A DNA stretch of 64,000 bases from Candidatus Pantoea bathycoeliae (GTDB lineage Bacteria > Pseudomonadota > Gammaproteobacteria > Enterobacterales > Enterobacteriaceae). Both the position numbers and the translations under genes were made by a program. Positions 1-64,000 of this stretch are shown here, piece after piece; positions within the stretch are counted from its first letter, which is position 1; each line of letters opens with the position of its first letter. The notes below the pieces were generated by a model, which saw only the letters and a program-made list of their open reading frames with translations, had not been told where the DNA came from and did no database searches. Where the stretch lies: positions 23,771 through 87,770 of the forward strand of contig JAUHTP010000006.1 in the NCBI GenBank assembly GCA_031332935.1, written 5' to 3'.

Positions 1-389
1 AAGAGAATATCTTTATTTTCGGTAATACGACGCCGCAGGTCGAAGCATTGCGCAGCGGCGGTTATAACCCGCGTAAATATTACGAAGAGGATGCTGAGCT
101 GCATCAGGTGCTGACGCAGCTCGCCTCTGGCGTTTTTAGCCCGCAGGAGCCGGGCCGCTACCGTAATCTGTTCGATGCGCTGGTGAACTTCGGTGACCAC
201 TATCAGCTGCTGGCAGATTACCGCATCTATGTGGATACCCAGGATAAGGTAGATGAGCTTTATCGCAGGCCGGAAGAGTGGCAGCGCCGCGCGGCGCTGA
301 ATATTGCCAATATGGGGTATTTCTCGTCTGACCGGACGATCCAGGAGTACGCTGATGAGATCTGGAATATTAAGCCGGTGAGATTGTAA
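1..389 (+). CDS. glgP: glycogen (alpha-glucan) phosphorylase, C-terminal end; 5' part lies outside the window
   Basis: The ORF is open to the window edge. The C-terminus ...[22 protein letters not shown] is typical of GlgP/MalP, and the gene is convergent with glpD as in E. coli. Confidence 0.85.
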
Positions 390-947
390 GAGGGGCGGGT
401 GCGCGGCCCGCCGAGCCGCTTTTGGTGTGCAGGTGGGCGCATCGTGGTGCGGGTTTCGTTCGCCTGACAGCGAGGGAGTTTCATTCCGCCCACTGCGGGC
501 GACCGAGCAAGGCCGGTGAGCGCCGGCCCTGCACCCGCGCTCCGGGCCAGCCCATCCGCCCGCTTCGCGGGTGCCTTCGCTCCGTCAGGATTTCTGACGG
601 ACCGCGCAGGACAGGCCGTCCTGGCCCGCGCTTTCAGCGACGTCCTGTCGCCTCATCCTGAAATCCTTCCCCGCTCAGCTGATGGGATGGTCCCCCCAAA
701 ACCTCGCTGTGACTTTTTTATTTCAATAAGCCACGTTTATTGCTGCAAGCGCAAACCAGTATTCAGACCACACAGTAGTTAATATAAAGACAGAAGACTT
801 GCAGGCGAGGTAGTGTCAGAGGCTGCCGAAAGCCGGGATTGTTAAGGGGCTGGCGAGCCCCTTAACACGCACGCCAGCAGCGCAGCTGCTGAAACTCCCT
901 GACGCCTGGCGGGCGGAACCTTCTCATAGCCCGCCTGCGCAGCAGGC

Positions 948-971
948 AAAAAAAACGGCGCCGAAGCCCCG
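948..971 (-). terminator. putative rho-independent terminator of glpD
   Basis: On the minus strand a GC hairpin (CGGGGC-TTCG-GCGCCG, one mismatch) is followed by a run of 8 T, 12 nt after the glpD stop. Confidence 0.6.
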
Positions 972-982
972 AATCTCATACT

Positions 983-2491
983 TTAGCTCGCCAGCGACAG
1001 GCTGGGTTTCTGGCCGTGCATTGCCAGCCACTCCGCCACGCGTGCCTGCTGAGCCTCATTCAGCCACATACCTTGCTTGGTACGACGCCAGATCGCATCA
1101 TCCAGCTCGCGTACCCACTCGTTCTGCACCAGATAGCGCAGCTCAGCTTCATAGAACTCATGGCCAAAGTTCTCACCCAAATCTTCCAGGCGAGCAGCCC
1201 CTTCCAGCAGCCGCTCGGTATTGCTGCCGTAAGTGCGCGCATAGTGACGCGCCATGCCTTCGCTGATAAACGGATAGAGACGGCGCAGGCCAGCAGCATA
1301 GTCCTCACGCGTACCAGAAAAATCACCGCCCGGCAGCACGCAGTTTTTCGTCCAGGCCGGCCCCGCGTTCGGGAAGTATTTCACCAGCTTCTCAAGCGCA
1401 TGCTCCGCCAGTTTGCGATAGGTGGTCAGCTTGCCGCCGAACACGGATAGCAGCGGCGTCTGGCCGTTATCGTCATGGATATCCAGCGTATAGTCGCGGG
1501 TGATCGCCTGCGGTGAGTCAGATTCGTCATCACACAGCGGACGCACACCGGAATAGGTCCAGACTACGTCGTTACGTGCCAGCTGCTTTTTAAAGTGGCT
1601 GTTGTAAATCTTGAGCAGATAGTCGATCTCGCTCTCTTCGATTTTGACGTCTTTTGGATCGCCTTTGTACTCCACATCAGTGGTGCCGATGATAGAGAAA
1701 TCATCCATCCACGGAATAACAAACACTATACGGTTATCTTCGTTCTGCAGGATATAAGACTGCTTCTCGTTGTGTACGCGCGGCACCATAATATGACTGC
1801 CTTTGATCAGGCGGATGCCGTAAGGCGATTTTAGCTTCAGGCCGTCGTCGAAGAACTGCTTAACCCACGGACCTGCCGCATTCACCAGCGCTTTGGCGCG
1901 CCAGGTGTAAGTTTTGCCGCTGTCGGCGTCTTCTGCTTCTACCATCCACAGGCCATTTTCACGCCATGCACGCGTTACGCGGGTGCGGGTACGCACTTCA
2001 CCGCCGCGTTTTTCAACTTCCTGTGCGTTCAGAACCACCAGGCGCGCATCGTCAACCCAGCAGTCAGAATATTCGAAACCGCGCGTGATTTCCGGTTTAA
2101 GGGCAGAATCCGCGCCAAAACGCAGGCTCTTACTGCCCGGCAGGCTGGTGCGTTTGCCGAGGTGATCGTATAAAAACAGGCCGGTGCGGATCATCCATGC
2201 CGGACGCAGATGTGGAAGGTGCGGCAGGCGGAAGCGCATCGGGAAAGCAATGTGCGGGGCCATCTTCAGCAGGACTTCGCGTTCCGCCAGGGCTTCGCTG
2301 ACCAGACGGAATTCGTAGTGTTCGAGGTAGCGCAGGCCGCCGTGAATCAGCTTTGAACTGGCAGAAGAGGTCGCGCAAGCCAGGTCCCGCGCTTCCAGCA
2401 TCAGCACTGACAGGCCGCGTCCTGCAGCGTCCGCTGCAATACCGGCACCGTTGATGCCGCCGCCGATCATGATCAGGTCTTTGGTTTCCAC
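983..2491 (-). CDS. glpD: aerobic glycerol-3-phosphate dehydrogenase
   Basis: 502-aa ORF with FAD-binding N-terminus METKDLIMIGGGINGAGIAADAAGRG. It resembles E. coli GlpD over its full length and is divergent from glpE. Confidence 0.97.
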   Translation of the reverse strand: METKDLIMIGGGINGAGIAADAAGRGLSVLMLEARDLACATSSASSKLIHGGLRYLEHYEFRLVSEALAEREVLLKMAPHIAFPMRFRLPHLPHLRPAWMIRTGLFLYDHLGKRTSLPGSKSLRFGADSALKPEITRGFEYSDCWVDDARLVVLNAQEVEKRGGEVRTRTRVTRAWRENGLWMVEAEDADSGKTYTWRAKALVNAAGPWVKQFFDDGLKLKSPYGIRLIKGSHIMVPRVHNEKQSYILQNEDNRIVFVIPWMDDFSIIGTTDVEYKGDPKDVKIEESEIDYLLKIYNSHFKKQLARNDVVWTYSGVRPLCDDESDSPQAITRDYTLDIHDDNGQTPLLSVFGGKLTTYRKLAEHALEKLVKYFPNAGPAWTKNCVLPGGDFSGTREDYAAGLRRLYPFISEGMARHYARTYGSNTERLLEGAARLEDLGENFGHEFYEAELRYLVQNEWVRELDDAIWRRTKQGMWLNEAQQARVAEWLAMHGQKPSLSLAS

Positions 2492-2717
2492 GTCATCCCC
2501 TCCGATGTTCGGAATAGTTCATTAATATTCGTTTTCGAGCATAATAATAATCGTAAACCAACATTGATGCCAAGTTTAACGCGGTAAAAACATTTTAGCA
2601 TTATACAGATAACCTTCCTGTTGAGAAAAAAATACAAAGCTTTAACCTTTGTCAGGTTATCGGCGCTCCTTATCGGGTTACACTAGGTGACAATTGTGTC
2701 GTCGTAATGAGAAAACC
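2492..2717. promoter_or_regulatory. glpD / glpEGR divergent control region (possible GlpR operators)
   Basis: AT-rich divergent intergenic region. TGTTCG...CGAGCA half-site-like motifs at about 2505-2545 resemble GlpR operator half-sites. No experimental support. Confidence 0.4.
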
Positions 2718-3064
2718 ATGGAAACCTTCGAATGCATTAAATGTTCAGCAGGCCAGCGAGAATGTTCAGCAGGCCAGCGAGCATCTGGCGCAAGGCGCGC
2801 TGCTGGTCGACATTCGCGATCCGCAGAGCTTTGCCCTTGGCCATGCGGACAACGCGCAGCACCTCAGTAACAGCAACCTGAATGAGTTCCTCGCCAGTGC
2901 CAGCCGTGAGCTGCCGGTACTGGTGATGTGCTATCACGGCAACAGCAGCAAAGGTGCCACATAGTATCTGCTGAGCTAGGGATTCAGCGCAGCACAGCAT
3001 TGACGGCGGCTTTGACGCCTGGCGCGCTGCCTTTCCGGCGCAGATCAGTAACGGCGGCCTCTGA
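2718..3064 (+). pseudogene. glpE: thiosulfate sulfurtransferase (rhodanese) GlpE, multiply disrupted
   Basis: The native start METFECI (2718) is thrown out of frame by an extra A at about 2738-2740. There is a 21-bp tandem duplication, in-frame TAGs at 2962 and 2977 where E. coli GlpE has Gln, and another frameshift at about 2998 before the conserved IDGGFDAW. The [10 protein letters not shown] core is still recognisable. Confidence 0.85.
2740..2781 (+). repeat. perfect 21-bp tandem duplication inside glpE
   Basis: AATGTTCAGCAGGCCAGCGAG occurs twice back to back (2740-2760 and 2761-2781), giving [14 protein letters not shown]. Confidence 0.95.
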
Positions 3065-3093
3065 GCCACGCGCGGTGAACAAGGAGAGTGAAA

Positions 3094-3912
3094 ATGGTGC
3101 GCATTACCCAGTTTAATAACCCGCGCATGGCGCAGGCCTTTGTCGACTATATGGCAACGCGCGGCGTTACGCTGCGAATCGAGCACGATGGCCATTATGT
3201 GATCCTGCTGGATGATGAAGGTCAGCTGTCGATGGTCGAAAACGAACTTCAGCAGTTTGTCCGTCAGCCTGAACATCCGCGCTACCAAGCCGCCAGCTGG
3301 CATACCGGTAATACCAAAAGCGGCCTGCTCTATGAGCGCAGCAATTTTGGGTCAAATATCCGCGAACGTGCCGGTCTGCTCACCATGACCGTCCTTTTTA
3401 TCTGCATCGCAGTCTTTATCCTGATGCAAATTTTGGGCGATCAGACGGTGCTGCTGTGGCTGAGCTGGCCGAACGGGCCGGGACATTATCTTCACTGGTT
3501 CAGCCATGCGCTGCTGCACTTCTCGCTGCTGCATATTCTGTTCAACCTGATGTGGTGGTGGTATCTCGGCGGTGCGGTAGAAAAGCGCTTGGGCAGCGGC
3601 AAGCTGTTTGTCATTATGCTGATTTCGGCGCTGCTTAGCGGCTTTGTTCAGGCCAAATTCAGCGGTATCTGGTTCGGCGGGCTGTCGGGCGTGGTCTACG
3701 CGCTGATGGGCTACTGCTGGCTGCACGGCGAGCGCGATCCCGAAAGCGGCGTCTATCTGGAACGCGGCCCGATTGGTTTCGCTATTGTCTGGCTGGTGAT
3801 CGGCTGGTATGGCGCGTTCGGGCTCGCCATCGCGAATGGCGCCCACGTTGCCGGTCTGGTGGTCGGTCTGGCAATGGCCTTTGTCGATACCCGTGCAGTA
3901 CGGCGTCGTTAG
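3094..3912 (+). CDS. glpG: rhomboid intramembrane serine protease GlpG
   Basis: Similar to E. coli GlpG along its length (FVDYMAT..., [39 protein letters not shown]). AAGGAG lies 7 nt upstream of the ATG at 3094; an alternative GTG is at 3088. The gene ends at TAG. Confidence 0.95.
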
Positions 3913-3944
3913 CGCCGGATAAGAAGAGAAAACAGGAGAGTAAT

Positions 3945-4703
3945 GTGAAGCAGACGCAACGTCATTACGCCATTATCGATCTGGTCCGGCGTCAGGGATA
4001 TGTCAGCACCGAAGAGCTGGTCGAGCATTTTGAAGTAAGCGCACAAACCATCCGCCGCGATCTCAACGATCTCGCCGATCAGAATAAAATTCAGCGTCAT
4101 CACGGCGGTGCAGCTCTGCCTTCCAGTTCTGAAAATGCCGCCTGGCAGGAACGTAAGATGATGTGGTCGGCGGAAAAGGCGCGTATCGCCGAGCGCGTCG
4201 CCAGCGAAATTCCTGACGGCGCGACGCTGTTTATCGACATCGGTACCACGCCAGAGGCGGTCGCGCATGCGCTGCTGAACCATAAAAATCTGCGCGTAGT
4301 GACTAACAACATCAACGTGGCGACGCTGTTGATGAGCAAGCCTGATTTCCGGCTCATTATTGCGGGCGGTGAGGTGCGCACGCGCGACGGTGGCATTATG
4401 GGAGAGGCGACGCTCGACTTTATCTCTCAGTTCCGCCTGGATTTTGGCATTCTCGGCATCAGCGGCATCGATATGGATGGCTCCTTGCTAGAGTTCGATT
4501 ACCACGAAGTCCGCACCAAGCGCGCTATTATTGAAAATTCGCGCTGCGTGATGCTGGTGATCGATCATTCTAAATTTGGCCGCAACGCCATGGTGAATCT
4601 CGGCAATATGGGGCTAATCGATCAGCTCTATACCGACAAACAGCCGCCTGCCAGTATTATGAAGGTGATTGAGCAGCACGAAGTTCAGCTCGAGCTTTGC
4701 TGA
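3945..4703 (+). CDS. glpR: DeoR-family glycerol-3-phosphate regulon repressor
   Basis: 252 aa and highly similar to E. coli GlpR (MKQTQRH...STEELVEHF..., GEATLDFISQFRLDFGILGISGID, ...QLELC). Confidence 0.96.
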   Translation: MKQTQRHYAIIDLVRRQGYVSTEELVEHFEVSAQTIRRDLNDLADQNKIQRHHGGAALPSSSENAAWQERKMMWSAEKARIAERVASEIPDGATLFIDIGTTPEAVAHALLNHKNLRVVTNNINVATLLMSKPDFRLIIAGGEVRTRDGGIMGEATLDFISQFRLDFGILGISGIDMDGSLLEFDYHEVRTKRAIIENSRCVMLVIDHSKFGRNAMVNLGNMGLIDQLYTDKQPPASIMKVIEQHEVQLELC

Positions 4704-4766
4704 TCCCGGCGCTGTGCCGTCGCAAGCGGCATGGCGCGAATGCTTTTTGCATTGCTGACCAACTCA

Positions 4767-4792
4767 CGCCAGCCGTTCCGGCTGGCGTTTTT
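4767..4792 (+). terminator. rho-independent terminator downstream of glpR
   Basis: 9-bp stem CGCCAGCCG-TTC-CGGCTGGCG followed by TTTTT. Confidence 0.8.
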
Positions 4793-4809
4793 CTTTGTTT
4801 CTGTGGGGT

Positions 4810-4954
4810 TGCAATCATTTCTGGACTCTCTAGGGGAACGATGGATTAGCCGGAAGCCCTTTACTGACGCGGCTTACAGCGATTTTAAGAATTCTGGACT
4901 CGTCGCAAAAAAAATGAGCAGAAAATGAGTTTTTTGCACTATATTCTGGACTGG
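4810..4954 (+). repeat. prophage left end with three copies of the putative transposase-binding motif (attL-like)
   Basis: The (A/T)TTCTGGACT motif occurs at 4818-4828, 4891-4901 and 4943-4954, all in the same orientation. The spacing resembles Mu L1 versus L2/L3. Confidence 0.6.
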
Positions 4955-5047
4955 ATTGGTCGTGGTTTGAGTAAGTTTTAAAGCCGTTTAAACAATTTTT
5001 GATTAACGATTTTGTTGCTAAATATAAATAGAGAATTTATATTTTTG

Positions 5048-5599
5048 TTAAACGGCCCTTTTGCGCTCGCTTGCTAAGCTATCTTCTGATGCTACTTCAC
5101 CCTCCTCACTAGCCCCCTTTTTGATTTGGTCATAAAGCCGCATAAGACGCTCTTTTTCTTCCTGAGAGAGTAGAAGTAGGGCGTTATCTACGGAGTCAAT
5201 ACGTGATGATGAAAGCAATATTCCTTTGGCTCCTTCTTTATGGATAAGACGGATTAGTGATTCTATATCCTGACGATCAAGAGACTCATAAATCATTAGC
5301 CATGTATGTTTTAAGTTGTCATGCTCTTGTGTTTTTGGGCTATTTTTAGTTCCATGATATTTATTTAGCCCTGACGCGAGCCACTCAAGACTAACATTCT
5401 CAGCTTCAGCTATCGACAAAACTACCTTTAACGCTGGCTCAGTGCCTTTATGTAAGTAGTTATTTATTGTTGATGCAGGTAGCCCCCAAGCCTTAGCTGC
5501 TGAACGAATACTTCTTCCGCCAATAAGCATTTCAAGACGCTCCCTGAAGCTTTCTTTTCCCTCCCAGCCAAAAGCAAATTTATTTTCTTTTGTACCCAT
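5048..5599 (-). CDS. phage repressor (Mu c / CI-like HTH protein)
   Basis: 183-aa ORF on the opposite strand at the left end, as for Mu c. It has an HTH-like segment (RSIRSAAKAWGLPASTINNYLHKG). The gene is AT-rich relative to the rest of the phage. Confidence 0.7.
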   Translation of the reverse strand: MGTKENKFAFGWEGKESFRERLEMLIGGRSIRSAAKAWGLPASTINNYLHKGTEPALKVVLSIAEAENVSLEWLASGLNKYHGTKNSPKTQEHDNLKHTWLMIYESLDRQDIESLIRLIHKEGAKGILLSSSRIDSVDNALLLLSQEEKERLMRLYDQIKKGASEEGEVASEDSLASERKRAV

Positions 5600-5766
5600 T
5601 TTTCTATTCCATGTAAAATTTTGAATTATAAAGGAAAAACAAGAATGCGCTAAAAAAAGAAAAGAAAGAGCTATTTTGCTTTACTTGGGTTATTTTTAGA
5701 GCAATACTTGTCGATAGGAGTAAGCCCCATGACTTACCCGCATGGTTAACTTTTTAGGGTAATCGA
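5600..5766. promoter_or_regulatory. divergent repressor / early promoter-operator region
   Basis: AT-rich 167-bp gap between the divergent repressor and ner genes, equivalent in position to Mu Pc/Pe and O1-O3. Individual operators are not resolved. Confidence 0.5.
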
Positions 5767-6003
5767 ATGATAGATAGAAATGAAGTGAATCATCGTGACT
5801 GGCACCGGATTGATATCGTGGCCTCCCTGCACAAGAAAGGGATCACCATGCAAGATCTCTCCCGCGGCTCGGGGCTGGCGTCCAGCACGTTAAAAAACGC
5901 GCTATATCGTCCCTATCCCAAAGGTGAACGCATTATCGCTAATGCACTCAATGTGGATCCGGCCAGCATTTGGCCGAGTCGTTATATGAGCAAGGTGTCG
6001 TAA
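5767..6003 (+). CDS. ner: Ner-like early transcriptional regulator
   Basis: 78 aa. The motifs RDWHRIDIVASLHKKG...PKGERIIANAL...PASIWPSRY match the Mu Ner / Nlp (SfsB) family. Confidence 0.88.
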   Translation: MIDRNEVNHRDWHRIDIVASLHKKGITMQDLSRGSGLASSTLKNALYRPYPKGERIIANALNVDPASIWPSRYMSKVS

Positions 6004-6044
6004 TTATGTTTGTTACGGTGAGTGAGTGAGTCGGTTTACCCGGA

Positions 6045-8051
6045 TTGCCTGGCACTTTGCAGGGACTTCGCTGCTCATTGAATAAGCGGACTGCAAATTC
6101 ACCCGATTTAGTCCGTAAGCGTTCGGGCACCAAGGCTTTCGAGTACCACATCGATTGTTTACCAGAGCAAGCTCGCGAGATCATCAAACAGCGGCACTAT
6201 AAATCCTTAATAGCGCAAGCCCCGGCCCTACCGGTTGATGAGTCCGTCAAGCGCAGCACCGCCATCAAGTCGCGTGATGAGCTGGCGATCATGCGCCAAT
6301 GTCCCGCCCTGCTCGAGCGCAAGGTGCAGGCCCTGAACGATCACCAGAAGCAGATCGCCGATGCGCGCATGATGCTGGCACAGGAAGTGATCCGATTGCA
6401 GCAGGCCGGCATGACCCGCATTGCGGCGGTGACCTTTATCGTCGAGGAGTCAAAGGCCGGCACATTGCCCGAGGCCCTGCAACGCGCCGCCACGCTGGCT
6501 AACGCCAAAAAGGGCCGCACCCGGCAAGGGGTGGGCAAAAGCAGCCTGCAGGAATGGGTGAGTCTCTATCTTAGCGCTGAGCGGCCCCAGGAGCGTCTGG
6601 CGATACTGGCGCCCGGTCAGCCGAAGAAGCAGCAGCGTCCCGAAGACATGACGTGGTTTTACGCCCTGTTCTGGCCGCATTATGCCCGGCCCTGTGGCCT
6701 GACGGTGCTGGAAGCCTACCGCGCATTTCAGGCGGACTGGCAGGGCAAATACCATGACCAGCCTGCCATGCTGGCGGCCTTGCCGACCTATGACAAGGTC
6801 AATCGCATGGTCAGGCGGGTGGCACCCAACCGAAGGGTCAAGGGCCGTGTCACCGGTTCAGCGCTCAAGGCGTATCAGGTGTACCAGCAGCGGGATTGGG
6901 CGCAGATGCCGGTGAACGGCTGCTGGATAGCTGACGGCAAGTCGCTGAACATGAAAGTGGCGCATCCGATACACGGGCGGCCCTTTACCCCTGAGCTGAC
7001 GTTGGTGCTCGATGGGCGCACCCGCTATCTGGTGGGCTGGAGCCTGTCTCTGGCGGAAAACGCCATCGCGGTGGCCGATGCGTGGCGTTATGCCATCCAG
7101 CACCACGGCAAGCCACTGTTTGCCTACTCCGATAACGGCGGTGGTGAGACCAACAAGATGCTGGATGCGGATATCACCGGGATTTTCCCCCGGCTGGGCA
7201 TTGAGCATATTACCGGTATCCCCGGTAACCCGCAGGCGCGGGGCATTATCGAGCGGCTTAATGGGGTGCTGCCACGTCGTCTGGCTCTGCGCTTTCAGAC
7301 CTATAACGGGCTAAGCGCTGACCCCAACGGGACGCGGGTGCAGGGGCAAAAACTGCTGAGTCTGTCGAATGCCCTGCGTCAGGGGAAGGAGCTGAACGCG
7401 GTCCAGCAGAAAACGCTGGCGATATTGCCCAGCTGGCGGCAGCTGATAGACGCCATCGAGGAGGAGGTGCAGCACTATAACCACAGCCATGAGCACAGCG
7501 CGCTGCCGAAGGTCAACGGCAAGTCGATGACGCCGGCTGCTTACCGCAAAGCCCTGCTGGCCGAGGAGGGGGATAATATTGAATACCTGACGCCGGGCGA
7601 GTTACGCGAGATGTTTATGCCAGAAGAGAAACGGGTAGCCCAGCGCGGCTGGGTTGAACTGTTGAATAACCAGTATTTTGCCCGGGAGCTGATTGAGGTA
7701 GACCGCCAGACCGTGCGGGTGGCCTACGATATCCATAATCCTAATGAAGTGATTATTCGTCAGATGGACGGGGCCTATCTTTGCACCGCGCTCTGGAATG
7801 GCAATACGGCCTCGCCGGTGCCGGTCTCCAGAGTGGAAAAAGCCCTGGAAGCGCGCGCTAAACGTCGCATTAAACTGGCTGAAAATAAGATTCAGGATGA
7901 GAAAGACGAATTACGTCCGGTGATTGACGCGCCCAGGGAGAACGATTACAGCCTGCTGATACCCAAGGTAGCGGCAGCCGAAAAAGAGAAGGTGTATTTA
8001 TTTGAATCCGAATATGAGCACGATATCAAGCAGGTCGGTAATAACCGCTAA
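6045..8051 (+). CDS. Mu-type DDE transposase (MuA-like); the native N-terminus is interrupted by an in-frame TGA
   Basis: 668-aa ORF from TTG 6045 with an rve/DDE core region (WIADGKSLNMKV..., SDNGGGE...). An in-frame ATG at 6006 gives MFVTVSE, then TGA (6027-6029), then VGLPGLPGT..., where MuA-like proteins have Trp. Confidence 0.85.
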   Translation: MPGTLQGLRCSLNKRTANSPDLVRKRSGTKAFEYHIDCLPEQAREIIKQRHYKSLIAQAPALPVDESVKRSTAIKSRDELAIMRQCPALLERKVQALNDHQKQIADARMMLAQEVIRLQQAGMTRIAAVTFIVEESKAGTLPEALQRAATLANAKKGRTRQGVGKSSLQEWVSLYLSAERPQERLAILAPGQPKKQQRPEDMTWFYALFWPHYARPCGLTVLEAYRAFQADWQGKYHDQPAMLAALPTYDKVNRMVRRVAPNRRVKGRVTGSALKAYQVYQQRDWAQMPVNGCWIADGKSLNMKVAHPIHGRPFTPELTLVLDGRTRYLVGWSLSLAENAIAVADAWRYAIQHHGKPLFAYSDNGGGETNKMLDADITGIFPRLGIEHITGIPGNPQARGIIERLNGVLPRRLALRFQTYNGLSADPNGTRVQGQKLLSLSNALRQGKELNAVQQKTLAILPSWRQLIDAIEEEVQHYNHSHEHSALPKVNGKSMTPAAYRKALLAEEGDNIEYLTPGELREMFMPEEKRVAQRGWVELLNNQYFARELIEVDRQTVRVAYDIHNPNEVIIRQMDGAYLCTALWNGNTASPVPVSRVEKALEARAKRRIKLAENKIQDEKDELRPVIDAPRENDYSLLIPKVAAAEKEKVYLFESEYEHDIKQVGNNR

Positions 8052-8062
8052 GGATATATTGT

Positions 8063-8992
8063 ATGACAACGCGAGAACGTATTTTCCAGCTGATGGAACG
8101 GTCAGGCTACACCCAGCGCAAGGTAGCCGATAAAACCGGATTAAGCAGTGCCACCATTTCACAATATTTAAAGGGGGTTTACAACGGCAATATTGATAAC
8201 GTCGAGGGTACGCTGCGGGATTTTCTTGACCGCGAAACAGAGCGCGCCCACCGGCGGGACATCAAGGTGCATTTTGTGCCGACCCATCTGGCCAGGGTGG
8301 CGCTGGACCTGATTAGTGCCACGCACGACTTCGGCGATATCAGCGTGATATACGGCCCGGCCGGCATGGGAAAAAGCATGGTGCTGAAAGAGTATGTGCG
8401 CGCCAACAGCGCCAATAAAGGCGTCATCCTGATTGAAGCTGACCCCGGCTATACCGCCAAGGTGTTATTGCAGGCGCTGTGCGCCCGGCTGGGTCTGCGG
8501 AAAACCGGCAATATCCACGAGCTGGTCGAGGAGTGCGTACAGGGGCTGCGCGACAAGCACTGGCTGGTCCTGGTTGACGAGGCTGAGCTGCTGCCCTACC
8601 GGGCGCTTGAGGTCCTGCGCCGCATTCACGACCGTTCCGGGGTGGCCATTGTGCTGGCGGGCATGCCGCGTTTGCTGCTCAATCTGAAAGGCTCCCGCGG
8701 GGAATACGCCCAGCTCTATAGCCGGGTGGGCATGGCGTTAGACCTGGAGTCTCGCCGGAAAGACAGTGAAGCCGAGGATTTCAGTGCCATTCTGGGCAGC
8801 CTGTTATCGAACGGCGAGGCCACGGGCGAGCCGCTTGCGCCGGAGATTGCCGCCGCCTTTCGCAAGCATTCACGGGGCAATTATCGCTGCCTGTTTAAAC
8901 TGGCGCGCGGGGTGGCCCGGACAAGCGCTATTGGCAATCAGGGGATGTCCGTGACGTTAATCGACCACTATGCGGAAATGCTAATTCATTGA
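8063..8992 (+). CDS. MuB-like AAA+ transposition target-capture ATPase
   Basis: N-terminal HTH (YTQRKVADKTGLSSATISQYLKG), Walker A GPAGMGKS and Walker B LVLVDEAE. It sits immediately after the transposase. Confidence 0.9.
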   Translation: MTTRERIFQLMERSGYTQRKVADKTGLSSATISQYLKGVYNGNIDNVEGTLRDFLDRETERAHRRDIKVHFVPTHLARVALDLISATHDFGDISVIYGPAGMGKSMVLKEYVRANSANKGVILIEADPGYTAKVLLQALCARLGLRKTGNIHELVEECVQGLRDKHWLVLVDEAELLPYRALEVLRRIHDRSGVAIVLAGMPRLLLNLKGSRGEYAQLYSRVGMALDLESRRKDSEAEDFSAILGSLLSNGEATGEPLAPEIAAAFRKHSRGNYRCLFKLARGVARTSAIGNQGMSVTLIDHYAEMLIH

Positions 8993-9003
8993 AGGAGGAA
9001 AGT

Positions 9004-9294
9004 ATGTCAGTCCATCATAAAGCGGCATCGACCAACAATCATCTTATCGCCGCGATGACGCAGGCAGGAGCCGTTATTCATTATTTAACGATAAGAGGCG
9101 TGAGCGTAAAAAGCATGATATTGCATAATTGCAAACCCGTTATCCGTATTGAACACCATCCGCTCTGTGAGCAGTTATTAAAACAGGGTCAGGCGAATTA
9201 TATCACCGTGGGCAAAAACGCACGGGGTAATTTTAAGCAAGGGGCATTCATGAAAGGTGGGTGCAAGGTGATTTGGTCAACGTCATTACATTGA
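9004..9294 (+). CDS. hypothetical early-region protein
   Basis: ATG at 9004 preceded by GAAGGAGGA. 96 aa, with no family recognised. Confidence 0.4.
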   Translation: MSVHHKAASTNNHLIAAMTQAGAVIHYLTIRGVSVKSMILHNCKPVIRIEHHPLCEQLLKQGQANYITVGKNARGNFKQGAFMKGGCKVIWSTSLH

Positions 9295-9301
9295 GGCTCT
9301 T

Positions 9302-9517
9302 ATGACAATTGAAATTAAAATCGTTGTTCAGCAAACACAACTCGGCATTGATATGAATATTGATGCCAGCGGTATGGGCAGTGAAGTTGAAAAGAAGGAA
9401 GCCCAGTTTATTCACGATGCACTTGCCACCGTATTATCGTGCCGGGCTGATTTCGAGGCGATTAATAAGGGCACTATTGCCAATACATTTAACAGGAGAG
9501 GTCATCATGTCCACTAA
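9302..9517 (+). CDS. hypothetical early-region protein
   Basis: 71-aa ORF tightly packed in the early operon. No family recognised. Confidence 0.35.
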   Translation: MTIEIKIVVQQTQLGIDMNIDASGMGSEVEKKEAQFIHDALATVLSCRADFEAINKGTIANTFNRRGHHVH

Positions 9518-10136
9518 CTCACATGACAATACCGTGCCCGCCGGCTACTGGCAGGACGCCAAAGGCGTATTGATACCCGACGCCATGGTAAAACCCATTG
9601 ATAAGGAGCGCGACGCGCTGGTTAAAGATATTGTGGCGCGCGCCCGGCCGCTGCATGAGGCATTGCGAGACTTTAAACACCGCGCGTTTGTCGATATCCA
9701 GGCATTGATTGACCTGTCGATTGAGCAGTACGGGGTAAAACGTGGCGGCAGAAAAGGCAATGTGACGCTGTATTCCTTTGATGGCCGCTACAAGGTTATC
9801 CGCGCCCTGCAGGACCGCATTACCTTTGATGAGCGTATTCAGGCCGCCAAGGCATTGATTGATGACTGCATGACGGAGTGGACGCAGAATGCACGCCCGG
9901 AGCTGCTGGCCATTATTGACCAGGCATTTTCCACCGACAAGAACGGAGATATTAATCCGGCCCGTATTCTGCAGCTGCGTCGCCATGATATTACCGACCC
10001 ACGCTGGTTGCGGGCAATGGATGCGCTGGCGGAAGCGGTGCAGGTGGTCAGCAGCAAGAGCTATATCCGCCTTTATGAGCGTATCGACGAGACCGGGCAA
10101 TATCGGCCGCTGTCGCTGGATATCGCAGGGGTGTAA
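9507..10136 (+). CDS. DUF3164-family protein (conserved in Mu-like early regions)
   Basis: ATG at 9507 follows AGGAGAG. The sequence (GYWQDAKGVLIP...VKPIDKERD...SFDGRYKV...) matches my recollection of DUF3164 proteins of transposable phages. Confidence 0.7.
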   Translation: MSTNSHDNTVPAGYWQDAKGVLIPDAMVKPIDKERDALVKDIVARARPLHEALRDFKHRAFVDIQALIDLSIEQYGVKRGGRKGNVTLYSFDGRYKVIRALQDRITFDERIQAAKALIDDCMTEWTQNARPELLAIIDQAFSTDKNGDINPARILQLRRHDITDPRWLRAMDALAEAVQVVSSKSYIRLYERIDETGQYRPLSLDIAGV

Positions 10137-10139
10137 GGA

Positions 10140-10331
10140 ATGAATGCCAAACAGTTTAATCAATGCTATCCGGTCGGTGCCACTTTTATTTATCAAACCA
10201 ACCGGATTTTAAAAAATGGCACCTTAATAAGGACCCTGGACAGGGCAAAATATTTAACCACCTGTACTGTGGTTGAAATTAATTGCGCGCCTTATTTTGC
10301 GAATGTTCTGTGGCTAACACCGAAACACTGA
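10140..10331 (+). CDS. hypothetical early-region protein
   Basis: 63-aa AT-rich ORF directly after the DUF3164 gene. Confidence 0.35.
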   Translation: MNAKQFNQCYPVGATFIYQTNRILKNGTLIRTLDRAKYLTTCTVVEINCAPYFANVLWLTPKH

Positions 10332-10442
10332 ATGAATAATGCATTAATACTCTGTTTTAGCATGGCGTCAATCCGCCGGTGCTGGCTTGCGCCAAATAAA
10401 CGTCATGCCTGTTTTTCTCACCCCACTCGGGAGGATATAAAC

Positions 10443-10652
10443 ATGTTATATCGTGTGATTAAATGTGAATATAGGGATAACGGTAATCGCTGTATTTATT
10501 ATCTTAATGACCGCAGTCTGGTGCAGAAGTCACGCCTCGTCCCGGTGCCCTTCAGCCTGCGTTTTTATGACGCGCGGCAATGCATGATTTATTCAGACGC
10601 TATTCGCCAGCAAATGAAACAGGCGGTCATGCGCTATAAAAAACAGCATTGA
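10443..10652 (+). CDS. hypothetical early-region protein
   Basis: ATG at 10443 preceded by GGGAGGA. 69 aa (MLYRVIKCEYRDNGN...). Confidence 0.4.
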   Translation: MLYRVIKCEYRDNGNRCIYYLNDRSLVQKSRLVPVPFSLRFYDARQCMIYSDAIRQQMKQAVMRYKKQH

Positions 10653-10687
10653 GGAAAAATCATGAACAGACCCATGAATACAGACCC

Positions 10688-11379
10688 ATGAATAACGTGA
10701 TGCTCGATATCGAAACGCTGGGTAAAAAGCCGGTTGCCCGATAGTGTCGGTGGCGGCGGTGATGTTTGCGCCGGCAACGGGGCGGGTTGGACAAACATTT
10801 TACGAACGTATCGATTATCAGGCCGCTCTCCAATACGGTGAGCCAGAGGAAGGCACTCTGCTGTGGTGGCAAAAACAGAGCGATGAGGCACGTCACGAGG
10901 CCTTTGGCGGTAAAGCACGTCCCGATGTTGTGGCGCGCGCCTTGCGGACGTTTATCGCCAGCCACTGCGCCAAACCTCGCGTACCCTGGGGTAACGGCGC
11001 GGTATTCGATATTGCCCTGCTGCAAAGCTGGTTCGACCGCGTTGACCCGCAAAAAGACGACCAGGGCAATGACCGCTACCCCTGGTCATTCTGGGATGTC
11101 GCCGACCTGCCCACCCTGGTGCGGCTGTCAGGCATTGATGTGCGCGCCATCCTCTACCGCCGGCATCCGACGACGCCGGTGTTGCTGTACGTTTTCGACC
11201 TGAAGGAGAGCGCCCGTCAAGGCGTGGTGGCGATAGAGGGCCTGGTCGCAGGTCAATCCGCCGGCGCTGCCGACAGCAAGGTGGGTTCACTGACGGTTAG
11301 TGCTGTCGATATCGTCAGTGATCTGGACGTATTCAAATATCAGGCAGATGATGAGGTCGTGTGGGGCACGCTGGCATAA
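10688..11379 (+). pseudogene. 3'-5' exonuclease-like protein (DEDD, Rv2179c-like), frameshifted
   Basis: MNNVMLDIETLGKKPVA (ATG 10688) runs into TAG at 10742. The continuation IVSVAAVMFAP...VWGNGAVFD...PWSFWDVADL is in another frame, consistent with loss of one C at 10737-10739. The C-terminal part is of doubtful authenticity. Confidence 0.6.
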
Positions 11380-11556
11380 TCCTCCCTATTTGTCAGCACC
11401 AATCACGGCTCCCGATTTCAGCCGATCATCGATTCGCATCCAAGGTCGATCATGATTTCGCATGAGGCACGATCATCCGGTCAGACAGTGAGTGCCCATT
11501 GAAATCTTCCCCCCACCAACGTAACACTGACCCAGGCCGTCAGAAGAGGTATCACC

Positions 11557-12039
11557 ATGATAGAGGTGACGATCACCGTGCCCGATACGCTGCGTCAGGC
11601 CCTTGAGCGACTGGCGCAGTCCCTGAGCCACCGCCAGCCGTTAATGCGCGCCCTCAGTGAAGAAATGTATGACGCGGTAATGGAGAATTTCGAGCAGGAA
11701 GGCCGCCCGCGCTGGCTGCCCATTGACCGCGTCGGCAAAATCCTGCAGCAGTCGGGGCGGTTGGCCGCCTCCATTGACAGCGACGCCGATAACGACCAGG
11801 CCGTGGTGGGGACCAATGTGGTGTATGCGCGTATTCACCAGCAGGGCGGCACCACCCGGCCTCATGTCATTCGCCCCCGCGATAAAAAGGCGCTGGCCTT
11901 TAACGGCCGGGTGGTAAAACGCGTCAATCACCCCGGCTCAACGATACCGGCGCGCCCCTTTCTCAGTCTGGCCGACCAGGACTATCAGGCCCTGGCGCAC
12001 ACCATCAATGATTACCTCCAGCGCGCGCTGGACGAGTGA
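11557..12039 (+). CDS. virion morphogenesis protein (Mu gpG / gp31-like)
   Basis: 160 aa. The pattern EQEGRPRW...QSGRLAASI...VGTNVVYARIHQQGG is characteristic of the Mu G family. Confidence 0.8.
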   Translation: MIEVTITVPDTLRQALERLAQSLSHRQPLMRALSEEMYDAVMENFEQEGRPRWLPIDRVGKILQQSGRLAASIDSDADNDQAVVGTNVVYARIHQQGGTTRPHVIRPRDKKALAFNGRVVKRVNHPGSTIPARPFLSLADQDYQALAHTINDYLQRALDE

Positions 12040-12299
12040 CGCCCTGTAAAGGCCGTGGCGCGTTTTTGATAGCCAGGCAAGCGGGATGATGCGGGTGAAA
12101 CCGCGTTAAGCGATTCTGAGGCGATTTAAACGGGTTTTAAACGGGGTATCGCCACCCACGTTAGCGGTGTAGGCTGACGGCAGCCCGTTATTGCGATGTT
12201 TTCCCCTCACCATTACCCTCTACACCCCCGTCACGACGAGATCCCCGATGCTCACGTTAGGCTGCTTCCCATGAAAACACTTTCTGGGACCGCCACCGC

Positions 12300-13388
12300 G
12301 TGAAAAACACCGTCCGCCTTGCCGCACTGACCGTGGCGCTGGAGAGCGCCAGCACCCGTGTCCAGCTGTTTCCGGCCGGCACCTTTCGCTCGCAGGATAC
12401 ACGTCCCACCGACGTGGCGCACTGGCGGCTGGAGTCCCCCCAGGCCCAGCGGTTAATTGACGCCGCCCAGGCCCGTCAGACGCCGTACTGCTTTGACTAT
12501 GAGCACCAGGCTATCCATGCCCGGGAGAACGGCCAGCCGGCCCCAGCCGCCGGCTGGTATTCGCAGCTGGAATGGGTCGAGGGCCAGGGGCTGTTTGCAG
12601 TCGATGTCGAATGGACCGAGCGCGCCCGCGCCCTAATTACCGCCGGGGAGTACCGCTTTGTCTCTCCGCTGTTTCGCTACGACAGGCAGGGCAATGTGAC
12701 CTGCCTGGTGAATGCCGCGCTGACCAACGTGCCGGCGCTTGACGGTATGGCGGCGCTGCTGGCGGCGGCGTCACAACAACTCACGGGAGAAAACAACGTG
12801 GATGAACTGTTAGAACAACTGCGCTGGATGCTGAATCTGCCGCTGTCGGCCACGCCTGACGAGGTGACGGTTGAGCTGAAAAAACTCATTGACCGCCTGT
12901 CGGGCGGACAAGGTACAGCGGCGGCCCGCGTCAATCTGCTGTCGCTGCTTACCGAGCAGGATAACCAGATTGCCGCGCTGTCACAGCAGACCACCACACC
13001 ACCCGATCCGGCTGCCTATGCCCCGGTCAGCGTGGTCAATGAGCTGCGCGAGCAGGTGGCGGCACTCGGTCGTCAGCTGAGCGGCAACGAAGTCACTACC
13101 CTGCTGACCGCGGCCCTCAGTGATGGCCGCGTGCTCAAGGGGGCGGATGAGGACTGGGTGCGGCGACTGGGTGAAAAAGACGTGGCGCTGCTGCGTGAGC
13201 ACCTGGCCACCCGTCAGCCGATTGCCGCGCTGTCCGGGCTGCAGACCGGCGGTGTGGCGCCGCAGGGCATCGAGGCGCGTCCATCGTCCCTGGGTGCACT
13301 GGATGCGCCGGCGCTGGCCGCCTGTCACGCCTTTGGCCACAGCGCCGAGACCATTGCCACCATGATGAAAGAGGAGGGGCAGCCATGA
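12300..13388 (+). CDS. head maturation protease / scaffold (Mu gpI / gp32-like)
   Basis: 362 aa from a GTG start. The motifs VQLFPAGTF..., FDYEHQ and EYRFVSPLF, plus an Ala/Gln-rich C-terminal scaffold part, resemble Mu I. Confidence 0.82.
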   Translation: MKNTVRLAALTVALESASTRVQLFPAGTFRSQDTRPTDVAHWRLESPQAQRLIDAAQARQTPYCFDYEHQAIHARENGQPAPAAGWYSQLEWVEGQGLFAVDVEWTERARALITAGEYRFVSPLFRYDRQGNVTCLVNAALTNVPALDGMAALLAAASQQLTGENNVDELLEQLRWMLNLPLSATPDEVTVELKKLIDRLSGGQGTAAARVNLLSLLTEQDNQIAALSQQTTTPPDPAAYAPVSVVNELREQVAALGRQLSGNEVTTLLTAALSDGRVLKGADEDWVRRLGEKDVALLREHLATRQPIAALSGLQTGGVAPQGIEARPSSLGALDAPALAACHAFGHSAETIATMMKEEGQP

Positions 13389-13813
13389 CCGCCACCACGC
13401 AAGACCGCAATACCCCGTACCGGGACGGCGAACTGACGCCCTATCCGGTGGCGGCGAAAGAAACCATCCCGGCCGGCGTTATCGTCTGCCTTAAAGAAGG
13501 CTATGCCGTCAACGGTAAGAGTGCTGAGGACCTGGTGTATGCCGGGCGGTCTGATGAGGCTATCGACAACAGCCAGGGCGGCAACGGCGACCAGCACATT
13601 CTGGTGCGCCGCCACAAGGCGTTTTGTTGGGAGAACGACGGCTCGGTTAAGCAGGCGCATGTCGGCAAGCCGGCCTATGTGGTGGATAACCAGACGGTTT
13701 CTGCTAGCGACGGCGGCACACCCGCGCAGGAAGGCAAGCCGGGGAAACCTGCCAGCCGGTCAGCCGCAGGCACCATCATCATGCTTGACGCGGCGGGCGT
13801 CTGGGTCGAATAA
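13385..13813 (+). CDS. small head-associated protein in the Mu gp33 position
   Basis: 142-aa ORF coupled to gpI by an ATGA overlap and located between the protease and the major head gene. Function is not established. Confidence 0.5.
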   Translation: MTATTQDRNTPYRDGELTPYPVAAKETIPAGVIVCLKEGYAVNGKSAEDLVYAGRSDEAIDNSQGGNGDQHILVRRHKAFCWENDGSVKQAHVGKPAYVVDNQTVSASDGGTPAQEGKPGKPASRSAAGTIIMLDAAGVWVE

Positions 13814-13826
13814 GGAGACACTGCAC

Positions 13827-14729
13827 ATGTTAGTGAATGCCACAAATTTAAGGGTGATTTTCTGCAACATTAAACTCACCTTTAACCAGGCGTTTGACGC
13901 TGCGCCCACCCAGTGGGACAAAGTCGCCACCCTGGTGCCGTCCACCGGCAAGGAGAATACCTACGCCTGGTTAAGCCGCTTCCCGCGGATGCGCAAGTGG
14001 ATAGGCGACAAGCAGGTCAAGGCGCTGGCAGCGTCAACCTACACCCTGGTCAATGATGACTATGAGGCCACGGTGGAAGTGGACCGCAACGATATCCAGG
14101 ATGACCAGATGGGGGTTTACCAGCCTCAGGCGCAGGATGCGGGCTTTGCCGCCAAGCAGTGGCCGGACGAGATGGTGTTTGAGCTGCTCAATAAAGGCTT
14201 TAGCGAAAAAGGCTATGACGGCCAGCCGTTTTTCAGCGACACGCACAGTATGGGCAAAACCAGCTACTCCAATCTCGGCAAAAAGCCGTTATCGGCGGCG
14301 TCACTGGCCGAGGCGCAGGCGTCCTACGGCGAAGCGCGCAAGCAGCTGCGCCAGATGAAGGACGAAGAGGGACGGCCGCTGAATATCATGCCCAACCTGC
14401 TGGTCGTGCCGCCGGCGCTCGACGATGTGGCGCGTACCCTTATCACCGCCGAACGTCTCGATGACGGCAAGGCCAATATTTACAAGGGTACTGCTGAGGT
14501 GCTGGTCGTGCCCTGGCTGACCTCGGACAGCGCCTGGTTCCTGATGGATACCAGCCGCCCGCTCAAGCCGCTGATTTTCCAGCAGCGCCAGGCTCCGCTG
14601 TTTGTCGCCATGACCGATATCAACAGCCCGGACGTGTTTATGCGCAAGCAGTTTAAGTTTGGCGCAGAGGCGCGCGGCCAGGCCGGGTTTGGCTTCTGGC
14701 AGATGGCCTACGGCTCAACGGGCAAATAA
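13827..14729 (+). CDS. major head subunit (Mu gpT / gp34-like)
   Basis: ATG at 13827 after AAGGAG. 300 aa, with typical Mu T features (TFNQAF...W..VAT.VPSTG..N.Y.WL...P.MR.W.G). Confidence 0.9.
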   Translation: MLVNATNLRVIFCNIKLTFNQAFDAAPTQWDKVATLVPSTGKENTYAWLSRFPRMRKWIGDKQVKALAASTYTLVNDDYEATVEVDRNDIQDDQMGVYQPQAQDAGFAAKQWPDEMVFELLNKGFSEKGYDGQPFFSDTHSMGKTSYSNLGKKPLSAASLAEAQASYGEARKQLRQMKDEEGRPLNIMPNLLVVPPALDDVARTLITAERLDDGKANIYKGTAEVLVVPWLTSDSAWFLMDTSRPLKPLIFQQRQAPLFVAMTDINSPDVFMRKQFKFGAEARGQAGFGFWQMAYGSTGK

Positions 14730-14731
14730 GC

Positions 14732-15158
14732 GTGTACGCCAGCTTTGAGGATATGGTGTTGCGCTTCGGCGAGCGGGAGGTGTGCACCCTGACCGACCGC
14801 GACAACACCGGCGAGATTGACGCCGTGGTACTGGACGGCGGGTTGCAGGCGGCAGTCGATGAGATTAACGGCTATATCGGCGGGCGCTATACCCTGCCGC
14901 TGCCGGTGGTGCCCTCCAACCTGCGCGGCATTGCCTGTGATATCGCCCGCTACCGCCTCACCGGCACCGAGCGGGTCTGCACCGATGAAATCCGTGACCG
15001 CTACCGCGACGCCATCCGCTCTGGAAAACGTCGCCAATGGACGCGTCACGCTGGCCACCACCCAGAACGGTGGCACGCTGCAGGGTAATGCCGGGGCGGT
15101 GTTCTTTTCCGGTCGTCGCATCTGGGGCCGCAACCAGACCGGCGGCGGGGGATTTTAA
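14732..15158 (+). pseudogene. head-tail connector protein (Mu gp36 / DUF1320), frameshifted
   Basis: The N-terminal part MYASFEDMVLRFGEREVCTLTDRDNTGEID...RDRYRDAIR is in one frame. The conserved C-terminus LENVANGRVTL...GRNQTGGGGF is in another, with the shift at about 15015. Confidence 0.75.
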
Positions 15159-15805
15159 TGATAAGCGAAATTGAAAACGCCATGATGGCGCGGCTTAAAG
15201 ACGGGCTGGGTCGCATGGTGTCTAGCGTCGGCAGCTATGGTGGCGAGCTGGAGGATGTGGGGGCTATCGCCCGTGTGCTGCCCGCCTGCTGGGTGACCTT
15301 TGTCGGCGTGCAGCAAACCCGCCCGGTCAGTACCCATAAACACCGTTTTTACACCACCGGGCGTTTCTCGGTGCTGCTGGCGGCCTATTCGGTGCGTGAG
15401 GAAGCCGCCCAGCGCAAGGGCGGCCCGGCCCGCGATGAAGTGGGCTGCAATCAGCTGATCCGCGCCGTGCGGCGCTTGATGAGCCGGCAGGATATGGGGC
15501 TGCCTGTTGAGCCCTTGCTGCCAGGCCGGGTGCGCTCGCTGTTCAGCACTCGCCTGAACAGTGATGCCCTGGCGGCCTATGCCTGCGAGTTCGACACGGT
15601 CTGGGTTGAAGAGGCGCTGGATAACGGCCGCTGGCCCGCGCCGGAAGGCGACAATGACCCCGACCGGCTGTTTGCTGACTATCAGGGTCGGCTGGGCAGA
15701 CCGTGGCCAATGCATGAGCGCACCGGGCTGGCCTGTCACCTTGATGACCCGTCAACGGCTGTCGCGCAGGACATCGTCACCACCAGGGCAAAAGACCATG
15801 ATTAA
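15158..15805 (+). CDS. Mu gp37-like (DUF1834) head-tail joining protein
   Basis: 215 aa, TAATG-coupled to gp36. The N-terminus MISEIENAMMARLKDGLG is typical of gp37 homologues. Confidence 0.72.
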   Translation: MISEIENAMMARLKDGLGRMVSSVGSYGGELEDVGAIARVLPACWVTFVGVQQTRPVSTHKHRFYTTGRFSVLLAAYSVREEAAQRKGGPARDEVGCNQLIRAVRRLMSRQDMGLPVEPLLPGRVRSLFSTRLNSDALAAYACEFDTVWVEEALDNGRWPAPEGDNDPDRLFADYQGRLGRPWPMHERTGLACHLDDPSTAVAQDIVTTRAKDHD

Positions 15806-15856
15806 CGTGATGGCCCGTCAAGGGCTGCGCGACAAACCATCCACCAAGGGGGACGC

Positions 15857-17296
15857 ATGAGCATTGATGCCGTGATACCGACGCCAACCTATAAACCCGG
15901 CTATTACTTCGGGTTTAACACCACGCTGGCGTCACGGGCGCTGGCCACCAACGACCAGAAGCTGGTCATTCTGGCCCAGCGCACCACCACGCCGGATACC
16001 GATACGCTGACGCCGGTCAACGTGTTCAGCGATGAGGCCGCCGCCAGCCTGTTTGGTCGTGGCTCCCAGGCGCACCGCATGGTGCGGGCCGCCATCCGCG
16101 CCAATGATACCCTGCAGCTGGCAGTGGTGGGGATACCGGACAGCGAGGCCGGCGTGGCGGCTACCGGTACGCTGGTACTCAAGGGCAGCGCCAGCGGCAC
16201 CGGGCAGGTGCGCATTGGTGTCTGTGGCGAAACCGTCGCCATTGCTGTCGCCAGTGGCGATAGCGCCGGGGCGCTGATGGTGAGCCTGGTCGAGGCCATC
16301 AACACCCTGGACGCGCTACCGGTGACGGCGGCAATGGCGGATATCCCGCCGCCGTCATCCGGCGGTAAAAGCCCCGGCAAGCAGCTGGTCTTGACGGCAC
16401 GCAACAAAGGCGCTTGCGGTAACCAGATTGGCGTGGCGGTCACATTCAGCGCGCCGGGTATCACCGCTACGCTGACGCCGATGCGCGGCGGCGAGGGCGA
16501 CCCCGCACTGGATGCGGCGCTGGCGGCGATTTTCAGCGCCGGGCATACCCTGGTGATGTCGCCGTACGCCAGCAAAACCGCGCTTACCACCCTTGCCGCC
16601 TGGCTGGACAAGGTGTCCGGGCCGCTGGAGCAGCGCGGCGCACTGGGGGTGGTCGGCTGGAATGGCACGCTAGCAGGGGGCACCGCGCTCACGACCGACG
16701 TCAACGCGGCGCGTCTCACGATGGGCTGGTACCCCGGCTCCATGCTGCCGAACGGCGAGCTGGCGGCGATATATGCCGTCATCATCGCCAGCGAGTCCGA
16801 CCCGGCGCGCCCGCTCAATGCCCTGGCGTTACCCGGTGCGGACATCACGCCGCAGGACAAATGGCCCGGGCGCAGCGAGCAGGAAAACGCACTGGCCAAC
16901 GGCCTGACGCCGTTTGAGGTGAACGGCAGTCAGGTGCAGATTGTGCGGGCAGTGAGTACCTATGTGAAAAACAGCATGGGCGTGACCGACCGTTCGCTAA
17001 TGGATATCACGATATTGCGCTCGCTGGACTATGTGCGCCTGGCCTGCCGGGCCCGTATCACCCAGCGTTTCCCGCGCGAAAAGCTTAACGATATCCGCTT
17101 GCAGCGTATCCGCTCCGAGCTGCTCGATGTGCTCTATGCCCTGGAGCAGCTGGAAATCGTTGAAAATGTGGACGCGAACAAGGACCAGCTGACGGTCACA
17201 CGCAGTCGGCAGGATGACAGCCGCGCCGATGCCAGTATCCCGGCGGCGGTGGTGCGCGGTCTGCATGTGTTTGCCGCCACCATTTATCTTTTGTAA
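15857..17296 (+). CDS. contractile tail sheath protein (Mu gpL / gp39-like)
   Basis: 479-aa ORF in the conserved position before the tube gene. Size and sequence character fit Mu-type sheath proteins. Confidence 0.82.
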   Translation: MSIDAVIPTPTYKPGYYFGFNTTLASRALATNDQKLVILAQRTTTPDTDTLTPVNVFSDEAAASLFGRGSQAHRMVRAAIRANDTLQLAVVGIPDSEAGVAATGTLVLKGSASGTGQVRIGVCGETVAIAVASGDSAGALMVSLVEAINTLDALPVTAAMADIPPPSSGGKSPGKQLVLTARNKGACGNQIGVAVTFSAPGITATLTPMRGGEGDPALDAALAAIFSAGHTLVMSPYASKTALTTLAAWLDKVSGPLEQRGALGVVGWNGTLAGGTALTTDVNAARLTMGWYPGSMLPNGELAAIYAVIIASESDPARPLNALALPGADITPQDKWPGRSEQENALANGLTPFEVNGSQVQIVRAVSTYVKNSMGVTDRSLMDITILRSLDYVRLACRARITQRFPREKLNDIRLQRIRSELLDVLYALEQLEIVENVDANKDQLTVTRSRQDDSRADASIPAAVVRGLHVFAATIYLL

Positions 17297-17307
17297 AGGG
17301 GGCCTGT

Positions 17308-17676
17308 ATGGCACTGGAATACACCGGCGCGGTGGTGCTGGAGGTCAACAGCACCAAGGTTGAGGTGACGGAGTTTAGTCCGCGCGAGAGCACCGGCAAG
17401 CAGCTGGTCAAGACCATGAACTCTACCGGGCGCGCCAAAGGTTACACCCAGGGCATTGCTACCTGGGAGCTGTCCATCACCGCCGTGGTGCCGGTCAACA
17501 CTACCCTGCACTGGGAAAAAATCTCGGGCGCAAAACTGACGCAATACCCGCTCACCGGCGGCAAGCGCATCACCTATCAGGATGTGTTTGTCACCGAGGT
17601 GGGGGAGCAGTATACCGTTGACAATGAGGCCCGTATCACCATTAGCGCCTTTGCACTGAACAAGGTTGAGGGGTAA
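17308..17676 (+). CDS. tail tube protein (Mu gpM / gp40-like)
   Basis: 122-aa ORF immediately after the sheath gene. Confidence 0.72.
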   Translation: MALEYTGAVVLEVNSTKVEVTEFSPRESTGKQLVKTMNSTGRAKGYTQGIATWELSITAVVPVNTTLHWEKISGAKLTQYPLTGGKRITYQDVFVTEVGEQYTVDNEARITISAFALNKVEG

Positions 17677-17679
17677 CCC

Positions 17680-18060
17680 ATGGCATTTACCCATAGCACC
17701 ACCCTGCCGGTGGGCATTTACCACGACGGCGTACTGCACCGTGCGGTGACGGTTCGTCTGGCCACCGTGGGCGATGAAATCGCCGTTATCGAGGACGGTA
17801 TTCCCGAATCCGGCACCGCGGTCGGTATTTTAGCCCGCTGCCTGACCCAACTGGGCACCCTGGCACCGGAAGGCATCACCTATTCGCTTTTGTGCGACAC
17901 CCTGGTGCCGGAGGATTATGCCGTACTTCATGTCGCCCAGCTTGAGGCGAAAAAAAAGCTCAGCGCGCTGAAGCCCGCCTGCGCGACTACCGTTTTGCCC
18001 TGGTCCGACTCGGACAGTACGGCATCAGCGCCGCCCGCGCCCGCCGCCTTGACGCTGTAG
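17680..18060 (+). CDS. tail assembly chaperone (Mu gp41-like). A -1 frameshifted long form is predicted to run 17680-17958 joined to 17958-18173.
   Basis: 126-aa ORF between the tube and tape-measure genes. An internal A_AAA_AAG site opens a 71-codon -1 frame that ends 3 nt before the tape-measure ATG. Confidence 0.7.
   Translation: MAFTHSTTLPVGIYHDGVLHRAVTVRLATVGDEIAVIEDGIPESGTAVGILARCLTQLGTLAPEGITYSLLCDTLVPEDYAVLHVAQLEAKKKLSALKPACATTVLPWSDSDSTASAPPAPAALTL
17952..17958 (+). promoter_or_regulatory. putative programmed -1 ribosomal frameshift slippery heptamer A_AAA_AAG
   Basis: A run of 8 A followed by G (17950-17958) lies in the zero frame as AAA AAA AAG. This is the same heptamer used in E. 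coli dnaX. Confidence 0.6.
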
Positions 18061-18176
18061 CCCTGGGCGGATTCCTCGACGCTATCGGGCGTCTGGAAAA
18101 CCCCAAGGGCTGGCGGAAAAACAGGACCATCAAAAGCCTGCGCCGCCGCCCTCCCTCAGCCCAACGGACGTAACCC

Positions 18177-20181
18177 ATGGCCCGTGAATTTGATACCCAG
18201 CTACGCTTTGGCGTCAAGGATAGCGCGACGCCAGGCATTCGCCGTCTGTCGGCGGAATTTCGCCGCCTGAGCCAGGCGCGGGAAACCCTGGGGCTACGCG
18301 GCGAGCGTCAGCTGCAGCGGGAAATCCAGCGCACCCAGGCGGCCTATCAGCGCCTGGCGCGCAGCGGCACCCTGTCGGCCAGCGAGCAGGTGCGCGCCTA
18401 TGACAAGATGCAGACCAGCATTGCCCGGCTGCGTCAGGAGATGGCCGGCGCCGAACGCCAGCAGCGCAGCTGGCTGAAGGGGACGCTGTCCCTTGGCTCC
18501 GGGCTGGTTGCCGGGGCGATGACCCTGCGCCAGCCGATTACCCGCCAGATGGACTACGATGCGCACCTGCGCAAGCTGGCCAATTTTGCCTACCGCAATG
18601 ATAACGCGAGTGTGCGCGAGACAGGCCTGAAGGTCATTGACCAGCACATTCGCGCCGCCACGCGCGCCGGCGGCGGCACCCCCGGCCCGGCCATGGAGGC
18701 GCTGGAAATCATGCTGCGCTCCCTGCCGAAGGAAAAAGCCTTTTCCTATTTGCCGGAGGTGATGAAAAACGCCACGGCCACCGGGGCGGAGCCCAAAGAG
18801 ATGGCACTGCTGCAAAATGCGGCGGTCAATTTTAATCTCAGCGAACGCGACAGCCGCATCGCCCTGAGCGGGGCCACCACGGCGGCGCAACACGGTCTGG
18901 TGGACGTGCCGTTGCTGGCCTCGGCGGTGCCGCGCTCGCTCGAGGCCGCCAAGTCGGCCGGCTTCCATGGCCGGCGGGGCTATGCCCAGACCCTGGCGCT
19001 GTTTGAAGCCGCCGGCTCGGTTGCCGGTGAGCCCGGTGAGGCGGCAACCAACGCCAATGACCTGTTGGCCGAGCTGTCCTCCACCAACCTGAAAAACAAC
19101 GCGAAAAATCTGCTTATCCGGGGCAAGGGTGTCCATATCCAGGCGCTGATGACCCAGGATGCGAAAGCCGGCCTGACGCCGCTCGATACCCTGGACCGGG
19201 TGATACAACTGGCGGACAGGCAAGATGCGCAAACGAAAAAACTGCGCGCTGAGCTGGCCAACACGGGGATCCGGAAAAGCGCGCCAATCTGGAAGCGGCG
19301 ATTGAAGGGCGTCACGGTGCCCATGTCTCGACCCTGCTGACCAATCAGCAATCGCGCAATGCGTTTTATGGCTATGAGCGCAGCCGGGCGATGTTCCTAC
19401 AGCTGACCGATGAGGTGGTCAAACAGTTTGAGACGCCGGAAGGGGCGCGTTCGGCCTATTTGGATTTTAGCCTGGTGAGAAAAGGCAGCCAGGTTCGCGT
19501 TCAGCAGCAGAGAATGAAAAGCTCTTTGCCACCAACGACGCCGTGGCCCCGGTTTCTCACGTGCTGGGCGACATTGCCGAAAGCGGAGCCCGGCTGGCCC
19601 AGGAATTCCCAGGTCTCACCACAGCAGCGACCCAGGCGAAGCTGGCCATTACCGCGCTGGGGGCGGCCGCGGCCGTCAAGACCGGCGCTGATATATTGCT
19701 GGGGAAAGGTGCGGGTGCGACGGGCATCGGTACCATTTTGAAAAAATCCGGAGGCAAAGTCATCTCAGCCGGTAAAAGCCTGGTGAGCGGAGGTCTATTG
19801 GGTACACAGGTCGGCAAAAAAGTCCTTTCTGCTGGAAAAGGGGTTCTCACTGAGGGGTTACTGAGCGCACGTGGCGCGGCGTTGATAAATCCTGTGACAG
19901 CCGGAATGATGGCGATGACACCGGCAAATACCGTGGGACAGGCGGCTGAAATGGCTGAGTTGGCGCGCCTGAAGCAGGCTAACCTGCAAAAACAGGATGC
20001 GCTGGCCGCACAGGCTGAAATTCGCCGCTTTATGCTCCCTGACGTCCAGAATGACAGGGGCAGTGCGACAGCGATTAAGGAAGCGCCTTCCCCTAATATC
20101 AATGTCAGCGTCACGCTGGACGGGCGCGAGATTGCCACCGCCGTGGAGGCGCGGCTGACGCGTGACGGGAGACGACACTGA
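18177..20181 (+). pseudogene. tail tape measure protein (Mu gp42-like), split across three reading frames
   Basis: The protein continues across frames: ...ELANTG / DPEKRANLEAAIEG... (shift at G-run 19265-19268) and ... / ENEKLFATNDAVAPVSHVLGD... (shift at about 19490-19510). It has a Gly/Ala-rich C-terminal half. Confidence 0.8.
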
Positions 20182-21499
20182 TGGCGGATACGCTTTATCA
20201 ACTGGCCGGGCAGCTGGGTGTCGATATGCTGCTGCCGGCGTCATTTCGGGGTATTGCCTTCGATTGCCTCTACACCCGCGAGGTGCTGGCCCGCGATACG
20301 GTGGTGTATGAATACCCCTGGCGCGACGGCGCTGAGGTGGAAGACCACGGGCTGAAAGCACTGAACCTGCGCCTGTCGGCGCTGTTCTGGGGCAACGGCT
20401 ACCAGACGCGCCTCAAGGCGTTTCTGGCAGCGCTAAAAGCCCCTGGCCCGGGTGAACTGGTCCACCCGGTGCATGGCTCGTTGCCGCGTGTGCAGCTGCT
20501 GGAGGCGGGCGTCGAGCACGAAGTAGAGCCGCTTAACGCGGTGACGGTTGAACTGGTGTTTGTTGAGGCCAGCACCGAACAGGCCCTGTTTGCGCCGGTA
20601 AGCAGTGTGCCACGCACCGGCGGCCTGCTGGACAGCGTGACCGCCGGGCTGTCGGACGCATGGGCAGCCATCCGGCGCGGCAATGAAGGCATCGCCCGCA
20701 TCAGTAATCTGGTGGCCTCAGCGGAGTATGTGGTGCAGGCACTGGCCAACGAGGTGCAGACGTCTGTGGGCAGCGTGATGAACTACCTGGATATGCCCAC
20801 CGCCTTTGTCTCTGACCTGGAAGGGCTGTTATCGGCTTTCAGTGACCGGTTGAATTTTAGCGAGGTGACGCGTCTGTCGGACTGGCTGGCGGTGCGCAGT
20901 CAGGGCGAGCGGCTGGCCGGGTTTGCTGACCGGCGCATGACGGCGAGTGCCCCCAATAACCCAGACGGCGTTTTTGCCTCCACCCTGAACCGGGCCAGCA
21001 TTATGCCGCAGGCCGACCGAGAGCTGATTAACCAGACCGTGCGTCTGGTGACGATAGCGGAGTGGGTTGACGTGGCGGCGGATATCTTTCAGGCGGAAGA
21101 GGCGACGCCGACGCTTTCCGGCAGCGATATTGAAGCCTGTGTGAGGATGTGCGTGGGTTAATCGTCACCGCCATCGTGACCCAGCGCAGCGTGATGGACA
21201 CCCGGCAGCGCACGGCGCACCAGGCCAGTGACGTTACACCTGGCGCCCGTAATGACAGCCAGCTTATCGCTGCGCTGCAGCAGCTGGCCTGCCAGCTGCA
21301 GAGCCAGGCCCGTACCCTGATAGTGCGCCGTCCGCCGCGCGTTTTGCGGCAGGTCACCCGGGCGTGCAACCTGCATCTGCTGGCCTTTGAATGGTACGGC
21401 GACGCCGCACGCGGCCGCGAACTGGCCCGATTAAATCCCACCCTGCGCAACCCTAACGCGCTGCAACCCGGAGACCGTCTGTATGCCTTCGCCCGTTAA
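20181..21499 (+). pseudogene. DNA circularisation protein N (Mu gp43-like), frameshifted
   Basis: The N-terminal domain (LLPASFRGIAFDCLYT...YEYPWRDGAEVEDHG) is in frame 20181-21161. The conserved C-terminus (...NLHLLAFEWYGDAARGRELARLNPTLRNPN...) is in the 21149-21499 frame. Confidence 0.78.
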
Positions 21500-22593
21500 C
21501 CCTACCGAGCGCATCGCCCTGCAGATTGGCGGGGTGGCCCATGATGACTGGCTGGACATTGAAGTGGACGCCGACCTGTTGACCCCGGCGGCGGGCTGGG
21601 CGTTCACCGTCGGACTGAGTCAGGCCCGTCTGCCGCCGGAGATCAGGGTGGGCGCACGGGCCGAACTGCGCGCCGGTGACGCGCTTATCATGACCGTTCA
21701 GGTGGATGAACTGCGCCACGAGGTGGCGCGCGGGCAGCATACGCTGAGCGTCTATGGCCGCGATGCGGCCGCGGTGCTGGTTGACTGCTCGGCCCCGCTG
21801 TTCAGTGCTCGCGACATGAGCCTGCAGGAAGTGGTCACCCAGATAGTGCGGCCGCTGGGGGTTACCCACATTCGCCTGCAGGCCACCTCGCCGCTGGCCG
21901 CCCAAAAGGTCAGCATTGACCCCGGCGATACCGCGTGGGGCGCGCTGCGCAAGGCAGCGGAAGCCAGCGGGCTGTGGCCCTGGATAAGTGCCGACGGTAC
22001 CCTGGTGGTAGGTGGCCCGGACTACAGCACCCCGCCGGTCGATACCCTGGTCATGCGGCGCGACGGTCAGGGCAATAACCTGCTGCGCCTGGCGATGAGT
22101 GAGAGTATCAGCAGCCGCTACTCCGAGGTCACGGTACTGGCCCAGAGGCATGGCAGCGCACAGGCTGACGGCCGCCATGACCGCCGCAGCCAGGTGAAAG
22201 ACACAAGCGTTCCACTCTACCGTCCCCTGGTGACGGTGGTGGGCGATACAGGTAGCGATGAGGAGGTGCATTTTCGCGCCCGCAAGCTGATGGCGGACGC
22301 CAGGCTTAACGGCCTGCTTATCACCGCCGTGGTGCGCGGACTGCATACCGCCGCCGGACTGCTGTGGGCTCCGGGCCAGCGGGTACGGATAAAGAGCGAG
22401 CCGCACGGCCTTGACGGCATTTTACCTGATGCACCGACGCTTCAGCGGTGGACGGGGCCAGCCGCTGCAAACCCTGCTGACGCTGCGCGAGGATGGCGTC
22501 TGGTTGCCGGATGCGTTGCCGAACAGCAAGCGCCTGAGCAAGGTTAAGGGCGCGAAAGCCCTATGGCAAAGTTGGGAGCAGATAGATGGCTGA
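21483..22593 (+). pseudogene. baseplate hub protein P (Mu gp44-like), frameshifted near the 3' end
   Basis: 354-aa ORF whose authentic C-terminus (FYLMHRRFSGGRGQPLQTLLTLREDGVW...) lies in the 22411-22593 frame. The shift is at the T-run 22420-22423. Confidence 0.78.
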
Positions 22594-23248
22594 CCTGATA
22601 GCGCACATCGACCAACGTATTCGCCGCGCCCTGGGTGGCCTGCGGCTGGCCTACCGCGCGGTGTTGCGCCGCGTGACGCCCAACGGCGGTGTCCAGGCCG
22701 CCCAGGTCTCGGGGCTCGCCGGGGAGAGTACGCCGGACGTGGAGCTGTTCCAGCACTATGGCCTGACCTCGGTGCCGCCGGCCGGCACCATGGCGGTGGT
22801 GTTGCCCGTGGGCGGCTGCACCCGTCACAGTATTGTGATTGCCACTGAGCACAGCACCTACCGGCTGCAGGGGCTGGCAAACGGCGAGGTGGCGCTCTAC
22901 AGTGACGAAGGCGCGAAAGTCGTCATCCGGCGCGAGAGAATTATCGAAGTGGAGTGCGACGAGTACCGGGTTAAATGCAAGCGCTATCAGGTTGAGGCCG
23001 AAGAGCGCGCCGGCTTTGAGACGCCGATGCTGTCAACCTCACAAGCACTGACGGCCGAGGGGCCTATCAGCGGCCACGGCGGTATGACGATTAACGGCGG
23101 TGACGGCGCGGTGGCGCGCTTTGCGGGGGATATCGAGCACCAGGGCGGCACCCTGCGCAGTGCCGAGGTGGAAATCAACGGCATCCGGCAAAGCAGCCAC
23201 AAGCACTCGACACCGTCCGGGCTGTCCGACGGCCCGGTTAACGGGTAA
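22586..23248 (+). CDS. baseplate spike / assembly protein V (Mu gp45-like)
   Basis: 220 aa. The motifs ...VQAAQVSGLAGES..DVELFQHYGLTSVPP.G... are typical of gpV/gp45. Confidence 0.8.
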   Translation: MADLIAHIDQRIRRALGGLRLAYRAVLRRVTPNGGVQAAQVSGLAGESTPDVELFQHYGLTSVPPAGTMAVVLPVGGCTRHSIVIATEHSTYRLQGLANGEVALYSDEGAKVVIRRERIIEVECDEYRVKCKRYQVEAEERAGFETPMLSTSQALTAEGPISGHGGMTINGGDGAVARFAGDIEHQGGTLRSAEVEINGIRQSSHKHSTPSGLSDGPVNG

Positions 23249-23265
23249 GATAGCGTCGCCGGTCT

Positions 23266-23314
23266 GACGACAATTAAAAGTGCCTTCGCATTGACGTCGC
23301 ATTTTAATTGTCGC
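23266..23314 (+). other. AT-rich 15-16-bp-stem hairpin between gp45 and gp46
   Basis: CGACAATTAAAA(G)TGC at 23268-23283 pairs with GCATTTTAATTGTCG at 23299-23313, with a 15-nt loop and no following T-run. It lies in a 156-nt untranslated gap in an otherwise tightly packed operon. Confidence 0.5.
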
Positions 23315-23404
23315 GAGACAGCCTCGCGCCGTACGCCACCCCGCCAGTTACCCCCTACGCCCGCGTCACTCCTCCCATCCCGTCGCCTGCCTTACCCTGA
23401 CGCC

Positions 23405-23755
23405 ATGGACGCACTGATTGACAGCCTGACCGGCGATTACACCGCCACCCGCACCACTGACCTGCATAACGCAGTCTACCTGCGCTTAATGACGCCGCTT
23501 GGGCAGTATTGGTCTGACCCGCAGCTGGGGTCACGCCTGCATGAGCTGGCGCGGGCCAAGGACTCGGCCACCACCCGGCGGCTGGCACAGCAATATGCCG
23601 AGCAGGCACTGCAACCGCTGCTGACCGATAACCGCGCCCGTCGCATTGACGTCAGTGTCAGCCGTCCGGCACAGGGCGACCTGCAGCTGCATATCGACGT
23701 CGTGGCCGCCAACGGCAGTTTGCAGACCTTTACCCACCCGGTAAAGGTCATTTAA
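23405..23755 (+). CDS. baseplate protein (Mu gp46-like)
   Basis: ATG at 23405. 116 aa (MDALIDSLTGDY...LGQYWSDPQLGSRLHEL...), matching the phage GP46 family in the expected position. Confidence 0.75.
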   Translation: MDALIDSLTGDYTATRTTDLHNAVYLRLMTPLGQYWSDPQLGSRLHELARAKDSATTRRLAQQYAEQALQPLLTDNRARRIDVSVSRPAQGDLQLHIDVVAANGSLQTFTHPVKVI

Positions 23756-23768
23756 ACGGAATATCCAC

Positions 23769-24837
23769 ATGGCGCACAGCACCCCCACCCATACCGAGAT
23801 TGCCGACACGCTCTTGCGCGATATCCGCAACCAGCTGCCGGACGCCGATACCGGCCCCGACAGTGACTATGCGGTGCGCGCGAACGCCATTGCCAGCGCA
23901 CTGCAGGGGCTGTACCAGCACCAGCTGTAGATAGTGCGGCAGATGTTCCCGGACACCGCCGACCATGACTATCTGGTGATGCACGCCCGCACACGCAACC
24001 TGACGCTAAAAGCGGCGACGCCGGCCGGCGGCGAGGTGCGCCTGACCGGCAACCCCGGCGCAAACATTACCGGCCTGCTGCAATTGCGGCCTACCGGAAG
24101 CCGTCAGCGCTACCAGACCACCGCGCCGGGCACGATAGGCGCCACCGGCAGCCTGACATTGCCGGCCCGCGCACTCGACAGCGGCACCCAGGGCAATCTG
24201 GCGGACAACACACCGGGGACGCTGCTGATGGCCCCCGCCGGTGTTGACAGCAACGTCACCATCACCCGCATGGTCGGCGGCAGCGATGCCGAATCCGACG
24301 CCGCCCTGCTGGCACGTCTACTGGAGGTGATACGCCGCCCGCCGGCGGGCGGCAACCAATACGATTACCATCGCTGGGCGGTGTCCCTGCCCGGCGTCAC
24401 CGAAGCCTATGTCTACCCGCTGCGCCGGGGCTACGGCACGGTGGATGTGGTGATAGTCACCCATAACGACCTGCCGTCGCCGGAGACGATTAAGGCGGTG
24501 CAGAGCTACATTGACGAAATGCGCCCGGTCACCGCGAAAGACTGCCTGGTGCTGGCCCCGAGGTGGTGAAAGCCGATATCACGTCCCAGGTCAGCCTGAG
24601 CAACCTGACGCTGGACGCGGCGCGTAAACAGATTACAACCGCCCTCAGTGACTATTTTAACCGCCTGGCCCCCGGCGAGGTGGCGGTCAGAACCCAGCTG
24701 GGGCGCTGATATCGGAAGTGGTCGTCGTAGTGGACTACCAGCTGCTTGCCCCCAGCGCCAATGTGGTGCCGGTGGTGAACAAACAGACCGTGCAGTGGAT
24801 ACGCGCAGGGACTATCACCGTGGAGACCATGCCATGA
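23769..24837 (+). pseudogene. baseplate J-like wedge protein (Mu gp47-like), with one amber codon and two frameshifts
   Basis: An in-frame TAG at 23928-23930 (LYQHQL*IVRQMFPDTA) falls where homologues have Trp. Frameshifts lie at about 24565 (CCGAGG) and about 24705. The C-terminus ...TVQWIRAGTITVETMP can be recovered in shifted frames. Confidence 0.8.
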
Positions 24838-25319
24838 ACGGCCGCGGCTATGCGCAGCTGCTCAGTGCGCTGCTGCCACCGAAAAGCTATGCGCTGACCG
24901 GTGAGCGACTCGGTGTCGAACTGCAGGCCGAAGGGCAAAGCTTGGCAAAGCTGGAAATCCGCGCAGGGGAAGTGGCAGACGGTATCGCGCCCTTCCTCGC
25001 CGTGGGGCTACTGGCGGATTGGGAGCGGATGTTAAGTCTTTCCCCCGACAGCGGCATGACGCTACAGCAGCGTCGTCAGCAGGTACTGGCGCGAATCAAC
25101 GCCACCGGCGGTCTGAGCCGCAAATATTTTATCACTCTCGCCCAATCGCTGGGCTACCGCGTCACCATTGATGAGCCGGAGCCGTTCCGCGCCGGCAGCT
25201 CGGTGGCCGGGGAAAAGCTGCTGACCTTCGGGCAGAACCTGATTGAAGGGCTGTTTAAGGACCTGAAGCCCGCGCACACCCAGGTGGTGTTTAACTACCG
25301 GGAGAAAACGCGGCCATGA
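24834..25319 (+). CDS. tail/baseplate protein (Mu gp48-like, DUF2313)
   Basis: 161 aa (MNGRGYAQLLSALLPP.SY...LADWERML...KPAHTQVVFNY). It may be shorter than typical family members. Confidence 0.68.
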   Translation: MNGRGYAQLLSALLPPKSYALTGERLGVELQAEGQSLAKLEIRAGEVADGIAPFLAVGLLADWERMLSLSPDSGMTLQQRRQQVLARINATGGLSRKYFITLAQSLGYRVTIDEPEPFRAGSSVAGEKLLTFGQNLIEGLFKDLKPAHTQVVFNYREKTRP

Positions 25320-26543
25320 AAGACATTATCGCGCCGATTGACAGCGAAGACGGGCTGTTTCATGACGGCGACCCGGCCGGCGACGTCAGGGGCACCGTGC
25401 TCTACGCCCAGTGGCTGAACGCCATGCAGGGGGCGCTCATCGATACCCAGACCGAGCATAAGCACATTCTGTCGGCCGCCGGGATGCAGCCCAACCCGGC
25501 ACAAAATAGCCAGCTGGCCGAAGCCATCAAGGGGCTGATTGCACAAGCCCAACAAGCCAGTGAAAGCATAGCCTGCTCAAGAAAAATAACGGCGCGGATA
25601 TCCCGGATAAAGCGGCGTTCGTGGCCCATCTGGGGCTAAAAATACCGTTGAACAGGCACAAAACGCGCTGGATAAACGTACCGGTGGCACGGTTAACGGC
25701 CGTCTGCAGATTACCCATTCGGTCAATGTCGGCGACAGCGATTCAGGGCTGATTGCCAATGGCAAAGGCAGCGTCGCGTTGTACGCCGACAATGTCAAAA
25801 CCGGCGAGTGGAATACAGAGCGTCTGCATTGGATACAAGACCTTGAAGTGGGTGGCAACGTTACCACCAATGGTGGGGCAACCTTTGGTAAAGCTGTCTC
25901 CCTATCCGGTGGTGGCCATCTCACGGATATTTTGCATTTTTATGGCAGGGGGCGAAGCGGCAACGAATCACGTACAGGGGAATGCCGCTATTACCCTTAT
26001 CCAGGCAATCCCATGAGCACCGAATTTTACGGTGCCGATGTAGTGGGCAGCCATTATGAACATCGCCTTATTATTAATCGCGGTGGCGGTAATATGAAGT
26101 GGTTCGTTTTTAAGGACGATGGCAGCGCTTACGCCGCGCAGGGTCACTGGCAAAATAACTCTGACCGGCGGATAAAAAGCGATATTGCGAAAATAGACAA
26201 TGGCCTTGAAAAGGTCGAAACGCTGACGGGCTACACGTATGTCCTTGCCGAACATCGTCAGGCGGGTGTGATGGCCGATGAGCTGGAAAAGGTCCTGCCT
26301 GAGGCGGTGGGTAGTTCGGGGGATTACCATGAGAGTGATGGCACCGTTGTCAAGAATGTGAAATCCGTCGCCTACGGCAGTATCACCGCGTTGCTAATTA
26401 AAGCAATAAAAGACTTGTCCGCGAAAGTAAAAGCGCAGCAGGCAGAGATTGACGCGCTGAAAACGTTAATACGTTCAGCGCCGGACCTGGCCAAATCACC
26501 GGCACAGACTCAGAACATGGATAATGACGGGGAGACACCCTAA
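25316..26543 (+). pseudogene. tail fibre 1 with a C-terminal intramolecular-chaperone (peptidase S74-like) domain, two frameshifts
   Basis: The N-terminal adaptor [20 protein letters not shown]... is in one frame. Shifts occur at about 25570 and at the A-run 25638-25642. The C-terminus ...SDRRIKSDIAKIDNGLEKVETLTGYTY...VAYGSITALLIKAIKDL... resembles endosialidase-type chaperone domains. Confidence 0.75.
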
Positions 26544-27356
26544 ATGAAAGAGATTATTTCGCCGGTCGAGACCGCCGATGGGCTGTTCCACGATGGTGAC
26601 CCGTCTATCGGTGCCGAGGGGACGGTGGTGCACGCCAAATGGCTGAATGCCATGCAGGGTGCGATGATTGATACCCAGACGGAGCATAAGAATATTTTGG
26701 CTGAGGTGGGCATGAAGCCCGATGGCAGCCAGTCGGCACAGCTGCTGGCAGCAATTAAGGCCATTGCAACAAGTATTGCTACGGAGACCAGTGCCAGTAT
26801 CTTGCCTGTCGGTGCCCCTATCGCCTGGCCGTCGGATAATATTCCCGCAGGCTATGCCCTGATGCAGGGACAGACGTTTGATAAAAGCAAATATCCGAAA
26901 TTGGCCATGGTTTACCCATCAGGGGTCATTCCTGATATACGTGGCCAGACCATCAAAGGTAAATCTGATGAACGCGCCATACTCAGCAGAGAGGCGGGTG
27001 GCATTCAATCCCATACGCATTCAGCAACGGTGTCCAATACAGATTTAGGGTCAAAAGCCACGGACGTTTTTGATTATGGTAATAAAGGAACGGATGGACA
27101 GGGAGAGCATACCCACACCTGGGGCTCTGCAATGAAAAAGGAAGGTGGTAGCGATCAAAATGTCGGTAGCAATCTAGGTAATACATTTGGAACAACGTCT
27201 GCAGCGGGTCATCACGGACATACTGTTGCCATCGGCCCACATGCACATAATGTTCATATAGGTTCGCATGGACATGCTATTACCATCAATGCAACAGGAA
27301 ACGTGGCAAACACAGTAGATAATATTGCGTTTAATTATATCGTGAGGCTGGCATAA
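26544..27356 (+). CDS. tail fibre 2 (tail-collar domain, His-rich tip)
   Basis: 270 aa. The N-terminus is paralogous to tail fibre 1. The collar motif is [25 protein letters not shown]...YPKLA...IPDIRGQ, and the C-terminal region has repeated HxH motifs. Confidence 0.8.
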
Positions 27357-27952
27357 TGATTTTTGAAAAATCTGATAAACCCCAAGTCATAACTGTTTAC
27401 AATTTACGCGCTGATACAAAAGAATTTATAGGTAAAAGTGATGCTTATATTCTTCCTCACAACGATTTACCAGCCAATTGTGCCCTGCTGCCACCACCAT
27501 AAATCCCTGCGGGACATGTCGCTGTATTTGATGAACGTAATGCAGAATGGTCACTTGCAGAGGAGCACAGAAGAGAAATGGTTTATGATATTAGAAATGG
27601 TGAGCCTGTTCTTATTACGCAACTCGGCAAGATGCCTAAATATACTGTCAATATAGCGCCTTCAGGGCAATACGACAAGTGGAATGGAAGTGCATGGGTG
27701 AAGGATGAGAATGCAGAAAAAACAGCTCTATTAGAAAAAGAAATAGCCAAAAGAAATCATCTCATCGATATGGCATTTACAATGATCAGAGAATGGCATA
27801 GCGAATTACTACTGGGATCTATCTCTTATGAAGATAAAAGCAAGCTTCAGATATGGCTTGCTTATATCAGGAGTTTGAAAGCCGTTGATTTAACGAAATC
27901 ACCAGATATAGCCTGGCCAGCAATGCCTGACAAGAGTAAGGTTCTAGATTGA
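27356..27952 (+). pseudogene. tail fibre assembly protein (Tfa / Mu U-like) with an in-frame TAA
   Basis: ATG at 27356 (TAATG overlap) gives MIFEKSD...YNLRADTKEFIGKSDAYILPHNDLPANCALLPPP, then TAA (27500-27502), then the same frame continues IPAGHVAVFDERNAEW...MVYDIRNGEPV..., matching Tfa family architecture. Confidence 0.75.
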
Positions 27953-27971
27953 GATATTTCATTTGTTAAAT

Positions 27972-28724
27972 TTATTGCTTTATTATATCCATAAATGGGC
28001 GCTTGATTAGCATCCACAGCATTCTTTTTAATTTTATTTTCAATGGTCGCTTTTTATGAAGTTTTTCTTCGGTAAGTTTTTTTAGCTTTAAAGTATTAAT
28101 GTCTGTTTTCTGCTCGTTTATGATTGACGTTTTTGATAATTTGGAATGATAAATAACGGTTGGAAGAGCTGCGTACAAATTAGCGATAGAATATTCACGA
28201 AATATTTTCCATTTATCAGCCTCCATCCATACGGGATAGAGGATATCCAGGGCATTTTGGGCTGCTGATGCGTTGATTACATAACCATGAGAACATGATG
28301 CTTCAATCAAAACATGTAGTTCATATTGCGGCAATATTTTATGCCGAATCTTGGCATCATATTGATGAGCATGAGTAAGCAATGTCACTGATGGAGCATT
28401 TGTTTTTATAAAATGAGACAATTCAGTAAGTACAAGCGGCAGATCGTCAGTTAATTGTACGTCATCTTCTAAAATGAGCGCACAAGGGATATTATGTTCT
28501 AATATCTTTCGATACACCTTTAGGTGGCTCAAGCTACATCCTATTTCGCCTGGTTTACAGGCATAGTTAAGCTCGTGCGTGTGTTGTGTAATTTCCTCAT
28601 TGCTTAATGCACGACCATCAATGGCATCAACCACTTCATAATCAAGATTTAATTTATTAAGTTGAATATCAATAGATTTGCGTCTCTCTAAAGAGTCTTT
28701 TAAGTTAATGACGAAAACTTTCAT
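27972..28724 (-). CDS. glycosyltransferase family 25 (LPS/LOS beta-glycosyltransferase-like) cargo gene
   Basis: 250 aa. The N-terminus MKVFVINLKDSLERRKSI...DAIDGRAL...GEIGCSLSH...ALILEDDV is typical of GT25. The gene is very AT-rich and on the opposite strand to the phage late genes. Confidence 0.78.
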   Translation of the reverse strand: MKVFVINLKDSLERRKSIDIQLNKLNLDYEVVDAIDGRALSNEEITQHTHELNYACKPGEIGCSLSHLKVYRKILEHNIPCALILEDDVQLTDDLPLVLTELSHFIKTNAPSVTLLTHAHQYDAKIRHKILPQYELHVLIEASCSHGYVINASAAQNALDILYPVWMEADKWKIFREYSIANLYAALPTVIYHSKLSKTSIINEQKTDINTLKLKKLTEEKLHKKRPLKIKLKRMLWMLIKRPFMDIIKQ

Positions 28725-28946
28725 CTTACATGATCCATCTTAGTTATTTACATGTATGCCCATTTCATTTGTTTGTGAGAGTCATTTCCTAGAGTACTCC
28801 TGACAAATTGAGCGTTTTGTATGTTTTAAAGCAACTTCCTCTAGCCAGATAGATTGAAGAAGTAAGCAGAAAAATAAATAGCGATATTTATACTCTACGG
28901 CTCTGTTTGTATCTACATATTTCTGCATGAATGATAATTATTTTGA

Positions 28947-28972
28947 CGATCAATAACCGATAATTGATCGGT
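28947..28972. promoter_or_regulatory. overlapping GATC-containing palindromes upstream of the prophage methylase gene
   Basis: CGATCAAT...ATTGATCG at 28947-28970 overlaps ACCGAT-aattg-ATCGGT at 28956-28972. Two GATC sites lie about 35-55 nt upstream of the ATG at 29005. Confidence 0.35.
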
Positions 28973-29004
28973 AAAACTTATATTTATGTACAGGAACTAC
29001 ATTA

Positions 29005-29709
29005 ATGAGTACAACAATCATACCATGGGTGGGAGGAAAGCGGAGGCTGGCTAAACGTATTTTACCGTGCTTTCCTGCGCACAAATGCTACGTTGAACCA
29101 TTCTGTGGAGGAGCTGCGCTATTTTTCAGCAAGGAGCCATCCTCAGTCGAAGTGCTGAACGATATCAACGGGGATTTGATAAACCTTTATCGGGTGGTCA
29201 AACACCATTTGGAGGAATTTGTACGCCAGTTCAAGTGGGCCTTTAGCAGCAGGCAGTTGTTTGATTGGCTGAAAGAAACACCTCCGCAAACGCTGACCGA
29301 TATACAGCGAGCCGCCCGGTTTTACTATCTTCAGCAGCTCACATTTGGTGGCAAAGTGAGTGGGCAGAGCTTTGGTACTTCTGCAGTGCGATCACAGGCG
29401 TTGAACCTCCTAAGGATCGAAGAACAGCTATCACAGGCTCATCTGCGTTTATCTCAAGCAACCATAGAGCATCTTGGGTGGCAGGCTTGTATTGAAAAAT
29501 ACGATAGGCCACACACATTTTTCTACCTTGATCCACCTTACTGGAAGACTCAAGGCTATGGCGTGACGTTTGGCCTGGAGCAATACAGCATCATCGATAG
29601 CCTGGCTCATTCGATATCAGGAAAAATGATTATTTCAGTTAATGATATCCCAGAAATGAGGCAAATCTTCAAAAATCTTCATATCGACGTTGTTGACTTA
29701 AAATACTAA
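29005..29709 (+). CDS. orphan Dam-family (D12 class) N6-adenine DNA methyltransferase, C-terminally truncated by TAA
   Basis: Motifs IPWVGGKRRLA, EPFCGGAA and DPPY. After the TAA at 29707 the same frame continues LGSNCHSKRELIIRNFV to a TGA at 29761-29763, which resembles the usual family C-terminus. Confidence 0.85.
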   Translation: MSTTIIPWVGGKRRLAKRILPCFPAHKCYVEPFCGGAALFFSKEPSSVEVLNDINGDLINLYRVVKHHLEEFVRQFKWAFSSRQLFDWLKETPPQTLTDIQRAARFYYLQQLTFGGKVSGQSFGTSAVRSQALNLLRIEEQLSQAHLRLSQATIEHLGWQACIEKYDRPHTFFYLDPPYWKTQGYGVTFGLEQYSIIDSLAHSISGKMIISVNDIPEMRQIFKNLHIDVVDLKY

Positions 29710-29780
29710 TTGGGCAGCAACTGCCATAGTAAGCGTGAGTTGATCATCCGCAATTTCGTCTGATTTCCTTTTTGAAAACA

Positions 29781-29840
29781 ATTCTGGACTGTCCAAAATA
29801 GCCATTTTTTAGGGTTTATGGGAGTCCAGAATTGATTGCA
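29781..29840 (+). repeat. prophage right end with transposase-binding motif copies (attR-like)
   Basis: The terminal copy GAGTCCAGAAT (29823-29833) is inverted relative to the left end. A further ATTCTGGACTG copy at 29781-29791 is in the opposite orientation, recalling Mu R3. Confidence 0.6.
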
Positions 29841-30779
29841 TCGCTACACGTAGCTAGGCGCTAAAGATGACGGTGGGGCTGTACCGTGACCTGGCGGTTT
29901 GCGTTGCAGAGGGCAGCGCGGAAACTTGGCACGATCCTGAGCTGTATTGTCTGGAGGCCTCGGTCGGTGCGCCCCCGGACAGGCCCGGCCCGCTGGGGCA
30001 AAACTGGGGGCTACCGCCGATGGACCCGCACGTGATGCGCGCGCGGCTACCAGCCTTTTATCGACATGCTGCGCGCCGCGACCACGTTATGGCGCTGCTG
30101 CGATTGTGGTGGGTGCCGAAAGGGGAGACCGCTGACAAAGGGGCTTACGTCAGCTATCCGGTGCATGATCTGCTGGGGATTCTGGCGCTGGAGAGCCAGC
30201 GCCACCGCTGTATGGTCATCGGCGAGGATCTCGGAACCGTGCCGCCAGAGATTGTCGGGCTGCTGCGCGCCAGCGGCGTTTTTTCCAGGAAAGTGATGTG
30301 GTTTGAGCAGCAGCGCGACGGCAGCTATCGTCAGCAAGGCGACTACCCGCGCCAGTAAATTGCGAGCGCCAGCACGCACGATCTGCCGACGCTTAGCGGT
30401 TTCTGGAACGCCGATGATTTCGCGCTGGGGGAGAAGCTCAAACTTTATCTTGGCAAAGAGGTGTTGCAGTCGCTGCATGAGCAGCGTGCGAAGCAGAAGC
30501 AGGCGCTGCTGGATGCGCTGCATCAGGCAGGTGCGATGCCTGCGCGTAGCGCGCGGCAGGCCGATAAGCTGGAAATGACGCCTGCGCTTAATCTGGCGAT
30601 GCATAAGTTTCTTGCAGCAACCGGCAGTTGGTATGACAACGCCGGTCAACGTGCCCGGCACCGTCGATCAATATCCTAACTGGCGGCGCAAACTGGCGCA
30701 GCCGCTAGAGACGATCTTTGCGGATAAAGCGGTGGTAAAACTGCTGAAAGCGGTCAGTCAGACGCGGAAAGGCGAGTAG
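29841..30779 (+). pseudogene. malQ: 4-alpha-glucanotransferase (amylomaltase), 5'-truncated at the prophage end and frameshifted
   Basis: The sequence starts at about residue 380 of E. coli MalQ (MTVGLYRDLAV.VAEG.AETW...GPLGQNWGLPPMDP). It has an internal scrambled segment, at least two frameshifts (about 30355 and about 30660), and the C-terminus ...YPNWRRKLAQPLETIFAD in a third frame. Confidence 0.85.
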
Positions 30780-30785
30780 CAGGCG

Positions 30786-30814
30786 GCGCGCGACAGCCAC
30801 TGGCTGTCGCGCGC
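30786..30814. terminator. 13-bp GC-rich hairpin between convergent malQ and nfuA
   Basis: GCGCGCGACAGCC-ACT-GGCTGTCGCGCGC. There is no clear U-tract on either strand. Confidence 0.45.
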
Positions 30815-30822
30815 GGAGAAGA

Positions 30823-31398
30823 TTAGTAGTAGGAGTGCTCGCCACGCTGGTGCTCGGTGAGATCGCGCACGCCTTTCAGGTCCGGGAAAGCGGCCAGCAG
30901 TTCTTTTTCAATGCCGTCTTTCAGCGTAACGTCGATCATGGAGCAGCCGTTACAGCCGCCGCCGAACTGCAGGATAGCGAAGCCGTCGTCGGTGATTTCC
31001 ATCAGCGACACGCGGCCGCCGTGACCAGCCAGCTGCGGGTTGATCTGCGCCTGCAACAGGTACTCAACGCGCTCGGTCAGCGGCGCATCGTCAGAGACCT
31101 TACGCATTTTGGCGTTCGGCGCTTTCAGCGTCAGCTGTGAGCCAAGGTTGTCGGTAACGAAGTCAATCTCGGCGTCTTCAAGGTAAGGCGCGCTCAGCTC
31201 GTCAACGTATGCCGACAGCTTCCCGAACTTCAGCTCGGTATCGGTCGCTTCTACCGCGTCAGGCAGGCAGTAAGAGACGCCGCACTCGGCGGTTGGCGTA
31301 CCCGGGTTAATAACGAATACGCGAATCTGGGTGCCATCTTCCTGTTTTGACAGCAGTTTAGAGAAGTGCTCCCGGGCAGAGTCTGTAATTCGGATCAT
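30823..31398 (-). CDS. nfuA: Fe-S cluster carrier protein NfuA
   Basis: 191 aa, nearly collinear with E. coli NfuA (MIRI.DSA..HF.KLL...[44 protein letters not shown]). Confidence 0.96.
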
Positions 31399-31456
31399 GG
31401 CGATTGCTCATTAGTTGACTAATTTAGTTGGTTATAATACGCCCATCACCGACGCT

Positions 31457-32133
31457 CTACAAGGTACGGCATAGGCACCAGATTTGTACGCTGGCTGCGC
31501 CCTGCGCCAGCAAAATGCGGCTGATTTCCCCGACGGTGTTACCCGTTGTCACCACATCATCAATCAAGGCGATATGGCGTCTGAGCACGGCCTTTTCAAG
31601 GAGGAAAGCACCGCGTACGTTGCGGCGGCGCTGCGAGGCGCTGAGCTGATGCTGTAGTGCACCGCGCCGCCTGCGGTACACGCCGTCGCGGAACTCACAG
31701 CCGAGCCAGTGCGCTAGCGGCTGGGCCAGTAGCGCGGCCTGATTGTAGCCGCGCTGGCAGGCGCGAACCTTATGCAGCGGCACGCACAGCAGTAAATCTG
31801 GCCGCACCAGCCCACGCGTGCGATGAGCGTCCAGCCAGCTTAGCAAAAGCAGACGCGCCAGCATCACCCTGAGTGCGGTTATGCGGTAAAACTTCAGCTC
31901 ATGCACCCAGCGGCGTAGCGGCGGCTGATAGCCGCTGACGCATACCAGAGCCTGCCAGCTCGGGGGTGTATGCAGGCAGCGGCCACATGCCGTGTGCGAG
32001 GAACCCGCGGGCAGGCCGCAGCGCGGACAGAGAACGGGCAGCGGCAGCAGCGCACGCAGACGCTGCACAACCCATGTGCTGCCACGTTCAAAGGCAGTCG
32101 GCATAGCCAACAGAGGCCAGGCATTGATAGCAT
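31457..32133 (-). pseudogene. gntX: ComF-family phosphoribosyltransferase-like protein GntX, frameshifted
   Basis: The N-terminus MLSMPGLCWLCRLPL...GLCSVCVR (start 32133) is in one frame. The remainder LCPRCGLPAG...VTTGNTVGEI...VQIWCLCRTL is in another, with the shift at about 32045. Confidence 0.75.
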
Positions 32134-32169
32134 AGCGGCCACCTTTTATGTTTTACGGGATAGTAACTG

Positions 32170-32946
32170 ATGGCATCCCTTTACTGGCACACCTGCGGAG
32201 AAGGGAATAGTGATCTTGTGCTGCTGCACGGATGGGGACTGAACGCGGAAGTGTGGCAAAGCATTGTGCCGCGACTCAGCCCGCATTTTCGCATGCACTT
32301 GGTCGATCTGCCCGGCTATGGCCGCAGCCAGCATGATGGTGCGCTTTCGCTGCCGGAAATGGCGCAGCTGCTGCTACCACATCTGCCACCGCGTGCACTG
32401 CTGCTGGGCTGGTCGCTCGGCGGGTTAGTAGCGACTGAACTGGCGCTGCGCGTGCAGCAGCAGGTGGCTGGATTAATCAGCGTCGCCTCATCGCCCTGTT
32501 TTACCGCCACTGATGGCTGGCCCGGCATTAAGCCGGAGACGTTAGAAACCTTCCGTTCGCAGCTTAACAGCGACTTCCAGCGCACCGTTGAACGCTTTCT
32601 CGCACTGCAAACGCTGGGCACTGACAGCGCGCGGCAGGATGCGCGCCGCTTAAAAGAGGTGGTGCTGGCGCAGCCCATGCCGCCGGTTGAGGTGCTGGAT
32701 GGCGGGCTGGCAATCCTGCGCGAGGTCGATCTGCGCGATCGGTTGCCACACATTACGCAGCCGTTTTTACGCCTCTATGGCGCGCTGGATGGGCTGGTGC
32801 CGCGCCGTATCGCTGCGCAGCTTGATAAGATGCTGCCCGCTTCGCCTTCTGTCGTCATGGAGAAAGCTGCGCATGCGCCGTTTATTTCGCATCCCGATGC
32901 CTTCTGCCAGCATATTCTTGATTTCAGTCAGGAGTTTTGCGCTTAA
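32170..32946 (+). CDS. bioH: pimeloyl-[ACP] methyl ester esterase BioH
   Basis: 258 aa with [10 protein letters not shown], the GWSLGG nucleophile elbow and [10 protein letters not shown], collinear with E. coli BioH. Confidence 0.94.
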
Positions 32947-33114
32947 ACCTGACGCAAGGCTGGCAATTTTCTCATCAGCGACAATACTTTTCAGGTAATC
33001 ATGGCCGCTTAAGGATTTGAATTGTCCAGGGAGAGGATAATGCCATTCCATCTCGCCTGACGCGTTCAGCGTCTGCTTACATCTCACATAACGGAAATGA
33101 ATAGGGGTACTGTA

Positions 33115-33384
33115 ATGAAGGTGATGAAATGGGTTGTGGCTTCAATGGTGATGGGCGCGGTGTCTTTCTCAGCGTTCGCGGCCAAGGAAGTAACCAAAGA
33201 AGAAGTACAAAAAATGAATATTGAAAAGATCGGTTCGGTGAATACCACGGCGGAAACCACTTCGCCGATAGATGCCAAACGCGAGCTTTCCAGACTGGCT
33301 GATGAAAAAGGAGGCGAATACTTCCCGGTAATTGCTGGCCGTGAGCACGGTAAATTCAGCGCCACTGCGGATGTTTATAAGTAA
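33115..33384 (+). CDS. YdgH/BhsA/McbA-like DUF1471 periplasmic protein
   Basis: Signal peptide (MKVMKWVVASMVMGAVSFSAFA) followed by a DUF1471-like C-terminus (...LSRLADEKGGEYFPVIAGREHGKFSATADVYK). An alternative start is at 33097. Confidence 0.7.
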   Translation: MKVMKWVVASMVMGAVSFSAFAAKEVTKEEVQKMNIEKIGSVNTTAETTSPIDAKRELSRLADEKGGEYFPVIAGREHGKFSATADVYK

Positions 33385-33385
33385 T

Positions 33386-34162
33386 CAGCTGCGTAGCCAG
33401 ACAAACTGCCAGGCATCCAGCGACAGCGGCTGGGTGCCATCAACTTTCTCTCCTGTAATCACATCCTGAAAAAGCCGTGCCTCCGGCAGTTTTGCGCTGA
33501 CGGTTTTCCACTCAGATTAAATACGCACAGCAGACCCTTATCCTCATGCTGCGGCGCATAGCGCTTTAATACCAGCAGCGCATTATCGCTGTCGAACAGC
33601 TCCATAGCGTTGTCGGGATGAAAGGCGGGCTGGCGCGTGCGCAGCTGAATCAGCTGGCTGAGTCGGGTATAGATCGCATGGCGCAGCCCATTACTCTCCA
33701 CCAGCGCCTCCTCAATCATCTGTAAATCAAATTTCTGCCGGTTGATGGCGCGGTTGTGGCCCACGGCTTTTACGCCGTCATAGTCGTTACGTGAACCGAG
33801 AATGCTGTGGATGTAGATTGCGGGCACGCCAAGAAACGCCAGCAAAATGGCGTGCGCCAGCAGGAAGCGGCGCAGGCGCGTGTCGTCGCTATCCTCCTGA
33901 CGATTCAGCGCATCGAGATAGGTGACGTTGATTTCACAGGGGCTGGTGGTGCCGTCTGGATTGTTTTTGTAGGAGACCAGTGCGCCTTCTAGGGCGAGAT
34001 CGCGCACCAGCGCCACGATCTCTACTTTAGAGAGAATGCCGCGCGCCGGGTTAAGCCCGATGCCGTCGTGCGAGGCGAGAAAGTTAAAGAATGTTGTGCC
34101 GCCGTTGCCTGGCTCAAGCGCGCCAGCCCACTGGCGCAGCGCGCGTCCTGAGCCGGAATGGA
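33386..34162 (-). pseudogene. remnant (C-terminal ~250 aa) of a GH13 sucrose/glucosylglycerate phosphorylase-like gene
   Basis: [15 protein letters not shown]..., [17 protein letters not shown] and NRAINRQKF are typical of GH13_18 phosphorylases. The 5' part is deleted and the remainder is fused in frame to tex. A further frameshift at about 33475 precedes the native C-terminus ...LDAWQFVWLRS. Confidence 0.7.
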
Positions 34163-35142
34163 TGGCGCGCATACCCGCTGGAGCAGCCATCAGCAGATCG
34201 TGCAGGTTGCGGGCGAAAACGTTGATCGCTTCATCTTCGGCGCGCTCGCGCACCGTGCCCATTAGCTCGGTTTCCAGGTGCAGCATCACCTTGATGGCCA
34301 GGTCGAGCTCACCACCGCCTTGCGCCAGCTGTCGGCCGGCGTGCCGTTCAGGCGCAGATTAAGGTGTTCGGCGATCAGCGTTTCGCCATAGCTCTCACGC
34401 GGCGGCTCGTCGAACTGCGGATCGGCGTTGAGCGACAGCTGTAGCACGCCCTCGTTGCGGCCGCGCAGCATGGCCAGCGCGTGGTGTGACGGTACGCCGC
34501 TCAGCGCTTCGTGATGGTCGAAGTAGTCGCGGAATTTCGCCCCTTCCTGCTCTTTACCTTCTACCACGCGCGACACCAGATGCGCGTTTTCCACAGATAG
34601 TCGCGCACTTTCGCCAGCAGCGCGGCATCTTCAGCAAAGCGCTCCATCAGGATATAGCGCGCGCCATCCAGCGCGGCACGCACGTCGGCAACTCCTTTGT
34701 CGGCATCCACATACTGTGCGGCCAGCTGCTCGGGATCCTGCGACGCATCCTGCCACAGCGTATCGGCCAGCGGCTCGAGACCCGCTTCAATCGCGATCTG
34801 GCCACGGGTGCGGCGTTTGGGTTTATAAGGCAGGTAGAGGTCTTCGAGTTCGGTTTTGCTGAGGGTAGTGTTGATGGCGCTGGCGAGTTCGCCAGTGAGT
34901 TTGCCCTGTTCGTCAATGGACTTCAGAATCGACTGGCGGCGCTCCTCGAGCTCGCGCAGGTAGCCTAGGCGCGTCTCCAGCTGGCGCAGCTGAGTGTCGT
35001 CCAGGCCGCCGGTTACCTCTTTACGATAGCGTGCGATAAACGGCACGGTGTTCCCTTTGTCCAGCAGACGCACGGCAGCTTCAACTTGCTCCGCACGCGC
35101 CTGCAGCTCACTGGCAATAATGTGGCTGAGATCTTTCATCAT
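34163..35142 (-). pseudogene. tex: transcription accessory protein Tex (YhgF): only the N-terminal ~330 codons remain, with two frameshifts
   Basis: [48 protein letters not shown]... (35142 downwards) shifts frame at about 34590 and about 34290. It ends at ...[15 protein letters not shown], where the GH13 sequence begins. Confidence 0.85.
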
Positions 35143-35242
35143 CGATTCTGTCTTGCTTACAGGGTTAAAAAACAGGGGACAGTTATACGGACTGAAAAGT
35201 GAAATTGCCAGCGATGGGGACGGCTTTCAGCGATATTCTGAA

Positions 35243-35719
35243 TCAGGCGTCCGAGTAGGTAATTTCATTGACGTACCAGAGTGCCGGACCCGCTGGCGTC
35301 TCGACGGTGGCCGCGTCGCCCACCTCTTTTTTCAGCAGCGCACGCGCCATTGGCGAGTCGATAGAGATGTAATCTTTGCGGCCAAAAATCTCGTCGTAGC
35401 CGACAATGCGGAAGCGTTTTATCTCACTGTCATCATTCTCGACTTCAACCCAGGCACCGAAAAACACTTTGCCATCCTGCTGTGGCGAATAGTCAACGAT
35501 GCGCAGCGACTCCAGGCTTTTTGTCAGATAACGTACGCGGCGATCGATTTCGCGCAGGCGTTTTTTGTTGTACTGGTAGTCAGCGTTCTCGCTGCGATCC
35601 CCGAGGCTGGCAGCCCAAGTCACTTTTTTAGTGACTTCGGGACGCTCTTCGCGCCAGAGATAGTCGAGCTCAGCTTTCAGCTTATTAAAGCCTTCGCGGG
35701 TGATAAGTCGGGTTTTCAT
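35243..35719 (-). CDS. greB: transcript cleavage factor GreB
   Basis: 158 aa from MKTRLITREGF..., almost identical in length and sequence to E. coli GreB and divergent from ompR. Confidence 0.96.
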   Translation of the reverse strand: MKTRLITREGFNKLKAELDYLWREERPEVTKKVTWAASLGDRSENADYQYNKKRLREIDRRVRYLTKSLESLRIVDYSPQQDGKVFFGAWVEVENDDSEIKRFRIVGYDEIFGRKDYISIDSPMARALLKKEVGDAATVETPAGPALWYVNEITYSDA

Positions 35720-35874
35720 GCGTGTCGACTCGGAAGGGTAAAAGCAGGCAGTGTAAAGCAAATCAAGCGCGGCAAAAAAGATTCGGGGAACAGGTTTTCA
35801 ACGGTGAAAACCTGGTGTTGACTTCCCAGGTGGCGAAACGGGCAGGTATAAAGAAGATAAAGCAGAAGAAATCG

Positions 35875-36110
35875 TTATTTTCCCGCCACGGTAGAGGTGG
35901 TGGTAGAAGATGAAGTGCCTTTGTCGCCGCCGCCTGCGGTCGCGAGGGCGACACCGAGCAGCGCGCTACTGCGCCAACGCCAATGGCGTTAGAATTGCCC
36001 TGCACGGTGGTCGAAGCCTGCGCGCCAGCGGCTTCGCCAGTTGCGCTCGCCCCCTAGGTTGGGTTCAGACTGAGGGCGGCCAGCGCACCCAGCACTAACA
36101 ACGTTTTATT
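35875..36110 (-). pseudogene. possible degraded small secreted/lipoprotein gene (glycine-zipper-like)
   Basis: The minus strand reads NKTLLVLGALAALSLNPT, TAG, GASATGEAAG...GNSNAIGVGAVA, then in a shifted frame LLGVALATAGGGDKGTSSSTTTSTVAGK and a stop. No intact start was found. A hairpin at 35791-35814 lies downstream. Confidence 0.3.
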
Positions 36111-36625
36111 GCTATCCCTGTAGTGAAGAGTGTGCAAGCAGTGTGGTTCAATTCACAAAGGGCGGAAAGATAGCTTTACTGATTGATTTAGCGTACTTTG
36201 TTTTTAAATGGCCTGAACGATGATAGAAATGGCGCTAATCTGAGAGAAGCCTGCGGCAAGGTTCGCGGTGGCCGGAATTTTATGCTGCCGTCCGACTGGG
36301 CTTCTCCCTGCCGGTACACGCATGGACGGCAATAGATGGCGCTTAAGCCAAATTGCAGGTTAACTGTTTGATTAATGGCTGGCCGGATTTTACTGCCGAC
36401 GATTGCAAGAAAAACGCGCTGACTTTGAGATTTGCCGTAATTGCCTTAAGCAAAGCTAACAGGGTGATTTTTCAGTTAACGCAGCGATAAAATTAAAGAT
36501 AAACTCCTGTTTAATATGCTTTGTAACAATTTCGGCTAGAATATAAACCATTAATGCCTGTCACAGGCAGGCAACTTTTTTTTTAACAATATCGGTTCGG
36601 GCAATCGCGCCTTTGGGAGTAGAAA

Positions 36626-38694
<2,069 letters not shown>

Positions 38695-38728
38695 GGAATA
38701 GGGCGCGGCGGTTGCCGCGCCCAGAGGA

Positions 38729-40348
38729 TTACAGAACCGGACCTGCTTGCACCAGCGCGGCACCTGCCGCGTTATCGGTGTACTTCTCGAAATTGGTAAT
38801 AAAGCGATGCGCCAGATCGCGTGCGGCTTCCTGCCATTTCTCTTCACTTTCCCAGCTGCGACGCGGATCGAGCGTAGAGGCATCTAGCTGGCCCAGCGCT
38901 TTTGGCACCTGCAGGTTAAACACCGGCAGCGTCTCGGTTTCAGCATTGTCCAGCTCGCCAGCCAGGATCGCGTTGATAATCGCACGCGTATCCTTCAGCG
39001 AAATACGTTTGCCGCTGCCGTTCCAGCCGGTATTGACCAGATACGCCTGCGCGCCGGCTGCCTGCATCCGCTTCACCAGCACTTCCGCGTACTGCGTCGG
39101 GTGCAGCGTAAGGAATGCCGCGCCGAAACAGGCAGAGAAGGTTGGCGTTGGCGCGGTTACGCCGCGCTCAGTGCCCGCCAGCTTGGCAGTAAAGCCAGAG
39201 AGGAAGTGATACTGCGTCTGTTCCGGCGTCAGGCGCAACACCGGCGGCAGCACGCCGAAAGCATCAGCGGTCAGGAAGATCACTTTCTTCGCATGGCCCG
39301 CTTTCGACACCGGACGCACGATGTTGTCGATGTGATCGATCGGGTAGGAAACGCGGGTGTTCTCGGTTTTGCTGTCGTCATCGTAATCAACGCTGCCATC
39401 TTCACGCACCACCACGTTCTCCAGCAGCGCATTGCGGCGGATCGCGCGATAGATCTCTGGTTCAGCCTGCTCAGAGAGCTTGATGGTCTTGGCGTAGCAG
39501 CCGCCTTCGAAGTTGAACACGCCGTCGTCATCCCAGCCGTGCTCGTCGTCGCCAATCAGCTGGCGTTCCGGATCGGTGGAAAGGGTGGTTTTGCCGGTGC
39601 CGGAGAGGCCAAAGAACACCGCCACGTCGCCCGCTTTGCCAACGTTGGCCGAGCAGTGCATGGAGGCGATGCCGCGCAGCGGCAGCAGGTAGTTCATCAC
39701 CGCAAACAGGCCCTTCTTCATTTCGCCGCCGTACCAGGTGCCGCCGATCAGCTGCATCTCTTCGGTCAGGTTAAATGCCACGAAGTTTTCTGAGTGAAGA
39801 CCCTGCGCCTGCCAGTTGGGGTTGGTGCATTTCGTGCCGTTCAGCACCACAAAGTCGGGCTTAAATTCCGCCAGTTCGCTCTCGCTTGGCTGAATAAACA
39901 TGTTTTTGACGAAGTGCGCCTGCCAGGCCACTTCGGTGACGAAACGCACGCTGAGGCGCGAGTCGGCGTTGGCACCGCAAAAGGCATCAATCACAAACAG
40001 GCGTTTGCCTGAGAGTTGTTCGGTTACGCAGCTTTTCAGCTGTTGCCAGGTTTCTGGCGACAGTGGCTGGTTGTCGTTTTTACCGGTTCCGCGATCGTTC
40101 CACCACAGCGTGTCGCGCGTGGTCTCATCGCGAACGATATATTTATCCTTGGGCGATCGGCCGGTAAAGATGCCGGTATCGACCGCGACTGCGCCGCTTT
40201 GCGTCAGGGTGCCGCGCGCATAACCTTCCAGCTCGGGGCGGAGTTCTTCGGTAAACAGCGTATCGAAATCGGGGTTGTGGACCACTTCTGTGGTGCCCTT
40301 GATGCCCAAAGCGGCAAGATCTTGCGAGGTCAGGCCGGTAACGCGCAT
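38729..40348 (-). CDS. pckA: phosphoenolpyruvate carboxykinase (ATP)
   Basis: 539 aa from [11 protein letters not shown]... (TAAGGAG upstream). It has [11 protein letters not shown] and DDEHGW motifs and matches E. coli PckA over its full length. Confidence 0.97.
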
Positions 40349-40628
40349 GTGACTGCTCCTTAAATCGTTTTGGTACTGCACAGGCGAATAGTTATAGGTG
40401 TCGCACAAAAAACGCCGCACTCTGCCGGGCCGATGCACGATCGCGCGCAGTGTACTCTTTTCAGCCTGTGGGAAAAGCGTTGTCCCTCAGAAATGCGAAC
40501 CAGGGCGCGTTAAGTAGCAAAAAGCATCGCTTTTGAAAGTAAAGTTAGCGAGAAGGGGGTATTTTACTTTGGAAATTAAGGGGATATAGCAGAAGGGGAA
40601 AAGGGCGGCAAAGCCGCCCAGATATACA

Positions 40629-41501
40629 TCAGTGAATGCTCTCGCTGCTTCCACCGTCAGTTCCACCTTTACGGATCGCCGCGATATCGACCGCGTCGTA
40701 AACGTAATGGGTGCCGCAGTAGTCGCAGTGCATATCGACCTGTCCATCTTCTTCAACGATCTCGTCGACCTCATGCTGAGGCAGCGTCTTTAGGAATTCG
40801 CTGCAGCGTTCGCGCGAGCAGGTGCATTTAAAGCTTACCGTCTGCGGATCAAACACGGTCGCCTCTTCCTGATGGTAAAGACGCCACAAAACGTCGGTCG
40901 CTGACAAATCGATCAGCTCTTCAGTCTTCACGGTTTCAGTCAGCGTCGCCAGATGGTTGAAATCTTCCGTCTCGGTATCCTGCGCAGGCAGCACCTGAAG
41001 CAAGATGCCCGCTGCGCCTTTCTCGCTGGTGCGGATAAACAGGCGGGTTGGCAGCTGTTCAGAACGCATAAAGTAATCTTCCAGGCAGGCGGCCAAGGTT
41101 TCGCCTTCCAGAGCAACAACACCCTGATAGCGTTCACCTTTCTCAGGTGAAACAGTGATCGCCAGGTAGCCCGTGCCCACCATGCTTTTCAGCGTGCTGT
41201 CTGCTAGGATATCGCCTTTCACGCGCGCTACGCCGCGCAGCTCTTGGCGGTTATTCCCGTTGATCACAGCCAGCGACAGCGGGCCGTCGCCCTGTAGCTG
41301 AACGGTGATGTCGCCGTCGAATTTCAGCGTGGCGGTCAACAGGCTGGTCGCCACCAGCAGTTCGCCCAGCAGCGTCTGCACCGGTGCCGGATAGTCATGG
41401 TTTTTGATGATTTCCTGCCAGGTGTGGCTGGCATTTACCAGCTCACCGCGCACGGCCACATTTTCAAACAGGTAACGATGCAGTTGATCTTGTACAGACA
41501 T
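40629..41501 (-). CDS. hslO: redox-regulated chaperone Hsp33
   Basis: 290 aa with the C-terminal zinc centre CTCSRERC...CDYCG, collinear with E. coli HslO. Confidence 0.95.
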
Positions 41502-41526
41502 AACGTTTCTCTCGTTGGGGCGAAGC

Positions 41527-41900
41527 TTATTCGTCGCCCGATAATTTAAATTTCAGCAGATAGCGGCGCTCTTTTTTATCGGGGTGCGGCATGGTGAGCG
41601 CGTTCATTTTGCGCGCCAGCGCCGTCTTTTCCCTTTTCTCAATACTGGCGGCGGTTTCGCTATAAAGCTGCTGGGCCACCTCCGCCGGGCCGCGCTTGTC
41701 GCTCAGCGCGGTCACAATCACGGTACGCTCGTCGTTGCCCTAGCGTAGCGTCAGTTCCGCTTCCAGCTCAACCTGCGCTGGCGGTTGTAGTGCACTTTGC
41801 CGCCTTCTATCGTGTCGCGCGCCAGCGAGCGGGTTTTGTATAAGAGCGCCGCCCAGAGCCATTTGTCGAGGCGTACGCCTTCGCTGCTTTTCTCTTTCAT
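41527..41900 (-). pseudogene. hslR: ribosome-associated heat shock protein Hsp15, with a frameshift/deletion and an amber codon
   Basis: MKEKSSEGVRLDKWLWAA..YKTR.LAR..IEGGKVHYN is followed by a frame change at about 41790. An in-frame TAG at 41740-41742 (LR*GNDERTVIV) falls where E. coli has Gln. The 3' part (41527-41721) is intact. Confidence 0.85.
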
Positions 41901-41912
41901 TGCTGCTCCCGT

Positions 41913-42575
41913 TTACGCCAGCGCGCTGCACAGGGTGCGAAAATCGCGGACCGCCGCGTGACGCTGGAAGACCTGATCGGGACGCCCTGAGTCGGGGTTG
42001 CTGACGCCTAAACACCAGCCGATGCCCCAGCTTTTCGCGGCGTCGAGAATGGTCTCTTTGTCATCAATAAACAGCGTTCGCGGACGATGAAATCCGGTGT
42101 GCTGCTCCACCGCTTGCCACAAGCGCGGGTCCTCTTTCGGATACCCAAAGGTATGGGTGGAAAGTAATAAATCAAGGTGCGGCGCAAGACCTGTCTGCGC
42201 CAGTTTGATATCCAGGTTGTAGGGATGGGCGTTGGTCAGCAGAATGGTGCGTTTACCTGCCTGACGCAGCGCCTGCAAAAACGGCACGGTATCTTCACGC
42301 ATCGCTGCCAGGCTGCGCTTCGCAAAGGTCATGGCGCGAATATCCAGCGCCAGCTCCGCTGCCCAGTAGTCCAGACAATACCAGTTTAGCGTATGCGCCA
42401 CGGCCTGGTACTTTCCGGCGATCAGCGACTCTGCTTCCGCCAGTGTAATACCGCGCGTTTCGCTCAGCGTTAGCGGCACATGCTCCAGCCAGAAATGGCG
42501 GTCGAAGGCCAGGTCCAGCAGCGTACCGTCCATATCCAGCAGTACGGTATCAATTTGCGACCAGTTCAGCGTCAT
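41913..42575 (-). CDS. yrfG: HAD-family GMP/IMP nucleotidase YrfG
   Basis: 220 aa with VLLDMDGTLLDLAFD, TLNWYCLDYW, LLTNAHP and FIDD motifs, collinear with E. coli YrfG. Confidence 0.9.
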   Translation of the reverse strand: MTLNWSQIDTVLLDMDGTLLDLAFDRHFWLEHVPLTLSETRGITLAEAESLIAGKYQAVAHTLNWYCLDYWAAELALDIRAMTFAKRSLAAMREDTVPFLQALRQAGKRTILLTNAHPYNLDIKLAQTGLAPHLDLLLSTHTFGYPKEDPRLWQAVEQHTGFHRPRTLFIDDKETILDAAKSWGIGWCLGVSNPDSGRPDQVFQRHAAVRDFRTLCSALA

Positions 42576-42683
42576 CAGGCAGGTTCCTTGGTGAAAAGAG
42601 GGCGACAGGGTAGCATAAAATGGGGTGGGAAAGAGCAGGGTGCAGCCAGCAACACTAGGTAGAAACAGTTGCGTTCAGCTGCG

Positions 42684-44822
42684 TTAAAACATTGAGCGCA
42701 CGCTCTGCATGGTGCTGAGATTATGGTTAAAGCACTTGTCGTAGTATTGCTGGATGTTGGCCATGCGCTGACGGTTGCGGTGGATGCGACGCAGCGCCAG
42801 CAGCGCGTTAACCAGCGCGCAGACCAGCAATACCGTTAGCAGCAGCGCGGTGCCAAGATAGCGCCACATCGCCATTGCATCCGGTTCGTTGTGCAGGGCG
42901 ATATGGCGCGTGCCGTTGGCATCCACCGACAGGCTGGTAATGATGCCGCTGGCGCTGAACGGCGTATGCAGCAGCATGCCAGAGAGCCTTTGCAGCTCGC
43001 GCCACTGTGAAGGCGCATCCAGATCGAACAGTGAAACGGAAGGCTGCGGCTGGTTCACCAGCTGGCGGCCTTCGTCGCTGGCAATCAGGAATCCGCCCGG
43101 CGGCGGGCTGTTAAGGTTCTCGGCGGCGCGGCGCGTCTCGCGAAAAAAGAAGCTGGAGGTCGCGGTGTTGACTAGGTTTTCCAGCGCCTCTGCGCTCACA
43201 GGACGCAGCAGCACGTTCATGCCATTTAACTGTCCGGAGTCGGCGCGGCGCACCAGCGTGTCCCAGTCTTTGGCGTTGCCGAGATTCACCAGCGCATTTT
43301 TCAGCCGCACGCAATCCTGCTGCTGGCTACAGAGATCCTGGATTTTCAGCACTAGGTCGGCGAAGTCGTCCAGCAGGATAATGCCCGATTTCTGGATTGC
43401 CGAGGCGAGCTGCGGGTTAAGTTTGGGATCGGTATTGGTTTCTGGATGCAGCTGGCGCGTGGTCGCCTCCAGCAGCGCCGAGGTTTTATCGATAATGTCC
43501 GACTGCGGTTGCGGCAGCAGTGAGGCGTTATTCCAGTAAATCGCCGAACAGTCGAACGGCATATAGGCGTAGCTGCGGTTGCTCTGATAGTTATCAGGCA
43601 CGGAACACATGCCGGTGCCGTTGACCTTCAAAATATCGCCGACGTGCAGCGACTGCGCCGCCAGCTTATCGACATTGTTCACTTCCAGACTTTTGGTGCC
43701 CTTTACCCACGCCAGGCTAAGTTTGATCGGCATGCTGAGCGGGATCCAGCTGACCAGCAGCGCCATCACCAGCAGCGAGCCGCAGGCCAGCACCATGTTT
43801 TTGCGCCAGCGCTGAATAGGGAAGTTACGCACCTCATCCTGCAGTGACAGGAAGCGGCCTTGCCGCACCACCTGCCGGTTCAGATTGATTTCGACGTCGG
43901 TGGTCTGGCCTAGGTCGTGTGCAACGTAGGGCAGCCAGTGCGGCGGATAGACGAGATCGATAATGCCCAACATGATATTGCTCTGTTCCTGGTTCGATTC
44001 GCCGAACAGGCCCCAGCGCTTAGGTGCACCGCGCAGGCAGTGAGTATCGCGCATGCGCTTCTGGCTGGGAACATGAAACAGCGACCAGATGCTGGCCCCG
44101 ATCATGGCGCAGCCCAGCAGCACCAGCCAGATCATTAAACTGGCGGGCACCAGCAGGCTGATAAAAAACAGCAAAAATCCGAACGTAATGGTAACGGCTT
44201 CGCGCGTGCCGTCTGGGCGCGTCAGCTGATACTCCTCCAGCGTCTCTTTGCGCACCTGCAGCAGCTCAACGTTTTCGCTGTCTTCTTTGCGAATAGAGGC
44301 GTTAGTCGAGCTTGGGCGCACCAGTAGTGCGGGCAACGACGCCTGGTCAGTGCCGTAGTTAACCAGCGAGTGGCCATTAAGCGAAATAACCAGCGGAATG
44401 GTCTGGGTACGGATCAGCTCAACGTAGTTCTCATCGGTGATGTACTGTTCCCAGTGCGGCGGCAGATGCACTTCCACTTCGTCGAGATAGTAGCGCCACT
44501 TGTGCGGGTCATCGGTCGACAGACCATAGCGGGTAATGGCGCGCGTAACCGGATAGACATTATTCCTCTGGGCGGTCAGCGTGAGGTTATCGTAGAGGGC
44601 ATGTTTTTCGCCGGGCGCGTCAGGGGGCGACGGTCTCGCAAGCGAGGCGACGTATTTCTCCACCGCGCGGCGTTCGTCGTCGGTGAGTTTGCGGCAGGGT
44701 GGACTGATAAATGGCAGCGGTTTCGCCAACGGCGGGCAATGCCGCATAGCGTACCAAAAGCCAATACCTGCCAAACCTGAGCAGACCAGGACTATTACCA
44801 ATACAATGAGGATTGTGCTCAT
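42684..44822 (-). CDS. igaA: intracellular growth attenuator / Rcs phosphorelay regulator IgaA
   Basis: 712 aa, collinear with E. coli YrfF/IgaA (HAITRYGISTDDP.KWRYYLD.VEVHLPP.WEQYI...). Confidence 0.93.
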   Translation of the reverse strand: MSTILIVLVIVLVCSGLAGIGFWYAMRHCPPLAKPLPFISPPCRKLTDDERRAVEKYVASLARPSPPDAPGEKHALYDNLTLTAQRNNVYPVTRAITRYGLSTDDPHKWRYYLDEVEVHLPPHWEQYITDENYVELIRTQTIPLVISLNGHSLVNYGTDQASLPALLVRPSSTNASIRKEDSENVELLQVRKETLEEYQLTRPDGTREAVTITFGFLLFFISLLVPASLMIWLVLLGCAMIGASIWSLFHVPSQKRMRDTHCLRGAPKRWGLFGESNQEQSNIMLGIIDLVYPPHWLPYVAHDLGQTTDVEINLNRQVVRQGRFLSLQDEVRNFPIQRWRKNMVLACGSLLVMALLVSWIPLSMPIKLSLAWVKGTKSLEVNNVDKLAAQSLHVGDILKVNGTGMCSVPDNYQSNRSYAYMPFDCSAIYWNNASLLPQPQSDIIDKTSALLEATTRQLHPETNTDPKLNPQLASAIQKSGIILLDDFADLVLKIQDLCSQQQDCVRLKNALVNLGNAKDWDTLVRRADSGQLNGMNVLLRPVSAEALENLVNTATSSFFFRETRRAAENLNSPPPGGFLIASDEGRQLVNQPQPSVSLFDLDAPSQWRELQRLSGMLLHTPFSASGIITSLSVDANGTRHIALHNEPDAMAMWRYLGTALLLTVLLVCALVNALLALRRIHRNRQRMANIQQYYDKCFNHNLSTMQSVRSMF

Positions 44823-45214
44823 GCTTTGCTCAATTCAGCCAAAATCCTGCCTTCACTTTAGACTTATGCTCCCAGATAGAACTGTTATTTAAGACAATTT
44901 TGGCGGGAATAAACAACTCTCACAAGTAAAATGCCGGAGTAAATAAAGCGCAAAATCATTAAATTAGAAGTTAGTGCAACATGCCTTGCGCGAATGTTAA
45001 CTGCCATAAACTGAATTAAACATCGGTCTTTTCTGAATTTTACCTGGGGACGTTGACTTATGGCAAAAACGTTAACGGCTATAACAATGCGTTGTTATCG
45101 CTCCGCAGGATGTTATGCGAGGATGGGCCGCTAAACTCGCTGTCGCACAATCGCTTTTGGTCAGGTAAGCTGATTTGTCCCGGCATCGCACGGCGTTGAA
45201 AGTCTGAGGCTGAT

Positions 45215-45781
45215 ATGAAAAACACGTTAAAAAAACCCGACATCCTCAATGTAGAAACGGTGGCGCGCTCGCGGCTGTTTACCGTCGAATCGGTCGATCT
45301 CGCCTTTAGTAACGGCGCGCGACGTATTTACGAGCGCATGAAACCGTCGGAGCGAGAGGCGGTGATGATTGTGCCGATTATTGATAATCAGGTCGTGTTG
45401 ATACAGGAGTACGCGGTTGGGCTGGAGACCTACGAGCTGGGCTTTCCAAAAGGACTCATCGATCCCGACGAAACGGTTTTCGAGGCGGCGAACCGCGAGC
45501 TGAAAGAAGAAGTCGGCTTTGGTGCCGAAAAGCTGGAGTTCCTCAGCAAGCTCACCATGGCACCTTCCTATTTTTCCAGCAAGATGAACATCGTAGTGGC
45601 CGAAGGGCTCTATCCTGAGCGGCTGGAAGGCGATGAGCCAGAACCGCTGATCGAGCACCGCTGGCCGCTCGATAATTTGCTGGCGCTGTTGCAGGAGCCC
45701 GATTTCCGCGAGGCGCGCAACGTCAGCGCTCTGTTCTTGGTGCGCGAATCGCTGGTGCAGCAGGGCAGGCTCAGCTACTAA
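45215..45781 (+). CDS. nudE: ADP-compounds Nudix hydrolase NudE
   Basis: 188 aa with the Nudix box GLIDPDETVFEAANRELKEEVGF and strong similarity to E. coli NudE. Confidence 0.94.
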   Translation: MKNTLKKPDILNVETVARSRLFTVESVDLAFSNGARRIYERMKPSEREAVMIVPIIDNQVVLIQEYAVGLETYELGFPKGLIDPDETVFEAANRELKEEVGFGAEKLEFLSKLTMAPSYFSSKMNIVVAEGLYPERLEGDEPEPLIEHRWPLDNLLALLQEPDFREARNVSALFLVRESLVQQGRLSY

Positions 45782-45801
45782 GATTATTGTAGCCACAGAA
45801 T

Positions 45802-45839
45802 AAAAAAGGCCGACATTGCTGTCGGCCTTTTGCTTTTTT
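45802..45839. terminator. bidirectional rho-independent terminator between nudE and mrcA
   Basis: AAAAAA-GGCCGACA-TTGC-TGTCGGCC-TTTTGCTTTTTT. Confidence 0.85.
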
Positions 45840-45847
45840 ATCAGGAA

Positions 45848-48400
45848 TCAGAACAGTTCGTGGCTTTCACCGTTATCCATAATGGTGGTGCCGACGTCAT
45901 GAACGGAATATTCCGTTGGCTGAGTGCCGTTGATGAAATACTCCTGACGCGTATTGCCACCGCCGTTCGCCAGCTTACCGGTGCTGCGGTCGATGGTGAC
46001 CGTAACAACACCGTCTGGTGGCGTCAGCGGTTGCTCCGGCACGCCGTCCAGCGCGCTCTTCATATAATCATCCCAGGCAGGCTGCGCACTCTTCGCGCCG
46101 CCTTCGTAGCCGGAAATCTGATTAGGGATGGCACCTGACAGCGTGCTGCGGCCAAGATCGCGGCGTGCATCGTCGAAGCCGATCCATACAGAGGTCACGA
46201 CGCCAGGACCATAGCCCGAGAACCAGGCATCTTTGGAGCTGTTGGTGGTACCGGTTTTGCCGCCAATGTCGTTGCGCTTCAGATCGCGCGAGGCACGCCA
46301 GCCAGTGCCCATCCAGCCCGGTTCGCCGAAGACGTTTGAGTTGAGGGCGCTCTTAATCAGGAACGACAGCGGCGTGTTGATGACGTGCGGCGCATACTCC
46401 TGCGCGCCGCCCAACTGCGGCTGTGCAGGAACTTGCTCCAGTGCGGGCTGCGGCGCAGGCTGGTTCTGATTTTGCTCGGAGGTGGCAACGTTCTCCACGC
46501 TCTCTTCATTAAGCGCCAGCGCTTTGCGGGTATCGCCATAAATCACCGGCAGGTTGCACTGCGGGCAGGCAATGCGCGGCTTCGCTTCGAAAACCGTGCC
46601 GCCTTGCTCGTTCTCAATCTTGCTGATGAAGTAGGGGTCAACCAGGAAGCCACCGTTCGCCATCACCGAATAGCCACGCGCAACCTGCATAGGGGTAAAG
46701 GAGGCCGCACCCAGTGCCAGCGATTCGGTATGCACGATGTTCTGCGCAGGGAAGCCGAAGCGTTGCAGATACTCAGCCGCATAATCAACGCCCATGGCGC
46801 GCATGGCGCGCACCATCACCACGTTTTTCGACTGGCCTAAGCCCAGGCGCAGACGAATCGGACCGTCATAGGTCGGCGGCCAGTTTTTGGGCCGCCAGTC
46901 GGCACCTGCGCCTGCATCCCAGCGTGAAATCGGCACGTCATTCAGGATGGAGGCCAGCGTCAGGCCGCGATCCATCGCTGCGGTATAGAGGAACGGCTTA
47001 ATATTAGAGCCCACCTGACGCAGCGCCTGGGTGGCGCGGTTGAACATGCTCTGGTTAAAGTCGAATCCGCCCACCAGCGCGCGTACCGCACCGGTTTGCG
47101 GGTTAAGCGATACCAGCGCCGAGTTAACGTCTGGCGCCTGCGCCAGCCACCAGTCGTTGTCGACTTTGCGTACCCAAATCTGCTGGCCTATCTGGACAAC
47201 CTGCGACACGCTTCTCGGCGTCGCCCCCTGCACCGTATCGGATTTAAACGGACGCGCCCAGCGCACGCCCGCAAGGCCCAGCGATACGCTGGTGCCATCC
47301 TTCAACATGGCGGTGGCTTCATTGCTGCTGGCTTGAGTGACAACGGCAGGCAGCAGTGGCCCGTAAGCCGGTAGCGGCTTCAGCGCTTTGAGGATCTGCT
47401 CTTGGCTCCACGCCGGTTCACCGACTTTCCACAGCACGCTGGTTGGGCCACGGTAGCCGTGACGCATATCGTAGGCCAGCACGTTGTTGCGTACTGCATC
47501 CTGCGCTGCCTGCTGCAAACGGCGCGTAACGGTGGTGTAGACCTTGTAGCCGTCGTTATAAGCACCGTCGCCGTAACGCTTCACCATCTCCTGGCGAGCC
47601 ATCTCACTCAGATAAGGCGAAGAGAAGGCGATTTCTAGGCCGTGATAGTTGGCGACCAGCGGCGTGTTGCGCGCTTCGTCATACTGCTGCTGGGTAATGT
47701 ATTGCTGATCCAGCATACGGGCCAGCACCACGTTACGGCGCGCCAGCGCGCGGCTGTGGGAGTAGAGCGGGTTAAAGGTCGAGGGCGCTTTTGGCAGGCC
47801 AGCAATCATAGCGATTTCGCTCAGCGAAAGATGATCGACCGGTTTACCGAAGTAAACCTGCGCGGCGGCACCCACGCCATAAGCGCGATAGCCGAGGTAA
47901 ATTTTGTTCAGGTAGAGCTCAAGGATCTCATCTTTATTCAGCAGTTGCTCAATACGGATAGCGAGAAACGCCTCCTTGATTTTACGCATCAGCGTGCGCT
48001 CAGGGCTCAGGAAGAAGTTACGCGCCAGCTGCTGAGTAATGGTACTCGCGCCTTGCGAAGCATGGCCTGACATCAGCGCAATACTGGCCGCGCGGAAAAT
48101 ACCGACCGGATCGACGCCGTGATGCTCGTAGAAACGGCTGTCTTCCGTCGCGATGAACGCCTTGATCATCTCTGGCGGCATTTGCTGGAGGGTTAGCGGG
48201 ATACGGCGTTTCTCCCCGTACTGGGCGATCAGTTCGCCATCCGCGCTGTACACCTGCATTGGCGTTTGCAGACGTACATCTTTCAGCGTGTTTACGTCCG
48301 GCAGCTGCGGCTCTATGTATTTGTACAGACCATAAATGGAGCCAGCTTCCAGCAAAATGCAACACACTGCAAGGATTAATAAATACTTTACGAACTTCAC
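45848..48400 (-). CDS. mrcA: penicillin-binding protein 1A (bifunctional glycosyltransferase/transpeptidase)
   Basis: 850 aa with the GT51 motifs EDSRFYEHHGVD and RKIKE and the transpeptidase motifs, collinear with E. coli MrcA. Confidence 0.97.
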   Translation of the reverse strand: MKFVKYLLILAVCCILLEAGSIYGLYKYIEPQLPDVNTLKDVRLQTPMQVYSADGELIAQYGEKRRIPLTLQQMPPEMIKAFIATEDSRFYEHHGVDPVGIFRAASIALMSGHASQGASTITQQLARNFFLSPERTLMRKIKEAFLAIRIEQLLNKDEILELYLNKIYLGYRAYGVGAAAQVYFGKPVDHLSLSEIAMIAGLPKAPSTFNPLYSHSRALARRNVVLARMLDQQYITQQQYDEARNTPLVANYHGLEIAFSSPYLSEMARQEMVKRYGDGAYNDGYKVYTTVTRRLQQAAQDAVRNNVLAYDMRHGYRGPTSVLWKVGEPAWSQEQILKALKPLPAYGPLLPAVVTQASSNEATAMLKDGTSVSLGLAGVRWARPFKSDTVQGATPRSVSQVVQIGQQIWVRKVDNDWWLAQAPDVNSALVSLNPQTGAVRALVGGFDFNQSMFNRATQALRQVGSNIKPFLYTAAMDRGLTLASILNDVPISRWDAGAGADWRPKNWPPTYDGPIRLRLGLGQSKNVVMVRAMRAMGVDYAAEYLQRFGFPAQNIVHTESLALGAASFTPMQVARGYSVMANGGFLVDPYFISKIENEQGGTVFEAKPRIACPQCNLPVIYGDTRKALALNEESVENVATSEQNQNQPAPQPALEQVPAQPQLGGAQEYAPHVINTPLSFLIKSALNSNVFGEPGWMGTGWRASRDLKRNDIGGKTGTTNSSKDAWFSGYGPGVVTSVWIGFDDARRDLGRSTLSGAIPNQISGYEGGAKSAQPAWDDYMKSALDGVPEQPLTPPDGVVTVTIDRSTGKLANGGGNTRQEYFINGTQPTEYSVHDVGTTIMDNGESHELF

Positions 48401-48517
48401 CTGGAATTTCCCATCTGTTGTCGTTTGGGCAGTTTATAAACACCCGCGCGGTAGTATAAAGGCAAGCCAGAAGCTTTGATACGTCCTTTTACCCCTGTAG
48501 ATAAGGAGATCGCGCGC

Positions 48518-49332
48518 ATGGCTTTTCAGACATGGCAAGTCGGACTGGATATTCAGAATACGCAGCTCTGTGCCCTCGCAATACAACGCCGACGCGACGG
48601 CTGGCAGCTGCGTCGCTGGTGGCAGCAAGGGCTGCCGAAAGATACGTTAAGAAACGGCGTGCTGCAATCTTCGCCTGAATTGCAGGCAGCGCTGCGTAAG
48701 CTTCAACAGCAGTTGCCGCAGCGCTATTCACTGCGCGTCGGGCTGCATGCCCAACTGGACTTGCAACGGCCGCTGACTTTGCCAGCGCAGCGTTTGCAGG
48801 AGCCTGCGTTGGTGCGCTACGTGACGGCCGCGGCGCAGCGGCTTTTCCTCGTCGATGCGGACGCGCTGGCACTGGATTATCGCGCCAGCGATCTGGACAG
48901 CCAGCTGTATGTGACGGCCGCCCGGCGGGAAGCGATTGCTCAGTGGCTGGCACCGCTGCAGCAAAGCGCACTGCAACCCGCCGTTTTTGAACTGGCGACG
49001 CATGCGCTGGCGCTGGCAGCACAGGCCGCAGGGCTGGCGAGGATGCAGCACTACTGCTGCACCATGACACCCAATGGCTCAGGTATTGCCGCGCCAGCGA
49101 CAGCATTGCTGGCTGCGCCGGCCCGGACACTACGCCAGAGGCGCTGGCGCAGCGCTGTTTTCCTGCGGCCAGCGCGCTATACGGTTGTGTGCCGACTCAT
49201 GTTGCCTTGCCTGACAAATTCTCGCCTTTTTCACCGTTCAGTCTGTTTGCCTACAAGCAACCGCCGCTTCCACAGCAGAAGGCACAATTTTGCATCGCCG
49301 CTGGGCTGGCGCTGCGTCCGGAGGATAACTGA
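48518..49332 (+). pseudogene. hofM: PilM-like DNA-utilisation/pilus assembly protein HofM, frameshifted
   Basis: MAFQTWQVGLDIQ... resembles E. coli HofM. The frame is lost at about 49040-49060. The native C-terminus ...QPPLPQQKAQFCIAAGLALRPEDN, with a stop at 49330-49332, is in another frame. Confidence 0.7.
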
Positions 49333-49874
49333 TGATCGCGGTGAATTTACTGCCGTGGCGTTATGCGCGTCTGCAACGCCAGCGGCGCGTCAGCACCGGG
49401 TTTGCCATCGTCATGCTACTGGCTCTGCTGCTGGCGGCGGCTTTACAGTTGTGGCGTCTCGATCGTACCGGCCAGAAGCTGCAGGCCGCGAAGCGGGATA
49501 CGCAGGACGCGCTAACGGAAGTCGGCCAGCGGCTCAGCCAGCAGTGGGCGCTACAGCAACAGCTAACAGCCCAGCAGACACAGCGGCGTCGAGCGCAGCA
49601 ATAGGCCGACGAGCTGATGCGCTGGCATCAGTTCTGGCAGGCACTTCCGTCGCTGCTGCTAGACAGCCTCTGGCTACAGCGGGTAGAAAAATTGCCAGCG
49701 CAGCTGCGGATAGAAGGGCGGGCGCTGGATATGCAGGCAATACGCGATTTCCGTCAGCATCTTAAAGAGCTGCCGCTGTTTACTGCGGTTATGCAGGGTA
49801 ATGTGCAGCGCCAGCAGGATGGTTTTTATCGTTTTGCACTGCGCGCGCAAACCGGTGAGTCCAGCGATGAATAG
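49332..49874 (+). pseudogene. hofN: PilN-like protein HofN with an in-frame amber codon
   Basis: MIAVNLLPWRYARLQRQRR... runs to a TAG at 49602-49604. The same frame continues ADELMRWHQFWQALPSLL...RIEGRALDMQAIRDF... to 49874. Confidence 0.75.
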
Positions 49875-50200
49875 CCTGGTGGAATACTGGCTGCACCTGT
49901 CGTTAAGCAGACAGATTGTTATCGCGACGGCGGCCCTAGTGGCTGTGGCGGTGGCGCTGTGGCTGCTTTTTATTCAGCCGAAGCGGCTGGCTCAGCAGAT
50001 GCTGCGTGCCGAACTGAGCGTGCTTGAACACGCTTATCAGCATCAGCTGGCGCAGCTCAACGCGCTGCCTGCCGAGACGCTGTTGCGCTCACAGCTGGCC
50101 GACCTGGTGCGCGCACCTGATGCCTCGGCGCGCAGCGCATTGCTTGATGCGGTACTGGCGGCACGCGGTAACCAGCTGGAGCCTTGCTTCTGGCGCAGAT
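49867..50200 (+). pseudogene. hofO: HofO (PilO-like) remnant fused by deletion to the 3' part of hofQ
   Basis: MNSLVEYWLHLSLSRQIVIATAALVAV... (ATG 49867 overlaps the hofN end). The sequence loses identity near about 50200, where secretin sequence begins. No hofP was found. Confidence 0.55.
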
Positions 50201-50831
50201 GCGGTCACGGATGCGCTACGCAATCCGCGACTGGCGATTCCGCTGGCTATTAGCTCGCCGGGAATAAGCGCAGGCGTCACGCTGGCACGGGTTGGCGGCC
50301 GGCTGCTTGATCTGGAGCTAAGCGCGCTGAAGCAGGAGAATCAGGTTGATATTATTGCCAGCCCACGCCTTTTCACCTCGCATCAGCAGAAGGCGATGAT
50401 AAAGCAAGGCAGCGAAATCCCTTATGAGGTCTCAGCAGGCAACAGCGGCGCGACCACCATTGAATTTAAGGAAGCGGTGCTGGGTATGGAGGTGACGCCC
50501 AACGTGCTGGGCAACGGGCGTATTCAGCTGAAAATCCGTATCAGCCAGAACGTGCCGGGCAGCGTCGTCCAGAGCGGTGACAGCAGCGTACTTTCAATAG
50601 ATTAAGCAGGAAACAGAAACGCAGGTCACATTGAAAGATGGCGAAACGCTGGGGCTGGGCGGTATTTTTCAGCAACAGCGTAGCTAGGGTGAAAATCGCG
50701 TACCTGTATTGGGCAATATTCCGCTATTGGGCACGCTGTTTCGCCACCAGACTGCGGAAAATAAAAAACGCGAGCTGGTTATCTTTATTACACCACGATT
50801 GGTCAGGGAAGCAGCGCTTACGGCCGGATAA
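50201..50831 (+). pseudogene. hofQ: secretin HofQ, C-terminal ~200 codons only, with a frameshift and an amber codon
   Basis: Secretin C-domain motifs are present (LDLELSALKQENQVDIIASPRLFT, GSEIPY, LGLGGIF, VPVLGNIPLLGTLF, ELVIFITPRLV). There is a frameshift at about 50600 and an in-frame TAG at 50685-50687. The N-terminal two-thirds are absent. Confidence 0.75.
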
Positions 50832-51160
50832 ACCGGAAAATACGCTCCCTGATGCCAACTGCGTTGACGCAGGACAGGAATTAGCTTACAAGGTTTAGCG
50901 ATTTTTAGAACGCTGTAACCGTCCCGACGGCGCGTATAAGTAAAAAGCGCAACGCTAATGCGCATCGTTTTGCATATCGCACACCGGCCCTGCAAGAGGA
51001 ATGCCGGAGGGCGATTTATTCGGTTGCCAAACGCCCTTGAGTGTTGAGATAATTTTTCGTCTGACTCTTGCTAACGCTCATGAGGTCTCAGTTCCTGTCC
51101 CGCCAGCTATTTAGCTGCACGCGGGGTATCATCAACGAATTCTTAGTAATACCGACAAAA

Positions 51161-51682
51161 ATGGCAGAGAAACGCAATATCTTTCTGGTTGGGCCGATGG
51201 GTGCCGGCAAAAGCACTATTGGTCGTCAGTTAGCTCAGCAACTCAATATGGAATTTTTCGATTCCGATCAGGAAATTGAGCGACGTACCGGAGCGGATGT
51301 GGGCTGGGTATTTGACGTCGAGGGCGAAGCTGGATTTCGTGACCGCGAAGAAAAAATCATCAACGAGCTGACCGAAAAACAGGGCATTGTCCTGGCAACT
51401 GGCGGCGGTTCCGTTAAATCCCGAGAAACACGCAATCGTCTCTCCGCCCGCGGCGTGGTAGTATATCTTGAAACCACTATTGAGAAACAGCTGGCACGCA
51501 CGCAGCGCGATAAAAAGCGCCCGCTGCTGCAGGTCGATTCACCGCCGCGTGAAGTGCTTGAAGCGCTGGCTGGCGAGCGTAATCCGCTCTATGAAGAGAT
51601 CGCGGATGTTACCATTCGCACTGACGATCAAAGTGCTAAAGTGGTGGCTAACCAGATTATCCACATGTTGGAAAAAAACTGA
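51161..51682 (+). CDS. aroK: shikimate kinase I
   Basis: 173 aa from [36 protein letters not shown]..., near identical to E. coli AroK. Confidence 0.97.
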
Positions 51683-51720
51683 TCCCACGCCGAAAGGCTC
51701 AGTAACAGGTATCGAGCATC

Positions 51721-52809
51721 ATGGAGAAGATCACCGTCTCACTGGGAGAGCGTAGCTATCCCATCACAATTGCCGCCGGACTGTTTAAGGATCCGGCTTA
51801 TTTTTGGCCGCTGAAAGCGGGTGATAATGCGATGCTGGTCACTAACCAGACGCTGGCACCGCTCTATCTTGAGCGGCTCTCGGCGCTGCTGACAGCGGCG
51901 GGCGTCAAAGTGGATCAGGTGATTTTACCCGACGGCGAACAGTACAAAACGCTCGCTGTAATGGATGAAGTCTTTACCGCGTTACTGAAAAAACCACACG
52001 GTCGCGACACCACGCTAATTGCGTTCGGTGGCGGCGTGATTGGCGATCTTACCGGCTTTGCTGCCGCCAGCTATCAGCGTGGCGTATGCTTTATTCAGGT
52101 GCCCACCACGCTGCTGTCGCAGGTCGATTCGTCGGTCGGCGGTAAAACGGCCGTCAACCATCCGTTAGGCAAAAATATGATCGGCGCGTTTTACCAGCCT
52201 GCATCGGTGGTCATTGACACCGACTGTCTGCGTACGCTGCCGCCGCGTGAACTGGCTTCAGGCCTCGCGGAAGTCATTAAGTACGGCATCATCCTGGATG
52301 GCGATTTCTTTAGCTGGCTGGAGCAAAACCTCGATGCGCTGCTGGCGCTGGACGAACAGGCGATAGCCTGGTGCATTCGCCACTGCTGCGAGCTTAAGGC
52401 TGAGGTCGTTGCTGCCGATGAGCATGAGCATGGCCAGCGCGCACTGCTGAATCTTGGGCATACCTTTGGCCACGCCATCGAAGCGCACATGGGCTACGGC
52501 AACTGGCTGCACGGCGAAGCTGTCGCGGCGGGTATGGTCATGGCGGCACGTACGGCGCAACTGCTGGGCCAGTTCAGCGAGGCCGATACCCAACGTATTA
52601 TCGCGCTGTTGCAGCGTGCTGGTCTGCCTGTGCAGGGTCCAGAAAGCATGAAGGCGGAAGAGTACATGCCCCATATGCTGCGCGATAAAAAAGTGCTGGC
52701 GGGCGAGCTGCGTCTGGTACTGCCGCTGGCGTTAGGCCGCTCCGAAGTGCGCAGCGGCATAGCGCATGATATGGTGCTGGCTGCGATTAACGACTGTCAG
52801 AAACTCTGA
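51721..52809 (+). CDS. aroB: 3-dehydroquinate synthase
   Basis: 362 aa, collinear with E. coli AroB ([18 protein letters not shown]...). Confidence 0.97.
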
Positions 52810-52881
52810 ACATAAACAGTCAAGTGGTGACGCGGCGCGCGGGGTGCGCATGGCCGAATGCCGCTTTACGGAGGAGGCAAA

Positions 52882-53880
52882 ATGGATGAGTTTAAACCGG
52901 AAGACGAGTTAAAACCTGACGCCAGCGACCGCCGTCCATCGCGCCCGCGTAAGACGTCTTCTGCACCAAAAGTGCCGGTTCCACGCCAGCATATGATGAT
53001 GGGTATCGGCATTCTGGTACTGCTACTGCTACTGCTACTACTACTGCTGGTGCTCGGCATTGGTTCGGCGCTGAAAGGCCCGGATGAGAGCAAGCCGACC
53101 ACAGGTAGTGGTGCAAATAACGCACCGGCTTCTTCTGGCGGCAATGGCGGCGAAAAGAGCATAGATCTTTCAGGCTCGACTACCATGAGCGGCGGCCAGA
53201 CCGCGCCGACGGAAAACGCGGCGACAGGCAACACACCAGCCGACAGCAGCGCGACACGTGATGTCTCGATGCCACCGGTCACTTCAACGCCCACTCAGGC
53301 GGCTCCGATCGAAACACCTGACAATCAGCAGCGCGTCACCTTACCTGGCGATCTTAACAGCGCGCTGAGCAATCAGCAGCAGCAGGTTAATAACGCCGCG
53401 CAAGGCACTACCAGTTCGCTGCCAACCGCACCGGCTACGCCACGCGCCTCTGCCCAAACGCATACGTCGCGCGAACCTGCACACAAAAACACTACCGCTG
53501 CCAAGCCGTCAGCCAGCGAAAGCCGCACGCACACTACGCCAGCGCGTCCCGCCATCAATGGCTCGACAAGCAGCAGCGGTGCAACAGCCAGCAGCGGTGC
53601 TGCCTCCAGCAAGCCGCTGTCGGGTGGCAACTACACGTTGCAGCTGAGCGGCGCCTCGCGTGAGGAAAGCCTGAATGCCTGGGCGAGAAAGCAAAATCTC
53701 AGTAACTATCACGTTTATAAAACCACGCGTAACGGCCAGCCGTGGTACGTGCTGGTCAGTGGCTCTTACGCCACCTCGGCAGATGCACGACGCGCAGTGG
53801 CCACGTTGCCCGCCGAAGTGCGCGCGCAAAAACCATGGGTGAAGCCCGTAAGTCAGGTGAATAAAGAAGCCAGCCAGTAA
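52882..53880 (+). CDS. damX: cell-division SPOR-domain protein DamX
   Basis: MDEFKPEDELKPD.SDRR... N-terminus as in E. coli DamX (GGAGGA upstream), a single TM segment and a C-terminal SPOR-like domain (YTLQLSGASREESLNAWARKQNL...YVLVSGSYA). Confidence 0.9.
   Translation: MDEFKPEDELKPDASDRRPSRPRKTSSAPKVPVPRQHMMMGIGILVLLLLLLLLLLVLGIGSALKGPDESKPTTGSGANNAPASSGGNGGEKSIDLSGSTTMSGGQTAPTENAATGNTPADSSATRDVSMPPVTSTPTQAAPIETPDNQQRVTLPGDLNSALSNQQQQVNNAAQGTTSSLPTAPATPRASAQTHTSREPAHKNTTAAKPSASESRTHTTPARPAINGSTSSSGATASSGAASSKPLSGGNYTLQLSGASREESLNAWARKQNLSNYHVYKTTRNGQPWYVLVSGSYATSADARRAVATLPAEVRAQKPWVKPVSQVNKEASQ
53020..53049 (+). repeat. run of ten consecutive CTG/CTA leucine codons in the damX transmembrane segment
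   Basis: CTG CTA CTG CTA CTG CTA CTA CTA CTG CTG encodes L10. E. coli has LLLLIIG at the equivalent position. Confidence 0.9.
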
Positions 53881-53975
53881 ACCATGTGGGGCCGGTTAAT
53901 CCGGCCCCGTTGATAAGCGCCGTTCTGCTGTCGGTCCGCCACAGCTCCACAATTAAGATGTATAACCACGACAGC

Positions 53976-54785
53976 ATGAAGAAAAATCGCGCTTTCCTGA
54001 AATGGGCAGGAGGAAAATATCCTCTGATGGACCATATTCGTCGCCATCTGCCGCAAGGCGACTGCCTGATTGAGCCCTTTGTTGGCGCGGGTTCGGTGTT
54101 TCTTAACACTGACTATGCGCGTTACCATCTGGCCGATATCAACAGCGACCTGATCAACCTCTACAACATCGTTAAAAACCGCAGCGCGGTATTTATCGAA
54201 GATGTACGCCGTCTGTTCTCGCTTGAAGGCAATACGTCAGAATGCTACTACCTGCGTCGCACCACCTTTAACGCCAGCAGCGACCCTTATGAGCGCGCGC
54301 TGCTGTTTCTCTACCTGAACCGGCACGGCTATAACGGCTTATGCCGCTACAACCTGCGCGGCGAGTTCAACGTGCCCTTTGGCCGTTACCGTAAGCCTTA
54401 TTTCCCCGAAGCCGAGCTGTTATGGTTTGCGGAGCGCGCGCAAAAGGCGACCTTTGTCTGCGAATCGTACTATGTTACCCTGACCAGCGCGCAGGAAGGC
54501 TCGGTGGTCTATTGCGATCCGCCCTATGCGCCGCTGTCGGCAACGGCTAATTTTACGGCTTACCATACCAACAACTTTAGCCTGCGCGAGCAGCAGCATC
54601 TGGCAGAGCTGGCGGAACGGGCGCAAAAGAGCCGCATTCCGGTACTGATTTCCAATCACGATACCGCTTTGACGCGTCTCTGGTATCAGAATGCAGAGTT
54701 ACATGTGGTGAAAGCGCGGCGTTCTATTAGCAAGAGCATAACGGGTCGCACCAAGGTGGATGAACTGCTGGCTCTTTACAGCTAG
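53976..54785 (+). CDS. dam: DNA adenine methyltransferase (GATC)
   Basis: MKKNRAFLKWAGGKYPL..., EPFVGAGSVF and DPPY motifs, collinear with E. coli Dam. It ends at a TAG stop. Confidence 0.95.
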   Translation: MKKNRAFLKWAGGKYPLMDHIRRHLPQGDCLIEPFVGAGSVFLNTDYARYHLADINSDLINLYNIVKNRSAVFIEDVRRLFSLEGNTSECYYLRRTTFNASSDPYERALLFLYLNRHGYNGLCRYNLRGEFNVPFGRYRKPYFPEAELLWFAERAQKATFVCESYYVTLTSAQEGSVVYCDPPYAPLSATANFTAYHTNNFSLREQQHLAELAERAQKSRIPVLISNHDTALTRLWYQNAELHVVKARRSISKSITGRTKVDELLALYS

Positions 54786-54851
54786 CCTGTTTCGTCCGCG
54801 ACCAGGCATTACGTCAGCCGTCAGGCTGGCGCACAACATTGGGAGAATCGG

Positions 54852-55535
54852 ATGAAACAATATTTGCTGGCCCCTTCAATCCTTGCGGCGGACTTTGCCC
54901 GCCTTGGTGAAGATACCGCAAAAGCGTTAGCCGCGGGCGGCGACGTAGTGCATTTCGACGTGATGGACAATCACTACGTTCCCAACCTTACGATGGGGCC
55001 GATGGTGCTGAAAGCGCTGCGCGACTACGGCATTACCGCGCCGATTGATGTGCATCTGATGGTAAAACCGGTAGATGCGCTGATCCCGGAGTTCGCTAAA
55101 GCGGGTGCCAGCTATATCACTTTTCATCCTGAGGCGAGTGAGCACGTTGACCGCACGCTGCAGCTGATTAAAGAGCACGGCTGCAAAGCGGGCCTAGTGT
55201 TTAATCCGGCGACGCCGCTCAGCTATCTCGATTACGTGATGGACAAGCTCGACGTCATCCTGATTATGTCCGTTAACCCCGGCTTCGGCGGCCAGTCCTT
55301 TATTCCCGGCACGCTGGACAAGCTGCGTGAAGCGCGCAGGCGCATCGATCACGGCGGCTACAATATTCGCCTTGAAGTCGATGGCGGGGTGAAAATTGAT
55401 AACATTGCGCAGATCGCTGCGGCGGGCGCAGATATGTTTGTTGCGGGCTCGGCGATTTTCGGCCATCCCGATTACAAAAAAGTGATTGATGAAATGCGTC
55501 ACGAACTGGAGAAGGTTAATGGCTCATTTCACTGA
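54852..55535 (+). CDS. rpe: ribulose-phosphate 3-epimerase
   Basis: 227 aa, highly similar to E. coli Rpe ([22 protein letters not shown]...). Confidence 0.97.
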
Positions 55536-56142
55536 TATTCGCGCGCTGACGTTTGATCTCGACGACACGCTGGTGCACAGCGCACCGGGCTTGGCGCAGG
55601 CAATCGATCTGGCGCTGGCCGATCTACAGCTGCCGCCAGCGGGCCTGGAACGTACCTCAACCTGGATTGGCAACGGCGCGGACATCATGATGTCGCGCGC
55701 GCTGTTTGACAAACACTACGCTGATACGGTGGAAGCAGGCAGCACGCTGTTTCCCTAGGTGAAAGAGACGCTGCTGGCGCTGCACGCTAAAGGTCTGCCG
55801 CTGGCAATCGTGACCAACAAGCCGACCCCTTTCGTTGCACCGCTGCTGGAATCGCTCGGCATTTCCGACGCCTTTACGCTGATTATCGGCGGCGATGACG
55901 TGATCGTGAAAAAACCGCATCCGGCGGCGATTTTCCTGGTGCTGGGCCACTTCGGCGTATTGCCGAATCAGCTGCTGTTTGTGGGTGATTCGCGTAACGA
56001 TATTCAGCCAGCGCAGGCGGCTGGCGTGCCGAACGTCGCCATGACCTATGGCTACAACTACGGCGAGCCGATCTCCGACAGCAACCCGAATTTGACTCTC
56101 GACTCTTTTGATGAACTTTTGCCCGCTCTCGGGCTGCACTAA
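55519..56142 (+). pseudogene. gph: phosphoglycolate phosphatase with an in-frame amber codon and an internal deletion
   Basis: [25 protein letters not shown]... runs to a TAG at 55756-55758 (TLFP*VKETL; E. coli has FLFPHVADTL). The same frame then continues to the native end (...LLPALGLH). About 30 cap-domain residues are missing relative to E. coli. Confidence 0.78.
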
Positions 56143-56155
56143 TCAGGACACAAGC

Positions 56156-57178
56156 ATGAGCAAACCCATTGTTTTCAGCGGCGCACAGCCGTCCGGCGAA
56201 CTTACCATTGGCAACTATATGGGTGCGCTGCGTCAGTGGGTGCAGATGCAGGACGATTTCCACTGCATTTACTGCATCGTCGATCTGCACGCCATCACCG
56301 TTCGCCAAGATCCTGCGGCGCTGCGTAAGGCCACGCTGGATACGCTGGCGCTTTATCTCGCCTGCGGCATCGACCCGAATAAAAGCACTATCTTCGTTCA
56401 GTCGCATGTACCGGAACATGCCCAGTTGAGCTGGGTGCTGAACTGCTATGCCTATTTCGGCGAGCTGAGCCGCATGACGCAGTTTAAAGACAAGTCAGCG
56501 CGCTACGAAGAGAACATCAACGCGGGCCTGTTTGATTATCCGGTGCTGATGGCGGCAGATATCCTGCTGTATCAGACCAACCATGTGCCGGTGGGCGAAG
56601 ACCAGAAGCAGCATCTGGAGCTAAGCCGCGACATCGCGCAGCGCTTCAATGCGATCTACGGTGATATTTTCCGCGTGCCTGAGCCGTTTATTCCGAAATC
56701 AGGCGCGCGCGTGATGTCGCTGCTGGAGCCGACGCGCAAGATGTCCAAGTCGGACGATAACCGCAATAACGTTATTGGCCTGCTGGAAGATCCAAAGTCG
56801 GTAGTGAAGAAGATCAAACGTGCCGTGACTGACTCCGAAGAGCCGCATGTGGTGCGCTACGATGTGAAAGAGAAGGCGGGCGTGTCAAACCTGCTGGACA
56901 TTCTGTCGGGCGTGACGGGTAAAACCATCGCCGAGCTGGAAGCGGAGTTCGAAGGCAAGATGTATGGCCACCTGAAAGGCGTGATGGCGGATGCGGTCTC
57001 CGGTATGCTCTCTGAGCTGCAGGAGCGCTATAACCGCTATCGCAACGATGAAGCTTTCCTGGAGCAGGTGATGCGTGACGGCGCGCAGAAAGCGCGTGAA
57101 CGTGCGCAGGAGACGCTGAAAAAGGTGTATGAAGCCATTGGCTTTGTCGCTGCGCCTGCTCCAGCAGCAGCTGGTTGA
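56156..57178 (+). CDS. trpS: tryptophan--tRNA ligase (C-terminal tail replaced at a deletion junction)
   Basis: [24 protein letters not shown] (HIGH-like) and KMSKS motifs, collinear with E. coli TrpS to ...YEAIGFVA. The last residues PAPAAAG and the stop are encoded by antisense cysG DNA. Confidence 0.94.
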
Positions 57179-57975
57179 TCTCTGCCTGCGGCACGCAGTG
57201 ATGTCCGGCGCGCTTGCCGACGAAGATGCGCTCGGTGTCGCGCCAGGTTAAGGATCTCCTCCGAGACCAGCCGATCGTAAACAATTACTTCAGCATGCTG
57301 GATCTGTTGTAGCCCTTTCAGCGTCAGCAGGCCCGCATCGCCCGGCCCGGCGCCCACCAGCGTCACTTCACCCTGCGCCGGCAGATCGTCACTGAACAGC
57401 GAGTCGGTAATCTGCGCTGCACGCGCGCTGTTGCCATTGGCGAGCGTCTGCGCCAGCCGGTCGCTGGTGAAAAGCGTTCCCAGAAATAGCGGCGCTGCGC
57501 CATGGAAGTGAAGCGCTGTTTAACGCGTGCCCGCCAGCGACGCCAGCTCGCCGAAATGCTGTGGCAGCATCGCCTCCAGCTTCTCGCGCAGCAGGCGCCA
57601 GCACGGGCGCGCGGCGGCCTGAAGAGACCGCGACCATCAGCGGCGAACGGTCAATAATCGACGGCATGATGGCGCTGGCCTGCTCTGGGGCATCGACCAG
57701 ATTGCAAGAAGATGCGAAGCGCTTGGGCAGCATCCGCCACCTGCTGGTTCACAACATCATCATCTGTCGCCGCGACCACCAGCCAGCCTCAAACGCGCCG
57801 GTAATAAGCGTCAGCTCGCCGTTGTCAGCCCACTGGCGGAAGGCTGGAGAAAAGTGCAGCGCGCCGACGTGCAGGTCGGCACCCGCAGCAAGCGCGCTTT
57901 GCGCTCAGCGACGTCACCGCCACCGACCAGTAAACAGCTTTTGCCCTGAAGGCGGCAAATAAAGAGGGAAGTAAC
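57151..57975 (-). pseudogene. cysG: siroheme synthase CysG remnant: 3'-truncated with multiple frameshifts
   Basis: Recognisable pieces lie in different frames: [80 protein letters not shown] and [27 protein letters not shown]. The sequence then stops at the trpS junction (about 57150), so about 170 C-terminal codons are missing. Confidence 0.82.
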
Positions 57976-57987
57976 CTATAAAGCGTC

Positions 57988-58386
57988 CTAAAAGCGAGAG
58001 GGGAGCATGCTGCCGGTGAGCGCGTCACCGGCAGCGCAGCATAGCATCAGGGAGAGGATAAGGTCATGCGCAAATCTCGTGCCTGCGTTGACGCGCACTG
58101 GATACGCGGCGACAGAGCGCGTCGCATCTTCCATGCAGTAGCCGTCACTGAGGCGGAAGCATTGCTTCTTCAGCGGGCTAGCCACCCAGAGCGTATTGTC
58201 ATGCTCGGCGATAATGCCGCGCGACAGGACGCTGGCCTGCGCAAAGGAATCGATATTGCTAATCGCGAACAGCTCATCGTTGTGATGCGGCCGGAAAATG
58301 GCGATCTGCTGGTTATTCACCAGCGCGCACACGCCGGTCGCCGGCAGGATCTGTTCGATATCGCAAACGGGTCTCCACTGGCTCAT
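57988..58386 (-). CDS. nirD: nitrite reductase small subunit NirD (about 24-aa C-terminal extension relative to E. coli)
   Basis: MSQW...GVCAL...QIAIFRP...FAISNID.F...SVLSRGIIAEH...LWVASPLKKQCFRLSDGYCMED matches NirD. The tail ...TRFAHDLILSLMLCCAAGDAL... has no counterpart, so the native stop may have been lost. Confidence 0.75.
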   Translation of the reverse strand: MSQWRPVCDIEQILPATGVCALVNNQQIAIFRPHHNDELFAISNIDSFAQASVLSRGIIAEHDNTLWVASPLKKQCFRLSDGYCMEDATRSVAAYPVRVNAGTRFAHDLILSLMLCCAAGDALTGSMLPSRF

Positions 58387-60908
58387 ATTTCGCTCTCCTC
58401 TATCAGGGTAACGGCAATGCGTTCTTCCGGACGCGCCGGACGATTCTGCTGGCGTTCAGGAACCGTCTGCACGTTGGGATCGCGCTGCGGCGCGTTGATA
58501 AAGTGGGCGAAGCGGGCGTGCTGTGCAGGATCGTCCACCGTCGCTTTCCACTCGCAGTGGACGCGGGCGCGCAGCACGCTCAGCTCGGCCTCCAGCTTGC
58601 TGTTGATGCCCAGCTTGTCGTTGATGATGACGCTACGCAGATAGTCGATACCGCCTTCAAGGCTTTCCAGCCACAGCCAGGTATGCTGCAGGCGATCGCC
58701 GGTGCGGATATAGAACATCATAAAGCGGTCAAGGTAAGCGACCAGCGTATCGCGATTGAGGTCAGCCGCCAGCAGGTCGGCATAGCGCGGCTTCATGCCG
58801 CCGTTGCCGCAGACATAGAGATTCCAGCATTTCTCCGTGGCGATAATGCCCACATCTTTACCCTGGGCTTCAGCACATTCACGCGTACAGCCGGACACAC
58901 CAAATTTCATTTTGTGCGGCGTACGAATGCCTTTGTAGCGGTTCTCCAGCTTAACGCCGAAGCCAAGGCTGTCGCCGACGCCATAACGGCACCAGGCGCT
59001 GCCAACGCAGGTTTTCGCCATGCGCAGTGCCTTAGCGTAGGCCTGGCCGGTTTCAAAGCCCGTGTCGATAAGCTGTGACCAGATGGCTAGCAGATCGTCT
59101 TTCTGCGCGCCTAACAGGCCGATGTGCTGCGAGCGTGATTTTTGTGTAGAGGCGGTAGCGCTCGGCCACTTCGCCAATCACTTTCAGTCCCTGCGGCGTG
59201 ATTTCACCGCCTGGCGTACGCGGAATAACGGAATAGGTACCGTCTTCTGGATATTGCGGAGAAACAGGTCGTTGCTGTCCTGTAGCGGCGTGTGCTGAGG
59301 CGCGAGCACATAGTCGTTCCAGCATGATGCCATCAGGGAAGCGACAGTGGGCTTACAGACTTCGCAGCCGTAACCTTCACCATATTTCGCCAGCAGCGCG
59401 TCGAAAGTTTTGATCTCTTCAACGCGAATCAGGTGGTAGAGCTCCTGGCGCGAAGAGAGGAAGTGGGCGCAGAGATGATTATTGACCTCAATACCCTGAC
59501 GGCTCAGCTCGGCATTCATCACCTGCGTCAGCAGCGGGATACAGTCGCTGCAGCCGGCTCCAGCGCGGGTTTCGCTTTTCAGCGCCGCCACGGTGTGACA
59601 GCCGCCCTGAACCGCCTTGATGATGTCGCCTTTACTGACGTCGAAGCAGGAGCAGATCTGCGCGCTGTCCGGCAGTGAATCGACGCCCATCACCGGTTTT
59701 TCGCCGCTGCCAGCGGGCAGGATCAAGCCCTCTGGATTTTCCGGCAGCGGAATGGCGTTAAGCACGAACTGCAGCAGGTTACCATAGTCGCTGGTATCGC
59801 CCACCAGCACTGCGCCGAGCAGCGTGGTACCGTCTTCGCTGACAATGAGGCTGTAGACCGAAAGGCTCTCATCCAGCCAGATATAGCTGCGTGCACCCGG
59901 CGTGCTGCCATGGGCGTCGCCAATACCGCCAACGTCGACGTCGAGCAGCTTGAGCTTGGCGCTCATGTCTGCGCCATGGAAAGCATTGTAGCGGTCGAGC
60001 AGCACGTCACTGGCGACCTGCGCCATTTTATAGCCCGGTGCCACTAGGCCAAACGTGAGGTTCTGCCAGGCAGCACACTCGCCAATGGCGTAGATCGCTG
60101 GTCTGACAGCGGTTGTCTATGGCGATACCACCGCGCTGGCCAAGCGCCAGGCCGCACTGTTTCGCCAGTTTGTCTTGCGGGCGAATACCCGTAGAGAACA
60201 CGATAAAGTCGACGTCAAGCGTGCTGCCGTCGGCGAACTGCAAGGTTTTACCGCCTTTTGCATGGTGCACGATTTGCTGGGTATTTTTGCTGGTGTGCAC
60301 CTGCACGCCCATCTCTTCATTTTCCGGCGCAGCTGCTCGCCGCCCTGCACGTCGAGCTGTTCCGCCATCAGCTCTGGCGCAAATTCGATAACGTGGGTTT
60401 CGATGCCTAAATTTTTCAGCGCACCGGTGGCCTCCAGGCCAAGCAGGCCACCGCCAATGACCGCGCCCCGTTTGCTACGCCGCGCGCACGCCTCAATGGC
60501 GTTGAGATCTTCAATGGTGCGGTAAACGAAGCAGTCTGTCCCTTCTGAGCCTTTAATCGGCGGGATCCACGGATAAGAGCCAGTGGCGAAAATCAGGGTA
60601 TCGTAGCGAACGGCACGGCCAGTATTAGAGTGGATCAGCTTCTCTTCACGGTTAATGGTGATGGCGCGCTCACCCAGTAGCAGTTCAACCTGATGTTTTT
60701 CGTAGTAGCCTTCGCGTACCAGCGAGAGTTCTTCGGCGGTATGGTGGGAAAAGTAGGCGGAAAGGTGAACACGGTCGTAGGCGACGCGGGGTTCTTCACA
60801 GAAGACGGTTAATGCGAACTGGCCGGGGTCGGCTTTGTCGATCAGCTCCTCAATAAAGCGATGCCCAACCATGCCGTTACTAATGACGACGACATTGTGC
60901 TTGCTCAT
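58383..60908 (-). pseudogene. nirB: nitrite reductase [NAD(P)H] large subunit NirB, fragmented by at least four frameshifts
   Basis: Collinear NirB sequence from MSKHNVVVISNGMVGHRFIEEL... (60908) to ...RIAVTLIEESEI (58383) is spread over ORFs 60117-60953, 60028-60312, 59184-60044, 59053-59325 and 58383-59177. Confidence 0.9.
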
Positions 60909-60965
60909 GCTTGCCTCAAAATTGCGGGAATTGACGCTACAATAGCGCGCCATTTCCAGCGCAAA

Positions 60966-60979
60966 TTGATATACATCAA
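60966..60979. promoter_or_regulatory. FNR box upstream of nirB
   Basis: TTGAT-ATAC-ATCAA is a perfect match to the FNR consensus TTGAT-N4-ATCAA, about 60 nt upstream of the nirB start. Confidence 0.75.
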
Positions 60980-60992
60980 GCGTCTTTCTGTA

Positions 60993-61008
60993 TACCTATT
61001 TTGAGGTA
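60993..61008. promoter_or_regulatory. NarL/NarP 7-2-7 heptamer pair upstream of nirB
   Basis: TACCTAT-TT-TGAGGTA is an inverted pair of TACYYMT heptamers. Its centre lies 28 bp upstream of the FNR box centre, the same spacing as in the E. coli nirB promoter (-41.5/-69.5). Confidence 0.65.
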
Positions 61009-61160
61009 TATTGCTGTTTCTGCATCATTTTTCGTAAGTTATTCGCTCTGTTAAAAAAATTGCTGGATCACATTTTTAGCGGACGATGAGCGAGGCGAAG
61101 CGGCGAAGGGTAAGGAGAGGAGATAAAAATAAAGGGTGGCTCGCGCCGCCCGTTCTTCAA

Positions 61161-62339
61161 TTAGTGCATCACATGGCCATGCTGGCGATGTCGGGTAACA
61201 AAGCCCAGCAGCACGCACATGACGAACACCACGGCGTAAAGACCGTTCGCCGTCAGCAGCGCGGCATGGACTCCGCTTTGCTTCACAACCGGGCTGGTGA
61301 CGACAAACGTCAGCATGGTGCCCACGGTGCCGCAGGTCAGGATAAAGTTGACCAGCTTCGGCGATGAGACTTTGGTCTGCAGTGAGCCGAGCGTAATGAT
61401 GGTGGTGTAGATAGCGCTGGAGCTGAAGCCCAGAATAATAATGATCCAGTGCAGCATGCTGGCGTCTGTCGCAGTGACGAACCAGTACATCAGCACTGTC
61501 GCCAGACCGGCCAGCACCATCAGGATGCGTTGCAGGTCGAAGAAGCGCAGCAGGAAGCTGAACACCCACATGCCGACCATATAGGCAGTCCAGAAATTAC
61601 CAACTAACTGGCCGGCGGTGGCGATATCCATACCCATGGTTTTGGTCGCGTACTCCGGCACCCAGGATATGAAACCGAGCTGGCCGAGGATATAGCAGAG
61701 CGCAGCGATGGAAAGAAACAGCACGCCGACGCCCCATTTTTCTTTCTCCACCGTCGGGCTGTTCTCAGGCTTACGCAGCACCGGGAACTCGACGCACAGC
61801 GTCAGGACGAAGATCGCAACGTAGATAATCCCGATGCAGACGTAGACCCAGTACCAGGGCAGCGCGCGCGCCAGCAGGATACCGGCAAGCACCGGGAACA
61901 GCGTACCGGCCATGCTGAAGAAGGAGTCGGTAAACAGCAGGCGCGAGCCACGCTGACGGCCTTCATACAGATGCGTAATCAGGAAGGTACCGATCGACAT
62001 GGTGATACCGCTGACCACGCCCAGCACGAACATGCAGAGCGAGAAAACAGAGAGATCGCGGCTGGTCATCAGGCCCAGCACCGCCAGCACCATCAGGATA
62101 AAGCCCAAAATCAGCTGGCGCTTCAGCGGCACAATCACCATCAGCCAAGCGTTCAGGAAAACAGAAACCAGAATGCCCGCGTTCAGGAAAGTAAAGGTAT
62201 TCCCCATGCTCTCAATGGGCAGCTGGAAATCCTTCGCGATGTCGCCCATAACCATGCCGGTGACGATCACCAGCGCGCCGGTTAGCGCGTATGAGAAAAA
62301 GCTTATCCAGGTAAGCCCGATACGATTACGATTTGTCAT
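61161..62339 (-). CDS. tsgA: MFS transporter TsgA
   Basis: 392 aa, collinear with E. coli TsgA ([29 protein letters not shown]...). Confidence 0.93.
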
Positions 62340-62453
62340 GTTGTGAACCTGTGGAAAACAGAGAGGGCGGCGTAAAAACTGTCAGAAAGTGTAAATGGAA
62401 CTGTGATCTTAATAAATAAAGGCTGAAAATCAGTTTTCATATTTCGTTCATAA

Positions 62454-62469
62454 TGTGATTTATGTCACG
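62454..62469. promoter_or_regulatory. putative CRP site in the tsgA-ppiA divergent region
   Basis: TGTGA-TTTATG-TCACG compared with the consensus TGTGA-N6-TCACA. E. coli ppiA is CRP-dependent. Confidence 0.5.
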
Positions 62470-62608
62470 AAGCATTTGCGTGCGTGTAAATTATGTTCAA
62501 ATTACGCCAAGCGTAAATAAGGGTAAAACACGCTGGCTCTTGTATTTCATGCTCTTTACAATCAATCTCGTTTAAAAGCTGCTCTCCAAGGTAAGGAAGG
62601 AATTATTC

Positions 62609-63183
62609 ATGCTTAAACGTACATTTACAGCGGCAATTGCCCTGCTTGCGCTCTCAACGGTTTCTGTATCAGCGCTGGCTGCCAAAGGCGATACGCACGT
62701 CCAGCTCACCACCTCCGCCGGTAATATCGAACTCGAACTGAATAACCCAAAAGCGCCGGTTTCGGTAAAGAATTTCGTCAATTACGTTAACAAAGAATTC
62801 TATAACAACACCATCTTCCATCGCGTTATCCTTGGCTTTATGGTGCAGGGCGGCGGTTTTACTGCTGATATGCAGCAGAAGCAGACCAACGCACCAATCA
62901 AAAACGAAGCGGATAACGGTTTGCGCAACCTGCGCGGCACCACATTTCGATGGCGCGTACCGCAGAGAAAGACAGCGCGACCAGCCAGTTCTTTCTCAAC
63001 GTTGCTGACAACGCCTTCCTCGATCACGGCCAGCGCGATTTTGGCTACGCGGTTTTTGGTAAAATTGTGAAAGGCATGGACGTTGCCGAAAACATTTATC
63101 AGGTACAGACCAAAGATGTCGGGCCTTATCAACATGTTCCGGTAAAACCAGTAGTTATCCTGTCTGCGAAAGTCCTCCCATAA
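62609..63183 (+). pseudogene. ppiA: periplasmic peptidyl-prolyl isomerase A, frameshifted
   Basis: A signal peptide and cyclophilin core ([18 protein letters not shown]..., FHRVI.GFM.QGGGF) run up to ...NGLRNLRGT. An apparent 2-nt insertion at about 62941-62946 follows. The remainder, [37 protein letters not shown]...[10 protein letters not shown], is in the 62950-63183 frame. Confidence 0.85.
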
Positions 63184-63294
63184 CTTTTTACGCCGCCATC
63201 CGCTGACGGCGTTCCCTTGCCTCTCTCCGGCAAAGGGAAAATTCGCTTCAATACTCAGCTTCAAGAGTCTGGACAACCCCGAGCAGGAGACGGG

Positions 63295-63468
63295 ATGGCA
63301 AATAAACTCACTGAGAAACAGAAAAATACGCTCTGGCAGCAGCGACGCATCGCCAGCTATCAGGCCAGCTGTCGGCTGGAAGGTTTTACCCTAGCAGACC
63401 CCACCAGCCGTTACGATCAGGCTGAAGCGCGACTCGACTCGCTGAGGAGACAGTATGGTGCCGAATAG
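63295..63468 (+). CDS. yhfG: Fic antitoxin-like protein YhfG
   Basis: MANKLTEKQKNTLWQQRRIASYQASCRLEG... resembles E. coli YhfG ([29 protein letters not shown]). AGGAGA lies upstream, and the gene overlaps the fic start. Confidence 0.75.
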   Translation: MANKLTEKQKNTLWQQRRIASYQASCRLEGFTLADPTSRYDQAEARLDSLRRQYGAE

Positions 63469-64000
63469 TGCCGTCGCGCGCGATCCTTACCTGTGGCAAA
63501 ACGACGATGTGCTGAAAAATCGTCTGGATATCCATGATGCCGCGCAGCTGCGCAAGGCTGAGCTGGCATTCAGCAGCGCGCGCCTCGCCACGCTGGAGCT
63601 GGGACTGCCATCATTGGCCTGCCTTTCCTGTACCATATTCACCGTACGCTATTCTAGGACATCTATGCCTGGGTAGGTGAGCTACGCACCATTGATATCT
63701 GGCGCGACGACACGCCGTTTTGTCATTTCAAGTACATCGAAAAAGAGGGCAATACGCTGATGGACGCGCTGGAAGAGGAAGAGGGGCTGCGCAACCTGGA
63801 GCAGGAGCAATTTGTGGCACGTATTGCGCATTATTATTGCGTAATCAATATGCTGCATTCGTTCCGCGAAGGTAACGGTCTCGCCCAGCGCATCTTCTTT
63901 GAACAGCTGGCGCTGCACGCTGGTTATTTCCTCGAGTGGCAAAACGTCAAGGCGCAGCCGTGGCGCGAGGCGAACCAGGCCGGGGACAATGGCGACCTTG
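63455..64000 (+). pseudogene. fic: Fic-family adenylyltransferase with a frameshift and an amber codon; 3' end lies outside the window
   Basis: ...RDPYLWQNDDVLKNRLDIHD... runs to ATLELG, followed by a frame change at the G-run at about 63601-63603. An in-frame TAG at 63655-63657 (HRTLF*DIYAW) falls where E. coli Fic has Gln. The Fic motif region HSFREGNGLAQRIFFEQLA is downstream. Confidence 0.8.

Follow-up and report, generated by a model that had tools for sequence, protein, structure and literature searches.

The stretch of DNA analysed here, which is 64 kb long and is called the window throughout, carries 42 ancestral chromosomal genes, and 16-18 of these (38-43%, ~40%) are disrupted. Lesions were called by frameshift-aware protein-to-DNA alignment of intact orthologues against the window, with E. 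coli K-12, P. rwandensis (L053), P. piersonii (L003) and two metagenome relatives as references; the latter two, L062 (95-96.5% nucleotide identity to the window) and L059 (95-97%), are much closer than the others. Gene by gene, this alignment uncovered frameshifts, premature stops or truncating deletions in all 15 genes that a preliminary description had called disrupted, and it found the 22 that had been called intact to be full length and without lesions. Three further broken genes came to light: hofP is deleted, nirD is frameshifted towards its 3' end, and a gene for a small secreted protein is disrupted as well. Unbroken genes include mrcA, trpS, aroK, aroB, bioH, rpe, pck, ompR, envZ, igaA and nfuA, and a DUF1471 gene at 33115-33381 is likewise intact. 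Indeed, the intact coding sequence (~22.5 kb) contains no frameshifts or stops, as against ~38 in ~12 kb of remnants.

The comparison with relatives that the preliminary description had proposed is equally clear, since at this locus every gene is unbroken there. The same method gave no lesions in 90 gene comparisons at five loci of undegraded Pantoea, nor did any of the 29 genes that it recognised in L059 and L062 carry one. Ancestral chromosomal genes of the window are thus genuinely broken while close relatives keep them. We also considered malP, nirC and codA as losses of the window's lineage and rejected them: the closest relatives are without them too, and they were therefore not lost by this lineage.

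Broken genes and a decayed prophage

The first casualty is the thiosulfate sulfurtransferase gene glpE (2718..3061, forward strand), in which 22 bp are duplicated in tandem (2739-2760), 2 bp are missing at 2995 and both Gln75 and Gln80 have become stops (CAG to TAG); the 5' lesion is also seen in the Logan contig L055, whose sequence agrees with the window at 100% identity. Beyond it lies a Mu-like transposable prophage (4802..29848, forward strand), which replaces 1,184 bp of host DNA, that is, the glpR-malQ spacer and malQ codons 1-359. Its repressor (5048-5599, reverse strand) is divergent from the genes for the MuA transposase (6045-8051; PHROG 310, E=7e-160) and MuB (8063-8992; PHROG 296), and head, tail, baseplate and fibre genes follow. 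The ends carry 27-bp terminal inverted repeats that begin with TG, and the motif TTCTGGACT occurs five times across the two ends. The DDE transposase MuA, the ATPase MuB, the divergent repressor and the TG...CA ends, at which transposase-binding motifs are repeated, make this element Mu-like; it shares these traits, and the Mu-type order of its head and tail genes, with Mu itself and with Mu-like prophages such as the Klebsiella phage ST405-OXA48phi1.1. At 25.0 kb it is shorter than Mu and Mu-like prophages (33-37 kb), and none of 50,697 phage records gave a close DNA match.

The prophage is itself decayed. Lysis, terminase, portal and MuF genes were not found between 4802 and 29848, at least four genes are frameshifted, gpN, gpP and gp47 among them, and the tape-measure gene is in pieces. 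The bases flanking the ends, GTTTC and CGTAG, are not a 5-bp target duplication, since a deletion beside one end took away 1.18 kb of host DNA. The missing morphogenesis and lysis genes, the frameshifts and the lack of a target-site duplication together rule out a functional prophage. No IS transposases were found in the window, so that the decayed prophage is the only mobile element there.

Next to the prophage, the malQ remnant (29849..30776, forward strand) retains only codons 361-690; codons 1-359 are missing, and what is left contains three frameshifts (30041, 30078 and 30629) and one or two stops (one at 30356), with L056 agreeing at 100% identity from 30182 onwards. The weakest pseudogene call is gntX (yhgH, ComF-like; 31460..32133, reverse strand), in which one 1-bp deletion at codon 29, confirmed by L056, leaves an open reading frame of 215-217 codons without the N-terminal zinc-ribbon part, and this gene may still function. 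A single 2,396-bp deletion (junction 34163-34171, with 9 bp of microhomology) is common to the next two genes. One is a sucrose-phosphorylase-like gene, whose GH13 family name comes from TIGR03852 at a score under the curated cut-off; its remnant (33388..34235, reverse strand) comprises codons 287-563, with codons 1-286 missing and a 1-bp deletion at ~33506. The other is tex (yhgF; 34164..35142, reverse strand), where 1.36 kb at the 3' end (codons 328-779) is deleted and codons 1-327 are frameshifted by 1-bp deletions at 34590 and 34297. Between greB and ompR lies the remnant of a 79-codon secreted-protein gene (35878..36107, reverse strand), which, judged against unbroken copies in L062 and L053, is interrupted by a stop in place of Trp20 (36056) and shifted out of frame at 35966. 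It may be what had been listed as a possible small lipoprotein gene: it is broken, as was suggested, but it encodes no lipobox cysteine.

Further along, the Hsp15 gene hslR (41530..41900, reverse strand) lacks 16 bp at 41774 and has a stop in place of Gln59 (41742); in the independent contig L057 (100% identical), too, it falls into two open reading frames. The hofMNOPQ DNA-uptake operon (48518..50828, forward strand) is a wreck of frameshifts, stops and a 1,105-bp deletion. There is a 1-bp deletion at 49040 in hofM and a stop at 49602 (codon 91) in hofN, while the large deletion (junction 50176-50181) takes the 3' end of hofO, which is truncated at codon 104, the entire hofP and codons 1-198 of hofQ, the remnant of which also shifts frame at 50603 and meets a stop at 50685. 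The phosphoglycolate phosphatase gene gph (55519..56139, forward strand) has lost 57 bp in frame at 55694, between direct repeats of ~11 bp, and has a Gln99 stop at 55756. Its neighbour trpS (56156..57178, forward strand) is intact, with a C-terminus six residues longer (the L059 protein ends ...VAAP*) because a 568-bp deletion removed the trpS stop codon. The same deletion removes codons 293-454 of the siroheme synthase gene cysG, whose remnant (57147..57973, reverse strand) also bears eight small indels, six of them deletions (5, 1, 11, 2, 19 and 7 bp) and two of them single-base insertions.

The nitrite reductase genes come next. A 4-bp deletion at 58080 (codon 103) in nirD (57988..58386, reverse strand) leaves a 132-codon open reading frame in which the last six residues are replaced, and a protein altered only there may still function. 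The large-subunit gene of this NADH nitrite reductase, nirB (58386..60908, reverse strand), is a clearer case, with four frameshifting deletions (1, 8, 1 and 2 bp at ~60320, 60093, 59246 and 59133) and a 3-bp in-frame deletion; all of these are covered by L058, a contig that matches the window at 100% identity. The same contig confirms a 2-bp insertion at 62941-62942 (codon 112 of 190) in ppiA (62609..63180, forward strand). Finally, fic (63455..64000, forward strand) is cut off by the window's edge; the part inside is disrupted by the loss of 1 bp at ~63605 and by a stop in place of Gln68 at 63655.

Selection and mutation in the lineage

Substitutions were polarised with an outgroup and counted on the window's branch and on the sister branch in two comparisons. 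In the still-intact genes, non-synonymous to synonymous changes number 31:61 on the window's branch against 7:63 on the sister branch (Fisher p=4e-4), and 37:89 against 10:74 in the second comparison (Fisher p=4e-3). These ratios (0.51 and 0.42 for the window, 0.11 and 0.14 for the sister) amount to a 3-4.6-fold excess, with synonymous counts equal on the two sides; the excess is weaker or non-significant when the comparison is with L006 or with the clade member L007 (non-significant for L007). Purifying selection is thus relaxed in the retained genes of the window's lineage. The pseudogenes, for their part, show 60:57 and 43:37 on the window's branch versus 6:70 and 4:44 on the sister branch.

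The mutations themselves are skewed as well. Changes from GC to AT and from AT to GC stand at 241:127 on the window's side and at 126:139 on the sister side (p=7e-6), which is a two-fold AT bias. Measured against L059, the pseudogenes have 17 small indels, 14 deletions and three insertions, whereas six intact genes have none and damX has in-frame ones only. In addition, there are four deletions of 0.57-2.4 kb, the junctions of which show microhomology. This is a lineage with AT-biased substitutions and deletion-biased indels.

Kinship and probable lifestyle

At the protein level, the window's IgaA shares 93-94% identity with that of the P. septica, P. latae and P. piersonii clade, and 11 concatenated genes share 89-90% nucleotide identity with members of this clade as compared with 78-81% for other Pantoea. 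These sequence identities place the organism in the genus Pantoea, within the P. septica clade. The preliminary description had likened it to Sodalis-like symbionts, and this part did not hold up: a relationship with Sodalis is rejected, given that the best IgaA, TrpS and NfuA matches are from Pantoea or Erwiniaceae and that the Sodalis NfuA is only 85-86% identical to the window's. Sodalis glossinidius, SOPE and related Sodalis-allied symbionts are Enterobacterales that became restricted to their hosts only recently, and their young, still recognisable pseudogenes number from hundreds to thousands (PMC3499248). Such young pseudogenes are shared with the window, but the family is a different one. 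SOPE also underwent massive IS expansion, which has no counterpart in the window.

Much nearer models are at hand, and early genome decay has already been published for stink-bug gut symbionts of this very Pantoea clade. P. bathycoeliae, which lives as a gut symbiont in the stink bug Bathycoelia distincta, has 43% predicted pseudogenes and an ANI of ~87% with P. septica and P. latae, and Candidatus P. persica, the symbiont of Acrosternum arabicum, has ~46% pseudogenes (PMC10720322). The former's pseudogene fraction resembles that of the window, which may even derive from that genome, while its reported genome GC is 54.85% as against ~57% in the non-prophage part of the window; the supplements of the same paper (PMC10720322) make no mention of the window's genes. 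In P. persica (L048), which belongs to the same clade, 8 of the 18 genes of the common segment are disrupted, tex and hofMNOPQ included. With 87.6% nucleotide identity to the window and a position nearer to P. latae, it is a separate lineage. Its lesions lie at other positions, and its pck and igaA are broken and its hslR intact, the reverse of what the window shows. These differences in lesion position and in the set of broken genes mean that erosion has been independent and convergent.

The preliminary description had read the window as part of a genome in early reductive evolution, and pseudogene density, relaxed selection, AT bias, deletion bias and a decaying prophage all support this. 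We think it very likely that this Pantoea lineage has recently been under much weaker purifying selection, as after host restriction, and that it most probably lives as a symbiont in the gut of stink bugs. The host-restricted lifestyle is suggested by close kinship with symbionts of stink bugs for which the same decay has been described (PMC10720322). Genes no longer needed would have been knocked out through ordinary mutation: by nonsense changes such as CAG to TAG, by deletions of 1-57 bp between short direct repeats, by four deletions of 0.6-2.4 kb at microhomologies, and by one deletion flush with an end of the Mu-like prophage. Several functions, each presumably dispensable, would have been lost in this way. 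The breaks in hofMNOPQ and gntX would have cost the lineage its DNA uptake, and those in nirBD and cysG nitrite reduction together with the siroheme synthase linked to it. The use of glucans would have gone with malQ and the GH13 phosphorylase, and several stress or quality-control functions with hslR, ppiA, fic, tex, gph and glpE. Housekeeping genes and genes that could supply host nutrients, among them those listed at the outset from mrcA to nfuA, are still intact. Two of the losses proposed earlier need rewording. What had been called nitrite respiration is something else, NirBD being a cytoplasmic NADH nitrite reductase and not a respiratory enzyme, and although the cysG copy is indeed broken, a loss of siroheme synthesis holds only if the genome is without a second cysG. 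The IS proliferation expected of early reduction is absent from the 64-kb window; IS expansion is frequent at this stage, but it is not universal.

The same population-genetic erosion might of course have befallen a recently host-restricted plant or animal pathogen similar to Erwinia tracheiphila, and not an insect gut symbiont. The P. septica clade does contain clinical and plant-associated isolates (PMC10720322), no feature of the window indicates a host, and losses of DNA uptake, nitrite reduction and stress proteins are not specific to insect symbiosis. We nevertheless consider a pathogen unlikely: the tex and hof losses are convergent with those of P. persica, and the ANI and pseudogene values noted above match P. 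bathycoeliae. In addition, E. tracheiphila is rich in insertion sequences, and the window is without them.

Turning from the stink-bug symbiont reading to the scope of the decay, only 64 kb were examined and a prophage has inserted within them, which might suggest a local hotspot in an otherwise ordinary genome. This is very improbable, because the lesions are distributed over the full 64 kb and at least 12 separate transcription units, the prophage has decayed as well, and the raised N:S and the AT bias in intact genes across the window are lineage-wide signals.

It is barely conceivable that the lesions are sequencing or assembly errors of a draft or metagenome-assembled genome whose genes are actually intact, since, although the source is an unannotated draft contig and a handful of lesions consist of one base missing from a short homopolymer (as at tex 34590, T5 to T4), many others are 2-57 bp deletions, a 22-bp duplication, nonsense substitutions and kilobase deletions with microhomology, the broken genes also carry an excess of non-synonymous substitution, and uniform errors would yield the observed 0 frameshifts in 22.5 kb of intact sequence versus ~28 in 12 kb of remnants with P ~ e^-25. 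Lesion types and clustering, together with independent contigs, point to real lesions and not to artefacts: run SRR25145046, assembled independently, yielded five contigs that are 100% identical to the window over 14.4 kb and span more than 12 lesions, in glpE, malQ, gntX, hslR, nirB and ppiA.

Broken and intact genes

The central observation, that many of the genes in this window are pseudogenes, is correct and robust. Reference proteins were aligned to the DNA by frameshift-aware protein-to-DNA dynamic programming and each lesion was then inspected in the DNA itself; on this basis all 15 of the genes that the preliminary description had named as disrupted are indeed disrupted, and the alignments show all 22 of those it had called intact to be so. 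Our reference loci came from P. rwandensis (L053), Pantoea metagenome contigs (L050-L052), the P. septica group (L003-L007) and two very close relatives: a 71-kb JGI contig (L062), 95-96.5% identical to the window from glgP to pck, and a 14-kb ENA contig (L059), 95-97% identical from aroB to pabA, in both of which every gene called is full length. We found three further casualties, namely hofP, which is deleted, nirD, which has a 4-bp deletion at codon 103, and a 79-codon secreted-protein gene between greB and ompR, which carries one stop and one frameshift. The tally is therefore 16-18 broken genes out of 42 ancestral ones, with gntX and nirD the least certain. We have withdrawn malP, nirC and the cytosine deaminase gene codA, first counted from distant references, because they are also missing from L062 or L059 and so were not lost in this lineage. 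The small DUF1471 gene, considered as the lipoprotein pseudogene that had been thought possible, is intact and was rejected.

In functional terms, the first losses are the uptake of DNA, the reduction of nitrite together with the siroheme synthase linked to it, the use of glucans and several stress and quality-control proteins; what has been protected is cell-wall synthesis, tRNA charging and the synthesis of aromatic amino acids and biotin. Gene order, set by tblastn with E. coli K-12 proteins from glgP to pabA (loci L001 and L002), matches that of E. coli, as had been claimed, apart from a 25-kb insert. It runs glgP', glpD, glpE, glpG, glpR, the insert, malQ', nfuA, gntX, bioH and tex' on the left, then greB, ompR, envZ, pck, hslO, hslR, yrfG, igaA, nudE, mrcA, the hof genes, aroK and aroB, and finally damX, dam, rpe, gph, trpS, cysG', nirD, nirB, tsgA, ppiA, yhfG and fic. 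Searching the window against Rfam at gathering thresholds gave no match, and looking for exact copies of the IgaA protein and of the tex and ppiA fragments retrieved no contig.

Relaxed selection and the nature of the lesions

The proposal that this is early reductive evolution is supported by polarised substitution counts, AT bias and deletion bias, while the accompanying comparison with Sodalis-like symbionts has to be corrected to Pantoea. IgaA is 93-94% identical to its counterparts in Pantoea piersonii, P. septica, P. latae and 'Ca. P. deserta', and 11 concatenated intact genes share 89-90% nucleotide identity with that clade, 87.6% with the stink-bug symbiont Candidatus P. persica and 78-81% with other Pantoea; these values place the organism in Pantoea and lead us to reject a Sodalis affiliation.

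Substitutions between the window and its close intact relatives were assigned to the window branch or the sister branch using L050 as outgroup for the right part and L053 for the left. In intact genes, the ratio of synonymous to non-synonymous changes is 61:31 on the window branch versus 63:7 on the sister branch in the right part, and 89:37 versus 74:10 in the left; for pseudogenes the corresponding figures are 57:60 versus 70:6 and 37:43 versus 44:4. Synonymous counts are thus equal on the two branches, in clock-like fashion, and amino-acid replacements in still-intact genes are 3-4.6 times commoner on the window branch, while the genes that are now broken remain under strong constraint in the sister lineage. 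Taking ~3.1 non-synonymous sites per synonymous site, omega on the window branch is ~0.35 for pseudogenes and ~0.14 for intact genes, versus ~0.03 on the sister branches. Nearly all of the non-synonymous change falls on the window branch, and this becomes visible only after polarising with an outgroup, since the unpolarised dN/dS between the window and L059 barely separates pseudogenes (0.14) from intact genes (0.09). Overall divergence from L059 and L062 is ~4-5% at the nucleotide level (dS 0.11-0.15), and from the ratios of non-synonymous to synonymous change we infer that neutral evolution of the pseudogenes occupies only about a quarter to a third of this short branch. The mutational spectrum has shifted as well, with GC-to-AT and AT-to-GC changes standing at 241:127 on the window branch versus 126:139 on the sister branches (p=7e-6).

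Small insertions and deletions tell a similar story. Relative to L059, six intact genes (4.9 kb) are free of indels and damX has only in-frame ones, and six damaged genes (5.4 kb) have 17, of which 14 are deletions (1-57 bp) and three are insertions (1-2 bp), besides one deletion of 568 bp. It is unlikely that the window is merely a local hotspot of decay in an otherwise ordinary genome, because the relaxation of selection, the shift towards AT and the excess of deletions all mark the lineage as a whole and the prophage in the insert has decayed too. The lesions take several forms: one tandem duplication of 22 bp, deletions of 2, 5, 7, 8, 11, 16, 19 and 57 bp bounded by short direct repeats, some nine nonsense substitutions (CAG to TAG in most) and four larger deletions (0.57-2.4 kb) whose junctions show 8-12 bp of microhomology. 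For practical purposes sequencing error is excluded, since such lesion types speak against it and five Logan contigs, assembled independently from SRA run SRR25145046, match the window at 100% identity across 14.4 kb, including lesions in glpE, malQ, gntX, hslR, nirB and ppiA (the cysG remnant lies outside their coverage). As a control, the same method was run on five undegraded Pantoea loci, 18 genes per locus, and called lesions in 0 of 90 cases.

Two side observations belong here. The independently assembled contig L061 breaks off precisely where the 57-bp gph deletion has its junction (55694), and this deletion could be polymorphic in the sequenced population. In addition, glpG (3094-3909) has an intact open reading frame, but with a lineage-specific 9-bp in-frame deletion and a non-synonymous to synonymous count of 8:2 on the window branch versus 1:4 on the sister branch; selection on this gene may have relaxed, and it may be turning into a pseudogene.

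A Mu-like prophage beside malQ

The insert holds a Mu-like transposable prophage (4802-29848) with a divergent repressor, MuA, MuB and Mu-type head, tail, baseplate and fibre genes, and megablast of it against 50,697 phage records returned no match. Its ends are 27-bp inverted repeats, both intact and both starting with TG, and five copies of the motif TTCTGGACT lie at these ends versus a chance expectation of 0.18. By comparison with a 35-kb relative, the genes for lysis, terminase, portal and MuF are missing from the prophage, frameshifts interrupt gpN, gpP and gp47, and the tape-measure gene has been split. The host sequences that flank it are 1,184 bp apart in L062, and the DNA missing between them comprises the glpR-malQ spacer and malQ codons 1-359. 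A 5-bp target duplication is absent from the flanks, and with 1,184 bp missing it follows that the first 359 codons of malQ were lost by a deletion flush with a prophage end, which would make a transposable phage a direct cause of gene loss.

The prophage is also a compositional mosaic. The window has a mean GC content of ~57%, as does the host, and within it the head and tail genes (12-26 kb) reach 62-64%, with the right end (26-30 kb) at 41-47%. This right end carries the C-terminal parts of tail-fibre genes, a glucosyltransferase gene on the minus strand (27972-28724) and a Dam-like methylase gene (29005-29709), and the N-terminal part of the tail-fibre gene is present in two copies (25316-25558 and 26544 onwards).

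Convergent erosion and siroheme supply

In Candidatus P. persica (L048), eight of the 18 genes in the shared segment are broken, tex and hofMNOPQ among them, but the tex and hofMNOPQ lesions lie at other positions than in the window, and pck and igaA, intact in the window, are broken there (three stops and one frameshift in pck; two stops and one frameshift in igaA, 10001-11795). As a rule, igaA can be dispensed with only where Rcs signalling has gone too. Decay has therefore proceeded independently in the two lineages and is partly convergent, and the repeated loss of tex and hofMNOPQ hints at a loss order that is repeatable.

Gene decay of this extent has already been published for this Pantoea clade, so that novelty is low and the value of our analysis is confirmatory. 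The P. bathycoeliae genome (3.16 Mb in 127 contigs, with 87% ANI to P. septica and P. latae) has 1,747 pseudogenes versus 2,128 intact genes, or 43%, and Candidatus P. persica has ~46% (PMC10720322); among stink-bug symbionts, pseudogenes are most numerous in genomes of intermediate size (PMC8032781). What we see in the window agrees well with the P. bathycoeliae genome. Our literature search on pseudogenes of Candidatus P. persica returned no paper. What the window offers is a clean and controlled local example of the onset of bacterial genome decay after a change of lifestyle, together with the mutations that cause loss: nonsense changes, short-repeat deletions and a deletion beside a prophage end. 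Residual interest lies in the close intact relatives, the convergent tex and hof losses, the Mu-end deletion and the supply of siroheme with cysG dead.

Intact contigs that are 95-97% identical to the window occur in public metagenomes (L059, L060, L062 and L063; ENA ERZ27241725 and JGI 3300013000, 3300027312 and 3300030500), so an undegraded and very close relative exists outside the host-adapted lineage and would let the onset of erosion be dated. It is possible, although we lean somewhat against it, that the window and L059/L062 form an unusually tight before-and-after pair, with a perhaps repeatable order of loss and a Mu phage causing some of it; were this true, the first steps of symbiont genome erosion could be both dated and ordered. 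A further record, a 2.6-Mb scaffold of Pantoea sp. BRM17 (L049), matches the window only in ~200-bp blocks separated by 1-5-nt breaks along 20 kb, a pattern suggestive of an artefact in its assembly or consensus.

In truncating cysG, the 568-bp deletion took with it the stop codon of trpS (57140-57180), and TrpS now has 340 residues in place of 334 ending in VAAP; the deletion stops just short of harming this essential gene. The cysG remnant (57147-57973) has eight small indels in 824 nt versus five in 2,523 nt for nirB, at similar substitution divergence, and cysG may have been inactivated first. Since siroheme is required by sulfite reductase, the death of cysG means that sulfate can be assimilated only if the genome has another siroheme synthase gene. 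The sulfate-assimilation pathway has been described as complete in P. bathycoeliae, and the supplements of that paper do not mention run SRR25145046, cysG, nirB or hofQ (PMC10720322). If the window belongs to the published genome, there must either be a second siroheme synthase elsewhere or the sulfate-assimilation pathway must be non-functional.

Follow-up and report, generated by a model that had tools for sequence, protein, structure and literature searches.

Mu-family transposition generates 5-bp duplications of the target, and deletions with one border exactly at the end of a transposon are a classical product of intramolecular replicative transposition, as seen with Mu, Tn3 and IS1. Replicative transposition of the Mu type is normally lethal and is survived only if it is abortive or confined to a single event. 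The closest deposited genome to the element described here is that of Klebsiella phage ST405-OXA48phi1.1 (MK388859), whose kin are 33-35 kb Mu-like prophages of Enterobacterales; it shares gene order with our element, with amino-acid identities of 54% for the transposase MuA, 47% for MuB (the ATPase encoded after the transposase in MK388859), 55% for T, 50% for the sheath and 54% for gp47. In the window (the whole 64,000-nucleotide stretch of Candidatus Pantoea bathycoeliae DNA that we analysed) we found a defective Mu-like prophage of 25,047 bp with TGT...ACA ends, occupying positions 4802..29848 on the + strand between an intact glpR and the 3' part of malQ (Table 1).

Table 1. Features of the prophage and its host flanks, in window coordinates
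Feature	Position	Strand	Basis
glpR, DeoR-family repressor, intact, left host flank	3945..4703	+	Pfam DeoRC, HTH_DeoR
glpR intrinsic terminator (stem-loop 4766-4788 plus T-run)	4766..4801	+	terminator scan
L1, predicted left terminal transposase-binding site TGTGGGGTTGCAATCATTTCTGGACT	4802..4827	+	kept in relatives
Sub-terminal repeats L2 (core 4891-4900) and L3 (core 4943-4952)	4891..4952	+	exact ATTCTGGACT
Repressor, c-like HTH protein	5048..5599	-	Pfam HTH_3, Phage_CI_repr
Ner-like small HTH gene	5767..6003	+	PF13693 HTH_35 on the called gene of identical Logan contig L001 (2855-3091, offset +2912)
MuA-type DDE transposase, 668-aa ORF, apparently intact	6045..8051	+	Pfam Mu-transpos_C 4e-15
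MuB-like AAA+ target-DNA activator (predicted), apparently intact	8063..8992	+	Pfam AAA_22, TniB
Internal deletion junction	11142..11152	+	3' end of Rv2179c-like exonuclease gene joined to sequence just upstream of G
Late head/tail genes, degraded	11557..27952	+	Pfam; tblastn of reference phage proteins
Family-25 glycosyltransferase, cargo	27972-28724	-	Pfam
D12 N6-adenine DNA methyltransferase, cargo	29005-29709	+	Pfam
Right end: inverted inner site (core 29781-29790) and one terminal site AGTCCAGAATTGATTGCATCGCTACA (29823-29848)	29781..29848	-	
malQ remnant, codons 361-690, pseudogene	29849..30779	+	Pfam Glyco_hydro_77
nfuA, intact, right host flank, collinear with relatives	30823..31398	-	Pfam NifU, Fe-S_biosyn

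We set the termini by the breakpoints of host homology and by eight related left ends and 14 related right ends, all with unrelated flanks, which indicates insertion at many sites; family ends in these other contexts break at the same bases as 4802 and 29848. An earlier note on this DNA, made from the sequence alone, had preferred ends at 4810 and 29840 and offered TGT...ACA at 4802/29848 as an alternative; the related ends and the empty-site breakpoints lead us to reject the first pair, which is off by 8 bp, in favour of the second. The 19-nt inverted repeats it described (4810-4828 and 29822-29840, matching at 18/19 positions) are real, and form part of a longer, 85%-complementary 27-nt pair (4802-4828 and 29822-29848). 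Its extra motif copies were likewise recovered: ATTCTGGACT occurs at 4891, 4943 and 29781 on the + strand and at 29823 on the - strand, with a one-mismatch copy at 4818, and the nine matches with at most one mismatch (2.2 expected) were equalled in 0 of 100 shuffles. The one-mismatch matches at 61427 and 61587, tried as a second phage end, lie inside the tsgA coding sequence and were dismissed as chance. L1 is conserved in related left ends (L092/L295, L066, L096, L111, L296, L297 and L357), with sequences diverging directly 5' of the TGT, and an alignment of five left ends including that of the window showed the positions of L1, L2 and L3 to be kept in the four relatives. At the right end two direct sites are present in 14 of 14 relatives and one in the window element, which in an alignment with seven relatives is shorter by 22 nt (one direct site). 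The element thus has the Mu-type feature of TG...CA termini with several sub-terminal repeats at both ends. Within the 64-kb window we detected no second phage copy and no phage-related DNA or protein outside 4802-29848.

The Mu-like identity proposed in the earlier note was confirmed by the Mu-type transposase, the MuB-like ATPase and homologues of Mu G, I, T, gp37, sheath and gp45-48, and no integrase family was detected among the ORFs of the element. The gene caller starts the transposase gene at 6291, inside the 668-aa ORF that opens at 6045; the Pfam match to Mu-transpos_C is above its curated cut-off and those to rve and HTH_Tnp_Mu_1 are below theirs. A tblastn search of phage records with the transposase gave 243 matches, those listed best being to Mu-like phages or to annotated transposases, and copies with 93-94% identity are present in IMG genome 2597489865. 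An internal deletion of ~9 kb has removed Mor, lysis, terminase, portal and F genes relative to the reference phage map: the sibling contig L295 matches the window as far as 11152 and then continues into a full exonuclease gene and a Mor-like gene, and the sibling L093 carries a portal fragment and F before its match to the window begins at 11142. What remains of the Mu-type head and contractile-tail set (G, I, T, gp37, sheath, tube, N, P and gp45-48, accompanied by decoration, fibre and tfa genes) is partly broken, as tblastn with reference phage proteins found J truncated, N, P and gp47 split across frames, and residues 48-407 alone of the 712-aa reference tape measure aligned. ST405-OXA48phi1.1, by comparison, keeps GemA, lysis, terminase, portal, F, gp35, the 712-aa tape measure and unbroken N, P and gp47, all missing or broken in the window element. 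The right-end cargo (27972..29709) is low in GC (41.7% over 26544-29848 versus 57% overall). The prophage has long been dead, with lysis, terminase, portal and F genes missing, tail genes frameshifted and one 22-nt transposase site lacking from the right end. We considered whether a packaging-deficient derivative might itself be spreading and rejected this, as sibling copies in IMG genome 2597489865 differ in their internal deletions and IS insertions.

On the left, GlpR has 97-98% amino-acid identity to GlpR of the Pantoea septica clade, and the last host bases, ...TTTTTCTTTGTTTC, end at 4801, giving a left 5-bp flank of GTTTC (4797-4801); on the right, the flank is CGTAG (29849-29853). The malQ remnant aligns to E. 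coli MalQ from residue 367 and has five further lesions (a CAG->TAG change at 29855-57, deletions of 2, 28 and 32 bp, and a stop at 30356-58), and the NfuA beyond it is 97% identical to that of contig L002. A 2.4-kb deletion was also noted between a sucrose-phosphorylase-like gene and an S1-domain gene.

Aligning both flanks to the closest prophage-free sequence, as the earlier note had proposed, gave an exact empty site in L302, a 94%-identical metagenome contig: host homology stops at 4801 and resumes at 29849, and it breaks at the same positions against five related genomes. Relative to L302 exactly 1,190 bp of host DNA have been replaced, namely 110 bp upstream of malQ and malQ codons 1-360, the junction falling at codon 360.0 of the intact L302 gene; the 5' truncation of malQ that had been described is therefore present, with 360 codons and 110 upstream bp lost and not ~380 codons. 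In L302 and likewise in the five related genomes the two flanks lie 1,190 bp apart, collinear and in the ancestral orientation (glpR +, 3' part of malQ +, nfuA -), and since they are collinear with exactly 1,190 bp missing, the rearrangement is a deletion and not an inversion or translocation. The endpoints coincide with the exact family termini (4801/4802 and 29848/29849), the right one within an ambiguity of 2 nt, because the host sequence leading up to the malQ breakpoint ends in the same CA as the phage right end (GGGCA/CGTAG, the slash marking the junction). Microhomology at the left junction was rejected, as a shared host/phage TGT predicts TTTCC/TGT and the window has TTTC/TGT. No flanking duplication exists under either definition of the ends (GTTTC versus CGTAG, 0/5; TTTC versus CGTA, 0/4), in agreement with the earlier note, and each junction was also found, at 100% identity, in a Logan contig of its own (L001 and L251, run SRR25145046). 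With flanks that were apart in the ancestor, that are collinear and lack a duplication, and with both termini intact to the last base, the view that this is no simple insertion stands.

The extent of the loss had been judged from E. coli, whose order glpR-rtcR-rtcBA-malT-malP-malQ we confirmed. Most Pantoea have glpR-malP-malQ and Mixta has glpR-malT-malP-malQ; in the five closest genomes (about 87% DNA identity) and in L302, however, glpR directly adjoins an intact malQ. These six sequences also keep the clade-specific TTCTTTGTTTC, followed in L302 by CTGTCGATTTT; TTCTTTGTTTC lies 110 bp upstream of malQ and in the window stands exactly at the left junction. Because the closest relatives are already glpR-malQ and this sequence is at the junction, malT and malP had gone from the locus earlier and independently of the phage, and the proposal that they were lost at the right phage end does not hold. 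A natural adjacency of glpR to the internal malQ position, which was to have spoken against a phage-associated deletion, exists in part, in that glpR adjoins malQ at its start and not at an internal position. Across Erwiniaceae the maltose genes turn out to have gone from this locus stepwise, malT first, then malP, then malQ.

The relatives belong to a mobile multi-copy family, with three copies in one related genome and at least eight different insertion contexts. Four pattern scans, which yielded the 14 right and eight left ends, gave only two contigs with both ends, and both of these complete relatives (E1 and E2) have identical flanking direct repeats, the 4-mers TCTG and GGAG (chance ~(1/256)^2). 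At E2, removal of 4 bp (or of 1 or 7) joins natural-looking frames into a 191-aa ORF with no Pfam family, and removal of 5 bp does not; this reading-frame test suggests a duplication of 4 bp there. The right flank of E1 is too short for the same test, and a search of metagenomes for the E2 empty site found no match. The Mu-like clade of the window element thus has an apparent 4-bp duplication. Since two relatives carry flanking duplications and the window copy has none, the family makes duplications, and the window copy has lost its own or never had one. No DNA-level match to deposited phages was found in the phage collection, and in an exact 18-mer end search of viral contigs eight of nine matches were chance matches in unrelated coding sequence, the only true relative being L084. 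The exact MuB and methylase proteins each occur in one public contig. The methylase was abandoned as a handle for right ends, being widely shared cargo for which almost all of 80 loci were unrelated phages.

We consider the best explanation, with a probability of roughly 0.6, to be an adjacent deletion made by the transposase, or recombination between two nearby copies. The earlier note had favoured these same two routes, and what changes is the size of the loss, 1,190 bp in place of roughly 8-12 kb. This reading is preferred because the termini are exact, no duplication is present and the flanks are collinear with 1,190 bp missing; because the MuA and MuB genes are apparently intact, L1-L3 are conserved and the family is mobile and multi-copy; and because both junctions recur in the separate Logan contigs. 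A Mu-like phage would have inserted by transposition either at malQ codon 360 or between glpR and malQ, directly behind the glpR terminator. In a second transposase event one end of the phage would then have been linked to whichever of these sites was still unoccupied, at a distance of 1,190 bp along that chromosome, most simply by intramolecular replicative transposition of the Shapiro type, giving an adjacent deletion; equivalently, the phage may have hopped locally, after which the two copies, lying as direct repeats, underwent homologous recombination. The 1,190 bp, comprising codons 1-360 and the promoter region of malQ, would have been carried off on a circle with the second phage copy and lost, and the retained prophage would have one old and one new flank with no matching duplication, its termini exact and its flanks collinear, before the prophage and the malQ remnant decayed. 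A target ~1 kb away would have been disfavoured but usable, as cis-immunity outside the Mu ends is only partial (PMC2837660). That the transposase made the second junction, and in this order, we infer; either junction may be the original one, and the deletion may be older or younger than the decay of the prophage. Several points weigh against an adjacent deletion: the right end lacks one direct site, and if this loss came before the event the element may have been poorly suited as a substrate for transposition; replicative transposition of the Mu type is, as stated above, normally lethal; the genome is deletion-prone, with deletions of 2, 28 and 32 bp, 2.4 kb and roughly 9 kb nearby, so that non-transposase deletions are common here; and the 2-nt CA ambiguity at the right breakpoint is compatible with microhomology-mediated joining. 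We found neither a second copy nor a reciprocal product, and no intermediate strain.

Less likely than such an adjacent deletion, and in our view rather improbable, is a one-step aberrant integration in which the ends were joined 1,190 bp apart instead of 4-5 bp, or a strand-transfer intermediate was mis-repaired. This single event would give the same exact termini, collinear flanks, deletion and missing duplication with no need to survive replicative transposition, but the spacing of the staggered target cuts is normally dictated by the transpososome, the two complete relatives have normal short duplications, documented rearranged junctions come from a repair-deficient host with structures largely unresolved, and literature searches found no natural example. 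Doubtful to a greater degree is the combination of one-step arrival, with loss of the host segment between ends joined 1,190 bp apart, and a 4-bp rather than 5-bp stagger in the clade; if true, a natural genome would here document a Mu-family transposase capturing its target in a non-canonical way. A spontaneous deletion of the ordinary kind, in which a normal insertion was followed by a transposase-independent deletion that ended at a terminus and removed one duplication copy with 1.19 kb, also ranks below an adjacent deletion and seems to us quite unlikely. The region is rich in deletions (2, 28 and 32 bp in the malQ remnant, 22 nt at the right end, ~9 kb in the prophage, and 2.4 kb) and has the CA microhomology on the right, but an endpoint within 0-2 nt of the terminus by chance has a prior of the order of 1 in 1,000, and the only nearby microhomology on the left, TGT, predicts a junction other than the one present.

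We give very little credence to a Mu-type deletion of rtc, malT, malP and ~380 malQ codons (8-12 kb) from an E. coli-like order, as in the earlier note; the E. coli arrangement and the retention of malP in Mixta and most Pantoea (with malT too in Mixta) would suit it, but it is refuted by L302 and the five closest genomes, in which glpR is followed directly by intact malQ. Highly improbable, too, is a simple insertion whose duplication is hidden or decayed or whose ends were mis-set, or an assembly artefact joining two prophage copies. Repeated prophages can mislead assemblers and the ends first preferred were 8 bp off, but 22 independent relatives and the empty site now define the ends, the flanks agree at 0/4 positions (0/5 over 5 bp), insertion into a pre-existing deletion would still produce a duplication, L001 and L251 span the junctions at 100% identity, and a chimera of distant copies would not give flanks that in the ancestor were collinear and separated by only 1,190 bp.

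The preferred adjacent-deletion reading reveals no new mechanism; what is new is the Mu-like lineage in which a known one would have acted. The locus is of value as a clean, base-resolved natural case of a transposable prophage remodelling its neighbourhood, with empty site, junctions and family termini documented. It also illustrates that E. coli gene order is not transferable to another genus: the loss had been overestimated because that order was applied to the Pantoea lineage, and with the right comparators an apparent 8-12 kb became 1,190 bp. Two small leads are the apparent 4-bp duplication in a Mu-like clade and the right end that lacks one of two transposase sites.

Compared with Mu itself, the element has the same DDE MuA-type transposase and MuB-type ATPase with a c/ner-like immunity region at the left end, TG...CA termini with three left sub-terminal transposase sites and direct plus inverted right sites, and G, I, T, gp37, sheath and gp45-48 genes. 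Unlike Mu, its MuA is distant (Mu was not among the 15 matches listed, which ranged from 54% down to 31% identity), its complete relatives have identical flanks of 4 and not 5 bp, it lacks the G-segment, gin and mom and has GT25 glycosyltransferase and Dam-type methylase cargo instead, and at 25 kb it has no lysis or packaging genes. As in Mu adjacent deletions, one flank has moved to a nearby collinear site and the duplication is absent; adjacent deletions by IS1, the Tn3 family and in Tn5-type models similarly start at the element end, keep the element and lose the duplication, whereas in the window a phage genome of 25 kb takes the place of such an element and the deletion is a fossil in a natural, decaying genome, not the outcome of laboratory selection. 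In priA mutants, mis-repaired Mu insertions likewise have Mu-host junctions that deviate from the usual duplication (Jang, Sandler & Harshey 2012, PMC3325207), but those arose in a repair-deficient laboratory host and many have truncated or duplicated Mu ends, whereas the ends in the window are complete.

During our search for the ends of the prophage we noted that an earlier note had set them at 4810 and 29840, with TGT...ACA ends at 4802 and 29848 as an alternative. The 19-nt inverted repeats it described are present, with TGCAATCATTTCTGGACTC at 4810-4828 matched at 18/19 positions by the complement at 29822-29840, and a repeat finder extended them to a 27-nt inverted pair. The extra copies of the core motif ATTCTGGACT that the note had listed were also found (see table); at one mismatch or fewer the core has 9 matches against 2.2 expected, and no shuffle reached 9. 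One-mismatch matches at 61427 and 61587, both within the tsgA coding sequence, were dismissed as chance. Left ends of related phages (L092/L295, L096, L066, L111, L296, L297, L298 and L357) start TGTGGGG and diverge directly 5' of the TGT, and related right ends (n=14) all terminate ...GCCGCGCTACA, with divergence after that; the window's right terminus reads ...TCGCTACA at 29848. Independently of these phage relatives, host homology ends at 4801 and picks up again at 29849. Because both lines of evidence agree there, we place the prophage at 4802-29848 (25,047 bp), so that the alternative ends of the note stand and its primary ones do not.

Sequence features of the prophage and their placement in the window
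Feature	Location	Strand	Remarks
Inverted repeat pair, 27 nt	4802-4828, 29822-29848		85% complementary
Core ATTCTGGACT, exact	4891, 4943, 29781	+	
Core ATTCTGGACT, exact	29823	-	
Core ATTCTGGACT, one mismatch	4818		
Repressor (HTH)	between the repeats	-	
Ner-like gene	between the repeats		
MuA-type transposase	between the repeats		Mu-transpos_C at 4e-15
MuB-like AAA+ ATPase	between the repeats		
DUF3164 protein	between the repeats		
Homologues of Mu G, I, T, gp37, sheath, N, P, gp45, gp46, gp47, gp48	between the repeats		
Tail fibres and fibre-assembly gene	between the repeats		
Direct repeats	25316-25492, 26544-26720		74% identical; N-terminal parts of two tail-fibre genes
Low-GC (41.7%) cargo block	26544-29709		tail-fibre and assembly genes, glycosyltransferase, methyltransferase
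Family-25 glycosyltransferase (low-GC cargo)	between the repeats	-	LPS modification possible
D12 adenine methylase (low-GC cargo)	between the repeats		in the position where Mu has mom

Alignment of both flanks to the closest prophage-free sequence, as the note had proposed, was made with L302, a 71-kb JGI metagenome contig retrieved by window-specific left-flank sequence and 94% identical to both flanks. L302 reads ...TTTTTCTTTGTTTC|CTGTCGATTTT..., then 110 bp and an intact 690-aa malQ, and its second breakpoint lies at malQ codon 360 (...TGCTGGGCA|CGTAGCCAGG); the prophage in the window stands in place of exactly 1,190 bp of L302. The same two positions are 1,190-1,207 bp apart in the five closest genomes, whose 690-aa ORF is MalQ (NF008274, 1,081 bits). 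The window's host is a Pantoea near P. septica, P. latae and P. piersonii (GlpR 97-98% identical; DNA about 87%). The 5' truncation of malQ was thus correctly recognized, at codon 360 instead of about 380, and the larger loss that had been proposed (malT and malP, which would amount to 8-12 kb) is refuted by L302, in which glpR adjoins malQ.

We confirmed the E. coli order glpR-rtcR-rtcBA-malT-malPQ-gntT-nfuA. Among 80 glpR loci (L002-L081), Mixta has glpR-malT-malP-malQ and most Pantoea have glpR-malP-malQ; in L302, the septica clade and a small number of other loci glpR directly adjoins malQ, at the start of the gene and not at the internal position about which the note had asked, with malQ intact in L302. 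Since the left junction carries a clade-specific motif that puts the window's ancestor in this glpR-malQ group, we conclude that malT and malP were lost before the phage event. Across Erwiniaceae the loss of maltose genes beside glpR is nested, from malT-malP-malQ through malP-malQ and malQ to the remnant in the window. A related Mu-like prophage lies about 350 bp downstream of the glpR of Pantoea sp. BAV 3049 (L066 from 11106; NZ_WHOY01000031.1); its left end is ~77% identical over 200 nt. It points the same way but has another flank, and is a separate insertion into this neighbourhood.

The absence of a target-site duplication was borne out under any end definition: at the re-set ends the flanks are still GTTTC versus CGTAG, with no match over 4 or 5 bases. 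For comparison we used two related prophages with both ends on one contig, E1 (L096+L253, contig 2636415529_000010), ...GCGTCTCTG|TGT...ACA|TCTGGGGC, and E2 (L111+L274, contig 2558860275_000002), ...CTCTGGGAG|TGT...ACA|GGAGTCTG. The 4 end-adjoining bases are identical in each (TCTG and GGAG, respectively) and the fifth is mismatched, the chance of 4-base identity in both being about (1/256)^2. The phage family thus makes flanking duplications, and the window copy is without one. Canonical Mu duplicates 5 bp of its target; the comparison suggests 4 bp for this clade, and a reading-frame test in E2 fits 4 bp, not 5 bp, in an ORF without protein-family support.

What must be explained jointly is that the phage stops at its exact terminal nucleotide on both sides, that the flanks are collinear yet had 1,190 bp between them in the ancestor, and that there is no duplication although the phage family makes them. 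We favor, with a probability of roughly 0.6, an adjacent deletion formed through intramolecular replicative transposition, which is the standard process giving such a product, or recombination between two direct copies 1.19 kb apart. In the former, the ends of a resident copy would attack a target close by on the same molecule, yielding a chromosome with a single copy and one new flank, and a circle, destined to be lost, that carries the second copy and the DNA in between; recombination between the two directly repeated copies would reach the same product. In every defining feature that is readable from sequence, the event agrees with an adjacent deletion made by a transposon; catalysis by the element's transposase and the reciprocal product are the part we would infer. 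Close to Mu ends, target immunity is only partial (PMC2837660). The earlier preference for adjacent deletion or recombination over simple insertion accordingly survives, given the exact ends, collinear flanks and missing duplication, at the smaller scale of 1,190 bp.

One-step aberrant integration would yield the same product, but the only laboratory precedent is a priA mutant, with rearranged junctions in 5/15 insertions (PMC3325207), and we think it, or mis-repair of a strand-transfer intermediate, unlikely. That a transposase-independent deletion ended by chance at the phage terminus seems to us less likely still: the coincidence needed is about one in a thousand and the sole left-side microhomology predicts another junction, even though deletions are frequent in the region and host and phage share a CA dinucleotide at the right breakpoint. 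Misassembly, wrongly placed ends, a duplication that escaped notice and insertion into a pre-existing deletion were excluded by the relatives' ends, L302 and the Logan junction contigs. For SRR25145046, two separate Logan contigs reproduce one junction each at 100% identity (L001 spanning window 2913-13314 and L251 spanning 26420-30211), and a chimera of distant copies would not give collinear flanks with just 1,190 bp of ancestral DNA between them.

The malQ remnant starts CGT AGC TAG, versus CGC/CGT AGC CAG in relatives; due to this C-to-T stop at 29855-29857, three codons past the junction, the ORF finder begins the remnant at ATG 29867. Since the remnant also carries a further stop and three deletions (2, 28 and 32 bp), we regard the phage/deletion event as old. 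Separately, a second, phage-independent loss is seen at window 33441-35142, where ~2.4 kb of relatives (L002 16546-18943) is missing; aa 287-545 of 563 are left of a sucrose-phosphorylase-like gene, and aa 1-327, split over three frames, of a 779-aa S1-domain gene whose size and position resemble those of Tex/YhgF. This second loss suggests that the genome is shedding genes.

The element has itself decayed. A large internal deletion at ~11142-11152 fused a truncated Rv2179c-like exonuclease gene to sequence just upstream of G. Sibling copies in IMG genome 2597489865, 93-95% identical to the window element, hold parts missing from it (the full exonuclease, a Mor-like gene, a portal fragment and F) and have their own, different deletions and IS insertions, so each copy decayed separately. 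The three siblings are broken by 98-99% identical copies of a ~1.06-kb repeat, and one of them also by an element of the IS21 type that encodes IstB and a Mu-transpos_C_2 protein; these interruptions are at L091 (1629-3746), L092/L295 (4395-5454 and 8053-9108) and L093 (450-1505). The picture is of an IS-rich genome in which several copies of one phage are decaying. In the window, MuA, MuB and the left-end transposase-binding repeats L1-L3 appear intact. Ahead of the right terminus, 14/14 relatives (including L084, L253/L289, L254, L256, L258, L264 and L274) carry a direct pair of transposase sites at a 22-nt spacing, then ...GCGCTACA; the window has a single hybrid site (AGTCCAGAATTGATTGCA) joined to TCGCTACA, and its right end (29781-29848) is exactly 22 nt shorter with the terminal octamer kept. 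The element is probably now transposition-impaired.

Our main result is the corrected scale of loss and the corrected ends; the apparent 4-bp duplication in the clade and a right end one transposase site short are two small leads. That the element is a Mu-like transposable prophage, as first read, follows from the Mu-type gene content between the repeats. It has the transposase and the MuB-type ATPase, its TG...CA ends are accompanied by sub-terminal sites, its family occurs in many insertion contexts, and Mu-type morphogenesis genes are present, some of them broken; the packaging module is deleted, and the flanking duplication is the Mu-like feature it fails to show. Relative to the closest deposited phage, the 35.2-kb Klebsiella phage ST405-OXA48phi1.1 (MuA 54% identical), the window element lacks GemA, lysis, terminase, portal, F and gp35, its tape-measure gene aligns to residues 48-407 of 712, N, P and gp47 are each broken across frames, and J is truncated. 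The phenomenon is a classical one; the phage adds a new and distant member to the Mu-like group.
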